Source of the DNA: a bacterium
GTDB taxonomy: Bacteria > UBA10199 > 2-02-FULL-50-16 > JAJFLM01
Assembly: GCA_965216315.1 (NCBI GenBank)
Contig: CBDCFN010000016.1
Span: forward strand, 672,001-736,000
Reading direction: 5' to 3'
Length of the DNA: 64,000 nucleotides
In this document: piece after piece, positions 1 to 64,000 of the stretch
How positions within the stretch are numbered: position 1 is the first letter of the stretch
Layout: each line of letters opens with the position of its first letter
Translations under genes and position numbers: made by a program
The notes under the pieces: model-generated
Seen by the model: the letters and a program-made list of their open reading frames with translations, nothing else
Databases searched by the model: none
What the model was told of the DNA's origin: nothing

Positions 1-2
1 TA

Positions 3-872
3 AATATTGGTGGGGTTGTGGAGCCACCGGTGGTTCGCTTCGGGCGCTTGTATTTGGAGCTGCAATCCTTGTGGGGCTTGCCGCAGGCCTGGGCACAGGA
101 AGAAAAGGCCAAGCAAAAAGATGATTTCGACGACGAGGAGGGCTGGCAGGTTGCACGTAACGGCATCCCGCAGGTGCGTTTCCCTTCGCAGATAACGTGT
201 TCGAGTGTCGGCCCTTATGTTCCTTTTGATGAAGAGATCTTTGACGACCCGAGTTTACCGGGCGTTGCCGGTATCGATTCGCTTGGCATCACGCCGACTT
301 TTTTGGCCCTGCGCTTTCCGATGAATTGTCGCATCGTTGATCTCGCTACCGGGACGGCGATTATCGCCAACGCATCACAACATAGCGAACTGTTTGACCG
401 CTGTGTTGAAAGAACCCAGGATAAATTTGATCCGAAAGGCAAAAAGTTGGAACTGGCAAACCTGATTGCCGATCATCTCTGGCATCAAGATGCGGGTCAG
501 ATGAAAGACAGCACGCGTGAAGAAATCATTGCAAAGCTTGCCAAGCTCCGCGGGCGTCCCAGTGTTATTGAAGAAGTTGTGTCGACGCTTCAAGGTGCCC
601 AAGACACTGAGGACGGAGCTGATTTGCTCGAACCGGTCGATGACGATTGGCACACGATGTGGGAGTTGGCCGCGTGTGGCAAGCTCGGGTGTTACAACGA
701 CCACCTTAGAGGAATGGCCCATATCAGCACGAAGTTGGCGGCTCAAGGTGCCACGGCGGGAGAGGATCAAGAGCCCTATCTTTCGGTCAGTCGAGGGCAA
801 GTCGCTTTCACGGTTCCTGCAGCGACGGGTGGCGGGGGCTGTTCTCTGCGCAGGCATCGAATTATTCAATGA
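3..872 (+). CDS. hypothetical protein, probably 5'-truncated by the window edge
   Basis: Frame is open from position 3 (ORF track starts it at GTG 18) to TGA 872. No recognisable family motif. Ends in TGGGGCSLRRHRIIQ. Confidence 0.65.
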   Translation, partial: NIGGVVEPPVVRFGRLYLELQSLWGLPQAWAQEEKAKQKDDFDDEEGWQVARNGIPQVRFPSQITCSSVGPYVPFDEEIFDDPSLPGVAGIDSLGITPTFLALRFPMNCRIVDLATGTAIIANASQHSELFDRCVERTQDKFDPKGKKLELANLIADHLWHQDAGQMKDSTREEIIAKLAKLRGRPSVIEEVVSTLQGAQDTEDGADLLEPVDDDWHTMWELAACGKLGCYNDHLRGMAHISTKLAAQGATAGEDQEPYLSVSRGQVAFTVPAATGGGGCSLRRHRIIQ

Positions 873-990
873 AATCATGATTGATTGAGCGATCTCGTTG
901 GCGGATAAAAAAATCTCAAAAACGCTTTTTTACGCTAGAAAACGCCCACTGTCGGCGTTACCATACCCTTAGAAAACAAGTAACGGGAAG

Positions 991-1087
991 CTGTTACTGA
1001 TAATGGCAAACCCGCCGTAAGGCGGGGACGCAAAGCTTCTGGTCCTTCCGTAGAGCAATGAAGGACAGCAGGGCCGCCAAAGAACAG
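991..1087 (+). ncRNA. c-di-GMP-I (GEMM) riboswitch aptamer
   Basis: TAATGGCAAACCCGCC-GTAA-GGCGGGGACGCAAAGC matches the GEMM-I core (GGCAAAC..GNRA..GGACGCAAAG). P3 is GTCCTTC/GAAGGAC followed by AGCAGGGCCGCC, and the closing pair is CTGTT(991-995)/AACAG(1083-1087). It lies about 80 nt upstream of the giant CDS. Confidence 0.9.
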
Positions 1088-1108
1088 AGTGTCTCTCCCC
1101 ACTCAATG

Positions 1109-1147
1109 GCCTGCTGTTTCTTTATTGAGGATCAGTAGGTTTTTTTT
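1109..1147 (+). terminator. intrinsic terminator (riboswitch expression platform)
   Basis: Hairpin GCCTGCTGTTTCTT-TATT-GAGGATCAGTAGGT followed by a T run (1140-1147), between the aptamer and the ATG at 1165. Confidence 0.8.
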
Positions 1148-1164
1148 GTTCGTGGGGGAGAAGC

Positions 1165-4100
1165 ATGGTGTCCGAGGAATCTGCTGAAGACGGTTGTTCG
1201 AGCCCTTCAGGAAAAAGCAAAAGCAAACACATCATCTGGCGTCGATTCCGGCGCAAAGTAGCCAAAAAAAGACAGCTTGCGAAGCGAATTGCTCTTCAAA
1301 GCATTAATATCGGGACGCGTTTTATTACGGTATTAATGATGACGGTCTTGCCCGTCTCGGCGCCGCGAACACTTCCGCAACGCATCGTTGAATCGAATAT
1401 TTATCAAGCGATTGATGAAGGGGAGCCGGTTACCTGGTCCGAGGTGCGCGAGGATTTTGAGAGCGCAACCGAGTTAGCGACCGAATCGTTAGGCTATCCC
1501 AAAGCCCATGCCGCAACTTTATATGGCCCGACCCCTTATTTTGAAACCTGTGATGGCCCCTTTGATCTGGCCGGTTTGAATACCGATGCCTATCTCGAGG
1601 ACTTTGAAGACGGCCTGCTCAATACACCAGGCTTGGCGGCTAACGTCGGAAATATCGTTTCGCCGGGATCCAGTGCGGATTCTGTTGATAATGATGATGG
1701 CACCATCGACGGGAGCGGAAACGGCGGATACTCTTGGTTTTACGGGACAGGTACTGCAGGGATTGAGTTTACCTTTGATCCGATTGCCATCGGATGGACG
1801 CCGACTTATGCCGGGGTTGTATGGACTGATGGGGTAGATAGTATCAATGTCGAGTTCTTTTCCGATACGGGTTGCACGACTTCAATTGGCCTGATCGGTC
1901 CGGAAAATCATGCCGATGGTTCGTTTAATGGAGCGACGGCTGAGGACCGCTTCTACGGGATCGAAGACTCGGGGGGGATCGGCTGCATCCATGTCTGGGG
2001 CGGCAGCGGTGGTATTGAGGTCGATCATGTCCTCTATGGCCAAAGCAGTGGCGGAGCCGCGACTTGTAGCGTTTGTGGAGATTCCACTTGTGACGCTGAT
2101 GAAGACGAATTCAACTGCGGTGATGACTGCGGGACCTGCGGCGATCTCTTTTGTGACCCGGATCTTCTAGAGGATGACATCAGTTGTTCGGTTGACTGTG
2201 CGGATTCCGGCGGCAACTGCGTCTCTACTTTAACGAATCCAGATGACGCGAACTTCGTCAGTTGGTGGGATGGCGATCTAACCGGATCCTCTATTGCGGT
2301 CGATCTGATCGGAGGCAATGACGGAACCTTGGTCAACGCCGCCACGACGGAGCCAGGCATTGTGGGCGATGCGTTTAGAACTTCGGACGAGTCGGCCATA
2401 CGTATCGGCGATGATCCCAGCCTCACGGTTGGGTCGGCTATGACCGTTCAAGCGTGGGTCAAGTTGGACCCTGGCGGATCCGGTGTCATCTTCAGTGACC
2501 ATTATGGGTGTGAACGGTACGAGTCCATTCATCTGAGCAGTTCTCAGTTCATCTTAAATTCGGCTAACAGCAGTAGTGCAACTTACAGGAAAACCCTGTC
2601 TTTTAGTCAGCCGCTCTCTGAGGATATTTGGCATCATGTGGTTGCCGTTTGGGACGGCACAACACCAGCGGCGGAGGAGATGCGCGTCTACATTGACGGG
2701 GAACTGGATGGCACGCTTTCCTTGCCCGGTTTCACGCCTTGGGATCCCGCCAATAACTATGCAATTGGTGGTTACAATACCGATGGGACATCCACTTGCA
2801 CGGGACATGCTTTTTTAAGTGAATTTGAAGGCCTCATTGATGAGGTAGCAGTATTTAATCGGGTTTTGAGCGGTCCGGTTACGGACTGTGTAGCAGATGA
2901 TCCCCCCGATCCTAATAACAGGACCGAGATCTGTAAGCTTTATTTCGCGGCGAGTACGGGGATATGCGCACCTGCTGATACTGATAACGATGGCGTTCCC
3001 GATACCGCTGATGCCTGTCCCAATACCCCTGCACTGGATCCAGTGAATGCAACCGGTTGTCCGGACGCCGCTTGTTTACCGATTACATTGGGCGGTGGCG
3101 GTGCTGACCTGACCCCAGCCTTTGTGGCTTGGTGGTCCGGTGACTCCGATGCAAGCGATTACGTTTCCGGTTACGATGGAACCTTCCAGGGGAATGCCTC
3201 ATCCGATCCGAGTGGCTTTGTCGATGGGGCCTTCGATTTCGATGCGACGAGTTTGGATTCGGTAGACATGCCATTGCTGCCGGTCACCGATCTCTTGAAA
3301 ACAAACTTTACCGTCAATTTCTGGGTCAATCCCGGCAGTACGGCGGATCGCCCGACCTGGGGTTTTACGGGGAGCGGCTCGAATAACAACCTAAACCCTT
3401 TTGCTAGCTATGATACCGGTGTCAGTTTCGGTGACGGGGCTGGGTCTCAGCTTATCTATCAAAGTAGCGAATATGACTTCGACGCCCCGGCCTCGACCTG
3501 GACTCATTACGCGATTGTCGACGATGGTACGAGTTATCGCATCTATCGTGATGGTGTGCTCCAATATAACGAAGCGATCACGACGGATCCTGGGGCGACG
3601 TCATCACGTAATTTCACGATCGGACAATCGGGCTTTATCAGCGGATTTGCGGATCACTTTACCGGTTTGATCGATGAGTTTCAGATCTTCAACCGGGCCT
3701 TAACGCCGAAAGAGTTGCGTGCCATCTACATGGCGGGGTCAGAAGGCGTGTGTAAAGCGGATGATGACTGGGATGGTATCCAGGACACGACAGACAACTG
3801 CCCCCTTGACTATAATCCTGGTCAAGAAGACGTCCTCGATTCAGACGGTGTCGGCGACGTCTGCGATAATTGTCCCAATGATCCCAACGGTCCGCTGCTG
3901 GGTCCCAATAATCAACTCGATACCGATGGGGATGGCCAGGGTGACGTCTGCGATTTAGATGACGATGGGGATGGTCTCTCGGATATCGACGAGGGGTCAG
4001 CGGGAACGGACCCGCTCAATCCCGATACGGATGGTGACGGCAGCATCGACGGCGACGAGGTCGCTAACGGCACGGATCCCCTCGATCCCGATACCGACAA

Positions 4101-7100
4101 CGACGGGAGCCCGGACGGGTCGGACAGCGATCCGTTTAACCCGAACGTCTGTAGCGATGACGACGAGGATGGCTGTGAAGACTGCTCGAGCGGTACTTAT
4201 GATCTGGCCAATGACGGGACCGATACCGACAGCGACACCATCTGCGATGTGAATGACAATTGCCCAACCGATGCCAATCCGGGGCAAGAAGATGAAGACA
4301 CGCCTTTTGATGCTACGAGCGGTCTGCCTAGCACGGCCTTTTCAGATGATCGCCATTATGTCAACTCACCAAGTTACGCGGCAGACAAGGCATTTGACGG
4401 CAACGTGACATCGTCCGGTTTTGCCAGCGGCACCCCACCGAATCTTAGCGCTCAGCCGGTCATAGTGGATGTCGATTTTGGCGTAAATAATGAACGGCGT
4501 GTGGAGGCCTATGATTTCCTTAAGAGTAACGCGCAGTCATCATTTGGCGGCACCTTCTATCGTCCGCGTACTTGGAATATCTATGGCTGCGATGACGCCG
4601 CCTGCGCAAGCTCGACTCTACTTCATTCCGTCGCGGATGATCCATTTGCATTGGACGTGTTTCACTCATATACGTTCTCTAATCCGAACTCATATCGCTA
4701 TTATCGGATTGAATTTTTCTATACGACGGACACGACGGGAGGCGGCTCATCGAGTCAGTGGGTTGCCCTGACCGAGGCGCGACTGAGAGCGACCGGCGAC
4801 GGCGTTGGTGATGTCTGTGACAACTGCCCGAACGACGCAAACGGCCCATTGCTCGGCCCTAATGACCAGCTCGACACCGATAGCGACGGCGTTGGTGATG
4901 TCTGCGACAACTGCGTAAACGACGCAAACGGCCCGTTACTCGGACCTAATGATCAACTCGATACCGACGGCGATGGGGAGGGTGATGTCTGCGACCTGGA
5001 CGACGATAATGACGGCCTCTCGGATGTCGACGAGGGGACGGCCGGCACGGATCCGCTCAATCCCGATACCGACGGCGACGGCAGAACGGACGGTGAAGAA
5101 GTCGCAAGCGGTACGAATCCACTTGACCCCGATACCGACGGTGACACCTTAAACGATAATGATGATAACTGCCCGCTCATTGCCAACCTTGCCCAGACAG
5201 ATAGCGATCCCGGGGCTACGGATGTCACGACGGGCCTGCCAAATGGCCTTCTGGTCAGTGCGCCGCTCGGTCATTATAACGCTACCACTGTAGTCGAGAA
5301 CCTTTTTGACACCGACAATCTGGGCACGGGCTGGGCCAACGACGCCTCGCCGCCTATATCGACAGGAGTCGCCCAGATCGATCTCGATTTTGGCTCCGGT
5401 AACGCACAAGTTATTGCAGGCTATGAGTTAGAAAAAAGCAACGTCATGAACGGCGGTTGGGGTTCAACGATTTATCGACCGAAGTCGTGGAGCCTCATTG
5501 CATCGAATAGTTCGGATTTTTCCAGTCCCGTTGTGCTTCATACGGTCACTGATCATCCCTTTCCTCAAACGACGAGCACAACACCGGCCGTCAACGCGTT
5601 TCATTTTACGAATAACGTGGCCTATCGTTATTATCGCCTTGAGATTACGGATGCCTACAATGCCAGTTGGGTTGCTCTAACCGGCGCGCGATTGCTAGGA
5701 CAAGGCGATTGTCCCATCCCACTTGCGGGAGCCTTCTGTGGTGATATCTGTGATCCCGATGATGACAACGACGGTGTTTCCGATGTCGATGAGGGCGTAT
5801 TAGGTAGCGACCCGTTCGACAATCTCAGTTGCGGCGACAGTGATGGGGATGCCTGCGATGACTGTTCTATTGGTGTTGATGGCGGCGGGCCGTTGCCCGA
5901 TAATGATCCGGCGAATGACGGACCCGATGCCGATAGCGACGGCTTCTGTGACAGCTTTGATCAGTGTGACGACGATCCCTACAAGGCGGCGCCCGGAACC
6001 TGCGGCTGTGGTTTTCCGGATGAGGATCAAGATAGTGACACTACCTTAGATTGTCTCGATAATTGTCCTCACAATCCCATTTCGACGGGAGACACGGATG
6101 GCGACTGCTCGACGGCACTGCCCGGCATCAATTGTGGGGACGCCTGCGACAACTGCCCGAGTCTTTCCAACCCCGACCAGCTTGATAGCGAGATGTTCTT
6201 AAGCGTCAATAACCTTGCGACGGGGGGGACGGTTACCGCGAGCAGTAATTACAGTGGGGCACTGCCTGCAGAGGCCTTTGACGGGATCGCGGGAGCAAAC
6301 GGTTGGGCCAATGCCGGGAATGATCTGCCGGCATGGATTCAATATAACTATACGCCCGGCAGCGGAAAAATCATTACCGCTTATAAAATTTACTCACCAA
6401 CCAATATGCCGAGTTTCGGCAGTGCTATCTACCATCCCAACTCCTGGATCGTTTATGGCTGCTTTGCTCCGTGTACCGACTTAGTCAAGCTCCATGAAGT
6501 GACGGACGTGACCGTTACGCAGGATCAATTCGACCTCTTTACGATACCGTTTAATATCACGCCGTATGACTCCTATCGTTTTGAGTTCAGCGCCGGGAGT
6601 TTTGGTTCATCTCAATGGAAGATAGCGGGAGAAATAGAGCTGCTCGGTCCCGAGGGAGGAGATGGTATCGGCGATGTCTGTGATGTGGATGATGATAACG
6701 ACACTGTCAATGACGTCGACGATAGTGATCCGCTTGACAACTTGGTATGCCGTGACCTCGATGCGGATACCTGCGACGATTGCTCGAGTGGTGTCGATGC
6801 GCCGGACAATGATGGCATCGACACCGACAACGATGGCCTTTGTGATTTAGGGGATGCGTGTCCGCTTGATCTCGACAATGACGTTGATGGCGATGGTGTT
6901 TGCGGGGAAGCCGACAATTGTCCGGAGGATGCCAATCCAGGACAAGAGGATACGGATGGCTGCACCCTGGGGACGGACCTGGCAGTCGGAGGCACGGCGC
7001 ATGCGATCTGTACCGATGCCACTACCGGAGTTGTCTATGACAACTGCACCTATTCCGGCACAACTTATGCGGCGGATAAGGCGTTTGACAAGAATACCTC

Positions 7101-10100
7101 GACCACTTGGGCGAATAACTTCAGACTCCCTTCAACCCTCGAGTATGACTTTGTTGCACCCACTACCGTCGACACCTTCCGCTTTTTCCGCAGTAGCAGT
7201 GGCTTCAACAGTATCAACTATGCCCCGAATCGCTACCAAATCGAGGCCTGTACCGACGGATTGGATGCGGATGGCAGCCCGAATCCAGCCAATACGGACT
7301 GCAGCGAGAATCAATACTGGAGGATACTGTGGTCCTTTGATGACGGCAGCACCACTCCCGTGCAAAATACCTGGTATGAACGTTATTTCTATAACACGAC
7401 GGCGTTTCAACGTTATCGCGTCAATGTCAGCCACACCTGGGGCACTCGAGCTTCCACTCCTATTGTCAACGGCTATTTGAATTTCCACGAGGTCGAGTAC
7501 TCACTGTCTTGCGACGGCGGTGATGCCTGCGACGATGACGACGACAACGATGGTGTCCTCGATGTTGACGATACCGATCCCTTAGATCCTTTTATTTGCG
7601 AAGACACCGAGAATGGCGTCGGGGATGGTTGCGATGACTGCGCGGTCGGCACCGATCAACTGGGTCCGCTCGCCGATAATGACCCATTGAATGACGGACC
7701 GGATGCCGATAGCGACGGGATTTGCGATGCCGGTGACAACTGCCCGGCTCAAGCCAACTCTGATCAGCTTGATACCGATGGAGACGGCCTCGGTGACGCC
7801 TGTGAGACCGACGCCGACAACGATGGGGTTGCGGATGGCAGTGACCCGGCACCGTTGGATCCAACCATCTGCGGTTTAGATGTCGACGGCGATACCTGTG
7901 ATGACTGCTCGATTGGCGTCGATGGGTTTGGACCTCTGCCGGATAACGATGCTTCTAATGACGGCACGGATACGGATGGCGATGGCCTCTGTGATGCGGG
8001 CGATCCAGATGACGATGATGATACCATTCCGGACGGCTCGGATAGTGACCCCTTGAATCCGAATATTTGTCAGGATCTGGATGGCGATAGCTGTGACGAT
8101 TGTGCGGTGACGGGCGGACCTCCGGATATCTCTAACGATGGAACGGATACGGATGGCGATGGTCTGTGTGACGCCGGCGATCCGGATGACGATGAGGACG
8201 GCGATCCGGATACGAGCGACTGTGCTCCTTTAGATCCCGCAATTTATACAGGTCAGACGGAGCTCGGCTGCAACGGCATCGACGAAAACTGTAATGGGAT
8301 GGCCGATGACACGACCGTCGATGCGGACGGCGATAGCGTGGCCTGTGCGACGGATTCCGATGACGGCAACGGCAACGTCTGTGGTCTCGATGTCGATGCC
8401 GATACGTGTGACGATTGTACGAGCGGGACCAATGATCCGGCCAATGACGGCCCTGACTTCGATGGAGACGGACTTTGTGATGCGGGTGATACAGATGATG
8501 ATCAGGATGGCGATCCCGATGTCAGTGACTGTGCGCCCCAGGATCCCTTAATCTTCACCGGCCAGGTTGAACTTGGTTGTAACGGCATCGACGAAAATTG
8601 TAACGGAATGGCCGATGACACGACCGTCGATGCGGACGGCGATAGCGTGGCCTGTGCGTCGGATTCTGACGACGGCAACGCCAACGTCTGTGGGCTGGAT
8701 GCTGATAGCGATACCTGCGACGATTGTACGAGCGGGACCAATGATCCGCTTAACGACGGGATAGATACGGATGGCGATGGGTTCTGCAATGCGGGCGATC
8801 TGGACGATGATGCCGACGGGGATCCGGATACCACCGACTGTGCGCCCTTGGATCCGTTAATCTACACCGGACAAGTCGAGATTGGTTGCAACGGCATCGA
8901 TGAAAACTGCAACGGCATGACTGACGATACCCTCGTCGATGCGGATGGTGACGGTGTGGCCTGTTCCGCGGACTCCGATGATGGCAACAGCAACGTCTGC
9001 GGATTCGATGCCGATGCCGATACCTGTGACGATTGCACAAGCGGGACCAATGATCCGGCCAATGACGGCCCTGACTTCGATGGAGACGGACTCTGTGATG
9101 CTGGCGATCCGGATGATGATGATGATACGGTGCTCGACGGCGATGACAACTTTCCACTCGATCCGTTCCAATGTCGTGATGTCGATCTTGACACCTGTGA
9201 TGACTGCTCGAGCGGTACGGATGATGTGGCCAATGATGGTCCCGATGCAGATAGTGATGGGACCTGTGATGCGGGTGATCTTTGCCCGGCCGATCCGCTC
9301 AAAATTGATCCGGGAACGTGCGGCTGCGGTGTTGTCGATGGATCGGATGGCGACGGTGATGGCGAGATTTGCGATACCGACTGTGACGACGCAGACCCCA
9401 ATAATTATAACGGCAATACCGAAATCTGTGATGGCGCCGATAACAACTGTGATAGTAGCGTCGACGAGCTCTGGCCGACACTAGGGAATGCGTGTGACGG
9501 TGTTGGTGAATGCGGTGCGGGCGTTATTGAGTGTGCGACGGATACGACAACGCAATGTTCCACGGATCCCGGCGGGTCGGCCGATGAGAGTCAACCTGAG
9601 ACCTGCGACGGACTGGACAATGATTGTAACGGTTTCACCGACGAGCACGGCCAACAGACCTGCTATGCCGACGTCGATACTGATACCTTCGGTGATCCTT
9701 TAGCCCCGGCAAACTTCTGTTCAGATACTCCTGATTTTACCCAATATAATATCGGTGGAGCCGTCGGCAGTATTGATCAATCGACTCCGGGTACCATGGA
9801 AGTGTGCGGGACCGGCACGATGGGATTCCCCGGTAATTTCTCGGAATCGCTTGTCTTGGCTGCAGTCCCGATGACGGGAAATTTTGATGTCTCCGTGCGC
9901 GCCGCGAACTTTACGGCTAATGGGGGGACAGGACCTTTCCCGCATCAAGCCCTGATGGTCTATGAAGATCCCCTGGTTACGCGGGCGCGGAGTATTTCAT
10001 TATTGAGGGCTTCATGGTCGAACGTGACGGTAGCTGTCGTCCGGCCGGTCACGAACGCAGCTAATTTTAGTTATGCTTTGAATTCGTCTCCGGATGCCAG

Positions 10101-13100
10101 TTTACCGCGTTACTGGAGAATACAACGGCTGGGAGATGACTTTAATCTCTTTACGTCGCTCGATGGATTGAGCTGGACGCTGGAACACACCGAAACGCTG
10201 GCCCTCAATTCTACGGTGTATGTCGGTGTTCATTCGGCGGGGGGCGACGGATCTGCCGATTGCGTGACGGTTGATACGATGCAAGGGTTCCCTCTGCAGG
10301 GTACGGAGTCCTGTCCAAGCGGCTTTGTCAGCGATAATACCGATTGCGATGACGGCGATGCGAATAATTTCCCGGGTAATCCGGAGATCTGTGACGGTGC
10401 CGACAATGACTGCGATACCGTAGCGGATAACGGCACCCTCGATACCGATAGCGACGGGACCTGCGATGATATCGATTCGGACCAGGATAACGACGGTATT
10501 GCTAATGTTTCCGATCCTGCGCCTCTTGATCCCGATATCTGTGGTGATAGTGACCTTGATACGTGTGACGACTGCGTAATCGGAACAGATGATTTTGGAC
10601 CGTCTTCCGATAGTACACCGGGTAATGATGGGACGGATACGGATGCCGATGGTCTGTGCGATGCCGGTGATAGCGACATTGACAACGACGGTATTGCCAA
10701 TGCTTCTGATCCGGCGCCGCTTGACCCGGATATCTGCGGCGACAGCGATCTTGATACTTGCGACGACTGTGCCGTTGGAACCGACGATTTTGGACCCGCC
10801 TCCGACAGTGATCCGGCGAACGACGGCCTCGATACCGATGGCGATGGTATTTGTGACTTAGGTGACGCCTGTCCTAGTGATGCAAATAAGACAGTTCCCG
10901 GCGTTTGTGGTTGTGGTGTTGCGGATATCGATACAGACAGCGACGGCACCTTAGATTGCAACGATAACTGTCCCGCCGATCCGGCCAAGACCGAACCGGG
11001 CCAGTGTGGTTGTGGTAATGCGGATACGGACAGCGATGGTGACGGCACGGCGGACTGCAATGATAACTGTCCCGCCGATCCGGGTAAAACCGATCCGGGA
11101 GTTTGCGGCTGTGGTGTTCCGGATGACGACACGGATGGCGATGGAACGCTCGATTGTAACGACAATTGCCCGGCAGATCCCGCCAAGACGGAACCCGGTC
11201 AATGTGGTTGCGGTAATGCGGATACCGATTCTGATTCGGATGGTACGGCTGATTGTAATGACTTGTGTCCCGCGGATCCTGCTAAGATTGATCCTGGTGT
11301 CTGTGGCTGCGGCATTCCCGATACCGATTCCGATGGCGATACTGTTTATGACTGCAATGATGTTTGTCCGGGTTTTGACGATAATCTAGATTCAGACAGT
11401 GATGGCATTGCCGATGGCTGTGATGCGTGCCCGAATGATCCCGATAATGATGTAGACAGTGATACCGTCTGTGGTGACCTCGACAATTGCCCCGACGATG
11501 CGAATTTAGGCCAAGAAGATTTTGATGGTGATACCCTAGGCGACGCCTGTGATCCCGATGATGACAACGATGGCATTGATGATCCATTTGATGGGGATCC
11601 ATTAGACGGCACGGTATGCACGGATAGCGACGGCGATACCTGTGATGACTGCAACAGCGGAACCTTCGATCCGAGCAATGACGGCATCGATACTGACGCC
11701 GATGGGCTGTGTGATTTATCAGATAATTGCAGCTCTGATGTGAACCCCATGCAGCTCAATGGCTATTGGGATTTTGAAGGCGATTTTATCGATAGTTCAG
11801 GAAGTGGACATGACGGCACTAACTTCGGCGCCACGCTCATCAACGATGGTAGCGGCCCGAGCGGTGAATTTGCGCGCTTTGATGGGAACGACTACGTCAC
11901 GATGGATAGTCTGATGAGCAATCTTCAGAATGGAGAACGTGTCGTTATCTCTTTGCAATTCAGAACAAATCAAACGTTCAAAGGTATTTTGGGTTTTTAT
12001 GAACCGATTGGTGCACCCGGTACTGGCAATGGCCTTATCATCGCACTAGCAACTGATGGAAGGCTCCGGCTCTTCACGGAGCCCAGTGGTGAAGTCATCT
12101 ATGGCAGCCTGAGTTATGCGGATAATGAGTGGCATCAGCTCCATGTTGTGATTGCCTCTGATGGCGCCGCCTCGGTCGAAGTTGACGGCGTCGATCTAGG
12201 AACGCAGTCGCTGACGCCATTGCAGTACAATAACTGGACGCGTGCCGTCGTCGGTCAGGACTGGGATGGTGCGACACCTTCCGACTTCTATGTTGGTGAT
12301 CTCGACGAAGTGCGCGTCAGTTCAGGCCAGCTGGATACGGACCTGGATGGTCAAGGTGATGCTTGCGATGGTTGTCCGGCCGATCCGGCGAAGACCGAGC
12401 CGGGAGTCTGCGGTTGTGGCGTCGCGGATACGGACAGCGATTCCGATGGTACGGCGGATTGTAACGACAACTGTCCCGCCGATCCGGCCAAGACCGAACC
12501 GGGTGTCTGCGGTTGTGGCGTCGCGGATACGGACAGCGATTCCGATGGTACGGCGGATTGCAATGACAACTGTCCGGCCGATCCGGCGAAGACCGAGCCG
12601 GGTGTCTGCGGTTGTGGAGTCGCGGATACGGACAGCGATTCCGATGGTACGGCGGATTGTAACGACAACTGTCCGGCCGATCCTGCCAAGACGGATCCGG
12701 GCGTCTGTGGTTGCGGTGTGAGTGATGTTGATAGTGACGGCGATGGCACGGCCGATTGTGATGATAATTGTCCGGCCGATCCGGCGAAGACCGAGCCGGG
12801 TGTCTGTGGCTGCGGAGTCGCGGACACCGATTCGGACTCCGACGGCACACCTGATTGTAACGACAACTGTCCCGCCGATCCGGCCAAGACCGAACCGGGT
12901 GTCTGCGGTTGTGGCGTCGCGGATACGGACAGCGATTCCGATGGTACGGCGGATTGCAATGACAACTGTCCGGCCGATCCGGCGAAGACCGAGCCGGGTG
13001 TCTGCGGTTGTGGAGTCGCGGATACGGACAGCGATTCCGATGGTACGGCGGATTGTAACGACAACTGTCCGGCCGATCCTGCCAAGACCGAGCCGGGAGT

Positions 13101-16100
13101 TTGCGGCTGTGGAGTCGCGGATACCGATTCGGACTCCGACGGCACACCTGATTGTAACGACAACTGTCCCGCCGATCCGGCCAAGACCGAACCGGGTGTC
13201 TGCGGTTGTGGCGTCGCGGATACGGACAGCGATTCCGATGGTACGGCGGATTGCAATGACAACTGTCCGGCCGATCCGGCGAAGACCGAGCCGGGTGTCT
13301 GCGGTTGTGGCGTCGCGGATACCGATTCGGACTCCGACGGCACACCGGACTGCAATGATAATTGTCCGGCCGATCCGGCGAAGACCGAGCCGGGAGTCTG
13401 CGGCTGTGGCGTCGCGGACACCGATTCGGACTCCGACGGCACACCTGATTGTAACGACAACTGTCCCGCCGATCCGGCGAAGACCGAGCCGGGAGTTTGC
13501 GGCTGTGGAGTCGCGGATACCGATTCGGACTCCGACGGCACACCTGATTGTAACGACAACTGTCCCGCCGATCCGGCCAAGACCGAACCGGGTGTCTGCG
13601 GTTGTGGCGTCGCGGATACGGACAGCGATTCCGATGGTACGGCGGATTGCAATGACAACTGTCCGGCCGATCCGGCGAAGACCGAGCCGGGTGTCTGCGG
13701 TTGTGGCGTCGCGGATACCGATTCGGACTCCGACGGCACACCGGACTGCAATGATAATTGTCCGGCCGATCCGGCGAAGACCGAGCCGGGAGTCTGCGGC
13801 TGTGGCGTCGCGGATACCGATTCAGACTCCGACGGCACACCTGATTGTAACGACAACTGTCCCGCCGATCCGGCCAAGACCGAACCGGGTGTCTGCGGCT
13901 GCGGTGTGAGTGATGTTGATAGTGACGGCGATGGCACGGCCGATTGTGATGATAATTGTCCCGCCGATCCGGCCAAAACCGAACCGGGTGTCTGCGGTTG
14001 TGGCGTCGCGGATACCGATTCGGACTCCGACGGCACACCTGATTGTAACGATAATTGTCCCGCCGACCCGGGCAAGACCGAGCCGGGAGTCTGCGGCTGT
14101 GGAGTCGCGGATACCGATTCGGACTCCGACGGCACACCTGATTGTAACGACAACTGTCCCGCCGATCCGGCCAAAACCGAACCGGGTGTCTGTGGCTGCG
14201 GCGTCGCGGATACCGATTCGGACTCCGACGGCACACCTGATTGTAACGATAATTGTCCCGCCGACCCGGGCAAGACCGAACCGGGTGTCTGTGGCTGCGG
14301 TGTGAGTGATGTTGATAGTGACGGCGATGGCACGGCCGATTGTGATGATAATTGTCCCGCCGATCCGGCCAAAACCGAACCGGGTGTCTGCGGTTGTGGC
14401 GTCGCGGATACCGATTCAGACTCCGACGGCACACCTGATTGTAACGACAACTGTCCCGCCGATCCGGCCAAAACCGAACCGGGAGTCTGCGGTTGTGGAG
14501 TCGCGGATACGGACAGCGATTCCGATGGTACGGCGGATTGCAATGACAACTGTCCGGCCGATCCGGCGAAGACCGATCCCGGTGTCTGCGGTTGTGGCGT
14601 CGCGGATACCGATTCGGACTCCGACGGCACACCTGATTGTAACGATAATTGTCCGGCCGATCCGGCGAAGACCGATCCGGGTGTCTGCGGTTGTGGCGTC
14701 GCGGATACCGATTCGGACTCCGACGGCACACCTGATTGTAACGATAATTGTCCCGCCGACCCGGGCAAGACCGAACCGGGTGTCTGTGGCTGCGGAGTCG
14801 CGGACACCGATTCGGACTCCGACGGCACACCTGATTGTAACGACAACTGTCCCGCCGATCCGGCGAAGACGGAACCGGGTGATTGTGGTTGCGGCATCGC
14901 GGATACCGACACGGATGGCGATGGCACCGCGGATTGCAACGATGGTTGTGTCAATGATCCGAATAAGACCGCGCCCGGCGTCTGCGGTTGTGGCACCCCG
15001 GATGACGACACGGACGGTGACGGTACCTTAGATTGTAATGACAACTGCCCAGCCGATCCGGCGAAGACCGAGCCGGGTGTCTGCGGTTGCGGCGTGGCGG
15101 ATACGGATTCCGATAGTGATGGCACATCTGATTGTAACGACAACTGCCCAGCCGATCCGAACAAGACGGAGCCGGGAGCCTGTGGCTGCGGCGTGGCGGA
15201 CACGGATTCCGATAGTGATGGCACACCTGATTGTAACGATAATTGTCCCGCCGATCCGGCGAAGACGGATCCGGGCGTCTGCGGCTGCGGAACGCCTGAT
15301 GACGACACGGACGGTGACGGTACCTTAGATTGTAATGATAATTGTCCGGCAGATCCGAATAAAACGGAGCCAGGAGCATGTGGTTGTGGCGTGGCGGATA
15401 CCGATACGGATGGTGACGGCACAGCCGACTGCAATGATAATTGCCCTGCTGATCCGGGTAAGACCGAACCGGGCGTGTGCGGCTGCGGAACGCCTGATGA
15501 CGACACGGACGGCGACGGCACCCTCGATTGTAATGATAATTGTCCCGCCGATCCGGCGAAGACCGAGCCGGGTGTCTGCGGTTGTGGCGTCGCGGATACG
15601 GACAGCGATTCCGATGGTACGGCGGATTGCAATGACAACTGTCCGGCCGATCCGGCGAAGACCGAGCCGGGTGTCTGCGGTTGTGGCGTCGCGGATACCG
15701 ATTCGGACTCCGACGGCACACCTGATTGTAACGATAATTGTCCCGCCGACCCGGGCAAGACCGAGCCGGGTGTCTGCGGTTGTGGCGTCGCGGATACCGA
15801 TTCGGACTCCGACGGCACACCGGACTGCAATGATAATTGTCCGGCCGATCCGGCGAAGACCGAGCCGGGAGTCTGCGGCTGTGGAGTCGCGGATACGGAC
15901 AGCGATTCCGATGGTACGGCGGATTGCAATGACAACTGTCCCGCCGACCCGGGCAAGACCGAACCGGGTGTCTGTGGCTGCGGAGTCGCGGACACCGATT
16001 CGGACTCCGACGGCACACCTGATTGTAACGACAACTGTCCCGCCGATCCGGCGAAGACCGAGCCGGGAGTCTGCGGTTGTGGCGTCGCGGATACGGACAG

Positions 16101-19100
16101 CGATTCCGACGGCACACCGGATTGCAATGATAATTGTCCGGCCGATCCTGCCAAGACGGATCCGGGCGTCTGTGGTTGCGGTGTGAGTGATGTTGATAGT
16201 GACGGCGATGGCACGGCCGATTGTGATGATAATTGTCCGGCCGATCCGGCGAAGACCGAGCCGGGAGTCTGCGGCTGTGGAGTCGCGGATACGGACAGCG
16301 ATTCCGATGGTACGGCGGATTGCAATGACAACTGTCCCGCCGACCCGGGCAAGACCGAACCGGGTGTCTGTGGCTGCGGAGTCGCGGACACCGATTCGGA
16401 CTCCGACGGCACACCTGATTGTAACGACAACTGTCCCGCCGATCCGGCCAAGACCGAACCGGGTGTCTGCGGTTGTGGCGTCGCGGATACGGACAGCGAT
16501 TCCGATGGTACGGCGGATTGCAATGACAACTGTCCGGCCGATCCGGCGAAGACCGAGCCGGGTGTCTGCGGTTGTGGAGTCGCGGATACGGACAGCGATT
16601 CCGATGGTACGGCGGATTGTAACGACAACTGTCCGGCCGATCCTGCCAAGACGGATCCGGGCGTCTGTGGTTGCGGCATAGCAGATACCGATTCAGACTC
16701 TGATGGAACCCCGGATTGTAACGACAACTGTCCCGCCGACCCGGGCAAGACCGAACCGGGTGTCTGTGGCTGCGGAGTCGCGGACACCGATTCGGACTCC
16801 GACGGCACACCTGATTGTAACGACAACTGTCCCGCCGATCCTGCCAAGACCGAACCGGGTGTCTGCGGTTGTGGCGTCGCGGATACGGACAGCGATTCCG
16901 ACGGAACACCGGACTGCAATGATAATTGTCCGGCCGATCCTGCCAAGACCGAGCCGGGAGTTTGCGGCTGTGGAGTCGCGGATACCGATTCGGACTCCGA
17001 CGGCACACCTGATTGTAACGACAACTGTCCCGCCGATCCGGCGAAGACCGAGCCGGGAGTTTGCGGCTGTGGAGTCGCGGATACCGATTCGGACTCCGAC
17101 GGCACACCTGATTGTAACGACAACTGTCCCGCCGATCCGGCCAAGACCGAACCGGGTGTCTGCGGTTGTGGCGTCGCGGATACGGACAGCGATTCCGATG
17201 GTACGGCGGATTGCAATGACAACTGTCCGGCCGATCCGGCGAAGACCGAGCCGGGTGTCTGCGGTTGTGGCGTCGCGGATACCGATTCGGACTCCGACGG
17301 CACACCGGACTGCAATGATAATTGTCCGGCCGATCCGGCGAAGACCGAGCCGGGAGTCTGCGGCTGTGGCGTCGCGGACACCGATTCGGACTCCGACGGC
17401 ACACCTGATTGTAACGACAACTGTCCCGCCGATCCGGCGAAGACCGAGCCGGGAGTTTGCGGCTGTGGAGTCGCGGATACCGATTCGGACTCCGACGGCA
17501 CACCTGATTGTAACGACAACTGTCCCGCCGATCCGGCCAAGACCGAACCGGGTGTCTGCGGTTGTGGCGTCGCGGATACGGACAGCGATTCCGATGGTAC
17601 GGCGGATTGCAATGACAACTGTCCGGCCGATCCGGCGAAGACCGAGCCGGGTGTCTGCGGTTGTGGCGTCGCGGATACCGATTCGGACTCCGACGGCACA
17701 CCGGACTGCAATGATAATTGTCCGGCCGATCCGGCGAAGACCGAGCCGGGAGTCTGCGGCTGTGGCGTCGCGGATACCGATTCAGACTCCGACGGCACAC
17801 CTGATTGTAACGACAACTGTCCCGCCGATCCGGCCAAGACCGAACCGGGTGTCTGCGGTTGTGGCGTCGCGGATACGGACAGCGATTCCGATGGTACGGC
17901 GGATTGCAATGACAACTGTCCGGCCGATCCGGCGAAGACCGAGCCGGGTGTCTGCGGTTGTGGCGTCGCGGATACCGATTCGGACTCCGACGGCACACCT
18001 GATTGTAACGATAATTGTCCCGCCGACCCGGGCAAGACCGAGCCGGGTGTCTGCGGTTGTGGCGTCGCGGATACCGATTCGGACTCCGACGGCACACCGG
18101 ACTGCAATGATAATTGTCCGGCCGATCCGGCGAAGACCGAGCCGGGAGTCTGCGGCTGTGGCGTCGCGGATACCGATTCAGACTCCGACGGCACACCTGA
18201 TTGTAACGATAATTGTCCCGCCGACCCGGGCAAGACCGAACCGGGTGTCTGTGGCTGCGGTGTGAGTGATGTTGATAGTGACGGCGATGGCACGGCCGAT
18301 TGTGATGATAATTGTCCCGCCGATCCGGCCAAAACCGAACCGGGTGTCTGCGGTTGTGGCGTCGCGGATACCGATTCAGACTCCGACGGCACACCTGATT
18401 GTAACGATAATTGTCCCGCCGACCCGGGCAAGACCGAACCGGGAGTCTGCGGTTGTGGAGTCGCGGATACGGACAGCGATTCCGATGGTACGGCGGATTG
18501 CAATGACAACTGTCCGGCCGATCCTGCCAAGACGGATCCGGGCGTCTGTGGTTGCGGCATAGCAGATACCGATTCAGACTCTGATGGAACCCCGGATTGT
18601 AACGACAACTGTCCCGCCGACCCGGGCAAGACCGAACCGGGTGTCTGTGGCTGCGGTGTGAGTGATGTTGATAGTGACGGCGATGGCACGGCCGATTGCA
18701 ATGACAACTGTCCCGCCGATCCGGCCAAAACCGAACCGGGTGTCTGCGGTTGTGGCGTCGCGGATACGGACAGCGATTCCGATGGTACGGCGGATTGCAA
18801 TGACAACTGTCCGGCCGATCCTGCCAAGACCGAACCGGGTGTCTGCGGTTGTGGCGTCGCGGATACGGACAGCGATTCCGACGGAACACCGGACTGCAAT
18901 GATAATTGTCCGGCCGATCCTGCCAAGACCGAGCCGGGAGTTTGCGGCTGTGGAGTCGCGGATACCGATTCGGACTCCGACGGCACACCTGATTGTAACG
19001 ACAACTGTCCCGCCGATCCGGCGAAGACCGAGCCGGGAGTTTGCGGCTGTGGAGTCGCGGATACGGACAGCGATTCCGATGGTACGGCGGATTGCAATGA

Positions 19101-19848
19101 CAACTGTCCCGCCGATCCGGCCAAAACCGAACCGGGTGTCTGCGGTTGTGGCGTCGCGGATACGGACAGCGATTCCGACGGAACACCGGATTGCAACGAC
19201 AACTGTCCCGCGGATCCGGCGAAGACCGAACCCGGCGTCTGTGGCTGCGGTGTCAGTGATGTCGACACCGATGGGGATGGCTCCGCTGATTGCAATGATT
19301 GCGATGATTCCAATCCGGATGTCTATCCCGGTAATACTGAGAGTTGCGATGGCATCGATAATGATTGTGACGGCGATAGCGACGAAGACTTTACCGATCT
19401 CGGTGATGCGTGCTCAGCGGGCGTTGGTGAATGTCTGAATGTGGGAATAATCGTCTGTACAGCGGATGGCAATGGCACTGAGTGTAATGCGGTCGCCGGA
19501 ACACCGCCAGAACCCATCGAGGTCAGTTGTGCTGACGGCCTCGACAATGACTGTGATGCGGCCGTGGATAGTTTAGATAGCGATTGCGATCCAGGTGGAG
19601 TTTCTGTCTCCGATTGTCTGGCCGCAATTGATGACGCCACGTGGAAGAATTTCGGTTCTGAAAATGCAGCCATTCATGTTTGTGAAAATATGATTAACCA
19701 TTATAATGACGGTAACTGTGGTGGTACTTTAGGAAACCTGACCGCGTTATATAATATCGGCAGAAAACAAATTCAGTCCGGTCAACAGCAGTATACGGAT
19801 ACGTTGGATAGTATCGGAGTGCATGTCAATAGCACCATATGTCAATGA
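1165..19848 (+). CDS. giant 6227-aa Cys/Asp-rich secreted/surface protein: thrombospondin type-3-like Ca-binding repeats, MopE-like CDGxDNDC repeats, 3 LamG-like domains, 4 discoidin/F5-8C-like domains, 33-aa tandem array
   Basis: Single uninterrupted ORF with SD GGGGAG at 1155-1160. DxDxDGxGDxCDNCP repeats. LamG-like segments at ~2250-2960, ~3120-3750 and ~11755-12325 ([11 protein letters not shown]/YxGxxDE). Discoidin-like segments (AFDG..W, YRYYRxE) at ~4310-4790, ~5220-5700, ~6210-6650 and ~6970-7505. EICDGxDNxCD motifs. Confidence 0.92.
8150..9130 (+). repeat. three tandem 309-bp (103-aa) coding repeats
   Basis: The [27 protein letters not shown] unit recurs at 8221, 8530 and 8839. Boundaries are approximate. 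Confidence 0.8.
10870..11364 (+). repeat. five diverged copies of the 99-bp (33-aa) [11 protein letters not shown] repeat
   Basis: Cys-Pro codons recur every 99 nt from 10870 to 11365. Confidence 0.85.
12373..19302 (+). repeat. 70 tandem 99-bp coding repeats ([33 protein letters not shown])
   Basis: First unit TGT at 12373, second at 12472, last at 19204: (19204-12373)/99=69 intervals. No spacers. Confidence 0.95.
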
Positions 19849-19862
19849 AAGGAGGCGAGACC

Positions 19863-20168
19863 ATGAGTGTTGTAGGTAGGTTCATCGTATTAATCAGTAT
19901 GATATTTTTTCTTGCGGCAGGGCCTGTCTATGCGGATGAAGATGCAGTTATCGCTACGGTCAATGCAGAATATGATGCTGGAAATATTGAGACGCGAACT
20001 GTACGCGACAATATGATATTGATGCTGAATGATGCCAAGTATGCGGCTGATGTTGACGAACATATCGCGTTGGTTGACGCATTTCGTATCATGGTCTCGT
20101 CTTTTTCAGGAGATACGGTAACTACTGACGCGGCAACTCGCATACTTGCCGCAGCATCGAATCTTTAA
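19863..20168 (+). CDS. small secreted helical protein, FIMAH-like domain
   Basis: Strong SD AAAGGAGG at 19848-19855 favours ATG 19863. Signal peptide ends in VYA. The mature part (GNI...L..L..A......F...V....G..V....A..I..AA..L) resembles the FIMAH helical bundle pattern by eye. Confidence 0.75.
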   Translation: MSVVGRFIVLISMIFFLAAGPVYADEDAVIATVNAEYDAGNIETRTVRDNMILMLNDAKYAADVDEHIALVDAFRIMVSSFSGDTVTTDAATRILAAASNL

Positions 20169-20171
20169 TCT

Positions 20172-23100
20172 TTATGGAATGCGTCGGACTTCCCCAACGC
20201 GGTAATCGATTGCCCGACCGCTGGTCCAGGCCTCGCGATTGCCCGTGCGTTGATATTCCAATGTCGAAGAGACCAGTGCTTCCATGAAATTAACGACACC
20301 CGCGCGGCCCGTATCTGCGACCGTTCCGGTGTTGTCACTGCCGGACGGGCCTGAGTTAAGGATACCGGCGCGGAAGACCCAGTGACCACCGCCCTCGGCG
20401 GGGATGATCAGCCACCAGCCGGTGTTATCGAGGAAGTCGTCGAGGCCCGGAGAAGCCTCGAGACGCCAGGCCGAGAGACGGCCGACCGTGTTGACGGTTT
20501 CGGCGCTGGGTATGCTGCTGATGAGATAATCAAGAGCCAGTCCGCCAGGCAGAGAAATTGTTGAACTTGTGTAGGCACGTGCCGGATCAACGGTGCCGCT
20601 ACTCAGTGTTGGTGAAGGCACATTATCGGCACGGCTGAAGTTGCCCGCGTCGAGTCGATCATAGTCTTCAGCATGATGGATCGTGTCGATGAAGCGGTCG
20701 ATATCAACTGTGGTGTCGCTTCCATTCCACTCGAGCGTTTCCGGGACGTAATAAATGTTGAGCGAATCGACCGTATCACCCTGGCGGCGACTATCCTGAG
20801 AGATATTCGGATGAAAACGGTCGTCTTCGAAGACCAACACATCACCGAAATGATTGCTGCCGCGCATTTCAGTTGAACGGTTCTTGATGTGTTCGATAGT
20901 CAATAAATAGCGTTCCGTTGCTGATCCAAAGTCGGAGGCGATATCGCTCATCACGCTCGGCGGATTCAGCATGGTGGTGGCGAGGGCCATAAAGGCATCG
21001 GCACTGAGTTGAGTGTCCAGTCCGGAACTGGTGCGGAGTTCCTCGATGGGAATTTCCCGCGCCCGCATCCAGCGATTGAAGTCAGCTTCCGGGACCCCTA
21101 ATCGATCCACTAAGTACGGTCGGACATCACCTTCTTGAGCGGTTTCACCGATCGTCAAGATGGGCAGTTCCGTGGTTTCGCTGACGCCCATGGTCAAGAA
21201 GTCGACACGGCGGACGGTACTTGTTTCGGTTGAGCTTGTTGAATCATAAGGTAGCTCCGTGCGAATGTCGCGTGCTGTTGCACCCGGCGTGCGAATCAGA
21301 GCAAGGATATTTCCGGCCGTGACGGCGTAACGATTGGTCGAGTGGCGGGTGACACTGCTTTGCGGTGGTTCAAGGGCGCGTAGTGATCCGTTTAAGAAGC
21401 CTTCCCAGGTAATGCTTGGTTCCGTGCTGATGCGAGTCCGCGGAAAAGGGAGCTCATGGTCGGGTCCGTTAAAATCGGAATGTTCGTCAAAGACGACGAG
21501 GGTTCCATTGTCGACCGCTGCCCCCGTATCCGGGTCAATCGCGCCGGTGACCGGGATGAGACGGACGGTTCGGGTGTAAGCCTCCATGTCGTTGTCTTCG
21601 CTCGGTGTCATGTGAAAATGAATAATGCGGATATTGCCTTCGGTGCGTGTCGAGGTCGTGATTGTATAATCATAGTCGTTTAAGAGCTCACCTGTTGATG
21701 AAGAACCCGTTACGTTGACGTCATCCGTCCAGTGATCCCATGTGCCCATATTGGCAACATTGGTGAGAACCGCTTCGACCTCGGCTGGTGTTGCCGGCAG
21801 AATGGAGAGAAGCTGCATATCGCTACCGTCACCTTCCGACACGCTGTGATAATCATCGTTGCGGAAGATATGGCCATGGACGGGAAGTTGATTCCCTGAG
21901 TGGGTCAAGAGGTTGCCAAGGCTGCGCCGTACATTCGCGAGTGCGATTAATCCGCGGAGATCAAACTGGCGATGGGTTCCTCGCTCGGCCGTGGGGACGT
22001 TAAAGTAAGAATAGAGGAAGCTTTGTAAGTCGTCTTCTGAGTAGTGACTGCTGATCGCGGCGTCGCTGCGGACGGTACTGATAACTTCCGGGACTTCAAT
22101 GCGCAGATCACGCAGGATGGCATCGACATCGCTCCGGGGAATGCCTAAGGCCTCTTGCAGGATGCCAGGGACTTCCGAATGAATGGCCGGCGTTCCGCCT
22201 TCTTCGGCGGTTTGCGTAAAATATAAGGTAGGCGTTCCGGTTTGCTGATCCGACCAGACAACGGCCGGGCAGTCACTGGCGGTACAAACCGGAGGCGCGG
22301 GGAGGGCGCGTCGCACATCCAGTACCCCCTCCAAGGCCGTGCTCAGATTACCGAGCAGGTTGGCATCGGCAGTTAGGGTCACGTCTAGGGGCCCCGTCAT
22401 ATTGACGAAGATGTCGCCGCTTCCTGGCGGAATCGAGCGGCCCGTTGCGCGCTGGACGTTGGCGTGGGCTTCAGAGAGCCGCATCATATGAGTTTGTCCC
22501 TCGAGATCGCTTTGATATGTCGTCCACCGAGCACGATCCCAAGTAAAGAACTCCTCAAAGGTCGCCGGCGGAGTCGGCAGCGTCGGGGTCGGCGGTGTCG
22601 CCGTAAACCGGACTTCGTTGGTTGTTGGGTTAAAATGGACCTGGAGTCCGGGAATATGGGCCAGGGTGTCCAGGTTGGTCAGGTCGAGTTGCAGGGGCTG
22701 GCGGACATGACCGTCTACTTCAGAGTTAACGTTTAAGTCGCTGACATTGATAGTGATTTCTCCGTCGGGTGAAATCGAGCCGGTCACGCCGGCCGAGCTT
22801 TCGCTGCTGCCCGTAATGACGATCGTGTCGTCGGCCTCACCGACCGAGAAGGTCAGGCGGACCTGGCGTGGATCTCCATCGGGTCCCGGCAGCGTTTCAA
22901 ATTGGATCCCATCCGTTGGGTTGGCCGAAACACTCACCTGCTGGCCTTGGGGGTCCTGGTGAAAGTTAATATTGAGATCCGAGAACTCGCCTTCGTCGCC
23001 TTCAAAACCGGCAATCTCGAGGCTGGGGATGAAAATTTCCGGCGTGTCATCGCCGCTGCCAACGCTCGGAAGATTCCAGGTGCTGCTGATACTCGGATTG

Positions 23101-26100
23101 CTCGGGTCTCTCATGTCGACATCGATTTCACCGCGAAAGCCGCGGATTGGAATATTAAGGCGTGCGCCGGTTCCGACCGTAATCCCTTTGACTTCGAAGC
23201 CTTCGGTAATGCTACCACTCAAAACCGTTTCGGGGACATCGAGCTCAAAGTGGGCGCGGCCATCACGCATGTTGCCGCTGACGTTATAGGCCGTTGTCAT
23301 GTTGACGGTTCCGGAACCGATGACGTCGCCGTCGGCGTTGCGCGCGGTAACGGTCAAGTCGCCCGTTAAGGTGTAAGGATCGCTCGGAGTGCGCAGTCGC
23401 ATATTGGGACGCGCCAGATCAGAAATATCTAAAGAAGCCCGCACTTCTCCGGTCGGAGTGAGGTGACCCGTGATTTCATAGGTGATGCCGTCCTGGGTAT
23501 GGCTAAAGTTGACATCAAAGCCTTCGGGAGGCCGGACGCGTATGCTCATCTCGGCATTGTGGCCATCGATACGAACGCGACCGCGTGAGCTGCCACTGCC
23601 CGCATCAATGTCGATCGTTCCACCGGCGACATCAATCGTCTGATCACTTAATGGAATGCGGACGTGATACTCCGCCTCCGGGCTATCCGTCTGTATTCCC
23701 GTGATCTCGGCACTGGCGCGGGCAGTCAGCAAGGTCGTGCCGTCACTGACGACACGCATGACACTTTGCATGGGGAATGAAATCGAATCGACTTCCGTAA
23801 AATTATAGTAAGAGCGTCCCGCGCAGACACACATCTCATCAGCACTGGCATCCTCCATGACGTGAATGCTGTCAGGATCGATCTGAATTTCCGAGACATC
23901 AACGCGGGTTTGTGAAACACCACTGACACCTAAACGGTCACTTAGGTTGGTAACGCCGATGAAATCACCGGCGGCACTGAGTAGCGCGCCCATGTGGTTA
24001 TTGACGTGGGCTTGAATACGTAGCTGGCCGGCTTCGTTGTCGGAGATTTCCAGGGTTCCACCGCTCATCAAGGTGTTGGTGCTGCCGCCACTGATTTGGC
24101 GGACCGTTCCGCCTCGTAGTTCAAGGCGAATACCTCCGACTTGGGGCATCCAGTTGACGGGCGGGGCGTCTTCCGGGGCATCCGGAGCCGCTGACGTATT
24201 AATAAGTTCGACCGTTCCGACAAGCTGGCCGGTGAGCTCAAACGTACCTTGTGGGGTCGTGACGCGCAGGCCGTTGACCTGCGTGTTCACGCGGGCGGTT
24301 GCACAAAGGCCGAACTCAAGTCCGTCGCGGTCGCTGGTAATATTGATTCCTGGCGGTAGGACGTCGCCGTTAAACTCAGCCGTTGCGGCATCCCCAAACG
24401 TGCCTTCAGGGGCGTTGATCGCAATATCATCCCATTGACCAATGATCGCACCGCTGATGCTATTGATGCTGAGCTCGCGCCAACTATAACCCTCGTCGTT
24501 GGAGAAGTCGTGAATGCTGAGGTTGCTACGAAAATCTATATTCTGGTCATTGCCATCGACGTTGCCTTCGACGTGCGCGGTAAGCGGGATTTCTGCATCC
24601 ATACGATCTTCCTGGATCGTAAAGGTTCCGTCCGTAATTGAGATTGAGGCATCAGAACTGATCGCAAGGGTGCGCTCATCCGAGGGGCTGACGGTGCCGG
24701 CCAGATCATCGACGTTGATTGTGCCGTTAATCGTGCCGGAGAGTTGGTCAACGCCAAGCGGCGAATCGGGATTGATAGAAATGTTAGGATCCAACACAAT
24801 GCGTACGTCTTCGAGGCCGAGATAACCGCGATCGATCGCAACCGGGACGGGCGTCGGGTAGGCCCCGGTCGGCAGGGCAAAGCGACCGCCCATCTCGATC
24901 GTGATTGCCGTATCGTCGGCGACGACATCGAGATGACCGCGTTGTTCACCGCCGAAAGTCATGCCATCGACGGTGACGGGATCCATGTCGAGGTTCATGC
25001 TCGCGTGCAGCTCACCGCTGACTTCGACGGCACGCGGGTTGTCGGGGTCGTTGCCCGTATAATTGATTGAAAAATGTTCGGCACTCAGGGCGAGGTGATT
25101 GGCGCCATGCTCTTCAGCGCCGCGGCGAATACGCAAGGCAGGGAAATCCAGTCCTGAAATGACCGGGACGACAATGTCGCCATTGACGGTCATTTGCCCG
25201 TTGAGCGACACATGCGCCATTAAGTCTTCGGGGGTGCGCGTTGGAAACAGTCCCTTGAGTTGGGTCTCAATGCTCATGTCACCGGAAGCGGGCAGCGTAA
25301 TCTCTTGATCACCGACTTGGACGGAGGCAATGCTGAAACTCGTATCGAGATGGGCCTTGAGTTCACGTTGATGCCGCAGGTTAGCGAGTGTCGTCGCATC
25401 ACGTTCGCCGTTTTCCCAGGCTTCGAGTTCGGGGTTGTGGTAACTTACGTCGAAACCGAGCGCGTTATTGCCTTCGCCAAAATTAACCGTCATGGCGGGA
25501 TTGCCCATGATGGAAGGAATCTCAAGCTGATCGCCGGTCGCCTCTAAATCGCCGTTTAGTTTGACGTTGCGCACGATTGACAACGGATCATTTTGTAACC
25601 AAGTCGGGACGTTGCTGAGGTCAAAATTGGGATCCGGTCGACAACCGCGCGGGGCGGCAGCATGGAATATATCCGTTCCGAAGGCCTCGTGCGCTTGAGT
25701 GAGAAACTCGTCACCGATGCCGACCATTCTTTCGTTACTTAAATTGTAGGTCGTGGCATAAAATTGTTTGAACTCATCAAAGTTCATTAGACTGATTTCC
25801 GTCTGACGGCGCAGTAATTCACTGCGGGCGTAATCGACGTCGGTCACCGACGATTGAAAGATCTGACTGTAAAGTTCCAGTATTCCTGCTTCACTGACGC
25901 GTTGGTTTGCCGTGGCCATTTCTGCGGACAACGCCAGCAGAGACGAGACTGACCAGGAAGAGGGGAGACCATTATCGCGCAATGCAGTGGCGACAGGAAA
26001 AGTTTCAGTGACGCTGCTGCGGTTATCCGAATTGCAGACGAGTTCGCCGCCGGCATTGAGACCGTAGGGAAAAACATAGGGATTGTCGCCGACAATGCGG

Positions 26101-26591
26101 AGTTGATCATCAAAGGGCATCAGACCGAGGGCCGTTCCGTAGATGCGCGGGACACCATTGGCATCAAGGGCGAGTCGTTCCGCATTAAAGAGTGAACCAT
26201 CGGCACTCCACAGATTGCCGCTCACCGTGCCGCCGCCGACGTCGTAAAAACTAACGCCCGTGAGTCGGAGGAGATCGCCGCTCAGATCAAGCATGCCGTC
26301 GCGAATGACATAATCACCGGTCGCACTGATAGCGCCTCCGCGGGGAGCAAACTGACCACCGAGTCTTTCTAAGGACGTAAAACGATCGACAAAGAGGGGA
26401 TTGACGCCGTCGGCACCGCGATGGGGGAGGCGCGCATCGATTTCCAGGTGCAGGTTGCCGTTAACAGGCGCACCGAGGCTGTCGTCACGTCCGTCGCCGT
26501 TACCATCGCCAAGATTATTGGCGGGGTGCTGGGCGTAAAGGGTCCAATCGGGTGATCCGGTCCCTACCGAATTTCCGTCTCCATCTCCCAC
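20172..26591 (-). CDS. 2139-aa acidic hypothetical protein: long beta-rich region plus two C-terminal START/SRPBCC-like modules
   Basis: Long ORF with GTG start. Collinear homology to the 31914-35150 and 28707-31901 products. ILPATPAEVEAVLTNVANMGTW and DNTGWWLIIPAEGGGHWVFRAG segments resemble helix-grip folds. No signal peptide. Confidence 0.85.
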   Translation of the reverse strand: MGDGDGNSVGTGSPDWTLYAQHPANNLGDGNGDGRDDSLGAPVNGNLHLEIDARLPHRGADGVNPLFVDRFTSLERLGGQFAPRGGAISATGDYVIRDGMLDLSGDLLRLTGVSFYDVGGGTVSGNLWSADGSLFNAERLALDANGVPRIYGTALGLMPFDDQLRIVGDNPYVFPYGLNAGGELVCNSDNRSSVTETFPVATALRDNGLPSSWSVSSLLALSAEMATANQRVSEAGILELYSQIFQSSVTDVDYARSELLRRQTEISLMNFDEFKQFYATTYNLSNERMVGIGDEFLTQAHEAFGTDIFHAAAPRGCRPDPNFDLSNVPTWLQNDPLSIVRNVKLNGDLEATGDQLEIPSIMGNPAMTVNFGEGNNALGFDVSYHNPELEAWENGERDATTLANLRHQRELKAHLDTSFSIASVQVGDQEITLPASGDMSIETQLKGLFPTRTPEDLMAHVSLNGQMTVNGDIVVPVISGLDFPALRIRRGAEEHGANHLALSAEHFSINYTGNDPDNPRAVEVSGELHASMNLDMDPVTVDGMTFGGEQRGHLDVVADDTAITIEMGGRFALPTGAYPTPVPVAIDRGYLGLEDVRIVLDPNISINPDSPLGVDQLSGTINGTINVDDLAGTVSPSDERTLAISSDASISITDGTFTIQEDRMDAEIPLTAHVEGNVDGNDQNIDFRSNLSIHDFSNDEGYSWRELSINSISGAIIGQWDDIAINAPEGTFGDAATAEFNGDVLPPGINITSDRDGLEFGLCATARVNTQVNGLRVTTPQGTFELTGQLVGTVELINTSAAPDAPEDAPPVNWMPQVGGIRLELRGGTVRQISGGSTNTLMSGGTLEISDNEAGQLRIQAHVNNHMGALLSAAGDFIGVTNLSDRLGVSGVSQTRVDVSEIQIDPDSIHVMEDASADEMCVCAGRSYYNFTEVDSISFPMQSVMRVVSDGTTLLTARASAEITGIQTDSPEAEYHVRIPLSDQTIDVAGGTIDIDAGSGSSRGRVRIDGHNAEMSIRVRPPEGFDVNFSHTQDGITYEITGHLTPTGEVRASLDISDLARPNMRLRTPSDPYTLTGDLTVTARNADGDVIGSGTVNMTTAYNVSGNMRDGRAHFELDVPETVLSGSITEGFEVKGITVGTGARLNIPIRGFRGEIDVDMRDPSNPSISSTWNLPSVGSGDDTPEIFIPSLEIAGFEGDEGEFSDLNINFHQDPQGQQVSVSANPTDGIQFETLPGPDGDPRQVRLTFSVGEADDTIVITGSSESSAGVTGSISPDGEITINVSDLNVNSEVDGHVRQPLQLDLTNLDTLAHIPGLQVHFNPTTNEVRFTATPPTPTLPTPPATFEEFFTWDRARWTTYQSDLEGQTHMMRLSEAHANVQRATGRSIPPGSGDIFVNMTGPLDVTLTADANLLGNLSTALEGVLDVRRALPAPPVCTASDCPAVVWSDQQTGTPTLYFTQTAEEGGTPAIHSEVPGILQEALGIPRSDVDAILRDLRIEVPEVISTVRSDAAISSHYSEDDLQSFLYSYFNVPTAERGTHRQFDLRGLIALANVRRSLGNLLTHSGNQLPVHGHIFRNDDYHSVSEGDGSDMQLLSILPATPAEVEAVLTNVANMGTWDHWTDDVNVTGSSSTGELLNDYDYTITTSTRTEGNIRIIHFHMTPSEDNDMEAYTRTVRLIPVTGAIDPDTGAAVDNGTLVVFDEHSDFNGPDHELPFPRTRISTEPSITWEGFLNGSLRALEPPQSSVTRHSTNRYAVTAGNILALIRTPGATARDIRTELPYDSTSSTETSTVRRVDFLTMGVSETTELPILTIGETAQEGDVRPYLVDRLGVPEADFNRWMRAREIPIEELRTSSGLDTQLSADAFMALATTMLNPPSVMSDIASDFGSATERYLLTIEHIKNRSTEMRGSNHFGDVLVFEDDRFHPNISQDSRRQGDTVDSLNIYYVPETLEWNGSDTTVDIDRFIDTIHHAEDYDRLDAGNFSRADNVPSPTLSSGTVDPARAYTSSTISLPGGLALDYLISSIPSAETVNTVGRLSAWRLEASPGLDDFLDNTGWWLIIPAEGGGHWVFRAGILNSGPSGSDNTGTVADTGRAGVVNFMEALVSSTLEYQRTGNREAWTSGRAIDYRVGEVRRIP

Positions 26592-26598
26592 GAGGCTG

Positions 26599-26625
26599 GT
26601 ATCGCGGCCCCCTTAAAAAGGTTGC
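26599..26625 (-). promoter_or_regulatory. putative sigma28-like promoter
   Basis: Minus strand GCAACCTT-N11-CGCGATAC, ending 7 nt before GTG 26591. Confidence 0.55.
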
Positions 26626-26843
26626 TAGGAAAACCGTCTGAAGGTCTTGAAATCACTAGGGTTTTCGAATTTTTCTAATGACGCACTGTGCTATGATCTG
26701 TGGATAAGTGAGATAAGATTGCAACACCATTGGGGAATTCGCGTGACGCGCTTTTTTGAGCAGGTGAATCCGGGAGTGGACAGAATTTAGGTGCCGCTTC
26801 CACCCTCCGTAGCTGTGCTACTGCGGAGGACGGGTGCTGCGCC

Positions 26844-27410
26844 CTAAAACAAAGGAAAGAAGTCGAGCCCAACGGCGAGCTGCAAACCAATCACAAGCCC
26901 GCCCTCGGCGTGATTGCCCATGTGTTCCGCATTTCCTTCACCGCCGATGTACAAACCACCCTGAATGTACGGATTGACGCGATTGACGGGGTAATTCATT
27001 GGTTGGGTCCAGGGCCGCCATTGCACTCCGAGGAGAATGCGGCCGCCATGGCGCTGTAGTCCGTTGTCGTATTGTTCGAAGGTATAGCCGAGGCCTGCAA
27101 AGGGCGTGAGCTGGCCGTCATAGGACCAGAGTTCGGCCGTGAAATAGGGCATGTGGCGCATGCCTGCGAGGGTCTTTTCGAAGGTATAGCCCAGGTTAAA
27201 ACCGAGTCCCTCGAAGGAGCCGTCTTGCGGGCTCTCACTGCGGGCGCGTCTGAGTGTCAGCGCGAAGTCAAAACCACCGCCGACGCTTCCATCCAGTACC
27301 TTGGAATCATTGTCGAAATAGCCGAGGTCAAAATTGGCGCTGCCGAGCGCACCGAGGCGAAAGCCGAAATAATTGGTCCTGAGCTGGCAGCCTAGATCTC
27401 CGTCACACAT
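26844..27410 (-). CDS. outer-membrane beta-barrel-like hypothetical protein without signal peptide
   Basis: SD GAGGA upstream of the ATG. Alternating amphipathic strands (GLGFNLGYTF, LTPFAGLGYTF, VNPYIQGGLY) and a C-terminal aromatic end (VGLDFFPLF). Confidence 0.7.
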   Translation of the reverse strand: MCDGDLGCQLRTNYFGFRLGALGSANFDLGYFDNDSKVLDGSVGGGFDFALTLRRARSESPQDGSFEGLGFNLGYTFEKTLAGMRHMPYFTAELWSYDGQLTPFAGLGYTFEQYDNGLQRHGGRILLGVQWRPWTQPMNYPVNRVNPYIQGGLYIGGEGNAEHMGNHAEGGLVIGLQLAVGLDFFPLF

Positions 27411-27433
27411 GGCAATCTACATCCTCTGCTAGT

Positions 27434-27461
27434 GGTTCGGCGGGCCCGAATAAAAAGTTGC
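27434..27461 (-). promoter_or_regulatory. putative sigma28-like promoter
   Basis: Minus strand GCAACTTT-N12-GCCGAACC upstream of ATG 27410. Confidence 0.55.
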
Positions 27462-27496
27462 TAGGGTAATTTTCCGAAATTATTGGAAAATACTGT

Positions 27497-27519
27497 GTAG
27501 GGGCGCTGCTCGCCGTGCC
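27497..27519 (+). repeat. GTAG-type REP-like element
   Basis: GTAGGGGCGCTGCTCGCCGTGCC, related to the copies at 35281 and 37767. Confidence 0.55.
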
Positions 27520-27528
27520 AAATCAATT

Positions 27529-27987
27529 TTACGCGATCTCCCGGAGAATCCGTAAGGATTCGGAAATATGCTTTTTGGCCTGAAGCTGCGAATTAAAGAT
27601 GTGCCGCACCACGCCTTGTTTATCAATGATGTAGGTGACGCGCCCCGGCAAAAGGCCGAAGGTTGACGGGACCCCAAAGCTCTTGCGCACCTTGCCGCCG
27701 GGATCACTCAACAACACGAAGGGGAGGCGATGCTGCGCCGCAAACTCGGTATGGCTTTCCTCGGAATCGGAGCTGATACCGATGACCTCGGCGCCGAGTT
27801 CTTTGAAGTCCTCGTATTGATCGCGAAACGAACAGGCTTCAGCGGTACAGCCAGGCGTATTATCCTTTGGGTAAAAGTAGATCACGACCGCCTGTTGGTT
27901 GCGGTATTGTTGCAACGATACATCTTCACCGTCCGCATTCTTTAATGTGAAGTCCGGAGCGCTGTCGCCGACTTGGAGTTGGGGCAT
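27529..27987 (-). CDS. bcp: peroxiredoxin Bcp/PrxQ
   Basis: GDSAPDFTL, YFYPKDNTPGCTAEACSFRD, GISSD and GRVTYIIDKQG motifs. Start reassigned to ATG 27987 because the longer ORF overlaps the upstream gene. Confidence 0.93.
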   Translation of the reverse strand: MPQLQVGDSAPDFTLKNADGEDVSLQQYRNQQAVVIYFYPKDNTPGCTAEACSFRDQYEDFKELGAEVIGISSDSEESHTEFAAQHRLPFVLLSDPGGKVRKSFGVPSTFGLLPGRVTYIIDKQGVVRHIFNSQLQAKKHISESLRILREIA

Positions 27988-28022
27988 AGCTAATGCGAAA
28001 CAGAATAGAGTGACTTTGTCAA

Positions 28023-28697
28023 TTACAGCCTCAAACGCAATCCCGCCGTGATGCCGTTGGTGACAAGGGGATCGAGGAACTGGTGATTGTATTCGATGAA
28101 GCCGATTAGTAGTGGGTTGTCGCCGGTGATGCGGAACTGGGCGCCGATATCCATATTCAGCCACGGATGGACATTTTGGTCTTCGTAGGTCATCGCCGCG
28201 CCGCCCATGAGGTTGATGTACAGTGAGGCGACATCCGGGTAGGGGAGATGCACGGCAAAACCTCCGCTGACTGCCGTGAACTCATCCGTCGCCAAGATCT
28301 CGAGGCGTGGCATGAAAAAGACTCCGACGGGAGCATTTAAAGCAAAGTCGGGGAGTTGAAAAAGGATGGGCGGAATCAGGTCCGCAAACTGAACATCGAT
28401 GCGGCCGCCGCCATGGATCGCGCCGGTCTGCTCACGCCAGTACAGCATGCCGGCAAAACCCCAGCGGAGTCCCGGCATCAAAGGTCGCGCATGGAGGTCC
28501 GCTGGGGCTGGACGTGTCGTCCATGGCAATTCGGGAAATTCTTCGGGTGTCGAGACTGGAATTTCGCCGGTCTGGCACTGTTCATCCGCCGCCGCAGCAG
28601 GTGCAGCAGCTGGCGGCGTTGTTGCTTGGGGCGTGGGACCACCACTCGATGGTGGTGTTGCCTGCGCGAGCCGTAATGTCAGTTCATTTCCTCCCAT
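28023..28697 (-). CDS. beta-barrel-like hypothetical protein with Pro/Ala-rich N-terminus, no signal peptide
   Basis: SD AAGGAG, 9 nt after the upstream stop. About 8 amphipathic strands ending NGITAGLRLRL. Confidence 0.72.
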   Translation of the reverse strand: MGGNELTLRLAQATPPSSGGPTPQATTPPAAAPAAAADEQCQTGEIPVSTPEEFPELPWTTRPAPADLHARPLMPGLRWGFAGMLYWREQTGAIHGGGRIDVQFADLIPPILFQLPDFALNAPVGVFFMPRLEILATDEFTAVSGGFAVHLPYPDVASLYINLMGGAAMTYEDQNVHPWLNMDIGAQFRITGDNPLLIGFIEYNHQFLDPLVTNGITAGLRLRL

Positions 28698-28706
28698 AGT
28701 TTCTCC

Positions 28707-31700
28707 TTAATCGGCCTCCGGCGTGCGAAAGAGTTGACGGTATTGAAAGCTTACTCCCGTGCGTGGAGTTCCCGAGGACGATTGACGTTGAGTGCGATGA
28801 TAAATGCCGGTCAAAAAGCTCGCGACATCACGAAAGGCCTGTTCGGCAAGGTCAACATCACCGGCTTGAATGGTGTTCAATAAACCTACGCGTAAGACGA
28901 GCGTGCCGCGATTGCCTTCAAGTGGGAGCACCGCCCAATAGCCTTCGTTTTCTTCCATCCCTTGCTCGGAAATATTGGGGCGACGGGCCCAGGTCCACGG
29001 AGCGTAACCGATGTTGCCGACGTGTTGAATGGTGCTCGGGGTTTCGATACGATAGTCGACGACGCGAACGGTGATATCGAGGCTGACATCATAGCAGCTA
29101 CGTCCGCTTTCCGGGTGCTCACAGGCGACTTGAGCCGCACGTGTAAAACGGCTCGAGTAACGATTGAATTCATGTGGTCGACTAAAGACGCGCAAGAGAT
29201 CTTGTGCGGAGATGTCATTGGGGAAGACACTGTAGGCGACACTATCTGTACTATCTGCAGGTGTGCTGTTATGGCCACTCCAACGATGAAAGCGACCCGG
29301 TGCAAAGTTCCTAAAATCAAGGGCTAGCTGTTGGGCTCCGGCTTGAGGGATCCAGGATTGAATATTGGCCCGGATGTCACCGAGATGGTGCAAGAAGCGA
29401 TCCCCGCGACCGATGAAGGGGGCCGGCATGTCTTGTAGGATCAAACGTGCAAAAGAGGTGACGGTTTCCGCACTAAACTGTTGTCGCACCCAAGGAAGAC
29501 TGGCGATGTCGGCAATGGGAATGCGTCCTTGTTGAATGCGTTGATCGGCCCATGATCGCTCGACACCCAGCGTGGAGACCATAAGCTGGGCGACTCGGTC
29601 ACGCTCGCGCTCTGAAACAGTCAGTCGAATTTCTGTAGTCGTAACTTCGCGTCCATCGACTTGCTGCGTGGCACTGTGAAATTCCATAAACTCAGGGGGG
29701 CGACTGGCATCATCCATTCCGGTGAAGGCGTAGCGGAGAGTGCTTACACTTTGAGCATGGCCATTAGGATTGACTTGAGCGGCGGTCCGACCGCGACTTA
29801 ACATTTGATAAAGATTCGAGATGCCGCGGTTTATGCGAAATGCATGGACCCGGGTCGGGTCGCGATTTGGATTCATTAAGGGGATGATCCGTTCACCAAG
29901 TTCGGAGAGCATTTCTCCACGCAGGGCAAACTGGCTGGAATCGACGACTCGCGAAAAATTCTCGACCCGTCCCTGAACGATGTTGGCATCAGTGCCGGTG
30001 AAATCGATCGCTTGCTGTTGCACGAGAAAGGTGCCAACGACGCCGCGTTCGGGGTGGCGTGGATCGCGTACGGGTATCAGCAAGTTTCTTCCTGCAAACA
30101 CTTGAAAGCCGGCATTGCCGCTGTCGTCGCCGGTGACGGGCGCATAAGAAAACGTTTGGACCGCATCTGTCGAGCGTGTGGCTCCGTAGCGACGGCTCTG
30201 AGCGCGCACGTGATAGTTGAAGCGTCCATCAATGGTACCGCGGAAGCTTCCGTCGGCTTGACGACTTGAGGCCGTGACCCATGGGACCCAGTAACGATGA
30301 TCGGCCATGTTTTGTAGCAACGGCAGTATTCTTTGTGGCGGATAGGGGATAAAGGCTGTTGCGGTTTGATTCGCTCCATCCGTTCCTGCCGGCATGGCAC
30401 CTCGATAAGAGGCATCTTCGTCGTCCACGGGAAAGCGCTGCATGATCGTGCTGCGCACCTGAGAATGCCACCAAATTTCTCGGTTGAAGCCAACGAGCTC
30501 TCGGAGATTATGACGGATGTTGCCGAGTGCCAAAAAGAAGCGGTTGCCGCGATTCGTAAAGTAACGACTGGCTGGGTCGCGCGTATCGAAAAAAGCGCGG
30601 ACCAGTGAGCGGACGGTCTGAGGTGGCATGTAGGGAGTACGACGAATGATGTCGCTGATCTGAATGCGGCCGTTTTCAAAGAGGCGTCTCGCTTGGTTGC
30701 GCTCCAGTCCGAAGGCGCGACCGATGGCGGTGATCAATTCATCGTCTCGTCGGTTGAGAATAAATAAGGTATCTTGGGTGGCATTGTAGACAACCGATTC
30801 GCGGGGAGAAGTCGACGGAAGCGGGGGATTCGGATGGAGGCGCCGGATATCAAGGGCCTGCCAGACCTGCTGACGCAGGTTTTGAATTGCGGCCTGCAGC
30901 GGAGTGGCCGTGACCTCCTGTCCGGCGGCACGTTCTCTTGCCTGGGTCTGTTCGATGGTGCGCAAATTAACCGAAAAACGGTGAGTTCTCTCGCCATTCG
31001 CGCGCGGCGGCAGGTTGATATAAATCGATCCACGTCCTGGTGGGAAATATTCGAGTGAACCGGGCAGTCGTGCATTGGCTTCAGTGAGTACTGCGAGGTG
31101 GCGGCGATTCGGATCTTGGAGCTGCTCACGATAACGCGCGTAGGCTTGTCGGTTCCACCGGGTCAAGAAGGCCTGCGTTGAATTCGGCGGTGGCGTCAGT
31201 GGCGGGCTCGCATGTGGCGTGACGGTGAGTTCGATAACACGCGTTTGGGGATTGATACTCAAGGTCATACTTTCAATGCCGGCGCTCGTATCAATATCGG
31301 ATAAGCAATAGAGGCCGCCACCCATGCGAACTTGTCCGGAAGGTATGCGTGAAAGCAGTGAAAAATCGCGCAGACTCACCTGCAGAACGCCTTGAGGCGT
31401 GATGTTAATATCGATGTCGCTGGCACGCGTGGTCGAGCGCAGCATGACAATTAAATCACGGCCAATGTTGGCGTCTAATTCGAGCACGTTAGGCTGGGCA
31501 GCGCCTTCGGTTCTGAAACGAACTCTCCCATCTCTTTGAATCGTCACGCGGTAGCGTTGGCCGTTCGTGCGGTTGTTGACGGTAAAACTTCCGGCCCCGT
31601 GGAGGACGATATCGGGATGGCTGCCCATGGGGTCGCCTGGTAGGGTGCCGGTTACCGGACCGAGTGGGGCGATGGTCCCGCGGATTGTGACGACCGCATC

Positions 31701-31901
31701 ACGTATGTCGACGAGTTGTTGATAGGTATAGGTCTGTGAACCAACGACAGCGACATACTGGTCGCGATCTTGGCGCGGAAAGAAGCGTAAGGCCTGGCGG
31801 GCTTCGGACTGCGTATCAATTTCTCCAGTGCCATGACGGATGACGCGACGGTTGCCACCTGTTTCTTGCCCGCTTCGTCTAATGAGTAGTTCGATCGACA
31901 T
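28707..31901 (-). CDS. 1064-aa Arg-rich hypothetical protein, paralog of the C-terminal half of 20172-26591, two START/SRPBCC-like modules
   Basis: SD AGGAG. Shared blocks FPPGRGSIYINL/IPPGSGDIFVNM, LDIRRLHPNPP/LDVRRALPAPP and ENEGYWAVLPLEG/DNTGWWLIIPAEG. Confidence 0.85.
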   Translation of the reverse strand: MSIELLIRRSGQETGGNRRVIRHGTGEIDTQSEARQALRFFPRQDRDQYVAVVGSQTYTYQQLVDIRDAVVTIRGTIAPLGPVTGTLPGDPMGSHPDIVLHGAGSFTVNNRTNGQRYRVTIQRDGRVRFRTEGAAQPNVLELDANIGRDLIVMLRSTTRASDIDINITPQGVLQVSLRDFSLLSRIPSGQVRMGGGLYCLSDIDTSAGIESMTLSINPQTRVIELTVTPHASPPLTPPPNSTQAFLTRWNRQAYARYREQLQDPNRRHLAVLTEANARLPGSLEYFPPGRGSIYINLPPRANGERTHRFSVNLRTIEQTQARERAAGQEVTATPLQAAIQNLRQQVWQALDIRRLHPNPPLPSTSPRESVVYNATQDTLFILNRRDDELITAIGRAFGLERNQARRLFENGRIQISDIIRRTPYMPPQTVRSLVRAFFDTRDPASRYFTNRGNRFFLALGNIRHNLRELVGFNREIWWHSQVRSTIMQRFPVDDEDASYRGAMPAGTDGANQTATAFIPYPPQRILPLLQNMADHRYWVPWVTASSRQADGSFRGTIDGRFNYHVRAQSRRYGATRSTDAVQTFSYAPVTGDDSGNAGFQVFAGRNLLIPVRDPRHPERGVVGTFLVQQQAIDFTGTDANIVQGRVENFSRVVDSSQFALRGEMLSELGERIIPLMNPNRDPTRVHAFRINRGISNLYQMLSRGRTAAQVNPNGHAQSVSTLRYAFTGMDDASRPPEFMEFHSATQQVDGREVTTTEIRLTVSERERDRVAQLMVSTLGVERSWADQRIQQGRIPIADIASLPWVRQQFSAETVTSFARLILQDMPAPFIGRGDRFLHHLGDIRANIQSWIPQAGAQQLALDFRNFAPGRFHRWSGHNSTPADSTDSVAYSVFPNDISAQDLLRVFSRPHEFNRYSSRFTRAAQVACEHPESGRSCYDVSLDITVRVVDYRIETPSTIQHVGNIGYAPWTWARRPNISEQGMEENEGYWAVLPLEGNRGTLVLRVGLLNTIQAGDVDLAEQAFRDVASFLTGIYHRTQRQSSSGTPRTGVSFQYRQLFRTPEAD

Positions 31902-31913
31902 AATTAAGTGCTC

Positions 31914-34900
31914 CTAGCGCCCTCTTAGTAAGGCCCTCACGTTAATATCGACGGTTAATTCGGATTCTCCCTGCTGGCTCCGGACCCGTGTTTCTGGTGC
32001 GACGCGGACACCACCCGTTTCAAAGCCATGGAGGACTTCTTCCGTCACAATATTCTCAGGGATACGGATGCGCAGCCGGCCATGACGCAGATTGCCGGAG
32101 CCGGAAACGATGGATGTTGTATCGACCGCAGTCCGATTCTGCGATTGAATCTCTCCTGCAGCGTTTCGCTCCGTGATGGTTAGATTGCCTTGTAATCTGT
32201 GACGCCGGCGTGGAATACGGAGACGTTGACGTTCCATGTCAACGCGCGTTGAGATCGAACCATCCATTAAGAGTTCACCTTCTTGCTGAATTGTCGAGCC
32301 GTCTTCGCGGGTTTGGGTTAGATTGATACGAAATCCGCGAATGCGCAGGCGACTGCTTGAACCCGATTCGCTTCCACGGACCGAAAAACGACCGGGAAGG
32401 ACCGTAATGGTGCCACGTGTCTGACCATCGCGAGAGCGATAGGGGATTGAGCGTTGCCGTATCGGCAATGACGCTTCGTAGGAGGCGTGGGGAGATTCGG
32501 ATTGAATTTGTTGGAGGTTGGCGTGACCCCGCAAGTCAATCCGTCCCAGGTTTCGTATGATGGCACGGACTAAAAAAGAGGGGATGCTGACGTCTTGAAT
32601 GCCGCCGATATTGTAATAGCGATCTCCATCTTCGGGCTCACAGCTAGCTGAATCAGCTGTACATGTCACGGCAGAACCATCCCGATAACTGTCGGGATCA
32701 AGCGTACTGGCGATAGCTTCAGAGTTCATAGGGATGACAATTCCTTCCGCGAACAAGCGGGCGCGGGACGGGATCATATCACGAGAATTTTCTCGAGCGG
32801 TACGAACACTGCGGCCGAGGTCCGGAGCTAGGCCACGTAAAAAGTTTTCTATGCCGTTCAGGATGCCGTCGAAGACGGAACGACCGGGCAATTGCCCGAC
32901 AAGATTGTTAAGGTGTCCATTGAGTTCGGCACGAACGACAAACTGGGGCTGACCGGCTTCGTTGACTTCGTCGCGGATGTGCAGGGTGATACCGCTCGCT
33001 AAGGTTTCACCGTTACGCCGAATACGGGCATTATCGATGCGAATGCGGATGCCCCCGACTCGCGGGGCTAGTTCAGGAACGGATGTCTCACTCGTTCTAT
33101 TAAGGAGGGAGAGATCGCCACTGACCTGGCCGCTGATGTTTAGAGTACCGGCCAGGGCCGGGGCGTCAGGAATAGCACTGCGCGGAATCGTTATGCGGAG
33201 GTCGTGCACTTCGGCTGTAAAATGGGCTTGGCTCGTGTAGCCAAGCGGGTGAGTCAAAGGATTGTTGCGTAAGGACGAATTAAGAGTGACTTGAATGTTT
33301 TGTAGCGCCGAGGCGTCACCTCGTAGTTGGACAGCGCCAATATCCGCGTTCAGGGGGCCCAGGAGCGAGAGATCACTTAGCTGTATCATGCGCGTGACAC
33401 GACGTTCTCCGGTCTCACTGTCTTGATAAGGTGTGTCTTGCAGTCTGAGCCCGACAGCGGCATCGCTTTGCAGGGTATTTCCATTCAAGTGACCGGATAA
33501 ATTTAATTGATTGAGGATGTTGAGTGTAACGAGGTCATTCTCAATGCTGAAATCTCCTGAAGTGTGGATTTGTCCGGAGATATTTTGAAAGAGATGTTCT
33601 CCCGAACTTCCCGAAATGTCAGTAAGGTTTACCATCCCATCAATGTTGCCGGAAACGTGATCGACGTGATGCACAGAGGTCGGGTCAATGCGAATATCGG
33701 GAGCGACAAGTAGATGGAAATAGGGAAGCGTGACATGTCCGTCGCTGAAGTGAACAGGAAACGCTTGTGACGGCAGCGCCATGCGGCCGGAAAGATCAAT
33801 GAGGACGCCTTGCTCGTCGGCAGTAAGCTGGGCCTGTGCGGATAGCGGCCGATCTAAAATGCGATCCCCCATTTGCGCACTTTGGATGTCTAAAGATGCC
33901 TGGGCGTTGCCGAGCAGGCGCACATGTCCGCCGCTTAAATAGCTGATTGATAAATTGCTGATGAGTTGGTTCGGGTTGTTACTGCGTTCAACGGTGATGT
34001 CCGGAACGCCCTCAATATTAATGACTTCGATGTTGCCCTCTTGGGTGATGACACCGTGTAGAAATATTTGAGCCAAGACGTCATCGAGTAAGCGCGGTGA
34101 CGGGGGTCCATCGACTTGCGCGGTCGTATTAATGACGCCTTGGATGGGAAGATGAATGCTACGCTCACCCGCGATAGGATCGTGAATGCGGATCTGTTGA
34201 AAATCAAAGGTTGTTAATAGGTTTGCAACTAATTGGGCATGTTCGGCGGGTTGATCGCGACGACGGAGTTGATCACGGAGGCGCGGGTTGTCAAATGCCA
34301 CACTCCAGCTGGCGAGATTGGGACCGTCGCCAAAGTCTATTGTCATGGGTGAGAAACGATAAGGATGCTCGGGGTCCGGTTGAATCTCCATTGTTTGCCC
34401 GGCGATGTTTACGACTCCGTTGGTCCGTGCGCGGAGTAGATAAGGAAGGGCGCTGAGCGGATTCTGCGGGTCGCGAGCGATAAGCGTTGGAGGATTGATA
34501 TGCAGATCGGGATCTTGCGGGCAGCCGCCCGCCGCGGCCATTTCACTGACGTCGAGGCCGAGGCCGATCATAGTCGGGAAATCAAGTGGCGATGGGATGC
34601 CGTCGCGAAGGCGACGTGTTGTCGGAAGATCGTGATCGACTTCCCAATCGCGCTCGTCATCGCAAATCAACTCATCGCGATAATTAAAGCCTAGCGGGAG
34701 TTGTGATAAGAGATTCAGGTCTTGATTGAGTCCGAACGGCCACCACAGTCGATGCGGTTCATCGCTGAACCGACTGCGATGTTCGACCTGTCCGCTGATC
34801 GTCGGTGAGCCGTCGTTGAGAAAAATTTGTTCGGGTCGAAAGAGGATGTTTACCCCAATCCAGCTCGGCATCCAATCGGGATAGATATCCTCGCGCAGGG

Positions 34901-35150
34901 CGCGCAATCGCGCGCCACGGATATTGGCGAGGGGACCGGAGAGATCCAGGGCCCCACATCGGATGCCGCGCGTTGGGGCCTCGATGCGGACAAGGCCTCC
35001 ATTGAGGCCCATTGGGAGCAAATGAGTGTCGACGATGACCGGACGGGCTGGATCGGCGCCGCGTGACGGGACGAAAATGGTCGCGGACCCGCTAAAGACC
35101 CCGTTCAAAGGAGTTGAATTGGTACAGATATTGTTAAGTTCAGGCGGCAT
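31914..35150 (-). CDS. 1078-aa beta-rich hypothetical protein, paralog of the N-terminal half of 20172-26591
   Basis: Shared blocks MTIDFGDGPN/MTVNFGEGNN, GRMALPSQAFP/GRFALPTGAYP, PRVGGIRIRI/PQVGGIRLEL and IQSESPHASY/IQTDSPEAEY. Confidence 0.85.
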   Translation of the reverse strand: MPPELNNICTNSTPLNGVFSGSATIFVPSRGADPARPVIVDTHLLPMGLNGGLVRIEAPTRGIRCGALDLSGPLANIRGARLRALREDIYPDWMPSWIGVNILFRPEQIFLNDGSPTISGQVEHRSRFSDEPHRLWWPFGLNQDLNLLSQLPLGFNYRDELICDDERDWEVDHDLPTTRRLRDGIPSPLDFPTMIGLGLDVSEMAAAGGCPQDPDLHINPPTLIARDPQNPLSALPYLLRARTNGVVNIAGQTMEIQPDPEHPYRFSPMTIDFGDGPNLASWSVAFDNPRLRDQLRRRDQPAEHAQLVANLLTTFDFQQIRIHDPIAGERSIHLPIQGVINTTAQVDGPPSPRLLDDVLAQIFLHGVITQEGNIEVINIEGVPDITVERSNNPNQLISNLSISYLSGGHVRLLGNAQASLDIQSAQMGDRILDRPLSAQAQLTADEQGVLIDLSGRMALPSQAFPVHFSDGHVTLPYFHLLVAPDIRIDPTSVHHVDHVSGNIDGMVNLTDISGSSGEHLFQNISGQIHTSGDFSIENDLVTLNILNQLNLSGHLNGNTLQSDAAVGLRLQDTPYQDSETGERRVTRMIQLSDLSLLGPLNADIGAVQLRGDASALQNIQVTLNSSLRNNPLTHPLGYTSQAHFTAEVHDLRITIPRSAIPDAPALAGTLNISGQVSGDLSLLNRTSETSVPELAPRVGGIRIRIDNARIRRNGETLASGITLHIRDEVNEAGQPQFVVRAELNGHLNNLVGQLPGRSVFDGILNGIENFLRGLAPDLGRSVRTARENSRDMIPSRARLFAEGIVIPMNSEAIASTLDPDSYRDGSAVTCTADSASCEPEDGDRYYNIGGIQDVSIPSFLVRAIIRNLGRIDLRGHANLQQIQSESPHASYEASLPIRQRSIPYRSRDGQTRGTITVLPGRFSVRGSESGSSSRLRIRGFRINLTQTREDGSTIQQEGELLMDGSISTRVDMERQRLRIPRRRHRLQGNLTITERNAAGEIQSQNRTAVDTTSIVSGSGNLRHGRLRIRIPENIVTEEVLHGFETGGVRVAPETRVRSQQGESELTVDINVRALLRGR

Positions 35151-35209
35151 AGATCATGGTCTCCGTGAGGTCTAAGGACCTCTCGTCAAACCATGACAAC
35201 CCACTAACA

Positions 35210-35236
35210 TCTTCGCAGGGGGTAGCTAAAAGTTGC
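35210..35236 (-). promoter_or_regulatory. putative sigma28-like promoter
   Basis: Minus strand GCAACTTT-N11-TGCGAAGA upstream of ATG 35150. Confidence 0.55.
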
Positions 35237-35280
35237 CTCAAAAACCCTGTAATTGTTTGCGAATTTCTTCAAATGGGTCT

Positions 35281-35334
35281 GTAGGGGCGCCCCTTGGCGC
35301 GCCCAAGTGAGGGTGCAGCAAGCGGCACCCCTAC
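35281..35334. repeat. inverted REP doublet (REPIN-like) GTAGGGG...CCCCTAC
   Basis: GTAGGGGCGCCCCTTGGCGCGCCC followed by the inverted copy GGGTGCAGCAAGCGGCACCCCTAC, just downstream of the acs stop. Confidence 0.7.
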
Positions 35335-35338
35335 GGTA

Positions 35339-37312
35339 TTAAACAGCGCCCTGTAGCAGGTCTTGGACAACGCTCGGATCGGCCAAAGTCGTTATGTCAC
35401 CAAGGTTTTCCGTCTCGCCCTCGGCGATTTTGCGCAGGATGCGGCGCATGATCTTTCCTGAGCGCGTTTTGGGCAGGGCCGCCGCAAATTGGAGGCGATC
35501 CGGAGTGGCCGTGGGCCCAATCTCTTTCCTGACATGGGCGACGAGTTCTTTGCGCAAGGCTTCGGTATTATCGATGCCTTCCTTGAGGGTAACGTAGGCA
35601 TGGATGCCTTGGCCTTTCACTTCATGAGGAAAACCGACGACCGCGGATTCGGCGACGGCGTCGTGGGAGACGAGCGCGCTTTCGACTTCCGCCGTGCCGA
35701 TGCGATGTCCAGAGATGTTGAGGACATCGTCGATGCGTCCCATCAGCCAATAATCACCATCTTCGTCAATTCGGGCCCCGTCGCCGGTAAAGTACATACC
35801 GGGAAAACGACTGAAGTAAGCCTCTTTAAAGCGTTCATGCTGACCGTAAACCGTCCGCATGATACCGGGCCAAGGTTTCTTAATGATTAGATAGCCACCT
35901 TCGTTGGTTTGGCATTCACTGCCATCTTCGCGGATGATTGCAGGTTCCACGCCAAAAAAAGGTCGTGACGCCGAGCCCGGTTTCGTTGTCATCGCGCCGG
36001 GTAGCGGCGTAATGAGAATACCACCTGTTTCAGTCTGCCACCAAGTATCAACGATGGGGCACTGTTTGTTGCCAACCACTTCTTGATACCAGATCCAGGC
36101 CTCGGGATTGATCGGCTCTCCGACTGTGCCAAGTATCTTTAACGATGAAAGATCATGTTTGGTGACAGGTTCATCACCTTCGCGCATCAAGGCGCGTATC
36201 GCTGTCGGTGCCGTGTAAAAGGTGTTGACCTTATATTGTTCGACGATGGACCAAAAACGATCAGCAGCCGGGTAGGTCGGGATGCCTTCGAACATCACTG
36301 ATTGCGCCTGATTGCAGAGCGGCCCATAGACAATGTAACTATGTCCGGTGACCCAACCGATGTCTGCCGTGCACCAAAAGAGATCCTCCGGATGATAATC
36401 GAAGACGTATTTAAAGGTGGTCGCTGCATAGACCATGTAACCAGCGGTTGTATGCAGGACCCCCTTGGGCTTGCCGGTTGAGCCGGAGGTGTAAAGGATA
36501 AAGAGGGGGTCTTCGGCCTCCATGGGTTCGGCCGGGCACTCCGTTGAAGCGGTGGTGACCGTATCATGCCACCAGACATCGCGCCCGTTTTTCATGTTAA
36601 TAGCAGTTCCCGTGCGTTTGACGACGAGACATTTGTCTACCTCATGGCCTTGTTGCTGACACAGCTCAAGGGCCTGGTCACAGATGCCTTTTATGGGAAT
36701 CTCTTTGGCACCGCGATAACCGCCATCACTGGTGATCAAGTGAGAACAGCCGGCATCGAGGATGCGATCTTTGAGGGACTCGGCACTAAAGCCACCAAAG
36801 ACGACCGAGTGGACGGCCCCAATCCGCGCACAGGCGAGGAGCGTTATGGCCAGTTCGGGTATCATTGGCATGTAGATTGCGACGCGGTCGCCCTTGCTGA
36901 CCCCTAACTTTTTCAGGGCATTCGCGCACTGACAGGCCTGGGCGTGCAGTTCACCATAGGTGATGCGGCGCTCTTCACCGGGTTCGTTGCCGACCCATAG
37001 AAAGGCGAGGCGATCCGCGGCAGCGGGGAGGTGACGATCGAGGGCATTATAGCAGATATTGGTTTGCGCCCCCTCAAACCACTTGATTTCGATCTTGTCG
37101 TTCCACTCATAGGAACAAACCTGATCCCATTTTTTGAACCACGTAAAATCAGCGGCCAGCTCCGCCCAGAAGGCCTCGGGTTCCCGAATGGATCGGTCAT
37201 ATAGTTCTTGATAGTGTTGGGGTGAATTGACCCAGGCGCGCTTGCGGATAATCTCCGTCGGTGGAAAATGACGGCCTTCGTGACTCAATGACTCGATACT
37301 GTCGGAAGTCAT
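35339..37312 (-). CDS. acs: acetyl-CoA synthetase (acetate--CoA ligase)
   Basis: [34 protein letters not shown] and [16 protein letters not shown] motifs. Start set at ATG 37312 (MTSDSIES). Confidence 0.97.
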
Positions 37313-37361
37313 TGCCAAGGGGAACCAAATCCGTTTAATTTTGTCAACGGAGGGTATTACG

Positions 37362-37769
37362 ATGTCGAAAATGACAATGAAGTATGAAGGGGATCTTGAG
37401 CTGAGCGTGCGCCACGAGCTCTCAGGTGTGGAAATTAAGACAGATGCGCCACCGGACAACCGAGGGAAAGGGCGCAGCTTTTCGCCGACGGATTTGATGG
37501 CGACGTCGATTGCGAGTTGTTATCTGACTTTGATGGGGATAGGCGCTGACGAAATGGGTGTCGATATTACCGGGATGTCCGCGGATGTCGAAAAGATCAT
37601 GGTTAATGAACCGACCCGGCGCATCGGCGAAGTCAAAGTGGATGTCCAGATGCCCGCAGGAATACCGGAAGACAAGCGGGAGGATTTGATTGCTTGGGCC
37701 AAGAAGTGCCCCGTGTGTAAGACCTTGTCGCCGGAATTGAAGGTGACGGTGAATTATAATTGGCCTTAG
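37362..37769 (+). CDS. OsmC family protein
   Basis: [25 protein letters not shown] and KCPV motifs. SD GGAGG at 37349. Confidence 0.9.
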
Positions 37770-37789
37770 GGGCGCTGCTAGCCGCGCCC
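37767..37789 (+). repeat. REP-like element spanning two convergent stop codons
   Basis: TAGGGGCGCTGCTAGCCGCGCCC. Confidence 0.5.
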
Positions 37790-38242
37790 TAATTTAACAA
37801 TCCGATCAAAATGTTTCTTTTCAACTGGCTGCACAGAGAGCCGCATGCCTCTTTTGATGACGAGCATGCCGGAACAGGCGGGGTCTAGTTTAATTTGATC
37901 TAGCGTCACGATCTCCGGAAATTTCTCTACGAATTTCACATCGACCATGTGCCAGATTGGATTTTCAGGACTGGCCTTGGGATCGAGATGGTGAGTGCTA
38001 CCGTCCCAGGCCGTAAAATCGGGATAGCCCTCTTTGCAGACCTCAGCGAGGCCAGCGACGCCGGTAGGCTTGGCGTTGGAATGATAAAACAGTACGCCGT
38101 CGCCTTTCTTCATATCGTCACGCATGAAATTTCGGGCTTGATAATTACGAACCCCGTCCCATTCGCCGCGCTTATCGCGCTTAAGGTCGTCGATGGAGTA
38201 GGAGCCAGGCTCGCTTTTCATTAGCCAATAACGTTTCGGCAT
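37778..38242 (-). CDS. EVE domain protein
   Basis: YWLMKSEP, WDGVRNYQARNFMR, FYHSN and RLSVQPV motifs. Confidence 0.95.
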   Translation of the reverse strand: MPKRYWLMKSEPGSYSIDDLKRDKRGEWDGVRNYQARNFMRDDMKKGDGVLFYHSNAKPTGVAGLAEVCKEGYPDFTAWDGSTHHLDPKASPENPIWHMVDVKFVEKFPEIVTLDQIKLDPACSGMLVIKRGMRLSVQPVEKKHFDRIVKLGRG

Positions 38243-38257
38243 GCCCTTAAATCTCCC

Positions 38258-38284
38258 ACAACTTCGCGAACGTCAAGGCGATAA
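38258..38284 (+). promoter_or_regulatory. putative sigma28-like promoter
   Basis: ACAACTTC-N11-GGCGATAA, 9 nt before ATG 38294. No SD. Confidence 0.55.
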
Positions 38285-38293
38285 GCCCGGCAT

Positions 38294-39484
38294 ATGGTGC
38301 TGAATGTCCTCAATGGGATGCTTTCCCTCCAGCAATTCGGTCAAGCGGCGCTCGTTTCCGGTCTCTTGATTCGCAACGGATCCCATAGCGCTCAAGCGCG
38401 TGATTTGGCACAAGACAAGGTGTGGCTGTCCGAATCGGCCGAGGCCATCGCAGCGGATCCTGATGCCGACTTAGGTGAGCTCGTCGGGGAGCTCAATGCC
38501 CGGGCCTTGGACAAAATTGCCACGGTAGTTGCGATGGCCCGGCCGCAGCTGGAGCGGATACCGGCGGGGGTTCATATTATTGGAGAAGAACAAAAGGCCC
38601 GGTGGCGAGAATTTCCAGCGTTTGACTTAGCCGCGACGCCGGTTAGTTATCGTCAGTATGTTGATCTTGCCAAGGTTTGCGGCCTGATGTTGCGACGTCC
38701 TCACGACTTGGTCAAAAGCGATACGCATCCGATCGTCAATGTGTCATGGTTTAGTGCCCATGAATACGCGGCGTGGTTGACCGTACTGACCGGCGAGACT
38801 TATCGGATGCCGACCGAAGCGGAGTGGGAACGTGCGGCGCGTGGCAATCCGGTTCTCCTTAATGACCGTACGGACGAAGCGAAGGCAGAAGAATTCTTTC
38901 GAAATCACTGGGACAACCATTTTGAGAACGGTTTCATTTGGGATGAACGGAGTCTCTTGCGAGAGAAGGCACAGATTATTCATGATGATGAGCAGCTCAG
39001 TCGATTTATTGAGGTGGGTATTCAAGTCGGGGCGTATCATGTGTATGGGACCGATAATGGCAGTCTCGATGGCGTGCGTGCCTTGTGGAGCAGTCACTGT
39101 CCACTTACCAGTGGCTGTTACGGAGCGAATCCGTTCGGGCTGTACGACATGTGCGGCAATACGTACGAGATGACCGTCGGTGAAGAGGAGCAGCCCGTGC
39201 TCAAGTCGGGCTATTTTAAGCAGCAAGATCACTGGGAGCTGCGCGCCGCCTCTCGGATCGATGTTGCAAAGATACATTGGCATCTTGCCCAGCGCGCGCA
39301 CCACATCCAATTGCTGCGTTCTTGGCTCTATCTCCCGCAATATGCTCGCTTCGAGCATGATGAATTGGCGATTCCGCCGATTAGTTTTCGCCTGTTGCGT
39401 GAAACAGCGCCGGTACCCGAGGCCATGAATAGGGCCCTCCTGGCCGTGACCGAAGGGACGAAGCGCTCCAACTGGAGTCGTTAG
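38294..39484 (+). CDS. formylglycine-generating enzyme (FGE/SUMF1) domain protein with N-terminal extension
   Basis: HPIVNVSWFSA, YRMPTEAEWERAARG, NPFGLYDMCGN and SFRL motifs. Confidence 0.88.
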   Translation: MVLNVLNGMLSLQQFGQAALVSGLLIRNGSHSAQARDLAQDKVWLSESAEAIAADPDADLGELVGELNARALDKIATVVAMARPQLERIPAGVHIIGEEQKARWREFPAFDLAATPVSYRQYVDLAKVCGLMLRRPHDLVKSDTHPIVNVSWFSAHEYAAWLTVLTGETYRMPTEAEWERAARGNPVLLNDRTDEAKAEEFFRNHWDNHFENGFIWDERSLLREKAQIIHDDEQLSRFIEVGIQVGAYHVYGTDNGSLDGVRALWSSHCPLTSGCYGANPFGLYDMCGNTYEMTVGEEEQPVLKSGYFKQQDHWELRAASRIDVAKIHWHLAQRAHHIQLLRSWLYLPQYARFEHDELAIPPISFRLLRETAPVPEAMNRALLAVTEGTKRSNWSR

Positions 39485-39519
39485 TTTTCAAGGATTTCAG
39501 TCCCTTCCCGAATAAGTGC

Positions 39520-39547
39520 GAAACAATTTATCCCATTCGGGCGATGA
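39520..39547 (+). promoter_or_regulatory. putative sigma28-like promoter (variant)
   Basis: GAAACAAT-N12-GGCGATGA upstream of SD GGAGG (39559) and TTG 39572. Confidence 0.4.
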
Positions 39548-39571
39548 TGCCGGTATCGGGAGGGTTTCGTA

Positions 39572-41701
39572 TTGCTTTTTGCGGGTTCAGTGCCAATTTC
39601 AACTCTTTGCGCCTCAGCCTCGACGGCGCAACTTGCCGCCAGTATTGGACTTGTCGCCAATATGACCCAAGCGGCAAATAATCAAGAGCTCGTGACAATT
39701 TATGCAAATCTTCCCCGGAACTTAGAAGATTGGCGCTCGCATGGCCTTGAGGGAGATGAATTAACGGCGGTCGCAGCAATGATAGGGCAGGAACCGGAGG
39801 GACGCCTGTTGGCAGATCGGTTGCTGGCCTTGGAAGGGCGGCTCTGGGGGGAGATTGTTCAAGGACGCCAACTCGATGAACCGCTCCGGCAGGTGCTTCA
39901 TCAACGTTTGAATCGCGAGCTGACGACGAAGCGGAATTTTGTCGAAAAGGCCTCCCGGTGGATACGCCAGCCCTGGCTCAAGGCCTTCATGTATCATGCG
40001 CGCGTCTCATCGCTTCCCTCGACAGGCAATGTCCATTGGACTCCTTTGGTGCAATCCTTTGAGTTGGAACGTGAACTAGGGCGCCCTGTTTTTCTCAAGC
40101 TTGAAAGCGAACAGTCGGTTGGGTCTTTTAAGAATCGCGGTGCCACGAATCTTTTGATTCATCAAATGATTGATCTTATGCTCGCTGGTGTCGACCCGCG
40201 TGATGTCAGCGTCGTGACGGCCAGTCACGGCAATGCGGCGCAAGGCGTTGTTCAAGCGGCACATAATTTGGGGATCCCCAATGTTATTGTCTATCTTCCG
40301 AAAAACGCCTCGCGACTTAAGCGGCGTCAACTTATTGATCAGGGTGCGGAAGTGCGGCTCCAAGGTCAGACTTTCGAAGAGGCGGAAGATAGGGCTCGTG
40401 AGGAGAGTGCGCCGTCGCATCTGTCTCTTTTTGTGCCGGCATTTCGTCACGATTTGATTGCCGAAGGACAGGGCTCGATCGGCTTAGAGATTGAAGCCGA
40501 TATGAAGGCCTTCGGGCATAATGAGTTTGCTGTCATTGCCGGGGCCGGTGGGCTTGGTTTGTTGAGCGGTTTATCCGTTGCACTCAGTGCCAATCATTCC
40601 ATTTTCGGCGTTGAATCTGAATTGCTCGCATTTGCTTCTCGCTCTTTTGCTGTCGGTGAGGTCGTGCAGCCGGCAGACATTAATCATATTGATACGGTTG
40701 CGGATGGCAGCGCGTTGCTGCGTATCGACGGACAACTCTTTGATCGCTATGTGAAACCAGGAGTGCAAGACATTGTTGCCATTCCGGAACCGGAGATTCA
40801 GGGGGCGATTGCAGCACTCCATGATTTCAATGTGATGGCCGAGGGCTCCGCAGCGGCCACCGTGGGGGCGATGCTTTTCGGTGGCCTTAAGCTAGAGCGT
40901 TATGGGGTTCCGAGTGATCTTCCCGTTGTGTTTGTCGTTTCCGGAAAAAATATCGATGAAGAGGTAAGGGCGCCGGTGTTGGCGAAGTATCGGCAAGGTG
41001 ATTGGCGCCGTCTTGAGCGTGAGGCACGTACCGAAGATTTGAACCGCTATCTCACCCATCATGGCTTTGTCAGGGATAATGTGGTCTTGCCGCTGATTGA
41101 TGAGGTTAAGCCTTATCATTATATAAGGACACTCAATTTTGTTGATTTTCTTGCGTGTCGGCTCCCTGAAGGCTGGGACCTCATCGATGCCTTTCGCGAA
41201 CTTGACTTCGGGCCTTTTGTTGACGTGAAAGGGCCGCGTGCAACGTTTCGGAGTATGGGTGAGTTTTCGACGCGACGTTACGAGGAAGACGCTCACCAAT
41301 TAGGCAACCGTCTTTATGCGCTGTTTCATCCGGTTGCGAATCGCGCGAACATTGTCATTCAGGCGGGTGCGGTTGCAGCAAGTCGTCCAGAGGTCCTAGG
41401 GACGTTGATTGAGGAATTGGAACAGCAGCCAGGCACCCGGATTAAAACGTGGATTTCGCGTCTGGCAGGGGAAGCCCGCGTGATCGAGCACTATGCGCGT
41501 TACCCGGAGTGGCAGCTGCGCCTGGCCCCTGAGCTGTCTGAGCGTGAACGGCACAGCAAGATGAGGCGTCTACTTGATGTAGTCGATCGACTGAATAGGG
41601 CCATCGCGCAGTTGTTGCCTCACTTTGAGTCGGATACCAACACGCAATTGTTCCTGCTCTCGGCACTCAATCAACCCATCCCCGTACCGATAAAAAAATA
41701 A
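39572..41701 (+). CDS. PLP-dependent threonine/serine dehydratase-like protein with long N- and C-terminal extensions
   Basis: TPL..S..L, FLKLE...GSFKNRGA (PLP lysine), TASHGNAAQG, GQGSIGLEI and VSGKNID motifs. The tail does not resemble ACT domains by eye. Confidence 0.85.
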   Translation: MLFAGSVPISTLCASASTAQLAASIGLVANMTQAANNQELVTIYANLPRNLEDWRSHGLEGDELTAVAAMIGQEPEGRLLADRLLALEGRLWGEIVQGRQLDEPLRQVLHQRLNRELTTKRNFVEKASRWIRQPWLKAFMYHARVSSLPSTGNVHWTPLVQSFELERELGRPVFLKLESEQSVGSFKNRGATNLLIHQMIDLMLAGVDPRDVSVVTASHGNAAQGVVQAAHNLGIPNVIVYLPKNASRLKRRQLIDQGAEVRLQGQTFEEAEDRAREESAPSHLSLFVPAFRHDLIAEGQGSIGLEIEADMKAFGHNEFAVIAGAGGLGLLSGLSVALSANHSIFGVESELLAFASRSFAVGEVVQPADINHIDTVADGSALLRIDGQLFDRYVKPGVQDIVAIPEPEIQGAIAALHDFNVMAEGSAAATVGAMLFGGLKLERYGVPSDLPVVFVVSGKNIDEEVRAPVLAKYRQGDWRRLEREARTEDLNRYLTHHGFVRDNVVLPLIDEVKPYHYIRTLNFVDFLACRLPEGWDLIDAFRELDFGPFVDVKGPRATFRSMGEFSTRRYEEDAHQLGNRLYALFHPVANRANIVIQAGAVAASRPEVLGTLIEELEQQPGTRIKTWISRLAGEARVIEHYARYPEWQLRLAPELSERERHSKMRRLLDVVDRLNRAIAQLLPHFESDTNTQLFLLSALNQPIPVPIKK

Positions 41702-41728
41702 GCAACCTTTGGTAGGGCCCTCCGAAGA
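41702..41728 (+). promoter_or_regulatory. putative sigma28-like promoter
   Basis: GCAACCTT-N11-TCCGAAGA upstream of SD GGAGG and ATG 41776. Confidence 0.55.
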
Positions 41729-41775
41729 AGGACTGGGTTATTAATCGAGCCATCTAGGATGGAGGGTCATCGGGC

Positions 41776-43878
41776 ATGACGGGTCTATTTTCGGCAATTT
41801 CCACGACATCATTTATTGGGGCATCAAGTTCAGTGCTCGCGTCGGCTGCAATGCCGGGGTCCACTCGCTATCATCTGCCCCGCACAGGTTATTTCGAGTC
41901 ACGCCGGGGAATGCCACTCCATACCTTAGCAGGCTACGCGGAGGCGGAACGCTTGGTTGGTTTGGTTGGTACGAATCTTGGAACCCGTATGTTCGTGCCG
42001 TTTCGGCCGCCATTGGAATATTCGCCGTACGGAGCGGGAGTTGTTGAACGGATACGGGAGAGACCGGACCTAGCGTCGGAGCTGACGGGTCGCTGGGATC
42101 GCGCCATCGTTGTCTCACCGGGGACAGCTATTCTAGGGCTAGGAGAAGCGCCTCGCAACAAGACAGGTTTGATCCTCGCCGAAGCCGGTATGCCGATCAT
42201 GGCGGGTAAAGCAAAGTTTTTTCTACAAAGTGCCGGTGTTAATACGGTTGCTCAATGTCTTCACGCCCATATTACCGAAGGGCAATATCAGCAGTTAGAA
42301 AGGATGAAGGCGGAAGCTCGGAAGACGAAGGACGCCGACAAGCTGTGGCAGGCGGAAGATCTAGAAAGACGTTGGCGTGCGGAGAAATTTGCCGAGATCG
42401 TGATCGCGCTGGCATGCAATTATGGCTTTATCAATATCGAAGATGCGCAGGGTAAAGATCTGCCGATTATTCTTGGGGCGTTAGAATGTCTGAAAGGTCA
42501 ATGTGCCGTTTGGTCCGATGATATGCAGGGGACCGGGGTGATCACGGCGGCGGGTGTTCTTGCTTGGGCGGACCAGACCGATCGTGATGTGACGCAGATT
42601 CGCGTTATTCTCATGGGCGCTGGGGCCGGTTCGATGGGGGTCTATAATGAATTGTTGAATCACGGGGTGAAGGCCGAGAACATCCTTGTCACGGACAGTC
42701 GAGGTGTCTTGCATGAGGGACGGCGGGATGTTGACGGCGATCCGTTTAAAGAGAAGTTGCGCATGGGCATTGATGCCGGCACGACGGTTGAGGCCTTTGC
42801 CAAGGGGGCGGATGCGCTGATTAATTTGGGTGTACCCGAGAGTCTTACCGACGATCTCGTGTGGACGCGTCGAATTACCGAAAGCCTGGCGAAGAATCCG
42901 TTGTTTGCGCCGATGACCAATCCGGAACCGGGAATAACGCCGGATATGCTGCGGGGGGTGAGAGAGGATGCTTTTTATGCGAGCGGCAATCAGCAGTATG
43001 TAAATCCGTTTAATAATTTTACCGCTTTCGGGCAAATAGGCGCCGGATCTCTGATTGCAAAGGCCGGTGGTGTCGGGGCTGGAATGACGGTGGCCGCGGC
43101 TCACGGAATTCTTGAAGTGGCTAAGCTGGGTGCGCCGGAATGGCTGCGCGATCGCCTCCCAAAAGAACAGAGGCAATACGGAAGACATTGGCTGGTGCCC
43201 CATCCCTTAGATATTCGGCTCATTGCTCACGAAGCCGGTGCCGTGGCCAAGGCGGCGGCACGGGAGGGTCTTGCAACCGGATTTGTTGATAACCCGACCA
43301 AGGCAGACTACGAAGCATTCGACGCCAAGGTTGATAGGCAAGTAAGGCTCCGTACCAGACATGTTCGTACTATGCGCGATAAAGCGGCAGAGGAAGGAAG
43401 AAATTACTTGCAAGAAAATTACGAAGATCGTTACGCGCCGTTTACGTTGCCGGGTCGGCAACAATCCGTCTATGATGTTGCGCCAGAGATTCCGTTTGAT
43501 GAATTCGAACGTCATGCGCGGGCGATGGGTGTAAAGGAAGAGCGCTGGCAACAATTCCTGAACGGCGACGGTGAATTAAAGGGGAACGCGCTGACCGAGA
43601 TTTTAAACCTCCTCGTTACCAAGATGAAGAAAGATGCCAAGGAATTTGCAGGGGTAGAGCGAGATTGGGAACGAGAACTTGAGATTATCGTGCAAATTGC
43701 CCAGATTTATCCGGCTTTAGGGATGGCCTTGGCCTTGCGACGCTCGCGGGTTCGCAATTATGAAACGACGGGTTCCACGGTCTTTCATCGCGAGCGGGTC
43801 ATTCACGTCGTGATGCGCGAAGTGCGTGAGGCCCGCAAATCCATCTACGAATTTGCGGGGGTTCCCGATACTCCCTGA
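41776..43878 (+). CDS. divergent NAD(P)-dependent malic enzyme-like protein
   Basis: GTAILGLG, PIMAGKA, INIEDA, DDMQGTG, GAGAG, TDSRG, NPEP and NN..AF motifs. Has a helical insertion and terminal extensions. Confidence 0.85.
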   Translation: MTGLFSAISTTSFIGASSSVLASAAMPGSTRYHLPRTGYFESRRGMPLHTLAGYAEAERLVGLVGTNLGTRMFVPFRPPLEYSPYGAGVVERIRERPDLASELTGRWDRAIVVSPGTAILGLGEAPRNKTGLILAEAGMPIMAGKAKFFLQSAGVNTVAQCLHAHITEGQYQQLERMKAEARKTKDADKLWQAEDLERRWRAEKFAEIVIALACNYGFINIEDAQGKDLPIILGALECLKGQCAVWSDDMQGTGVITAAGVLAWADQTDRDVTQIRVILMGAGAGSMGVYNELLNHGVKAENILVTDSRGVLHEGRRDVDGDPFKEKLRMGIDAGTTVEAFAKGADALINLGVPESLTDDLVWTRRITESLAKNPLFAPMTNPEPGITPDMLRGVREDAFYASGNQQYVNPFNNFTAFGQIGAGSLIAKAGGVGAGMTVAAAHGILEVAKLGAPEWLRDRLPKEQRQYGRHWLVPHPLDIRLIAHEAGAVAKAAAREGLATGFVDNPTKADYEAFDAKVDRQVRLRTRHVRTMRDKAAEEGRNYLQENYEDRYAPFTLPGRQQSVYDVAPEIPFDEFERHARAMGVKEERWQQFLNGDGELKGNALTEILNLLVTKMKKDAKEFAGVERDWERELEIIVQIAQIYPALGMALALRRSRVRNYETTGSTVFHRERVIHVVMREVREARKSIYEFAGVPDTP

Positions 43879-43977
43879 TCTGAGATAGGTCGCTTAAACC
43901 CTTTGCTGCCAAGGCTTTCCCGCCGAACCCCCTAATTCCTTGCTAATTGCCCAGATTTTGGGCACCATGCCGCGGCT

Positions 43978-44775
43978 ATGAATATTAAAGACACACTTGC
44001 CCTCAGGGCCTTTGGCTTAGTGAAAATCCCATTACTGTTCTATATTGGACCTCGTGTTCAGAAATTAACGAGCAAGTCATGTGAAATCACGATTCCCCTT
44101 AACTATTTTACCAAGAATCATCTCGGTTGCATGTACTTCGGTGTCCTCGCGGCAGGCGCTGACTGTGCCGGTGGCCTGATGGGGATGGAGGCGATCCGTC
44201 GCAGTGGTAAAAAGGTTGATCTTCTTTTTAAAGATTTTAAGGCCGAATTCCTTAGGCGTGCCGAAGGGGATGTGACCTTTAAGTGTGTCGACGGCGCCAA
44301 GATCCAAAAACAAGTTAAGGATGTCATTAAGAGCGGAAGGCGCATTAATCGCACCGTTCAAATTATCGCGACGACACCTAAAGTGTCTGGTAATGAGCCG
44401 GTTGCGATTTTCGACTTAACGCTTTCTCTTAAAGCGCGTGCTGAAAAGAAAAAACCGGTTGCCTCCAAGAAAAAGGCTGTTTCCAAAAAGAAGCCTGCTA
44501 AGAAAAAGGCCGTCGCTAAGAAGAAACCGACTAAGAAAAAGGCTGCGGTTAAAAAGAAAGCGACGAAGAAAAAGACTGTTGCTAAGAAGAGACCCACCAT
44601 TAAGAAGAAGGCTGCAGCAAAGAAGAGGCCGGTAGCTAAGAAGAAGACGGTAGCCAAGAAGAAACCGGTCGCGAAGAAAAAGCCGGCTAAGAAGAAGGTG
44701 ACGCAGTTGCGCCGGGCCCCTGCGAAGGCAGCCCGTAAGGCTGCTCGTAAAGCCCCGCGTAAAAAAGCAGCTTAG
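43978..44775 (+). CDS. hotdog-fold thioesterase (DUF4442/PaaI-like) fused to a Lys/Ala-rich histone H1-like tail
   Basis: TKNHLGCMYFG..AAGADCAGG and FLRRAEGDVTF motifs. The last ~110 aa are KKK(P/A/T)(V/A)A repeats. Confidence 0.85.
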   Translation: MNIKDTLALRAFGLVKIPLLFYIGPRVQKLTSKSCEITIPLNYFTKNHLGCMYFGVLAAGADCAGGLMGMEAIRRSGKKVDLLFKDFKAEFLRRAEGDVTFKCVDGAKIQKQVKDVIKSGRRINRTVQIIATTPKVSGNEPVAIFDLTLSLKARAEKKKPVASKKKAVSKKKPAKKKAVAKKKPTKKKAAVKKKATKKKTVAKKRPTIKKKAAAKKRPVAKKKTVAKKKPVAKKKPAKKKVTQLRRAPAKAARKAARKAPRKKAA

Positions 44776-44857
44776 CTAGCAGTAATAGCTGAAGATTAGC
44801 CTTATTGCCTGATGTTTACGGGTGTGAACAAAAAATCGTTGCAGTTTTAAAAAATAC

Positions 44858-44884
44858 TCAACAAGTCGAATATGATGTCGATGA
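44858..44884 (+). promoter_or_regulatory. putative sigma28-like promoter
   Basis: TCAACAAG-N11-GTCGATGA, 9 nt before ATG 44894. No SD. Confidence 0.45.
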
Positions 44885-44893
44885 TGCCCTTCG

Positions 44894-47233
44894 ATGTCGT
44901 TACCTCTTTCAGCTCAAGCGAATTATCAAGCAGCCTTGTTGACTGGGTTCTTGACCGTTGCGGGTGCGTGCTCTCCGACCCAGAAAACTGCTGAGAATGA
45001 AAGGTCAGACGCGGGTGCGGTTTCGACGTGCCTCGTTCACGAACCCCCTCAGCTTGAAGATGTCAGTAATGCAATTACAGGATTAGCTGAACGCAAGGTA
45101 GACCCTCAAACGTTTTTGCGTGAGGATCTTGACCGGTTTTCCAGTTTAGAATCGTGCTCTAAGGTAGAGCTCAATAAGTATAGCAAGTTTCAAGTAGGAC
45201 TGGCAAAGCGCGTAGCTTCGTTATCAAATGCTGAGTTGGAAAGCCAGCTAATACGTCTTTACGATCAGGCCTTTGTTTTTAATGCGCAGTCAGGTGAGAT
45301 GGTTCTGGGTTTGAAGCCCGCTCAAGTGAAGGCTAAGCACCAACTCGATTTGTGGATCGCGGCGCTTGATCACCAGGCCTATGAGGATGAGACCTTCTTA
45401 AATCGCATTTGGGACGCGGGCGCGATTCGTGCCATCGCGATGCTCGGTTCTTCTTCTATAATGCCGAGCGACCGTGGTGCCTTTGAACAATTAAGGCGCG
45501 CTGTGGAGCAAGAGGTGCCGCTTGCACCGGTACTCAAAGACATCAATCAAAGATCTTACCGTCGGCAGTTCGATTGGCTCAAAGCTTATGATGGGAGCAA
45601 ACCCTATTTCGAGACGGACTTTTTAAAATCAATAATTAATTTAGAAGCAGCGATTAGAGCTTATTTCGGGGACGAAAAATATGTCGAGTTTTGGAGTGAG
45701 GCGTCTTTCCCTCGTGAAACTGTTAAATCGATATTAAAGGAACAGAGTTTGCTGCCAGGTTACGAGGAGTTACGAACTCAATCGACGGAACAATTGTTAG
45801 ATTACACTCATGAAATCTCCATGGCTGTCGGCTATCCATTGCGGCCTCAAACGGCGCAAAGAATCGCGCGCGATCTACTGCTGGTTGGGCCTATTTTTCA
45901 TGAGAGGGGCATTGATATTCAAAAGCCGCTCATCGACCGGGCGATTCGCGATATGGTGGCCATGGGGATTCCTAAGGACGATGTTAAATTGATGGTTGAG
46001 GTCGAACAAGGTATGATCAAATATACGGCGGACCGTCTGGATGATTATCGCAATCGCTTTGTTTTTCTTCGGCGTTATCGTGAGATGTATCGCTCTGTGC
46101 TGATGCGTCCGCTTGAGACGATCTTTTCAAGGACTCAATTAATCCGGTATGGTTTTTGGGGCAGTTTCGTGATGAACCGCTCGCAGTCGGGGATTCCGGT
46201 TCATCTGAAGGATCTCGACCAAATTCGGACTGAGGTGAAGGCAACGGCAATTCCCAAATCGGCTTTTGCTCAAGACGGATTTACTTTTGAATCACGGGAT
46301 TTGAAAGAAGCTTTTTGGGCACGGCCTGCTGATTTTGGTTTGTGTGGTGGTGGAGGCCCCCTCAAGCCGACAGCGGCGTTACAGTATGAAGGGAAAACAG
46401 CCGGTGATTTTATTTGCTCCAATATTGATCAAATGGCATTTTTACCGCCGACACTCCATCCTGATCATGCCGTGGCGGCGGCTTTCGGTGTTTTTGGTAT
46501 CGCGACGGTCAACAATGCTGGATTTGTTCCCGGGAATGATTGGACTCCCGGCGTACTTACAGGTGTCTTGATTCATGAAGCTGGTCATATCAATTGGTTT
46601 CGTTCCAATTTTGACCGTCATTCAGAACGTCTGGCGATGGCAGGTCCGAATGAGCGGAGCGCCTATTCGCTTGGCCATGCCTATCTTGCGCCGCACTTTT
46701 CGAAAGCTGAGGTAGCTGCTGAGGAGCCACATTTAGGTGATTTCTTGCTACAGGCTAGAGAGACGACTCAACTCGCTAATCAACGTTTGGGTCTTCCTCT
46801 AACTGATATGAACCCTGATAGCTGGAATTCACAATGGAATAAGCAACACCTCATTGAGTTAGCCTTCCAGCCCGGTCATTTGAGAATGGAGCGGCAAATT
46901 GAAGCGCTCCTTGTCGAGCGCGGAAAGCCTCTTCCATCACAAGATGAGCTGCAAATGAGTGGTCAAAGAAGTCTGGAGAAGGCGATTCAACTGTTTATCA
47001 CAGATCGACGTGAACAAGCTGTTGCTCGCCAAGTCTTGAAAAAGCTCGTCGACGGAGAAAAGACCGAATTTCTTCTGCTGCGTTCACATCCTTTTACGCG
47101 CGCGTATAATCAAGCGAGGGCAAGCGTTGGATTGCCCCCACTTTTTATCATTGATATGAACCAAAAAAAATGGCTGGAAGCACAAGCCGAGCTCGCGCGT
47201 CGTCTCCATATTACAGTAGCCTTACAGCCGTAA
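44894..47233 (+). CDS. 779-aa hypothetical protein with zincin HExxH motif
   Basis: GVLIHEAGHI followed by NERSAY (candidate third ligand Glu). Confidence 0.78.
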   Translation: MSLPLSAQANYQAALLTGFLTVAGACSPTQKTAENERSDAGAVSTCLVHEPPQLEDVSNAITGLAERKVDPQTFLREDLDRFSSLESCSKVELNKYSKFQVGLAKRVASLSNAELESQLIRLYDQAFVFNAQSGEMVLGLKPAQVKAKHQLDLWIAALDHQAYEDETFLNRIWDAGAIRAIAMLGSSSIMPSDRGAFEQLRRAVEQEVPLAPVLKDINQRSYRRQFDWLKAYDGSKPYFETDFLKSIINLEAAIRAYFGDEKYVEFWSEASFPRETVKSILKEQSLLPGYEELRTQSTEQLLDYTHEISMAVGYPLRPQTAQRIARDLLLVGPIFHERGIDIQKPLIDRAIRDMVAMGIPKDDVKLMVEVEQGMIKYTADRLDDYRNRFVFLRRYREMYRSVLMRPLETIFSRTQLIRYGFWGSFVMNRSQSGIPVHLKDLDQIRTEVKATAIPKSAFAQDGFTFESRDLKEAFWARPADFGLCGGGGPLKPTAALQYEGKTAGDFICSNIDQMAFLPPTLHPDHAVAAAFGVFGIATVNNAGFVPGNDWTPGVLTGVLIHEAGHINWFRSNFDRHSERLAMAGPNERSAYSLGHAYLAPHFSKAEVAAEEPHLGDFLLQARETTQLANQRLGLPLTDMNPDSWNSQWNKQHLIELAFQPGHLRMERQIEALLVERGKPLPSQDELQMSGQRSLEKAIQLFITDRREQAVARQVLKKLVDGEKTEFLLLRSHPFTRAYNQARASVGLPPLFIIDMNQKKWLEAQAELARRLHITVALQP

Positions 47234-47252
47234 TCTCTTTATACTCTCGGTC

Positions 47253-47732
47253 ATGAGTATCAAGCTGCTTCGTGCATTTACCTTCAATATCGTTTTCTGT
47301 TTGGCATTTAGTGCCTATGCGGCGAGCCCCTGGCTTTCGGACTATGATAAGGCTGTGGCGCGTTCCGAGAAGACCAAGAAGCCGATTTATTTATTGTTTG
47401 TGAATGACCACAGCTGCCCTCGCTGTAAGCGTTTTAAGAAGAGCTTTGTCGAGACCAAAGATTTCAAGGGCTATGCCAAAGCAAACCTTATCCTATTGAA
47501 GGTCGATTACGGTCCGTACTTTAAGTCCAATAAAAAGATTTCTTTTTCTGAAATTGAACGAAAAAGCAAAGTTCCCAAGGAAATGTGGCTGAAAGGGCGC
47601 GGGCCCTGGCCGCATCTTTTTTTGATCTCTCCTAGAAAGAAAATCCTCTATTCCGGCAGTGCCTTTGGTGAGGCTCAAGACTCGTATGAGTATGTGGATT
47701 TTTTGAAATCGAAGCTGCAATTCAGCCTTTGA
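47253..47732 (+). CDS. secreted thioredoxin-like protein
   Basis: Signal peptide ending in AYA. WLSDYDKAVARSEKTKKPIYLLF...CPRC and WPHLFLI motifs. Confidence 0.85.
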   Translation: MSIKLLRAFTFNIVFCLAFSAYAASPWLSDYDKAVARSEKTKKPIYLLFVNDHSCPRCKRFKKSFVETKDFKGYAKANLILLKVDYGPYFKSNKKISFSEIERKSKVPKEMWLKGRGPWPHLFLISPRKKILYSGSAFGEAQDSYEYVDFLKSKLQFSL

Positions 47733-49167
47733 TAACGCCGATGGGTCGCAGCCGAACGACCTTTCGGGCAATGCCGGCCCCCGCGACGACATCGACGACA
47801 TCCGCGACGTCTTTGTAGGCTTCAGGGACTTCTTCGAGCACGCCGGCCAGGGTTTGTGAGCGCAGGATGATGCCGTCGCGTTCCATTTCATCATAGATCT
47901 TGCGGCCGCGACTCTGACGTTTGGCGGCGCGCCGGGAGAGACGGCGACCGGCGCCATGGCAGGAGGAGCCGAGCGTTTCGCGATAGGCCTGTTCCGTTCC
48001 AACTAGGAGAAAGGAGTAACGTCCCATATCGCCTGGGATCAAGACGGGTTGACCGATTTCTTTATAAGCCTCGGGAGTCTCCGGATGATGGGGAGGGTAG
48101 GCGCGGGTGGCTCCCTTGCGGTGGACGCAGAGTCGTCTTTTCTTGCCCTCGATTTCATGGTCTTCAAATTTACAGATGTTGTGGGCGACGTCATAGATGA
48201 GATCCATGCCGAGGTCACCCGGACCTATTTGAAAAAAATGCATGAACGTCTCACGGGCCAGGTGCAACATCATCTGGCGATTCGTGAAAGCATAGTTCGC
48301 AGCACAGGCCATCGCGCTCAAATAATCTTGGGCTTCCGGGCTCTTGAGTGGGGCGCAACACAATTGGCGATCCGCGAGGGGAATGCCGTATTTTTGCGCG
48401 GCCTTGAGCATGCGCCCTAAGTAATCGTCGCAGACTTGATAGCCGAGCCCACGCGATCCCGAATGAATTGAAAGCATGATCTGGCCGCGTTCCAGCTGCA
48501 GGGTGCGGGCCGCCTGGTCATCGTAGATTTCATCGATGTATTCGATTTCAATAAAGTGGTTACCTGACCCGACCGTGCCGATTTGATTGCGGCCGCGTTC
48601 GAGTGCGAGTGGAGAGACGCAGCTGGGATCCGCGTTCGGGAGTGCACCTTCGGCCTCCGTGTGGGCGAGGTCCTCAGGGTTGCCAAAACCATTTTCGATC
48701 GCCCAGGTGGCGCCTCGGGTGAGGATCTTTTTTTGATCGCTCGGATTCAATTTACTTTTTTTATGGTGCGAGCCCACGCCGGCCGGGATGGTTCGAAACA
48801 GTTCTTCGACTAAATCTTTGAGATGGGGCTTAATGAAGTCATAGGTCAAATGGGTACGCGCGACGCGGACCCCGCAATTGATGTCGTAGCCGACACCTCC
48901 AGGGCTGACGACGCCTTCATTGATATCAAAGGCGGCGACGCCGCCAATGGGGAAGCCATAGCCCCAATGGATATCGGGCATGGCGATGGAGTGCCCGACA
49001 ATTCCGGGCAAGGTCGCGACGTTGATGACCTGTTGGACCGCCTGGTCTTGGCGAATGCTTTCCATCAATTTGTCGTTGGCGAAGATCAGCCCATCGACGT
49101 TCATGTTACCGTGGCGCGGGACGCGAAAGCGGAAATTATCGATTTTTTCGAGGGGGGCGTCGTTCAT
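47722..49167 (-). CDS. rtcB: RNA-splicing/repair ligase RtcB (archaeal/eukaryote-like long form)
   Basis: MPDIHWGYGFPIGG, GYDINCG, GSGNHF, HSGSRG, HRKGAT, IPGDMG and SSCHGAGR motifs. ATG 49167 overlaps the archease stop (ATGA). Confidence 0.97.
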   Translation of the reverse strand: MNDAPLEKIDNFRFRVPRHGNMNVDGLIFANDKLMESIRQDQAVQQVINVATLPGIVGHSIAMPDIHWGYGFPIGGVAAFDINEGVVSPGGVGYDINCGVRVARTHLTYDFIKPHLKDLVEELFRTIPAGVGSHHKKSKLNPSDQKKILTRGATWAIENGFGNPEDLAHTEAEGALPNADPSCVSPLALERGRNQIGTVGSGNHFIEIEYIDEIYDDQAARTLQLERGQIMLSIHSGSRGLGYQVCDDYLGRMLKAAQKYGIPLADRQLCCAPLKSPEAQDYLSAMACAANYAFTNRQMMLHLARETFMHFFQIGPGDLGMDLIYDVAHNICKFEDHEIEGKKRRLCVHRKGATRAYPPHHPETPEAYKEIGQPVLIPGDMGRYSFLLVGTEQAYRETLGSSCHGAGRRLSRRAAKRQSRGRKIYDEMERDGIILRSQTLAGVLEEVPEAYKDVADVVDVVAGAGIARKVVRLRPIGVIKG

Positions 49168-49589
49168 ATGTCGAGTATAACCCGAAGCCGCCAGCCCCAC
49201 CAGCAATGTTCGAGCTCGAGTTGATGGTAGGTCACAGCCTTGATTTCACGTCTGATCTGATGCCGCTTTTCATCATACAGTTCACCCACGACTTTACCGG
49301 TGATTTCGGTTTGGCTGCATTGCTCCAGCCGTAATGATTGGACCAGAAAGCCCTCAATATCAAAGAGAAGGTGGATTTGTTTAAGGAGCTCTAAGGCGAG
49401 TTCATCTCCGGTGTTAGCCTTCACGGCAATCGGGCGTGACTCGGTAGTGCGGATCGAAGCCGGATCAATCAGGGCATTCGTGAGCGCTTCGGTAGTATGA
49501 ACGAGTAGCCGCGGCCAGGTCCATGCCCGAATTTCGAGCCGAAGATCCGCCGTGTGTTCAATTTCTTGGTAGGCGGGCCATGCCAACAT
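49164..49589 (-). CDS. archease
   Basis: EHTADL, EIKAVTYHQL and C-terminal ILDI motifs. Adjacent to rtcB. Confidence 0.95.
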   Translation of the reverse strand: MLAWPAYQEIEHTADLRLEIRAWTWPRLLVHTTEALTNALIDPASIRTTESRPIAVKANTGDELALELLKQIHLLFDIEGFLVQSLRLEQCSQTEITGKVVGELYDEKRHQIRREIKAVTYHQLELEHCWWGWRLRVILDI

Positions 49590-49599
49590 AGGAGATCCC

Positions 49600-52500
49600 T
49601 CACTTTAATGGAATTTGGTATTTCTTAAGTTTGATGTAAAGCATCGCACGGGAGAGACCGAGTTGTTTAGCGGCACGGGCTTTGTTCCATCCCGTTTTTT
49701 CTAAGGCCTGTAGAATCAAGTCGCGTTCAAATTCCGCGCGTTGGTTTTGCAACTCAGGGGCGCTCTTTTTAAAGGTGCCTGGGACAAAGCCGACTTCTTG
49801 TAACAACGTAGTGTCGGGGAGAGTTCCGTTCGGTCCTATCGTTGTCTGTGCCGAGAGAGCGGCGCGCTCGATTTCCAGTTCCAGTTCACGCACATTTCCC
49901 GGCCAATCATATTCTTGAAAGAGTGCTAAGGCGCGCCGGCTTATTTTGCGTTTAATTCCCCGCGTGGCCGAGAGATGATTGAGAAAGTGGTTGGCGAGTG
50001 GGGTGATGTCTTCTTTGCGCTTGCGCAGTGGAGGAATGCGGATCTCACTGCCTGTCAATAGGCGATTAAGCTCGGGAGTCAGTAAACCTTTCTTGAGGGT
50101 CTCTTTAAGCCCCAGTCTTGATGAGATGATACAGAAGACGTTGTAGTTTTTTTCATTTTTTTGGCTCGATAAGAAGTTACGCAGCTCCCGTTGATAAGGA
50201 ATCGGGATTTCAGAGAGTTCATCGATATAGAGGGTGCCACCGCGGGCTCTCGTAAAGGCCTCGGTAAGCGCGTTGGCTTCTAATGAGTCCGTCTTCCAGC
50301 GGGGTAGGTTGCTCGCGATGAGCATAATCAGGGGGTGACTTTCAGTTTGTGCATGCAATACTTTAGCCATATGGTCTTTGCCGGTCCCGAGTTCACCAGA
50401 CAGGATGACAGGACGGCGTATTTTGGCCAGCGTTGAGAAACGTTTGAGAATGTGTTGCATAGCCACGGAGCGGGTGACGACTTTTCCGACGTGCTGGGCT
50501 TCTTTGAGCTCTTCTTCAAGGCGCTCCGCCCAGTTGGAAGTTTCATCGAGATCAAGCTGGAGGCGTTTATTGAGCTCAGCGAGTTTATTATGGGCTTGGT
50601 CGAGTTCTTTTTGACGTTGGAGGGCCTCTTCGTAAAGAGTGGCATTGTTCAGGGCAATCCCGGCTTGATCGGCAAAGGCACTGATGAGTTCGAGATTCTT
50701 TTTCTCAAACAGGTTGGCGGTCTGCGAATGGTCCACATAGAGTGCCCCTAAAATATTGCCATGAGAGATAATCGGCGCTGCTAAAATAGAGCGGAGCTTC
50801 AAGGCCTGGACGCTTCGGAACTTAGCCAGTGAATTCTCTTCCAGTGCGTTCTGAATTAATAAGGGTTGCTTAGATTTGAGGAGGCGCTTGATGATTGTTT
50901 GACTTAGCAGGTCGCGTCCGCCGGGAAGGTCACGTTTGCGAAATTCCCGCGCAGCCTGAATCTGCCAGGCATCGCGCTTGCTTTCTCCCGGTGTAATAAT
51001 GAAACCACGCTCTGCGTTCGTGAGTTCAATCGCGGCATCGAGAATGACGTCATAAAGTTTTTTGGTGTCACGTTGGGCGGCAATGCGCTTGTTGATCTCT
51101 ATGAGGCTCCACAGCGAGGCATCCGCCGGGGCTTCTTGGAGGCGTCGCTGTTTATCTTGTAGTTCCCATAAAATAGCATAACGCGGCGATTGAGCGATCT
51201 GACTGCGATAAGCGATCGGCAGGGTTTCGCGTTCCGTTTCAAAGATCTCATGCATCTTTTCAATATGTGTCTTGAGGTCCTCTTGTTTGCGGTGGCCTAA
51301 GGCCCACAGGGCCATGCAGGCCAAGACACGGAATTCCTGCTTGGTGCCGTCGGCGCTTTGCTTGAGTTTGTTCAGCTCTTGAGGAAGTTGTTTCGGTGGT
51401 TGCGCCTGTATCAGTTTTTGACGGACTTTGAGGATGGCCAGGCGAAAACGGGTGTCGGGCAGGCTGGATTTATTAACGAATGTCTCGGCTTGGGTTAAAC
51501 GCTTCTCAAAGGCTGCATGGTGATGGTGGCGGAGTGCGTTCTCCGCATAACTCACTTGAGCGAGGGCCAGATATTGCGGGGCCTTGAGTTGTTCGAAGGT
51601 TTCCATAGCATATTCAAGGACTTTATCTGCACTTTCACTGTCTTCGCGCCACATTGAGATGTCTGCCTCAAGCAGCAGATTATAGGCGGTGATAAAAGTC
51701 ATGCCCAGTTGCTGTGCTAATTCCGATGATTTGGAAAGGTGCTCCTCCGCTTCATCTAGGGAGCCAACTTGAAGCAGCAGGTTGGCCATGTTTGACAATA
51801 AAATGGCGAGCAAGAAGGAATTTTGCAGATTTTGAGCGGCCTTCAAAGCTTCTCTGTAAAGTTGGAGGGCCGTAGCGATATCTCCTTGTTGTTGAGCGAT
51901 TGCCGCTAAGTTCATCGAGTTGGAAACGATGCCCGTCGTCTCTTTGAGTCGCTTCATTTCCTTCAATGACTTTTCAAAATAAGGGCGTGCCGCTTCCAGT
52001 TCTCCTTGGTTGTAGGACGCCATACCAAGGTAATTAAGGGCGCGCGCCTTATCGATGGGTTTTTTTGCTGTCTGATGAACGGATTTGAGGAGACGTTCCG
52101 CTTCAGCAAATTTTTCCAGATATATTTGGGCGAGGGCCCGCACATTATTAATACGAGGTGTCCGACTCTTAAGTTTTAGGGCATCATTATACCGGCCCTG
52201 TTGGATGAGGAGGCGCATTTGGGTTTCATGAAGTCGGTCGATGAGTTCGGCTGTGTCTTTTTTGGGGAGGTCTCGGGCGACGGTTAAGTACTTTTCAATG
52301 CGTTGTGACTCGGCATCGAGAAAAGACTGAGGGTTGTTGACGGAGGACATCTGCAAGAGTGGATCCGTGGCCTCCAGGTAATCGTCGATTGTTTGGAAAA
52401 AAATCGATTCCTCTTCACTCGCAACGGCACTACGATGCACTGCTAATGCCAGTTTATGCTTTTTGTTGAGCAGTGTGATAATTTCCAGGGCATCGTTGGG

Positions 52501-53253
52501 GCGGCGCATCGGATTCTTGGCCAATAAGGCCTTGAGGAGGCTCTCCAGCGTCTCCTTGTAAGGATGTCGAGAAAGGAAGGGGAACGAAGGCTCCTCATTC
52601 AAATGAAATGCAATCATGGCCTCAGATTGGAGTGGGAAAGGTAATTGCCCCTTATTTAGAAGCTGGTAGAGTATCATGCCGAGGGCATAGAGATCCGACT
52701 TGGCAGTGGGTTTCCCTTGTTTGATGAGTTCAGGGGCCATATATGCGAGCGTTCCAGCCGCAGCAGATTTCTCCTTGTTTCCCTTTTTTAGGCTCGCAAG
52801 TCCGAAGTCTATCAATTTAACGCGGCGGGTTTTCTTCTCGAGAAGGATATTGTCGGGCTTGATGTCTCCGTGAATGACTCCTTGAGTATGAATATAGGAA
52901 AGACCGCGGCAGAGTTGGGCGATGATTTCCCACCACGCTTTGCCTTTGACGAGCTTGATTCCCTTATCTAAAGAAGCACCTTCAATATACTCTGTTACCA
53001 TGAATGGTTGTGGCTGATCCTGATCCGTCAGGCCACAGTCAATAACCTCAACGACGTGAGGATGATAAAGGGATTGAAGGAGTTTGAATTCTTTATTGAA
53101 TGTTGCTGACTGAGACTTCGATGTCAGTAGTTTGACGATACAGTATGCATTTCCCAGCAACACATCCTCAGTAAGCCAAACAGTACCAAAACCACCTTCT
53201 CCGAGCTGCTTCTTTAGCCGATAGCGTCCATTAATGAGTGCGGGTGAGGTCAT
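49600..53253 (-). CDS. Ser/Thr protein kinase-TPR-GAF-degenerate sigma54-interaction AAA+-Fis HTH regulator
   Basis: Kinase motifs GEGGFG, HGDIKPDN, DFG and APE. TPR-like helices. GAF (AERGFI, SILAAPI, GALYVD). GELGTGKD, YIDE, IPPLRKRKEDI, WPGNVREL and HTH GWNKARAAKQLGLSR. Start set at ATG 53253. Confidence 0.93.
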   Translation of the reverse strand: MTSPALINGRYRLKKQLGEGGFGTVWLTEDVLLGNAYCIVKLLTSKSQSATFNKEFKLLQSLYHPHVVEVIDCGLTDQDQPQPFMVTEYIEGASLDKGIKLVKGKAWWEIIAQLCRGLSYIHTQGVIHGDIKPDNILLEKKTRRVKLIDFGLASLKKGNKEKSAAAGTLAYMAPELIKQGKPTAKSDLYALGMILYQLLNKGQLPFPLQSEAMIAFHLNEEPSFPFLSRHPYKETLESLLKALLAKNPMRRPNDALEIITLLNKKHKLALAVHRSAVASEEESIFFQTIDDYLEATDPLLQMSSVNNPQSFLDAESQRIEKYLTVARDLPKKDTAELIDRLHETQMRLLIQQGRYNDALKLKSRTPRINNVRALAQIYLEKFAEAERLLKSVHQTAKKPIDKARALNYLGMASYNQGELEAARPYFEKSLKEMKRLKETTGIVSNSMNLAAIAQQQGDIATALQLYREALKAAQNLQNSFLLAILLSNMANLLLQVGSLDEAEEHLSKSSELAQQLGMTFITAYNLLLEADISMWREDSESADKVLEYAMETFEQLKAPQYLALAQVSYAENALRHHHHAAFEKRLTQAETFVNKSSLPDTRFRLAILKVRQKLIQAQPPKQLPQELNKLKQSADGTKQEFRVLACMALWALGHRKQEDLKTHIEKMHEIFETERETLPIAYRSQIAQSPRYAILWELQDKQRRLQEAPADASLWSLIEINKRIAAQRDTKKLYDVILDAAIELTNAERGFIITPGESKRDAWQIQAAREFRKRDLPGGRDLLSQTIIKRLLKSKQPLLIQNALEENSLAKFRSVQALKLRSILAAPIISHGNILGALYVDHSQTANLFEKKNLELISAFADQAGIALNNATLYEEALQRQKELDQAHNKLAELNKRLQLDLDETSNWAERLEEELKEAQHVGKVVTRSVAMQHILKRFSTLAKIRRPVILSGELGTGKDHMAKVLHAQTESHPLIMLIASNLPRWKTDSLEANALTEAFTRARGGTLYIDELSEIPIPYQRELRNFLSSQKNEKNYNVFCIISSRLGLKETLKKGLLTPELNRLLTGSEIRIPPLRKRKEDITPLANHFLNHLSATRGIKRKISRRALALFQEYDWPGNVRELELEIERAALSAQTTIGPNGTLPDTTLLQEVGFVPGTFKKSAPELQNQRAEFERDLILQALEKTGWNKARAAKQLGLSRAMLYIKLKKYQIPLK

Positions 53254-53260
53254 TCTCGCT

Positions 53261-53278
53261 AGTCTAATATAATTGACA
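53261..53278. promoter_or_regulatory. palindromic operator/enhancer site 1
   Basis: AGTCTA-ATATAA-TTGACA, 16/18 identical to the site at 54585. Confidence 0.6.
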
Positions 53279-53417
53279 CTAGTTAGTAAAGAGAATGGGC
53301 CAATAGGTCCCACTTTGGGGGCAACGTCCCGACTAAGGGTGATGCTCCGATAGCGATACTCCTGGAATAGTTTAGTAATTACAATGAGTTAAAGGAATGT
53401 CGCTGAGGCGATATCAT

Positions 53418-53433
53418 TGGCACTTTGCTTGCA
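53418..53433 (+). promoter_or_regulatory. sigma54 -24/-12 promoter
   Basis: TGGCAC-TTTGC-TTGCA. Confidence 0.85.
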
Positions 53434-53510
53434 ATTACCTGTCGATGTGCGACGGCAAATGAAACGCCGAACTTAATAACGGAAGCCGAGAGGCATGGGA
53501 GATTAGAGCG

Positions 53511-54317
53511 ATGAAAAAATTTAATTTAGGACTTATTTGTTTAGCTTTGTTTGTAGCAACCGGGTGTAATTACGATGGTTATGATTATGATGCACTTGCT
53601 GACGTAGATGACATTGATATCAGCGACAATGCGGGCCATTCAGATGGCACTATTGAAGTGACGAATCAAGAAGAGATGCAAGATATTGATAATGACATCC
53701 CTGAAGCGCAGACAGAAGTTGAAGTTTTTCAGGGTGACTCAAGTGCTGACGAAATTGATATGGCCGATGATAATGACATTGACCTTGAAAAGACTCCAAG
53801 CTGCAAGGTTACAACGAGTTCCGAACAGATAAGAGAGGGCGAAGAAATCCGCGTGACAGTCAGACATTCTTATGCTGTTGCCGGGAGAGTTGTGACAGGC
53901 TGGGTTAGTGAAGGCCGCATAGAACATGAAGTTAAGGAAATTAGCCGGCTGAATCCTGCTGTTGGGTCTCAATTTTCCTTTGATGAAGATGAGACACGGT
54001 CTGCAGGAGCTATCTTCTTGGCAGCCATCGTATGGAATGAAGAGGGTAAAGTAGCTCGATGCTCAACGACCGTCAGTGTCGTTGGTGCGCTTGATTTAGA
54101 TGACAGCGTCATGAATGACATCAGAAATCGTATCCGTGGCCTCGATTTGCAATTCGAAACGAAAATTCCCGAGGTGCCTTTTGGGCCGGATATCGACCCG
54201 GAGAAAGGACTTGTGATTGATGGCGGACTTCCTCAGGTCGATCCACAGCTTCAAGAAGCTGTCTTAAGTCATGGCTTTGGTGAAGCTATCCCGGTGTTTG
54301 AAACGATAAGCGATTAA
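53511..54317 (+). CDS. acidic lipoprotein
   Basis: MKKFNLGLICLALFVATGC lipoprotein signal. SD GGGAG. Two-Cys beta domain shared with the next gene. Confidence 0.85.
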   Translation: MKKFNLGLICLALFVATGCNYDGYDYDALADVDDIDISDNAGHSDGTIEVTNQEEMQDIDNDIPEAQTEVEVFQGDSSADEIDMADDNDIDLEKTPSCKVTTSSEQIREGEEIRVTVRHSYAVAGRVVTGWVSEGRIEHEVKEISRLNPAVGSQFSFDEDETRSAGAIFLAAIVWNEEGKVARCSTTVSVVGALDLDDSVMNDIRNRIRGLDLQFETKIPEVPFGPDIDPEKGLVIDGGLPQVDPQLQEAVLSHGFGEAIPVFETISD

Positions 54318-54349
54318 AAGAGTACACCTCTAAGCACCCACCTCCCGAT

Positions 54350-54382
54350 AGAAAGGCGCTCCTTGTGAGCGCCTTTCTTTTT
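54350..54382 (+). terminator. intrinsic terminator
   Basis: AGAAAGGCGCTC-CTTGT-GAGCGCCTTTCT followed by TTTT. Confidence 0.85.
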
Positions 54383-54435
54383 ATCTGCTATGGATGCTGC
54401 GCTGGTTGTAACGAATAAAGGTTTCCCAAGGGGAG

Positions 54436-54574
54436 GCCTGGGTGTCTCGGATGCGGAGCTGTGGAGGACCACAAGCTTCGACGAGACACCCAGGCTGTAG
54501 GCCATGGCCCTACGGTGCGATGTTATGTGTATCGTAAGTCGGTCGATCATTGTTGCTCGATATGAGTGATCGAC
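54436..54574. other. cluster of intergenic stem-loops
   Basis: 14-bp perfect stem 54436-54449/54482-54495 with nested stems, GTAGG..CCTAC at 54497-54513, and GTCGATCA/TGATCGAC at 54542-54574. Confidence 0.5.
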
Positions 54575-54584
54575 TCAATATAGG

Positions 54585-54602
54585 TGTCTAATATAATAGA
54601 CA
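54585..54602. promoter_or_regulatory. palindromic operator/enhancer site 2
   Basis: TGTCTA-ATATAA-TAGACA. Confidence 0.62.
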
Positions 54603-54729
54603 GAATATAAATATAGATAGAAGCTTAGGGACCTCAGCTGGGGGACTCAAGGCCCTACAGCAGAATCCTTGCCCATTAATAATCTAAATAAAATCAATAA
54701 GATACATCATTTTTGCGATCACGGTATTT

Positions 54730-54745
54730 TGGCACTCCGGTTGCA
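54730..54745 (+). promoter_or_regulatory. sigma54 -24/-12 promoter
   Basis: TGGCAC-TCCGG-TTGCA. Confidence 0.85.
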
Positions 54746-54805
54746 ATACTAGTGAGGCGTTGGATGCAATAATTATTTCCGTCGATGACGGGGGAGGATG
54801 CTGAA

Positions 54806-55975
54806 ATGAAAAAATCAATCAATCTTATACTTGTGGCAGCCCTATTTATTATGGGCGGATGTGCGGGTGAATTGCCGTTGGAAGTCGGTGATATTAAAAT
54901 CATTGACGCTCCAGTTGTTGAAGAAGTGAAGACGGCGCCTGAGACGGTCGAGGCAACTGTAGCTTCAGATGAAGGGGAAGTTGTTGATGCTCCTAACGTA
55001 CAAGAGCTTTGTGAGAATAAGTCCGGATGTCACTGGGTATCTCAGGGCTTCTGTTTATGTGATGACGTGGATCGGGGAACAGATAGTGATGATGAGAATG
55101 TTCAAGATGATAATGGTGATGAAAACCAGGATGAGGCTGCTCCCATCTGTTTTCTTGCGACCGAGAATAGGGATATTGCTCAGGGAACTGAGTTTAAAGT
55201 CATATTTACTGCGCTTAACTCCAATAAAGGTGAAATCCACGTTCTTTGGAATGAGGGCGGAGAGATTGTTTCTTTAGCAGACAAAAGGATTCTGTCTTTT
55301 GAAAACATCCCTGCTTACGGGGTTGAGGTGACGCTCAATGCGCCTCTATCGGTCGGAATGGCCTCAATGAGCGCTTTTACTGAGAATGAGAGTGGGGATA
55401 AATCGTTATGTAACCTGGATATTAATGTCACAGAGGGTTTCAGCTATCTGATGAGAGAGATTCCGGCGACGACTGTCACGATGATTGGGACAGTGAATCT
55501 GGAAGAGAATGAATCACCATGGCCACAGCAATTCAGTCATGAGCAGAGCCGGGTGACGTCCGTACGCAGTTGGGCGGAAGTCGTTTATGCATCAGGAAAT
55601 AACGCCAATGGTTCAGGCTTTGTGAAGGCCTACAATCGGATCGAAGCTGGAACGCTAGAAGGTCTCAATTCTCATTGGGAGCAGACTATTGAGGGCTCTA
55701 ATGTCAAAGTAACGGGAAGTTATGCCCGTTCCTCACAGCTCTATGTGACCAGTCATGATCAATCCGAATGTGTTTCCGGGCGCCGTGTTGCCGGGCGTTC
55801 TAAACTTCATCACTATGATGGTCAATATCTAGCTCGCCCGGACCATCCCGGATTAACCAATAGCGGCTGGAATGTTGATCTTGGCAATATACGAGTGGGC
55901 GACTCCGGTGGAATCATGGCCAGTGGTACAGCTTACTTTGAAGTGACCCCCCCTGGATGTTGCAGTGTCACGTGA
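54806..55975 (+). CDS. lipoprotein, 5' part of a frameshifted beta-propeller gene
   Basis: SD GGAGG. MKKSINLILVAALFIMGGC signal. Frame breaks after the C7 tract at 55947-55953. Confidence 0.75.
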   Translation: MKKSINLILVAALFIMGGCAGELPLEVGDIKIIDAPVVEEVKTAPETVEATVASDEGEVVDAPNVQELCENKSGCHWVSQGFCLCDDVDRGTDSDDENVQDDNGDENQDEAAPICFLATENRDIAQGTEFKVIFTALNSNKGEIHVLWNEGGEIVSLADKRILSFENIPAYGVEVTLNAPLSVGMASMSAFTENESGDKSLCNLDINVTEGFSYLMREIPATTVTMIGTVNLEENESPWPQQFSHEQSRVTSVRSWAEVVYASGNNANGSGFVKAYNRIEAGTLEGLNSHWEQTIEGSNVKVTGSYARSSQLYVTSHDQSECVSGRRVAGRSKLHHYDGQYLARPDHPGLTNSGWNVDLGNIRVGDSGGIMASGTAYFEVTPPGCCSVT

Positions 55976-56870
55976 AGCTATCTATGTCGTTGGTGAAGCG
56001 CGCATAATACGTAATGATAATACGGTCGGATGCGATAGTGAAACCTATGCTGATGCCGCGGTTCTAAAATATGACTTTAATGGAAACCGCCAAGGGTTTA
56101 AACGATATAATCGTGTCCGGTCTGCGTTGACGGCTGTTGATGTGGCCCCGAATGGTACGGTGTATGTTGCCGGTTGGGCTGAAGGCCGAGTGGCTCGAAG
56201 TGACGGAGACAGCCATCAAGGCGCAAAAGATATCTTTGTGATGCATTTGAGTCAAAGACTTGAAGGTATCAGGGCGGTGCGCCAATATGGAACAGAACTT
56301 GATGATGTTGTCACAGATCTAGTTGCTGTTGATAATCTTAATTTCTATGTTGTTGGCCACACACGTGGTGAACTGGACCGCAATGGATACGGCAAGTTCG
56401 AAAATGACCGCGATGCCTTCCTTATGCATTTTCAGATAGATCCCGACTTAAGTACACGTAACTTTTACTCGATGGATACGCATGACATTGTGCAGTTCTT
56501 TCGTGAGGGCGATCAAAGTGCATCCGGCGTTGACTATAGTGTTGACGCCGGGCTCGTAATCGCTGGCCATACGCATGGTGCGTTTACACGTGATGGCCTC
56601 TATGGGCAAAATCATGATGCATTCTTGGTGACGTATCGCGATGTTTCTAATCTACGCCAGAATTTTGGAGTTATTCAGCTCGGAACGGAGAGTACGGAAA
56701 AAGTGACGGGTGTTTGTCTTTCTGCAGACTCGTACTTGATCGCGGGCTACACCCGCGGAAACTTCATTAATCCCGACTCACGTGTTTTGTCTGATAAGGG
56801 TGTCATTTTGCGGGTTAAGCAGGATGGATTAGTCCCGGTCGGAATTAACGAAAATCATTATGTACGCTGA
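55965..56870 (+). CDS. SBBP-like beta-propeller repeats, probably the 3' part of the frameshifted lipoprotein gene
   Basis: AVDVAPNGTVYVAGW, DIFVMHL, QYGTELDD..YVVGHTRG and DAFL repeats. No own signal peptide or clear SD. Confidence 0.72.
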   Translation: MSREAIYVVGEARIIRNDNTVGCDSETYADAAVLKYDFNGNRQGFKRYNRVRSALTAVDVAPNGTVYVAGWAEGRVARSDGDSHQGAKDIFVMHLSQRLEGIRAVRQYGTELDDVVTDLVAVDNLNFYVVGHTRGELDRNGYGKFENDRDAFLMHFQIDPDLSTRNFYSMDTHDIVQFFREGDQSASGVDYSVDAGLVIAGHTHGAFTRDGLYGQNHDAFLVTYRDVSNLRQNFGVIQLGTESTEKVTGVCLSADSYLIAGYTRGNFINPDSRVLSDKGVILRVKQDGLVPVGINENHYVR

Positions 56871-56951
56871 AGCGATATTTAAGCTGTAAACTGCAAAGCC
56901 GAGAGTGTCGATTGGCTCACATGTAAGAGCGGCGCCGGGAGGAGTGCCTTT

Positions 56952-57929
56952 TCAGCGTCTTGGGTGAGTTTGCCTAGGCGCAGCCTGCGTTGGTGCGTGA
57001 ACACCTTTTGCCGTGCTTGCGTTCAAGGAATCGTTCCATTGTTTTATCTCATCGGCGCTGATCTCGTTGCTGTAGTATTGAGCGACAAAGGCCATGCCCT
57101 CATCGGACATCAGGGCGGCTTCGATGCTGCCATACTGATCGCGAAGCTCTCGAAACGTGTTGGCGACCAATCCAAGATTAATGCCTTCTCCCGCGCCGGT
57201 CGGTAAGAGCTCTGGGTACTCAACGATTTCATCGAGTGGAATACCCTCGATTTCTTTGTAGACGGCATCACGATTGATAATCCCTTCCAGGACGGGGGCT
57301 ATTTCGTGAGTGGCGATATCAATCTCGGAGAGGGCCTCGTCTTTTGTGCCGACGAAGATTCGCTCGGCATGATCCAACTCGTGTAAAGCGACAAGATAAC
57401 TCGGATTGAAGTATTGTTCATCGCCGTGAGTGATAACCATACCGCCGATGTCGACGATGATTTCCGCTGACCAAGGTTGGTAGAGATTGGCTTCGTGGAT
57501 CAAGGTAATGCCGGGCCAGGCCGTGTCGTGGCCCCAGTCGATTGCAGCTTGGGGGTCCAGGTCATGTTCTGTGCAGTAATCCAGATAGAGCTGGCTTGAA
57601 AGGCGGTTGGCATCGACCGCCATGGAGACGGGGATCATCTTGAAAGTAGAGCGGCCGTCATCCACTTCGGTGCTGGCAAATCCAGGCAATTGTGGATTAT
57701 CGAAATAGAGGGCGTTGCCAAAACGCAGAAACGCCGGATTGTTCTGGGCAAAAAGCTTGTACTCATTGTGATCCAATGCCGAAAGCCCAACTATGGCGGA
57801 GTCCCATTGATGAATTCCACCCGAATTAATATCTTCAGGAGAGAAAGGATTACTCGGCCCTGTTGGGATCAGGATGTCTGATAGTTTGTCTGTACTGATC
57901 GGAACCAGTATTGTCGTTGCTTCGCTCAT
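56952..57929 (-). CDS. HExxH zincin-like hypothetical protein (paralog 2)
   Basis: YLVALHELDHAER...THEIAPVL. Highly similar to the upstream gene. Confidence 0.82.
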   Translation of the reverse strand: MSEATTILVPISTDKLSDILIPTGPSNPFSPEDINSGGIHQWDSAIVGLSALDHNEYKLFAQNNPAFLRFGNALYFDNPQLPGFASTEVDDGRSTFKMIPVSMAVDANRLSSQLYLDYCTEHDLDPQAAIDWGHDTAWPGITLIHEANLYQPWSAEIIVDIGGMVITHGDEQYFNPSYLVALHELDHAERIFVGTKDEALSEIDIATHEIAPVLEGIINRDAVYKEIEGIPLDEIVEYPELLPTGAGEGINLGLVANTFRELRDQYGSIEAALMSDEGMAFVAQYYSNEISADEIKQWNDSLNASTAKGVHAPTQAAPRQTHPRR

Positions 57930-57932
57930 TCT

Positions 57933-59243
57933 CTAGTGGCTATTTCCAGACATCCGCGGTGTACCGCCGGTTCTGCCGATTGTATTTTGTAGCGGAATAT
58001 GAGTTCCTACTCCTTGGTCGCGCGATACGGCTTTATCGGGGTTGAGAACGTGACTCCATTTCTCTCCCTCTTCGGCACTGATTTCATTGCTGTAATATTG
58101 AGTGACAAAGGCCATGCCTTCATCGGACATCAAGGCCGCTTCGATGCTGCCATGCTTATCACGAAGCTCACGAAAAGTATTTGCGACCAAGCCTAAATTG
58201 ACACCTTCACCAATGCCCGTCGGCAAGAGTTCGGGATATTCGACGACTTCATCAAGCGAGATATCGTTAATAGTTTTGTAGATGTAATCACGATTGATGA
58301 TTCCTGTTAAGACCGTGGCGACTTCGTGCATTGAACTATCCAGAGTCGTAGGTTGGACTTCAGGGCTGCCGACTTCTTTGCGCTCAACGTGACCGAGTTC
58401 GTGGATAGCGACCAAATAGGCCGGATTATAGTAGCCCCCGCTGTCGTCGGTTATGGTCATGCCGGCCATTTCCACGTAGGGCATGGTATTCCAGGAATTG
58501 TACTCATTGCCTTCGTGCGTCCAGGTGACCCCAGGCATAAAATCTCCGTTAGACCAGCTGATAGCGGTTTGCGGGTCCAAATTATTTTGCTCGCAATAGT
58601 CGATATAAAGTTGACGCGCGACTTCATCGGCCTCTTCTGCCAATTTGATAGGAATCATCTTAAACGTGGACCGACCGTCATCTTCCGAATCATTTGTAGA
58701 CCCGGGTAAGAGTGGATTGTCAAAATAAAGGGCGTGACCAAAGCGAAGTAACGCCGGATTGTCCAAGGCGAAGGTTTCGTAGGCTTCAAGTTCTTCGGCA
58801 TGAACTCCAACGATAGGGGACCGTTCATAGTGACGTCCTCCATCATCAGCGTCAGGATCAGCGACGAAAAAGGTAAAGCTTGTGTTAGTCGGATCCAACG
58901 CTACGGAAGTGCCGCCGCGATAGACGTGTCCGGAGAGCATTAAATAACCACTAGTTGATTCCAGGCAGGTATCGTCGCTAACATTATTCGCCATTTGACT
59001 GAAAAACTTTGCCTGGAGTTGAGCGGATGAGTTTTGTGTTAGCCCTGCCTGAATCGAATCGGGAAGTTGACCGTAAAGTATATAGGCATCCGTCGAGGAG
59101 ATCGCGGTCAACAAAGAAAGATCGGCACCGCTTGCTATGGCTTCTTCAAGCTCACGGTCGTTTAAGCTGTCATCATTGTTTTGATCATAAAGGAGCGCAG
59201 CGATACTACCGCCCACCTCTAGAGAGTCTGCTGTTGCACCCAA
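57933..59243 (-). CDS. HExxH zincin-like hypothetical protein (paralog 1) with N-terminal EF-hand-like loop
   Basis: YLVAIHELGHVER...MHEVATVL and DQNNDDSLNDRE. TTG start with SD GGAG. Confidence 0.82.
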   Translation of the reverse strand: MGATADSLEVGGSIAALLYDQNNDDSLNDRELEEAIASGADLSLLTAISSTDAYILYGQLPDSIQAGLTQNSSAQLQAKFFSQMANNVSDDTCLESTSGYLMLSGHVYRGGTSVALDPTNTSFTFFVADPDADDGGRHYERSPIVGVHAEELEAYETFALDNPALLRFGHALYFDNPLLPGSTNDSEDDGRSTFKMIPIKLAEEADEVARQLYIDYCEQNNLDPQTAISWSNGDFMPGVTWTHEGNEYNSWNTMPYVEMAGMTITDDSGGYYNPAYLVAIHELGHVERKEVGSPEVQPTTLDSSMHEVATVLTGIINRDYIYKTINDISLDEVVEYPELLPTGIGEGVNLGLVANTFRELRDKHGSIEAALMSDEGMAFVTQYYSNEISAEEGEKWSHVLNPDKAVSRDQGVGTHIPLQNTIGRTGGTPRMSGNSH

Positions 59244-59340
59244 GTTTTACTTCTCCAACGCGTTTAGTTAAGTGATGTCGGCGTCAGTCGACGCACGACT
59301 CGTATTGATAGTTAATGGCGCACCCATTGCCCGCTAGCTC

Positions 59341-59356
59341 AGCAAGAAATGTGCCA
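59341..59356 (-). promoter_or_regulatory. sigma54 -24/-12 promoter
   Basis: Minus strand TGGCAC-ATTTC-TTGCT. Confidence 0.85.
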
Positions 59357-59578
59357 ATTCGTAGTGATGAAAGGGTGAGATGCTTTTGACCGCTGGTTGA
59401 GAGTCAATGAAAAGGGAAATACAATCCGCGTAGCATTCGTTAAATGTCAATTAATGAGGTAAAAATCCCTAAAATTGAGGTGTAAACACCCCGAAATATG
59501 AAATTTTTTAAAATATTCTAAGTGGGAAAAGGCGCTTGAGTCCCCCATAATCGGGATAATTGAGCTCCTTGGTCGTCT

Positions 59579-59594
59579 TGGCACAAGAATTGCT
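59579..59594 (+). promoter_or_regulatory. sigma54 -24/-12 promoter
   Basis: TGGCAC-AAGAA-TTGCT. Confidence 0.85.
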
Positions 59595-59622
59595 GACTAG
59601 GCGGCTGAGGAGTGTGTATTAG

Positions 59623-62600
59623 TTGGGTGCAGATGCGACTTGTCCCTTAGGGACAGATCCCATTTATGACATCAATGGCGAATTAATAACCGATGCGGCG
59701 GGTGCGCCGATTTGCACCGGTGACGTCATTGACTTGTCCACGATTAAACCCGAATCCATTGTTGTCAATGGATTCACGGGTACGGGAACGGATATGTTCT
59801 ACGTCGTGGAATGTTCCGACGGTTTGTCCGGCGACTGCCAAGTCATCGAAGAAGAATCTTCAGTTCTCTCCAATAGCCAGCAACTCTTGTACGGGCCGAC
59901 AGATTCCATCACCTCGACCTCAAATACTCTTTCTTCGCAAGAGTTCGTCGTCATGCAGCAAGAGCGCATACGTCTTCAGTTGCTTGTCACTCAGGCGGAA
60001 GCGCTTTCAGGTTATGATGCCAGAGACTTGCTCATGGAAGCGGCGCGTGGTTACGCGGAGCTCGGTGATAAGCGAACGGCAGCTCTTGTCGGGTATCAAG
60101 CTTACGAAATCAAAAATGGACTTGGTAATCGGGATCGAGAGGATGTTGCGAGGTGGGCGCGCAGTGCCGACCTCTACCATATTGCCTATAAGCTGTATAA
60201 AGAAGGTGAGGAGATCTTTGATCTAGAAGAGTTCCTCGCTGACGATGACCCCGACAATAAGTGGCTCCGAAAAATGTTGACGGACCTAGATGAGTGGACC
60301 GATGCGGCGCAACGCCTGATTGATGCAGGTTATTATAGTGATGCTTTAGCGGTGCTTGAGTACGCGGAGCATATCAATGAAGGCGACGTCAATCCCGATA
60401 ACGGGGCCTGTTTGTTCTTTTGTCCTTATACGGAACCGGAAGAGAATATTTCCGATGAAATCCGCCGCCTGCAGGCGATTGCCGAAGAAGGTCCGTCTCT
60501 GGTTGAAGCGCCTATGCTTAGTGATTTACCGCTGCTTGAGGATTTGCCAGCGGATTCCGCTGTTGATGCCACGACGACATTCACGATGGAGTATCTTCAG
60601 GGTGAAGCGCTGGCCCGACTTGAAGTCCTGGAAAGCTTTCAAACGACTTCAAATCTGAGCGCGCTGACGGATCGGGCGGTAGAACTGATTACCGTAGGTT
60701 ATATTTCATTGCAGCAGGGTGATCTCGAACAGGCGTGGATTCAATTGGATGAAGGTTTTAGGCTTTACGACGGTTTAATTAGATATCGAGAAGCTGAATC
60801 TAAATATGTAGCGACCATGAATTTCTTTGCCGCTTCGCTGCCAACCAATGGCACGTTTCCCTCCGGCAATTTCAATTCTCTCGGTGAGTTGGCAGATGCC
60901 TGCGAGGGTGATCGTTATTACGCCAATTTTTCCGGAAACGTTCTCTACGATCAGTATTCGGCGGCGGATGAAACCATCGTCGCAGCGGTCGATGCTCTCT
61001 GGTACTTTAATACGAATAAATCTCCGGCGAATAACCGTGGTCCGATTCCCCAAACGCTTGCCGATCTGAATGCCGTTACGGCGCAATACGAAACGCTGGC
61101 GCAAAGTCCGGAAGTTGTTGCTTTTGTGCAGTCGGTGCAGGAGGTCCAAGGTCAAGACTATCTCGAACAACTCGCCGATGAACCGGCCTTTGCGGATCGC
61201 GTCGCGCTTGGTACCAGCATTGAAAAGCTGACGGTCATGTTGGCGGTTCAGGAACAGCTCGGTTCTGACCAATTAGAGTGGAACGAAGAGTCATTGAATC
61301 AGGTGCGCGCTGAGCTTGTCAACTTGGCCATGACTTACGGTGAGGACGGTGAAGCCATCGTCGCCACGTTGCAAGGACTGAATTTTAGTGATGCCGCGCA
61401 GCACGAAGTTGGAAAGACGCAGTTGATTCAGAGCATTGAGGATATCGCAAAACTCGAAAAAGCGCAGGCTTTGGATCTATTAGACGCGAATATCGAGCAT
61501 ATTGAAGAGATGGACACGGATGACGAGGATCCTCTGAAGCAGATTGCATCTGATGTGGCGGATGTGAGGGGCTCCTGCGCGACTTTGTCGGCTTACCTGG
61601 ATGATGTTCAACGCTTGGCGGAAGATTTAACATTAGAGACTCAGGATCGCACGGCCTATTCCATGCTGCAGATGACGGAAGAGCAGCTGAAGCCCGTTGC
61701 GGAAATGTGGAGCACGATTAATGCCGGCGTGACTCTCGGTGGTTTATTGCCGGACCGTGAATTGGATGGGACGAATGCTCATGATGCGTACATTAGTCGT
61801 CTTGAAGATGTCCGTGACACTATCGCGACGATTCGCAACTTGAGTCCGACGCGTTACAACGCAGCGGAGCGCCGCGCGGAATTGATTCAGGACGTTAATG
61901 CTGAATTCAATCTGCTCGTGGGGCCGCAGCACCAGGCTTACTTCGCCGAATACGCGGAAGATGCGACCTATTTCAACTTGGCCGTGGGCGCGGCCGTTAT
62001 CGTCGGGTCCATGATTGTCGGTGGCTGGATCGGCGGCATCGCCAAGGCCGGGGCGATGACGATGGGAGCCCCGCGCATGGTGGCGAGCGCGATCGGCTTT
62101 ATCGCCAATATCAGCGCGTTTACGACGACCGAATTGATCTTGATGCCGGGGCAGCAGCTTTGGGATAGCAACTTATCGACCGGCGATAATGTGACGAAAT
62201 TTTTGGGACGTTTCGGTCATAACGCCGTCATCGTCGGGACTTTGGGAGGGACCCTGAAGCTCGTCAACCGCGGCGCGGAATCCGTTATTCTTGCGCGTGC
62301 TGAAAGTCAGTTGATTAGTGAAGGGGCAATCGTTGCCGGCGAAGGTTACAGTATCGAGATGGCGACGCTCCTCTTTGAGCGCGCGGCCACGATACGGGCC
62401 ACTTGGACGGCGACGGGATTGGTCTACGGCACGTCATTTGCGGCGGAAGGAACCGTGTTTATGGCCCTGAATACCGGTGAGGCCGTTTATCAGCATGGTC
62501 TTTCGAAGGGTCTCGACCAATCGCTTTTCTCTGAGCAGGCCTGGCGGATGAATTTCCTTAACTTACTGCTGATCAAGACGATGCATCGTGGGGTGACTTA

Positions 62601-64000
62601 TTACGCTTCGGCAGGCATGGGAAGTGGTCATACCTTGCCATCGTCCTTCGATGCGAACTTGAAGACTATCGATCGGATCGAATCGAATATTACAATACGT
62701 CGCGAAGAAGCGATGCAATTACTCGAATCAGGAAACTTAACGAACAAGGACGCGCTGACTTCTTATCGCGATGCCTTAGTGGAGCGTCAGGGTTTTCTTG
62801 ACGGTATGGGCAACGGCCGCAATGAAGTTCTCTTGGCGGAGACCGTCTCCGAGATTCGCATGATTAACAGTGCGATCCATCACTACGAAATATTCGGACC
62901 GAATAATGCCTTTGGTCTGACGCGTGATGCTTCAGTATTGATGCCGGGCGGAGTCGAAGCCCCAATCTTTACTTACAAAATGGACCAGGCTGAGGCCATG
63001 CGTGCGATGTTCGAACAGATGGATGGCGCTCAACTTGTCCTCGATAAGAACGGCGAGATCATTGTCCGGTATAAAGAGCCGTTTACTGGTGAGACGTCGG
63101 AGATATTGTTTCGGCCGGAGCAGGTGGGTGAGGTCACTAAGAAAGTCACCGATAGCCAAGTCGTAACTAAGGCCGACGGCTCGTCAAGCACTGGCAAATC
63201 TCCTATCAAAATCAGCCTGGCCGATTACCCGGGCCTGCTCATGACGAGCGACGGGCGTGATATGTTGCGAGTTAATTTGCACAAGGGAGAGGTGACGCTC
63301 TCAAATGAAAAGTGTGATTGGACCGGGCATCCGTGGGAATTACATCTCTCGCTGGCTACCACTGGTGAAGTGACCTTGAAAGCCAACAGTGGGAACGTCG
63401 CGATTCGACGCAAAGGCGAACTCGAGTTTGCAAGTATTACGCAAGGCAATGAAGTCAAATTGAACGTTGGAGATACGCTTCGCCTCGGTGGAATGGAGTG
63501 GGTCTGGCAAGGCGAGAGTTATCTCGATGCCAGTCGTCCGAAAGTTCAGACTGATGCCTTTACTAGCTCGCACTGGTGGCAGGTGAACCAAGTCAATCAC
63601 TTTGTGCGTTTCTTTCAGGACGGTGCAGAAATACAGACTTTGAGTCGCATGGCAGCCGACCCGAAATGGAGTGCGAATGTCCAAACTTTTCTGCAGGGCA
63701 ATATCCGCCTCCAGGCACAACTCTGGAGATATCAAGGTTTAGAGGCCAAGTTCAGTGAGCTAAGAAGTGATTACGATGCGGCTTCAGGCAATCCCAGTCT
63801 CCAAGAAACTTTGCGTAGCGAGATGATTACTTTGCGTAGCGAGATGAAAAGTAGTTGGGAACAGGTCATGCAATTTTACGGGCGCAACTTAACCGGTAAA
63901 CACAATGTGATGATTATCGAATATCTGGCGCGGGTCGAGTCGGCGCACAGCGATATTAACCCGGTTAAGTTGGCATTGGCCCAATCATCGATTCAATCGG
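59623..64000 (+). CDS. large (>1459 aa) hypothetical protein, 3'-truncated; acidic helical region, Gly/Ala-rich hydrophobic segment, FHA-like beta domain
   Basis: Not in the ORF track, presumably because it has no stop in the window. Frame 1 is open from TTG 59623 (after in-frame TAG 59620, SD GAGGAG 59607-59612): MGADATCPLGTDPIYD... Hydrophobic LAVGAAVIVGSMIVGGWIGGIA at ~61980 and VKLNVGDTLRLGG at ~63455. Confidence 0.85.
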   Translation, partial: MGADATCPLGTDPIYDINGELITDAAGAPICTGDVIDLSTIKPESIVVNGFTGTGTDMFYVVECSDGLSGDCQVIEEESSVLSNSQQLLYGPTDSITSTSNTLSSQEFVVMQQERIRLQLLVTQAEALSGYDARDLLMEAARGYAELGDKRTAALVGYQAYEIKNGLGNRDREDVARWARSADLYHIAYKLYKEGEEIFDLEEFLADDDPDNKWLRKMLTDLDEWTDAAQRLIDAGYYSDALAVLEYAEHINEGDVNPDNGACLFFCPYTEPEENISDEIRRLQAIAEEGPSLVEAPMLSDLPLLEDLPADSAVDATTTFTMEYLQGEALARLEVLESFQTTSNLSALTDRAVELITVGYISLQQGDLEQAWIQLDEGFRLYDGLIRYREAESKYVATMNFFAASLPTNGTFPSGNFNSLGELADACEGDRYYANFSGNVLYDQYSAADETIVAAVDALWYFNTNKSPANNRGPIPQTLADLNAVTAQYETLAQSPEVVAFVQSVQEVQGQDYLEQLADEPAFADRVALGTSIEKLTVMLAVQEQLGSDQLEWNEESLNQVRAELVNLAMTYGEDGEAIVATLQGLNFSDAAQHEVGKTQLIQSIEDIAKLEKAQALDLLDANIEHIEEMDTDDEDPLKQIASDVADVRGSCATLSAYLDDVQRLAEDLTLETQDRTAYSMLQMTEEQLKPVAEMWSTINAGVTLGGLLPDRELDGTNAHDAYISRLEDVRDTIATIRNLSPTRYNAAERRAELIQDVNAEFNLLVGPQHQAYFAEYAEDATYFNLAVGAAVIVGSMIVGGWIGGIAKAGAMTMGAPRMVASAIGFIANISAFTTTELILMPGQQLWDSNLSTGDNVTKFLGRFGHNAVIVGTLGGTLKLVNRGAESVILARAESQLISEGAIVAGEGYSIEMATLLFERAATIRATWTATGLVYGTSFAAEGTVFMALNTGEAVYQHGLSKGLDQSLFSEQAWRMNFLNLLLIKTMHRGVTYYASAGMGSGHTLPSSFDANLKTIDRIESNITIRREEAMQLLESGNLTNKDALTSYRDALVERQGFLDGMGNGRNEVLLAETVSEIRMINSAIHHYEIFGPNNAFGLTRDASVLMPGGVEAPIFTYKMDQAEAMRAMFEQMDGAQLVLDKNGEIIVRYKEPFTGETSEILFRPEQVGEVTKKVTDSQVVTKADGSSSTGKSPIKISLADYPGLLMTSDGRDMLRVNLHKGEVTLSNEKCDWTGHPWELHLSLATTGEVTLKANSGNVAIRRKGELEFASITQGNEVKLNVGDTLRLGGMEWVWQGESYLDASRPKVQTDAFTSSHWWQVNQVNHFVRFFQDGAEIQTLSRMAADPKWSANVQTFLQGNIRLQAQLWRYQGLEAKFSELRSDYDAASGNPSLQETLRSEMITLRSEMKSSWEQVMQFYGRNLTGKHNVMIIEYLARVESAHSDINPVKLALAQSSIQS

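Follow-up and report, generated by a model that had tools for sequence, protein, structure and literature searches.

A rare family of giant bacterial proteins with a beta-rich front and predicted twin START-type domains, encoded as one gene or as two

Can the same giant protein exist both as one chain and as two, and what might a bacterium use it for? These questions are raised by the window, a 64,000-nucleotide stretch of a genome from an uncultured bacterial phylum, in which a 2139-aa open reading frame (ORF) lies near a pair of ORFs that correspond to its two halves. START domains are classic eukaryotic shuttle-type lipid carriers, whereas most of those in bacteria are small and little understood. 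In the present case, two START-type domains in tandem appear to end a giant beta-rich protein. Should the beta part guide or hold lipids, a diderm bacterium would have a novel means of moving hydrophobic molecules, and its occurrence in nature as one chain or two shows exactly where the machine can be cut for experiments.

The family is rare and has neither a name nor an annotated family. It has 38 representatives among 1.84 billion proteins, and its distribution is patchy, with 11 of 93 genomes examined from the phylum carrying it. Members are encoded either by a single gene, as one chain of about 1,700-2,250 aa, or by a pair of genes. Searches of NCBIfam, PADLOC and PHROGs returned nothing useful, and in the literature we found no paper pairing SRPBCC with a bacterial giant protein and none on DUF7917. 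A word-index search with the 1064-aa C-half matched only the query itself, the same search with an N-half profile was limited to the split N-half and one 1917-aa protein, and a related-locus search with the fused copy as query found no relative. Promoter and terminator scans gave fewer sites than shuffled sequences did, and none of the sequencing runs listed were RNA runs carrying the locus.

One gene and two genes for the same protein

The genes and signals concerned are as follows, with positions counted from the first letter of the window.

20172..26591, minus strand: fused copy A, ORF of 2139 aa with a GTG start and an N-terminus (MGDG...) common to relatives
23007..26591, minus strand: beta-rich N-half of fused copy A, residues 1-1195, amphipathic beta strands
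31914..35150, minus strand: N-half gene of the split copy, 1078 aa, ending in TAG at 31914-31916
28707..31901, minus strand: C-half gene of the split copy, 1064 aa, in frame with the split N-half gene
31911..31915, minus strand: AGGAG, Shine-Dalgarno-like, overlapping the TAG and 9 nt 5' of the ATG at 31899-31901
31698..31901, minus strand: N-terminal "cap" domain, residues 1-68 of the split C-half; its other occurrences are confined to stand-alone C-halves and to three further proteins of genome G010

A sequence-only reading of this DNA had proposed that the fused and split copies are paralogs, and BLASTP agrees. The fused protein aligns with the split N-half ORF at E 8e-55 (26% identity, 947 columns) and with the split C-half ORF at E 2e-34 (22% identity, 1006 columns); the alignments are collinear, and all four motif pairs quoted in that reading fall inside them. 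Two observations are new relative to it. The split ORFs share one reading frame, with a single TAG (31914-31916) and four codons between them, and the same genome holds a third copy of the family, fused, 2132 aa long, 48-49% identical and about 1.27 Mb distant.

With one in-frame TAG alone parting the two ORFs, the split copy could be a fused gene that lately acquired a nonsense mutation and is now decaying as a pseudogene, and a relative in genome G075 that consists of two overlapping ORFs (1033 and 1254 aa, vs 1986 aa in G076) would fit such a history. We regard decay as highly improbable. The stop, ribosome-binding site and start codon previously read from the split copy are all there, the AGGAG-to-ATG spacing is correct, and the 1078 and 1064 codons are both intact despite an N-half that is only 24-28% identical to each relative in its alignment. 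Sister genome G001 encodes two tandem C-halves of 1055-1060 aa; they are 46-47% identical, and their alignments to the 1064-aa C-half begin at its residue 2 or 6. The 38 representatives include four more stand-alone C-halves, all metagenomic, with lengths of 1027-1115 aa. All of these keep the same start and the cap domain of about 68 aa, which has no counterpart in fused forms. Stand-alone C-halves fall into two clades, a single clade for all of them being rejected (p-AU 1.4e-6). Because same-start stand-alone C-halves recur in two separate clades, with a cap absent from the fused forms, the split is, judging from these comparisons, a conserved gene form and not decay, as the idea of a real fission or fusion had it. 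No N-half gene of the split type was found beside either C-half in G001; one is preceded by a small ORF, and the contig end cuts the other. The TAG is unchanged in contigs of four runs, which come from two samples of one study that is possibly the source. Read-through of the TAG was rejected, as the genome has no tRNA bearing a CUA anticodon; TAG is the stop of 361 of its 1322 long ORFs.

Predicted twin START-type domains in the C-terminal half

The two domains discussed here were located in both copies:

29787..30389, minus strand: START-like domain 1 of the split C-half, model residues 505-705
28764..29435, minus strand: START-like domain 2 of the split C-half, model residues 823-1046
21177..21863, minus strand: START-like domain 1 of the fused copy, aligned to split C-half residues 495-745
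20175..20846, minus strand: START-like domain 2 of the fused copy, aligned to split C-half residues 861-1064

An AlphaFold2 model of the 1064-aa C-half (pLDDT 89.9, pTM 0.80) contains two helix-grip domains, each with a beta-alpha-alpha-beta6-long-alpha topology, a pLDDT of 90-97 over most of its length and a helical linker of about 90 aa in front of it. Compared by Foldseek, the best 50 matches of the model were all SRPBCC/START proteins (top E 7e-5). In VIA-align, residues 823-1046 superposed on STARD4 with Z 14.5 (178 residues aligned, rmsd 3.2) and on STARD3, StAR and CERT with Z 13-14.4, and residues 425-709 superposed on CERT (Z 13.0) and PYL2 (Z 12.4); the superpositions with Z 14.5 and Z 13.0 span residues 823-1037 and 439-705, respectively. 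Overall, residues 505-705 and 823-1046 reached Z 11.9-14.5 against START domains. Both predicted domains have the helix-grip fold that defines the SRPBCC/START superfamily, at about the places anticipated from the letters, and the model supports the conclusion that the C-half carries two START-type domains. An internal duplication had also been suspected in this half. It is real and wider than claimed, covering the helical segment together with the domain that follows: hhalign pairs module 1 with module 2 at a probability of 98.4% (E 6e-15, 217 columns) and domain 1 with domain 2 at 94%.

In profile searches, none of the curated Pfam models START, Polyketide_cyc and Polyketide_cyc2 matched above gathering. 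Among 32 members, sub-threshold matches came from Polyketide_cyc2 for seven (lowest E 4e-4) and from Polyketide_cyc for four (lowest E 1.1e-4). The window's own proteins scored 13.6-14.5 bits vs a cut-off of 27.4 bits, and one such sub-threshold Polyketide_cyc2 match covers residues 1598-1637 of the fused copy, within START-like domain 1. A profile of domain 2 matched 29 RatA-like proteins at 66% (E 6e-5; reversed control 0.1%). For domain 1, a RatA-like assignment was set aside as weak (0.2% and 7%). Against PDB sequences, the C-half found nothing better than E 0.09-1.6, with 1t17_A (E 0.14) as the sole fold-related match, and module 2 found a RacA HTH-like stretch alone (E 1). Domain 2 has a close pair of cysteines in 7 of 15-16 aligned rows.

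The beta-rich half, the small partners and the cell envelope

Three further features bear on what the front of the protein does and where it may reside:

31218..31691, minus strand: all-beta stretch of long strands in the split C-half (model residues 71-228), continuing the N-half beta region
26844..27410, minus strand: partner type A, 188 aa, starting MCxxxxGC and ending GLDFFPLF, no signal peptide
28023..28697, minus strand: partner type B, 224 aa, with a Pro/Ala-rich start, a beta-rich end and no signal peptide

The mean amphipathic beta signal of the N-half (0.354) equals that of TamB (0.352), vs 0.246 for the C-half, in line with the more than 1000 aa of beta strands described for it earlier. 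Kinship with AsmA, TamB or RBG-like proteins, which had been suggested as well, found no support in sequence comparisons. Pfam profiles for AsmA, TamB, Chorein-N and YdbH gave no match in the giants at E up to 1; over the whole genome, the YdbH model found nothing and the only match of the TamB model was a canonical TamB elsewhere. By hhalign, the N-half matched 16 TamB proteins at 68% and 76%, and reversed TamB gave 64% and 49%, about the same. Since reversed TamB scores alike, we attribute the match to composition and periodicity, and homology on this basis was rejected. The best Atlas lead for the N-half, a YdbH-like one at 0.76, is under a level often reached by shuffled proteins, and a comparison of the N-half with PDB sequences returned 0 matches.

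These results weigh on the most specific proposal for the N-half, namely an AsmA/TamB-like bridge in which it forms a periplasm-spanning lipid groove that START heads feed or empty and that docks to small barrel-like partners. Such a bridge would suit the TamB-like beta signal, the START heads and the conserved small beta-rich genes beside the giants, and it would draw on the hhalign and Atlas scores. Those scores are matched by their reversed and shuffled controls, no Pfam profile responds, and a canonical TamB is already present in the genome. Moreover, the giants begin with polar residues of the MGDG type, without any 19-residue hydrophobic window above 1.7, and so lack the N-terminal membrane helix that, in the accessible text of PMC10345924, anchors all bacterial AsmA-like proteins. 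We consider this bridge distinctly unlikely. A bridge without an anchor is a similarly long shot: it would have a beta groove of more than 1,400 residues unrelated in sequence to AsmA/TamB, two extraction heads of its own in the form of START domains, export free of a Sec signal, and one chain or two joined via the docking domain of about 68 aa. If true, it would unite the shuttle and bridge modes of eukaryotic lipid transfer in one bacterial machine.

The sequence-only reading had paired each copy with a beta-barrel gene. Conserved small beta-rich ORFs do lie beside the giants, the barrel being a candidate structure for them. Partner type A adjoins family genes in genomes G000, G002 and G073, and all five members of its family are 183-188 aa long. 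Four begin with MCxxxxGC at residue 1 and the fifth has MCDPDIGC one place shifted; the C-terminus GLDFFPLF fits a beta-signal in four of the five, and the other member ends in GLDFLP. An ORF 36% identical to partner type B follows a stand-alone C-half in G001. The small partners have no Pfam match.

No signal peptide or membrane helix was found in the giants or the small partners, a result that leaves any export without explanation and allows for a cytoplasmic location. In four single-module relatives (321-446 aa), by contrast, a hydrophobic stretch runs up to LAGC, LSGC, FAGC or ATGC, a pattern that makes them look like lipoproteins. This contrast poses a separate, testable question about export in this lineage. 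Cysteine makes up 0.1-0.56% of the family's residues, vs a genome median of 0.96%. The lipoprotein-like relatives and the cysteine pattern both hint at the envelope. N-myristoylation of the MG... N-termini was considered and dropped: Asp following Gly does not fit the PROSITE myristoylation pattern, and there is no clear enrichment, MG[DGNE] starts occurring in 44 of 2714 ORFs, housekeeping genes included. The giants have a 6227-aa LamG/TSP3 adhesin-like protein as a neighbour, and of the neighbouring genes just one, for an MMPL/SSD transporter beside the G001 copy, is related to lipids.

Possible roles and comparison with known systems

Our leading reading, which we hold tentatively, is that of a giant protein handling a hydrophobic ligand, with a beta scaffold and twin START pockets in or at the cell envelope, assisted by small partners. 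Each member has amphipathic beta strands over some 1,400 residues and then, in tandem, two modules that combine a helical linker with a predicted START-type helix-grip pocket. In the two-gene form the C-half bears its own N-terminal domain of about 68 aa, and the two halves may associate. The pockets may bind a small hydrophobic compound, a lipid or something akin to a sterol, hopanoid or carotenoid being most likely, and the long beta part could be an elongated scaffold that places them in or at the envelope together with the beta-rich partners; lipid might also travel along it.

Two other roles would assign the same parts differently. In one, the protein is a surface or secreted fibre, an adhesin-like beta stalk whose START heads act on another cell, a prey or a host, by recognising its lipids or extracting them, and do not serve the cell's own envelope. 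The giants are Cys-poor and beta-rich, they sit near the adhesin-like neighbour and their patchy distribution resembles that of accessory surface genes. Neither a secretion signal nor, in the window and the related loci examined, a known secretion-system gene beside family genes was found; the giants also show no adhesin-type Pfam repeats. We judge this role unlikely, if worth keeping in mind. The other is an aromatase/cyclase-type protein working in the cytoplasm as an enzyme or a scaffold, whose twin helix-grip domains act like those of di-domain polyketide ARO/CYC proteins. The best Foldseek match is indeed the di-domain BexL (4xrw, E 7e-5), StfQ, ZhuI, TcmN and whiE-ORFVI are among the matches listed, and the absence of signal peptides fits the cytoplasm. 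The top ranks in VIA-align, however, are lipid-transfer START domains of about 200 residues (Z 13-14.5, 176-190 residues covered), no polyketide synthase, ketosynthase or ACP gene was found in the window or the related loci scanned, the single-module relatives are lipoprotein-like and the Cys pattern speaks against the cytoplasm. Such an enzyme seems very unlikely to us.

The tentatively preferred lipid-handling giant can be set beside four kinds of known proteins. AsmA-like proteins (TamB, YhdP, YdbH) and eukaryotic bridge-like lipid transfer proteins have a comparably long amphipathic beta run and a similar size, and the beta-moment statistics are those of TamB; the family differs from the AsmA-like proteins by its unanchored N-terminus and the lack of a Chorein-N, AsmA or TamB profile match. 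To our knowledge, START domains are absent from known AsmA-like proteins, and we found no paper linking AsmA-like proteins with SRPBCC. YdbH is encoded with YnbE, described in the accessible text of PMC11126948 as its small partner protein, and the giants likewise have small partner genes nearby.

Di-domain ARO/CYC proteins share with the family the presence of two helix-grip domains per chain, with Foldseek E-values of 7e-5 (BexL) and 5.5e-4 (StfQ). BexL and StfQ are cytoplasmic proteins of about 300 residues encoded within PKS clusters, whereas the family protein is 3-7 times longer, has the helical linker before each domain and was seen in no PKS context. RatA/Coq10-like SRPBCC proteins (Pfam Polyketide_cyc) resemble domain 2, which aligns to the 29 proteins of the same phylum over 87 columns comprising helix 1 and the N.G.W strand. 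Those proteins stand alone at about 145 residues, whereas the domains here have about 200 residues with extra N-terminal helices and are nearer to START proper.

START domains themselves (STARD4, STARD3/MLN64, StAR, CERT, PCTP and the Xanthomonas protein 3qsz) have the same beta-alpha-alpha-beta6-alpha topology as the domains of the C-half model, both of which can be overlaid on these structures with 165-190 residues aligned (domain 2 at Z 12.5-14.5; domain 1 at Z 13.0, to CERT). Sequence identity to them is only 5-11%, with Pfam matches below gathering, and in this family the tandem domains close a protein whose length runs from 1,064 to about 2,250 aa and whose front is a huge beta-rich region.

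Fused and split copies of the giant protein

Three ORFs in the window encode the two forms of the giant.
20172-26591, minus strand: fused giant, 2139 aa
31914-35150, minus strand: N-half ORF of the split copy, 1078 aa
28707-31901, minus strand: C-half ORF of the split copy, 1064 aa

By BLASTP, the 2139-aa protein aligned collinearly with the 1078-aa protein (E = 8e-55, 26% identity, 947 columns) and with the 1064-aa protein (E = 2e-34, 22% identity, 1006 columns), a likeness far past chance. The sequence-only reading had proposed one giant in fused and split form with a clean stop, SD and ATG in the split copy; both points held, and all four motif pairs it quoted lie inside the alignments. The junction reads ...LLRGR-TAG-EHLI-ATG, so the split ORFs share one frame with a single TAG and four codons between them, and an AGGAG overlaps the TAG 9 nt upstream of the C-half ATG. 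The TAG site was identical in contigs of four runs (two samples of one study, possibly the assembly's own source). The genome lacks a CUA-anticodon tRNA, and 361 of its 1322 long ORFs end in TAG, which is thus an ordinary stop here.

A third, fused paralog, 48-49% identical to the first fused copy, is present in the same 2.96-Mb genome.
G000:C16:1960441-1966836 (L034:5442-11837), plus strand: fused giant, 2132 aa

Beside it are genes for a HAD-domain protein (918 aa) and a hydrophobic protein (226 aa). Elsewhere in the genome, a 453-aa ORF matches the last module only. The window giants lie near small partners from two conserved, mutually unrelated families, neither of which adjoins the third copy.
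26844-27410, minus strand: type A partner, 188 aa, adjoining family genes in three genomes
28023-28697, minus strand: type B partner, 224 aa, downstream of the stand-alone C-half here and in the related genome G001 (36% identity)

The type A family comprises only five beta-rich proteins (the window's and P0046-P0049; 183-188 aa), with MCxxxxGC directly from the start codon in four and an OMP-like GLDFFPLF end in four. No signal peptide was found in any of the five, and by sequence they resemble mature lipoproteins or barrels lacking one. Synteny with G001 and a second relative, G002, covers EVE, acetyl-CoA synthetase, AhpC, and the type A partner, which suggests that the split pair and type B were inserted beside an older fused-gene locus.

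A c-di-GMP-I-GGC riboswitch (996-1082, plus strand; 70.6 bits, gathering threshold 59) lies 83 nt upstream of ORF 1165-19848, which encodes 6227 aa with LamG, bacterial TSP3, and F5/8 type C domains; c-di-GMP probably controls this giant adhesin-like gene. A 1237-aa fusion (49600-53313, minus strand) joins a Ser/Thr protein kinase, TPR, GAF, a sigma-54 activator AAA+, and a Fis-type HTH. A six-ORF run at 53511-63999 (268, 396, 301, 325, 436, and >1459 aa) had no Pfam match at E 0.01, nor did a 779-aa ORF at 44894-47233.

Conservation of the two-gene form

G001, from the same family, carries two stand-alone C-halves in tandem on one contig (1060 and at least 1055 aa). They are 46-47% identical to the window C-half, with alignments starting at its residue 2 or 6, and upstream of one lies a small ORF in place of an N-half. 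Also in G001, an 836-aa MMPL/Patched sterol-sensing-domain transporter (L035:324-2831, plus strand) is convergent with a stand-alone C-half, the gene ends being 18 nt apart.

A profile-based search across 1.84 billion cluster representatives returned only 38 family members at E <= 0.001: fused forms of ~1,700-2,250 aa, four more C-halves standing alone (1027-1115 aa), and four small proteins with a single module. A tree of the C-half body was built on family alignment A2, using 25 of its 32 rows; the seven excluded rows have <700 residues there. The seven stand-alone forms were divided between two clades with SH-aLRT support of 96 and 100, both nested within fused forms; constraining them to one clade, a group chosen post hoc from the inspected tree, was 159 log-likelihood units worse (p-AU = 1.4e-6). 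All stand-alone forms share a cap domain of ~68 residues (MSIxxTxR...GxGxIDTxxEA...YVAVVG..TYTYxxL) to which nothing at the fused forms' junction corresponds (hhalign 6%); only stand-alone residues 69-112 align to fused residues ~1162-1215. Both split ORFs are intact, even though the identity of the N-half to each relative in alignment A3 is just 24-28%. At least two changes of architecture have therefore occurred, and the two-gene form, which has an N-terminal domain of its own, has been maintained. Real fission or fusion, as originally proposed, fits these data, and it is very improbable that the split copy is a decaying pseudogene.

A second, different split occurs in G075 (L151:9136-15901, minus strand), a one-contig genome in which the gene is divided between overlapping ORFs of 1033 and 1254 aa in different frames; G076, of the same genus, has one 1986-aa ORF instead (L150:9800-15757, minus strand). 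The cap also heads three paralogous proteins of different architecture in G010.
L122:1474-3390, minus strand: cap-headed protein
L122:11845-13500, minus strand: cap-headed protein
L037:4408-6354, plus strand: cap-headed protein

In these proteins a barrel-like region rich in glycine comes after the cap, along with Ig-like repeats, and downstream of each gene is a conserved 487-649-aa gene with no Pfam match.

Duplicated modules and a predicted START-type fold

Each C-half contains two modules, each pairing a helical segment with a globular domain, that are an internal duplication by profile comparison (hhalign 98.4%, E = 6e-15, 217 columns). The helical parts match by BLASTP (E = 1e-7), and the two domains by hhalign (94%). 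The helical motif LG(V/I)xxxxAxxW(I/M)xxxRIP (e.g. residues 390-415 and 775-800 of P0003, the split C-half) resembles a MerR/excisionase-type helix-turn-helix; its only PDB sequence match, the RacA N-terminal domain (E = 1), is not significant.

SRPBCC was the only recurrent family at the sequence level, always sub-threshold: Polyketide_cyc2 in 7/32 members, Polyketide_cyc in 4/32, 1t17_A in PDB (E = 0.14), and Atlas leads of up to 0.84-0.85. When compared with a profile built on 29 bona fide RatA-like proteins of this phylum, domain 2 reached 41-66% (E = 2.8e-4 to 5.7e-5), against 0.1-18% for reversed and block-shuffled controls, and domain 1 reached only 0.2-7%.

The AlphaFold2 model of the 1064-aa protein (32-row alignment) had a mean pLDDT of 89.9 and a pTM of 0.80. 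In it, residues 1-67 form a small alpha/beta domain and residues 71-228 long beta strands. After a mixed region, the same succession is predicted twice (~510-703 and 885-1041): beta, a pair of short helices, six strands, and a long final helix. Foldseek ranks 1-50 were all SRPBCC/START, led by the di-domain aromatase/cyclase BexL (E = 7e-5). By VIA-align, residues 823-1046 matched STARD4 (Z 14.5, 178 aligned, rmsd 3.2), STARD3/MLN64 (14.4), StAR (13.9), a Xanthomonas START protein (13.4), CERT (13.3), and PCTP (12.7); residues 425-709 matched CERT (13.0), PYL2 (12.4), and Maqu_3174 (11.9). In this confident predicted model, both module domains have a START-type fold, which supports the twin START/SRPBCC call of the sequence-only reading at about the coordinates it predicted.

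The N-half and candidate functions

The family occurs in 11 of 93 genomes examined of the phylum and in 4 of 24 families. Its four single-module relatives carry lipobox-like motifs, and the family is poor in Cys, with two Cys close together in domain 2, indirect hints of an extracytoplasmic site of action. We tentatively favor, at a little under an even chance, a giant that is an envelope scaffold handling lipid or another hydrophobic ligand. The START domains would bind the ligand at the cell envelope, the two split chains would associate, and the beta part might act as a groove. A surface fiber directed at other cells seems unlikely, and a cyclase-like role in the cytoplasm distinctly improbable.

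A true AsmA-like bridge is slightly less likely than the fiber. The column-averaged mean amphipathic beta moment of the N-half (0.354) equals that of TamB (0.352) and differs from that of the C-half (0.246). Compared by hhalign with 16 TamB proteins, the N-half scored 68% and 76%. With TamB reversed the scores were 64% and 49%, so the match reflects shared composition and periodicity and is no evidence of kinship. A YdbH-like Atlas lead (0.76) was under chance level, and the N-half had no sequence match in Pfam, NCBIfam, or PDB. Every giant lacks a hydrophobic segment and begins with a polar, conserved N-terminus of type MGDG, MGDP, or MGEN. In one account, three features define bacterial AsmA-like proteins: a membrane helix at the N-terminus, a Chorein-N domain, and a domain of AsmA-like type (PMC10345924). 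The giants lack the first two by hydrophobicity and Pfam. The proposed AsmA/TamB-like groove found no support in these sequence comparisons. An ordinary TamB is encoded elsewhere in the same genome. Nothing in the limited literature collection searched linked AsmA-like proteins with SRPBCC or dealt with giant bacterial SRPBCC proteins. The architecture, the family, and its one-chain and two-chain forms are without description in that literature; the fold is a known one.

Follow-up and report, generated by a model that had tools for sequence, protein, structure and literature searches.

The repeated motif found upstream of genes in the window (the whole stretch of 64,000 nucleotides analysed) is a genuine type of promoter. 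In all likelihood it represents the promoter class of a sigma factor of the FliA/WhiG (sigma-28) family, which is encoded in a non-flagellar type III secretion system (T3SS) cluster and would drive a global programme in this non-flagellated, uncultured bacterium (G000, the genome under study). We infer that this factor binds the motif from its family, its genomic location, its autoregulation and the co-occurrence of both across genomes. The initial annotation proposed a local effector regulon of seven units; its variant sigma-28 promoter, the cognate-looking sigma factor in a T3SS cluster and the enrichment of orphan and signal-less products stand, whereas the local scope and the 'START-like' label for giant proteins do not.

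A matrix trained on the whole 2.96-Mb genome gives the promoter form c(G/A)CAACtttt-N9-11-gCCGATAA. The sigma-28-like reading is retained with a variant -35 box: in the genome-derived matrix the -10 box gCCGATAA is of the sigma-28 GCCGATAA type, whereas the -35 box is GCAACTTT and not TAAA. At a matrix threshold of 12.2, which is reached by 1% of shuffles, the motif is called in 273 of 1519 upstream regions (approximately 15 expected). Of all dyads in the upstream DNA of the genome, CAAC-N16-CGAT is the most strongly over-represented: it occurs in 124 regions, against a single one after shuffling. The spacer is tight among the 273 sites (N16 in 202, N17 in 40, N18 in 29 and N15 in 2). CAAC[CT]TT-N12/13-CGA[AT] has 95 matches genome-wide, 68 of which fall within the non-coding 8.5% of the genome, against 6/104 and 6/107 intergenic matches for the wrong-spacing controls. 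The window contains 33 motif matches compared to 5.85 in shuffles, although 22 of the 33 are spurious and lie within tandem repeats of one giant gene (1165-19848).

All seven promoters first proposed for the window are present at their places; they are intergenic, oriented toward the named gene and score between 15.4 and 23.1. Three are located on the minus strand. The first (26597..26627; -35 GCAACC, -10 CGCGATAC; score 20.1) is intergenic and belongs to a 2139-aa orphan without Pfam family (20172..26591, minus strand), which has the N-terminus MGDG and lacks the uncharged N-terminal tag described below. Its GTG start lies 7 nt past the -10 octamer, which makes a leaderless mRNA probable. At C16:1960441-1966839, a gene of 2132 aa shares the MGDG start and the leaderless layout. 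The second promoter (27432..27463; score 17.7) precedes, with a 23-nt leader carrying a Shine-Dalgarno-like GAGGA, a 188-aa orphan with neither signal peptide nor Pfam family (26844..27410, minus strand). Features of this protein resemble those of small outer-membrane beta-barrels (atlas feature matches of 0.91-0.94 to PagL and OMP beta-barrel clusters), which we treat as a lead only. The third (35208..35238; score 20.1; 59-nt leader) heads a probable operon of three head-to-tail orphan genes spanning 28023..35150 on the minus strand (1078, 1064 and 224 aa at 31914-35150, 28707-31901 and 28023-28697), separated by gaps of 12 and 9 nt and again without Pfam family. The giant proteins had been called 'START-like', but no Pfam family is found in them and the atlas gave a weak lead only.

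The remaining four promoters are on the plus strand. The strongest (38256..38286; score 23.1) precedes a 396-aa protein (38294..39484) with an uncharged N-tag, an extension of about 95 aa and an FGE-sulfatase-like domain (PF03781 from residue 98); here the ATG is 9 nt past the -10 octamer, so this mRNA too is probably leaderless. A GAAAC variant of the -35 box (39518..39549; score 17.0) is found ahead of a 709-aa protein (39572..41701) that combines the N-tag and an extension of about 150 aa with a PLP-dependent (PALP) domain (PF00291 from residue 154). Orthologs of this gene in the relatives G051 and G010 retain the motif and the leaderless layout, and its housekeeping paralog has neither tag nor motif. 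The promoter at 41700..41730 (score 20.5; leader of about 47 nt) belongs to a 700-aa protein (41776..43878) with N-tag, extension and malic-enzyme-like domains (PF00390 and PF03949 from residue 109). The weakest of the seven, CTCAACAAG ... GTCGATGA (44856..44886; score 15.4), has the ATG at 44894 placed 9 nt past the -10 octamer and is followed by a 779-aa orphan with N-tag and no Pfam family (44894..47233).

The short spacing behind the near-leaderless layout suggested for the genes at 26591, 38294 and 44894 is confirmed, with distances of 7, 9 and 9 nt. These fall inside a sharp genome-wide peak, as the start codon is located 6-10 nt past the -10 octamer in 56 of the 273 motif regions. Because of this position the mRNAs of these units, about a fifth, are probably leaderless; genes and their starts were called with a simple home-made tool, so individual starts may be wrong. 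The motif had not been spotted before acs, osmC, bcp, EVE or rtcB. This holds for acs, EVE, rtcB and osmC, which have no above-threshold site, but not fully for bcp, where one weak site (14.7; window positions 28188-28218, minus strand) lies within coding sequence, 24 nt ahead of an alternative long start.

Instead of seven units, the regulon covers approximately 270 transcription units and 368 of the 2569 genes (about one in seven), including regulators (DUF4423), signalling proteins, the metabolic genes panD, ribBA and bioB, and the sigma/T3SS operon. Orphans are enriched among motif genes: no Pfam family is found in 49/69 motif genes against 19/75 controls. Sec-like N-termini occur in 38/273 motif genes against 259/1246 others, making motif genes richer in proteins without a classical signal peptide. 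Among the controls, the motif was not found at housekeeping genes such as S16, EF-Tu, RpoB, SecA, SSB and HU.

Both a cognate sigma factor and an export system were looked for. The sigma set of the genome consists of RpoD, an RpoH-like factor, two ECF factors and one FliA/WhiG-like factor, plus rpoN. The FliA/WhiG-family gene (G000:C16:350583-351410, outside the window) is situated inside a non-flagellar T3SS cluster. Its product carries sigma-70 regions 2 and 4 (PF04542, PF04545), and its best PDB relatives are WhiG (6pfj, E 3e-24) and FliA (9wsf, 6pmi, 1rp3). It scores under the cut-off of the NCBIfam FliA/WhiG model TIGR02479 (132.9 against 189.6 bits), which is still its best-scoring family. 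A SctJ/FliF-family gene adjoins on one side; FliG-, FliH/SctL-, T3SS ATPase- and YscO/FliJ-like genes are found on the other, together with FliK-, FliM-, FliN-, FliO-, FliP-, FliQ- and FliR-like genes. On the hrcV model SctV reaches 806 bits, above the cut-off of 692, and it stays under the FlhA cut-off. The genome has the export core and the sorting platform expected of a T3SS (SctV, J, L, N, O, Q, R, S, T and U), with SctU/FlhB away from the cluster at C16:805026-806048. There is no secretin in the cluster (two secretin-domain genes sit far from it) and no needle family was recognised there. Two orphan proteins of 601 and 611 aa, encoded beside TPR proteins, are possible translocators. Flagellin and the rod/hook C-terminal domain were not found in this genome, which is rated 98.3% complete, nor did a Pfam search find a FlgM-like anti-sigma factor. 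A motif copy precedes the sigma/T3SS operon itself, and an FHA-domain sigma-54 activator is present alongside rpoN.

The association extends to the relatives. The sigma factor was found in all 60 searched at 56-84% identity (61/61 counting G000), and the motif exceeds its reversed control in 61/61 genomes, from 52 versus 6 in G000 to 15 versus 7 in G013, the weakest case; because the relatives are kin, these do not amount to 61 independent tests. An SctV ortholog is present in 60/61 genomes. In 12/12 loci examined a motif copy precedes the small first gene of the sigma operon, and a sigma-54-type promoter (TGGCAY-N5-CTGCA) is found directly ahead of the sigma-28-type gene in 8/12.

An ECF sigma factor had been offered as an alternative reader of the motif. 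Many ECF promoters carry AAC in the -35 box, as the motif does, and upstream of ECF2 there is an operon driven by the motif. However, the motif is not found directly before either ECF gene, and the -10 box is that of sigma-28. The alternative fails because neither ECF factor is conserved wherever the motif is: ECF1-like genes (E<=1e-10) occur in 26/61 and ECF2-like genes in 36/61 genomes against 61/61 for the motif, and genomes rich in the motif (for example G004, G012 and G040) lack them. We therefore reject the assignment to one of the two ECF factors as extremely improbable.

It is also very unlikely that we are looking at a standard flagellar FliA regulon of the Bdellovibrio kind, or at the housekeeping promoter of the lineage. 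The -10 box does match FliA promoters, B. bacteriovorus likewise has a large non-flagellar regulon (PMC3627812), and no dyad in the genome is stronger. Against a flagellar role, apart from the missing flagellin and rod/hook genes, flagellated relatives retain a separate FliA: flagellin occurs in 7/61 genomes, each of which has a second FHIPEP gene and, next to it, a second FliA-like gene, and all 7 flagellin genes show T(C/T)AAGTT-N11-CCGT upstream and no CAAC...CGATA. The recognition helix reads LSKSW(T/V)SRLHAR in 10/10 readable orthologs of the T3SS sigma factor and (T)E(S/A)R(V/I)SQIH in 3/3 readable flagellar paralogs, with KSWTSR in the motif-linked factor where the paralogs have ESRVSQ. 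Against a housekeeping role, RpoD scores above its NCBIfam equivalog cut-off (730 versus 555 bits) and the sampled housekeeping genes lack the motif. TTGACA-type promoters lie ahead of S16 and SSB, and TTGAC-N16-18-TAnnnT occurs in 56/1246 motif-free upstream regions (S16 included) compared to 10 when shuffled.

In the scheme that we prefer, the T3SS-encoded sigma-28-type factor would keep the -10 element gCCGATAA and read GCAAC instead of TAAA at -35, which is in line with its changed recognition helix. It would drive its approximately 270 units including its own operon, which runs on into the T3SS genes, and a sigma-54 promoter with the FHA-domain activator would stand above it in the cascade. 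Most products would be lineage-specific proteins, and in the fraction of units taken as leaderless, transcription would begin on the start codon itself. The products may be linked to secretion, or possibly be delivered into a host or prey cell.

What bears on this last point is an N-terminal stretch of about 29 uncharged residues (the tag), shared by approximately 115 unrelated proteins of motif units. It is carried by 100/273 first genes and 15/95 downstream genes against 50/2201 other genes (odds ratio 25), and its carriers fall in 97 BLAST clusters, 88 of them singletons. The tag differs from a hydrophobic signal peptide, its best 9-residue hydropathy being 1.66 compared to 3.08 for 370 classical signals. 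Serine makes up 11.3% of the first 50 residues against 6.4%, and an aliphatic residue or proline is found at position 3 or 4 in 70/115 proteins. Aspartate, glutamate, lysine and arginine are under-represented and asparagine and glutamine over-represented. This pattern suggests that the charge of the protein is constrained, and it is also compatible with export signals. Tagged enzymes have extensions of 100-150 aa that are absent from their housekeeping paralogs.

Tentatively, these proteins may be T3SS substrates with the tag as export signal, and the sigma factor of the T3SS would switch on substrates and machine together. The tight link to the promoter, the unrelated carriers, the serine-rich and non-hydrophobic composition, the extensions and the position of the sigma gene within the T3SS cluster would all fit, and the tag recurs in the same-family genome G001 (5/14); orthologs from G051 and G010 carry it too. 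Yet in G003 and G057, which both have a T3SS, few genes behind this promoter carry it (1/13 and 2/25). The likeliest substrates, the 601- and 611-aa proteins adjoining TPR chaperone-like genes and conserved in G057, start with acidic residues and carry no tag. Moreover, a hybrid histidine kinase and a GGDEF protein, both common kinds of cytoplasmic signalling protein, are among the tagged proteins, and the cluster has no secretin and no recognisable needle gene. Reasonably plausible, though short of probable, is that the tag is some other signal unrelated to the T3SS (sub-cellular targeting, turnover or another export route), acquired only in this family within a sigma-28-type developmental regulon. 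The promoter association and diversity of carriers speak for this reading as well; the tag is family-specific whereas the T3SS is class-wide, and the carriers include signalling proteins. Candidate machinery for such a signal was not found, however, and the charge constraint suits export as well.

Among known systems, Bdellovibrio bacteriovorus HD100 has the FliA promoter TTAAG-N16-CCGATA in 92 of 140 attack-phase promoters, and FliA acts there as a global life-stage regulator of many non-flagellar, largely uncharacterised genes (Karunker et al. 2013, PMC3627812). A sigma-28-type promoter has likewise spread to many non-flagellar genes here (273 regions). In Bdellovibrio, a flagellated bacterium, the factor is the FliA of the flagellum, whereas ours is a separate paralog in a T3SS cluster of a genome where no flagellin was found, with a GCAAC -35 box, a changed recognition helix and products mostly without classical signal peptides.

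For the machine itself, close parallels are the T3SS* of Myxococcus xanthus, described as 'needleless' (PMC12075869), and the 'Myxo' T3SS, an early branch (Abby and Rocha 2012, PMC3459982). The word 'sigma' is absent from the main text of both, and 'FliA' from that of PMC3459982. By analogy with T3SS*, our cluster may be a machine with sorting platform and export gate in which no secretin, needle or translocon is recognisable, again in a former deltaproteobacterial lineage. Effectors of T3SS* are, in the same account, still unknown.

Polar flagellates (Vibrio, Pseudomonas, Campylobacter) use flagellar cascades from sigma-54 to sigma-28. The sigma-54-type promoter before a sigma-28-type gene, rpoN and the FHA-domain activator resemble these, but the output is not a flagellum. 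In the HrpL/hrp-box regulon of Pseudomonas syringae a T3SS-encoded sigma factor drives both the machine and dispersed effector genes through one box, with the sigma-54 activators HrpR/S upstream, and effectors were found by the hrp box plus an N-terminal composition rule. Our system shares the alternative sigma factor encoded with a T3SS, the single recognisable box and a candidate sigma-54 step above; unlike HrpL, an ECF factor, the sigma is of the sigma-28 family and its products are putative export cargo at most. Finally, chlamydial sigma-28, for which PMC3627812 cites Shen et al. 2006, is a FliA-family factor kept in a non-flagellated T3SS bacterium, where it serves a set of developmental genes. 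To our knowledge only a small set of its targets is known, and their -35 box is of the canonical TAAA type. The present bacterium is likewise non-flagellated and has a T3SS, but its regulon comprises approximately 270 units and uses a new -35 box.

The sigma-28-like motif that the initial annotation had placed before seven genes of the window is present at all seven sites as described: each copy is intergenic, faces the named gene and scores between 15.4 and 23.1 on our matrix (threshold 12.2). The host genome measures 2.96 Mb in 16 contigs and is 98.3% complete; 2569 genes were called with our own simple hexamer-based caller. Genome-wide, the strict pattern CAAC[CT]TT-N12/13-CGA[AT] has 95 matches, 68 of which fall in the 8.5% of DNA that is non-coding, and 58 of these have a gene of the same strand beginning no more than 150 nt downstream. 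As a genome-wide control, half-sites at wrong spacings are intergenic in only 6 of 104 and 6 of 107 cases. The dyad CAAC-N16-CGAT ranks first of all 4-mer/gap/4-mer combinations (124 of 1519 upstream regions against 1 in the shuffle). Iteration of a two-block matrix leads to c(G/A)CAACtttt-N9-11-gCCGATAA, which is passed by 273 of the 1519 regions at a cut-off equal to the 99th percentile of shuffles, where about 15 regions are expected by chance.

In agreement with the initial annotation, the matrix scan of the window places no motif before acs, EVE, rtcB and osmC. For bcp (AhpC/TSA; window 27529-28164, -) a weak copy is found at 28188-28218 (-; score 14.7), within the 3' end of a 224-aa gene. 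An alternative GTG start follows 24 nt further on, and its use would lengthen bcp by 60 residues at the N-terminus. The repeats of a 6,227-aa tandem-repeat gene (window 1165-19848, +; period about 99/198 nt) yield 18 near-identical spurious matrix matches, and 4 other weak ones occur elsewhere in this gene. Directly 5' of it lies a c-di-GMP-I riboswitch (window 996-1082, +; 70.6 bits), upstream of which a search for the sigma-28-type motif returned none (best score -2.9).

Measured from the final A of the -10 octamer, start codons cluster sharply at 6 to 10 nt (56 of the 273 motif regions), and the three window genes described earlier as near-leaderless, at 7, 9 and 9 nt, fall within this genome-wide peak. 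We count this fixed geometry as further evidence that the sites are promoters. It also suggests that about a fifth of the motif promoters give leaderless mRNAs. Two giant proteins, of 2139 aa (window 20172-26591, -) and 2132 aa (contig C16, which holds the window at 672001-736000; gene at 1960441-1966839, +), both begin with MGDG and both start 6 to 10 nt behind a motif. Canonical TTGACA-type promoters are present separately, for example before the S16 and SSB genes, which rules out that the motif is simply the housekeeping promoter.

The sigma factors of the genome are RpoD, an RpoH-like protein, two ECF factors, one FliA/WhiG-like factor and RpoN. The FliA-like gene (C16:350583-351410) lies within a type III secretion (T3SS) cluster. 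A probable cognate sigma factor and a secretion system, both of which the initial annotation had looked to, are present. WhiG and FliA are the nearest solved relatives of this factor, although its score is under the NCBIfam FliA/WhiG cut-off. The 5' side of the gene holds SctV, FHA/YscD-like proteins and then a 335-aa lipoprotein of the SctJ/FliF family, and on the 3' side we find FliG_C-like, FliH/SctL, ATPase, YscO/FliJ, FliK-like, FliM, FliN, FliO, FliP, FliQ and FliR genes; the SctU/FlhB gene is located away from the cluster. SctV reaches 806 bits on the hrcV model, over its cut-off, and stays under the cut-off for FlhA. Its gene (region C16:335145-341218, +) comes after secA and argJ with a gap of 24 nt, separate from the other T3SS genes. 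No secretin was found within the cluster, and neither flagellin nor the rod/hook C-terminal domain is detectable in the genome.

FlgM gave no Pfam match at E<=1. A 162-aa gene overlapping the sigma stop codon is conserved at 12 of 12 loci, where its counterparts of 153 to 185 aa start so as to overlap or abut that codon. Their alignment shows a conserved C-terminal motif, VNRG.LQME ... ELLAMQAG, which may resemble that of T3SS inner-rod or FliE-type proteins; this likeness gives little reason to propose an anti-sigma role for the 162-aa protein. Two further small conserved genes of the sigma operon encode 151 and 119 aa, and any of the three might be a candidate anti-sigma gene.

Comparison was extended to 60 related genomes from 23 families of one class (61 with the host genome). 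The public relatives are assemblies deposited as 'Deltaproteobacteria bacterium', some with isolate names that bear the label UBA10199. The sigma factor is found in all 60 relatives at 56-84% identity, 60 of the 61 genomes have an SctV ortholog, in many cases some 10 kb away from the sigma gene, and the motif exceeds its reversed control in 61 of 61. The initial annotation had offered an ECF sigma as an alternative reader of the motif. Both ECF factors are encoded in the host genome, but they occur in 26 and 36 of the 61 genomes (E<=1e-10) and both are missing from motif-rich genomes, which makes this alternative very unlikely. At all 12 loci examined, a motif copy precedes the small first gene of the sigma operon, and the intergenic gaps towards the T3SS genes downstream are short. 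The FliA/WhiG-like factor thus probably drives itself and the T3SS genes that follow.

Flagellin is encoded in 7 of the 61 genomes. The same seven carry a second, higher-scoring FHIPEP gene with an adjoining second FliA-like gene, whose product is only 25-32% identical to the T3SS-linked factor. For comparison of the region 4.2 helix 19 sequences were extracted and six wrong-strand ORFs excluded: the flagellar paralogs read (T)E(S/A)R(V/I)SQIH (3 of 3 readable) and the T3SS-linked factor reads LSKSW(T/V)SRLHAR (10 of 10). All seven flagellin genes (in G057, G031, G022, G032, G014, G045 and G029) are preceded by T(C/T)AAGTT-N11-CCGT, a sigma-28-like promoter with CCGT in place of CCGA in the -10 box, and none of the seven by CAAC...CGATA. 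Helix and flagellin promoter together point to two sigma-28-type promoter classes, distinct in -35 and -10 box alike, with one paralog for each. If the assignment holds, this would be a natural case of two paralogous sigma factors held separate through changes in one recognition helix and in both promoter boxes.

A sigma-54-type box, TGGCAY-N5-CTGCA, is located about 50 nt before the sigma gene (C16:350531, +) and is found at 8 of 12 loci (the host genome and 7 of 11 relatives). Two orphan genes that directly follow the T3SS operon have similar boxes in front of them (C16:364601 and 366259, +). The same region contains, beside these, a sigma-54 activator with an FHA domain (C16:372422-373819, -) and a PEGA-domain Ser/Thr kinase. 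Such an arrangement would fit a cascade in which sigma-54 acts on the T3SS-linked sigma factor.

Motif units with their tightly packed downstream genes comprise 368 of the 2569 genes. Pfam content was compared within C16:1-800000, using 69 of 74 motif-driven first genes (5 straddled tile borders) and, as control, 75 genes drawn at random from the 288 eligible of 304 non-motif first genes in that region. No Pfam family at E<=1e-6 is found for 49 of the 69 motif genes against 19 of the 75 controls (Fisher p = 5e-8). The control sample includes S16, EF-Tu, RpoB, SecA, SSB, HU and NuoA. Among the motif genes are three DUF4423 (TIGR02147-type) regulators (C16:97715-98599, -; 105078-105926, +; 284396-285247, +), S8 and M23 peptidases, a hybrid histidine kinase, a GGDEF protein, a Ser/Thr kinase and LamG lipoproteins, and also panD, ribBA and bioB. 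Of the regulon proposed initially, the sigma-28-type promoter and the enrichment in orphans are borne out; the local set of seven is not, as the programme is global. Roughly a seventh of the genes, most of them orphans, can be recognised by a single short DNA motif as members of one programme tied to the T3SS, which offers a handle on an uncultured lineage. Within the window, a feature search of the atlas gives two results that we use as leads only: a YdbH-like match at 0.76 for the 1078-aa protein, and a likeness of 0.91-0.94 to small outer-membrane beta-barrels (PagL and OMP beta-barrel clusters) for a 188-aa protein (26844-27410, -) in which a signal peptide is absent.

Many motif genes also share an unusual protein start. 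A charged residue (Asp, Glu, Lys or Arg) does not appear before residue 19 in 44 of the 62 motif genes that are leaderless, in 56 of the 211 that have leaders and in 111 of 2296 other genes. After strongly hydrophobic N-termini are removed, such an uncharged N-terminus (N-tag) is counted in 100 of the 273 first genes and 15 of the 95 downstream genes of motif units, against 50 of 2201 elsewhere. The N-tag is real and strongly tied to the regulon. In the 115 tagged proteins of motif units the median first charged residue is 29, and the best 9-residue stretch has a hydropathy of 1.66 ± 0.33, a value that equals the proteome mean and lies below the 3.08 ± 0.31 of 370 classical signal peptides. 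Of the 115, 44 contain an LLAAS-like motif, which is seen in 4% of classical signals and in 2% of other proteins. The first 50 residues are rich in serine (11.3% against 6.4%), and cysteine is at half the proteome mean.

Descent of the tagged proteins from one paralog family is ruled out: the 115 proteins form 97 BLAST clusters, 88 of them singletons, which makes the N-tag a portable feature. A by-product of leaderless mRNAs is also unlikely, given the 56 of 211 genes with leaders that have a charge-free start, and is further opposed by the enrichment of Asn and Gln together with depletion of Asp, Glu, Lys and Arg. Four of the seven window genes (starts 38294, 39572, 41776 and 44894) encode tagged proteins, three of which are enzymes with N-terminal extensions of 100-150 residues. 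Orthologs of the PALP protein in two relatives, G051 and G010, keep promoter, leaderless layout and charge-free start, and the housekeeping PALP paralog is without all three. The N-tag is seen again in G001, a genome of the same family, on 5 of 14 ORFs that follow a motif. A class-wide trait is ruled out by its rarity in G057 (2 of the 25 motif genes sampled over 400 kb) and G003 (1 of 13), even though sigma factor, motif and T3SS are all present in both.

Export of the tagged proteins by the T3SS is possible but rather doubtful. The best T3SS substrate candidates are proteins of 601 and 611 aa beside TPR chaperone-like genes, conserved in G057, and these have acidic residues at the start; the tagged set also includes signalling proteins of typical cytoplasmic kinds. 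The interpretation of the initial annotation is partly supported, with delivery of the products still hypothetical. In a broader and similarly tentative reading, a duplicated flagellar sigma-28 would now serve a secretin-less T3SS as its dedicated master regulator, and in the family of the window the charge-free N-terminus of about 29 residues on some 115 unrelated, co-regulated proteins would be the export signal of this T3SS. The lineage concerned, of candidate-phylum level, consists of small-genome, mostly non-flagellated bacteria. If true, the substrates of a 'needleless' T3SS could be read and catalogued for the first time.

In logic the system resembles the HrpL/hrp-box regulon and chlamydial sigma-28, and T3SS-dedicated sigma factors are known from plant pathogens. 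The machine itself resembles the needleless T3SS* of Myxococcus. Searches of the literature on UBA10199 and on non-flagellar T3SS with sigma-28, mostly at abstract level, found no description of this system, nor of a sigma-28 paralog that has a -35 specificity of its own, lies inside a non-flagellar T3SS and exists beside a canonical FliA in flagellated relatives. The word 'sigma' is absent from the main text of PMC12075869, as are 'sigma' and 'FliA' from that of Abby and Rocha 2012 (PMC3459982). According to PMC12075869, substrates and effectors of the Myxococcus T3SS* are unknown, so that a testable list would be of use; in the family of the window, the N-tag marks about 115 proteins as candidate cargo.

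Among described systems the attack-phase regulon of B. bacteriovorus comes nearest. It is likewise a large sigma-28-type regulon, FliA-dependent and with TTAAG-N16-CCGATA at 92 of 140 promoters (PMC3627812). Unlike Bdellovibrio, the host genome has no flagellar genes that we could find, and an unusual N-terminus replaces classical signal peptides. It also differs in having a dedicated paralog within a non-flagellar T3SS, and in a new -35 box that goes together with a corresponding change in the helix.
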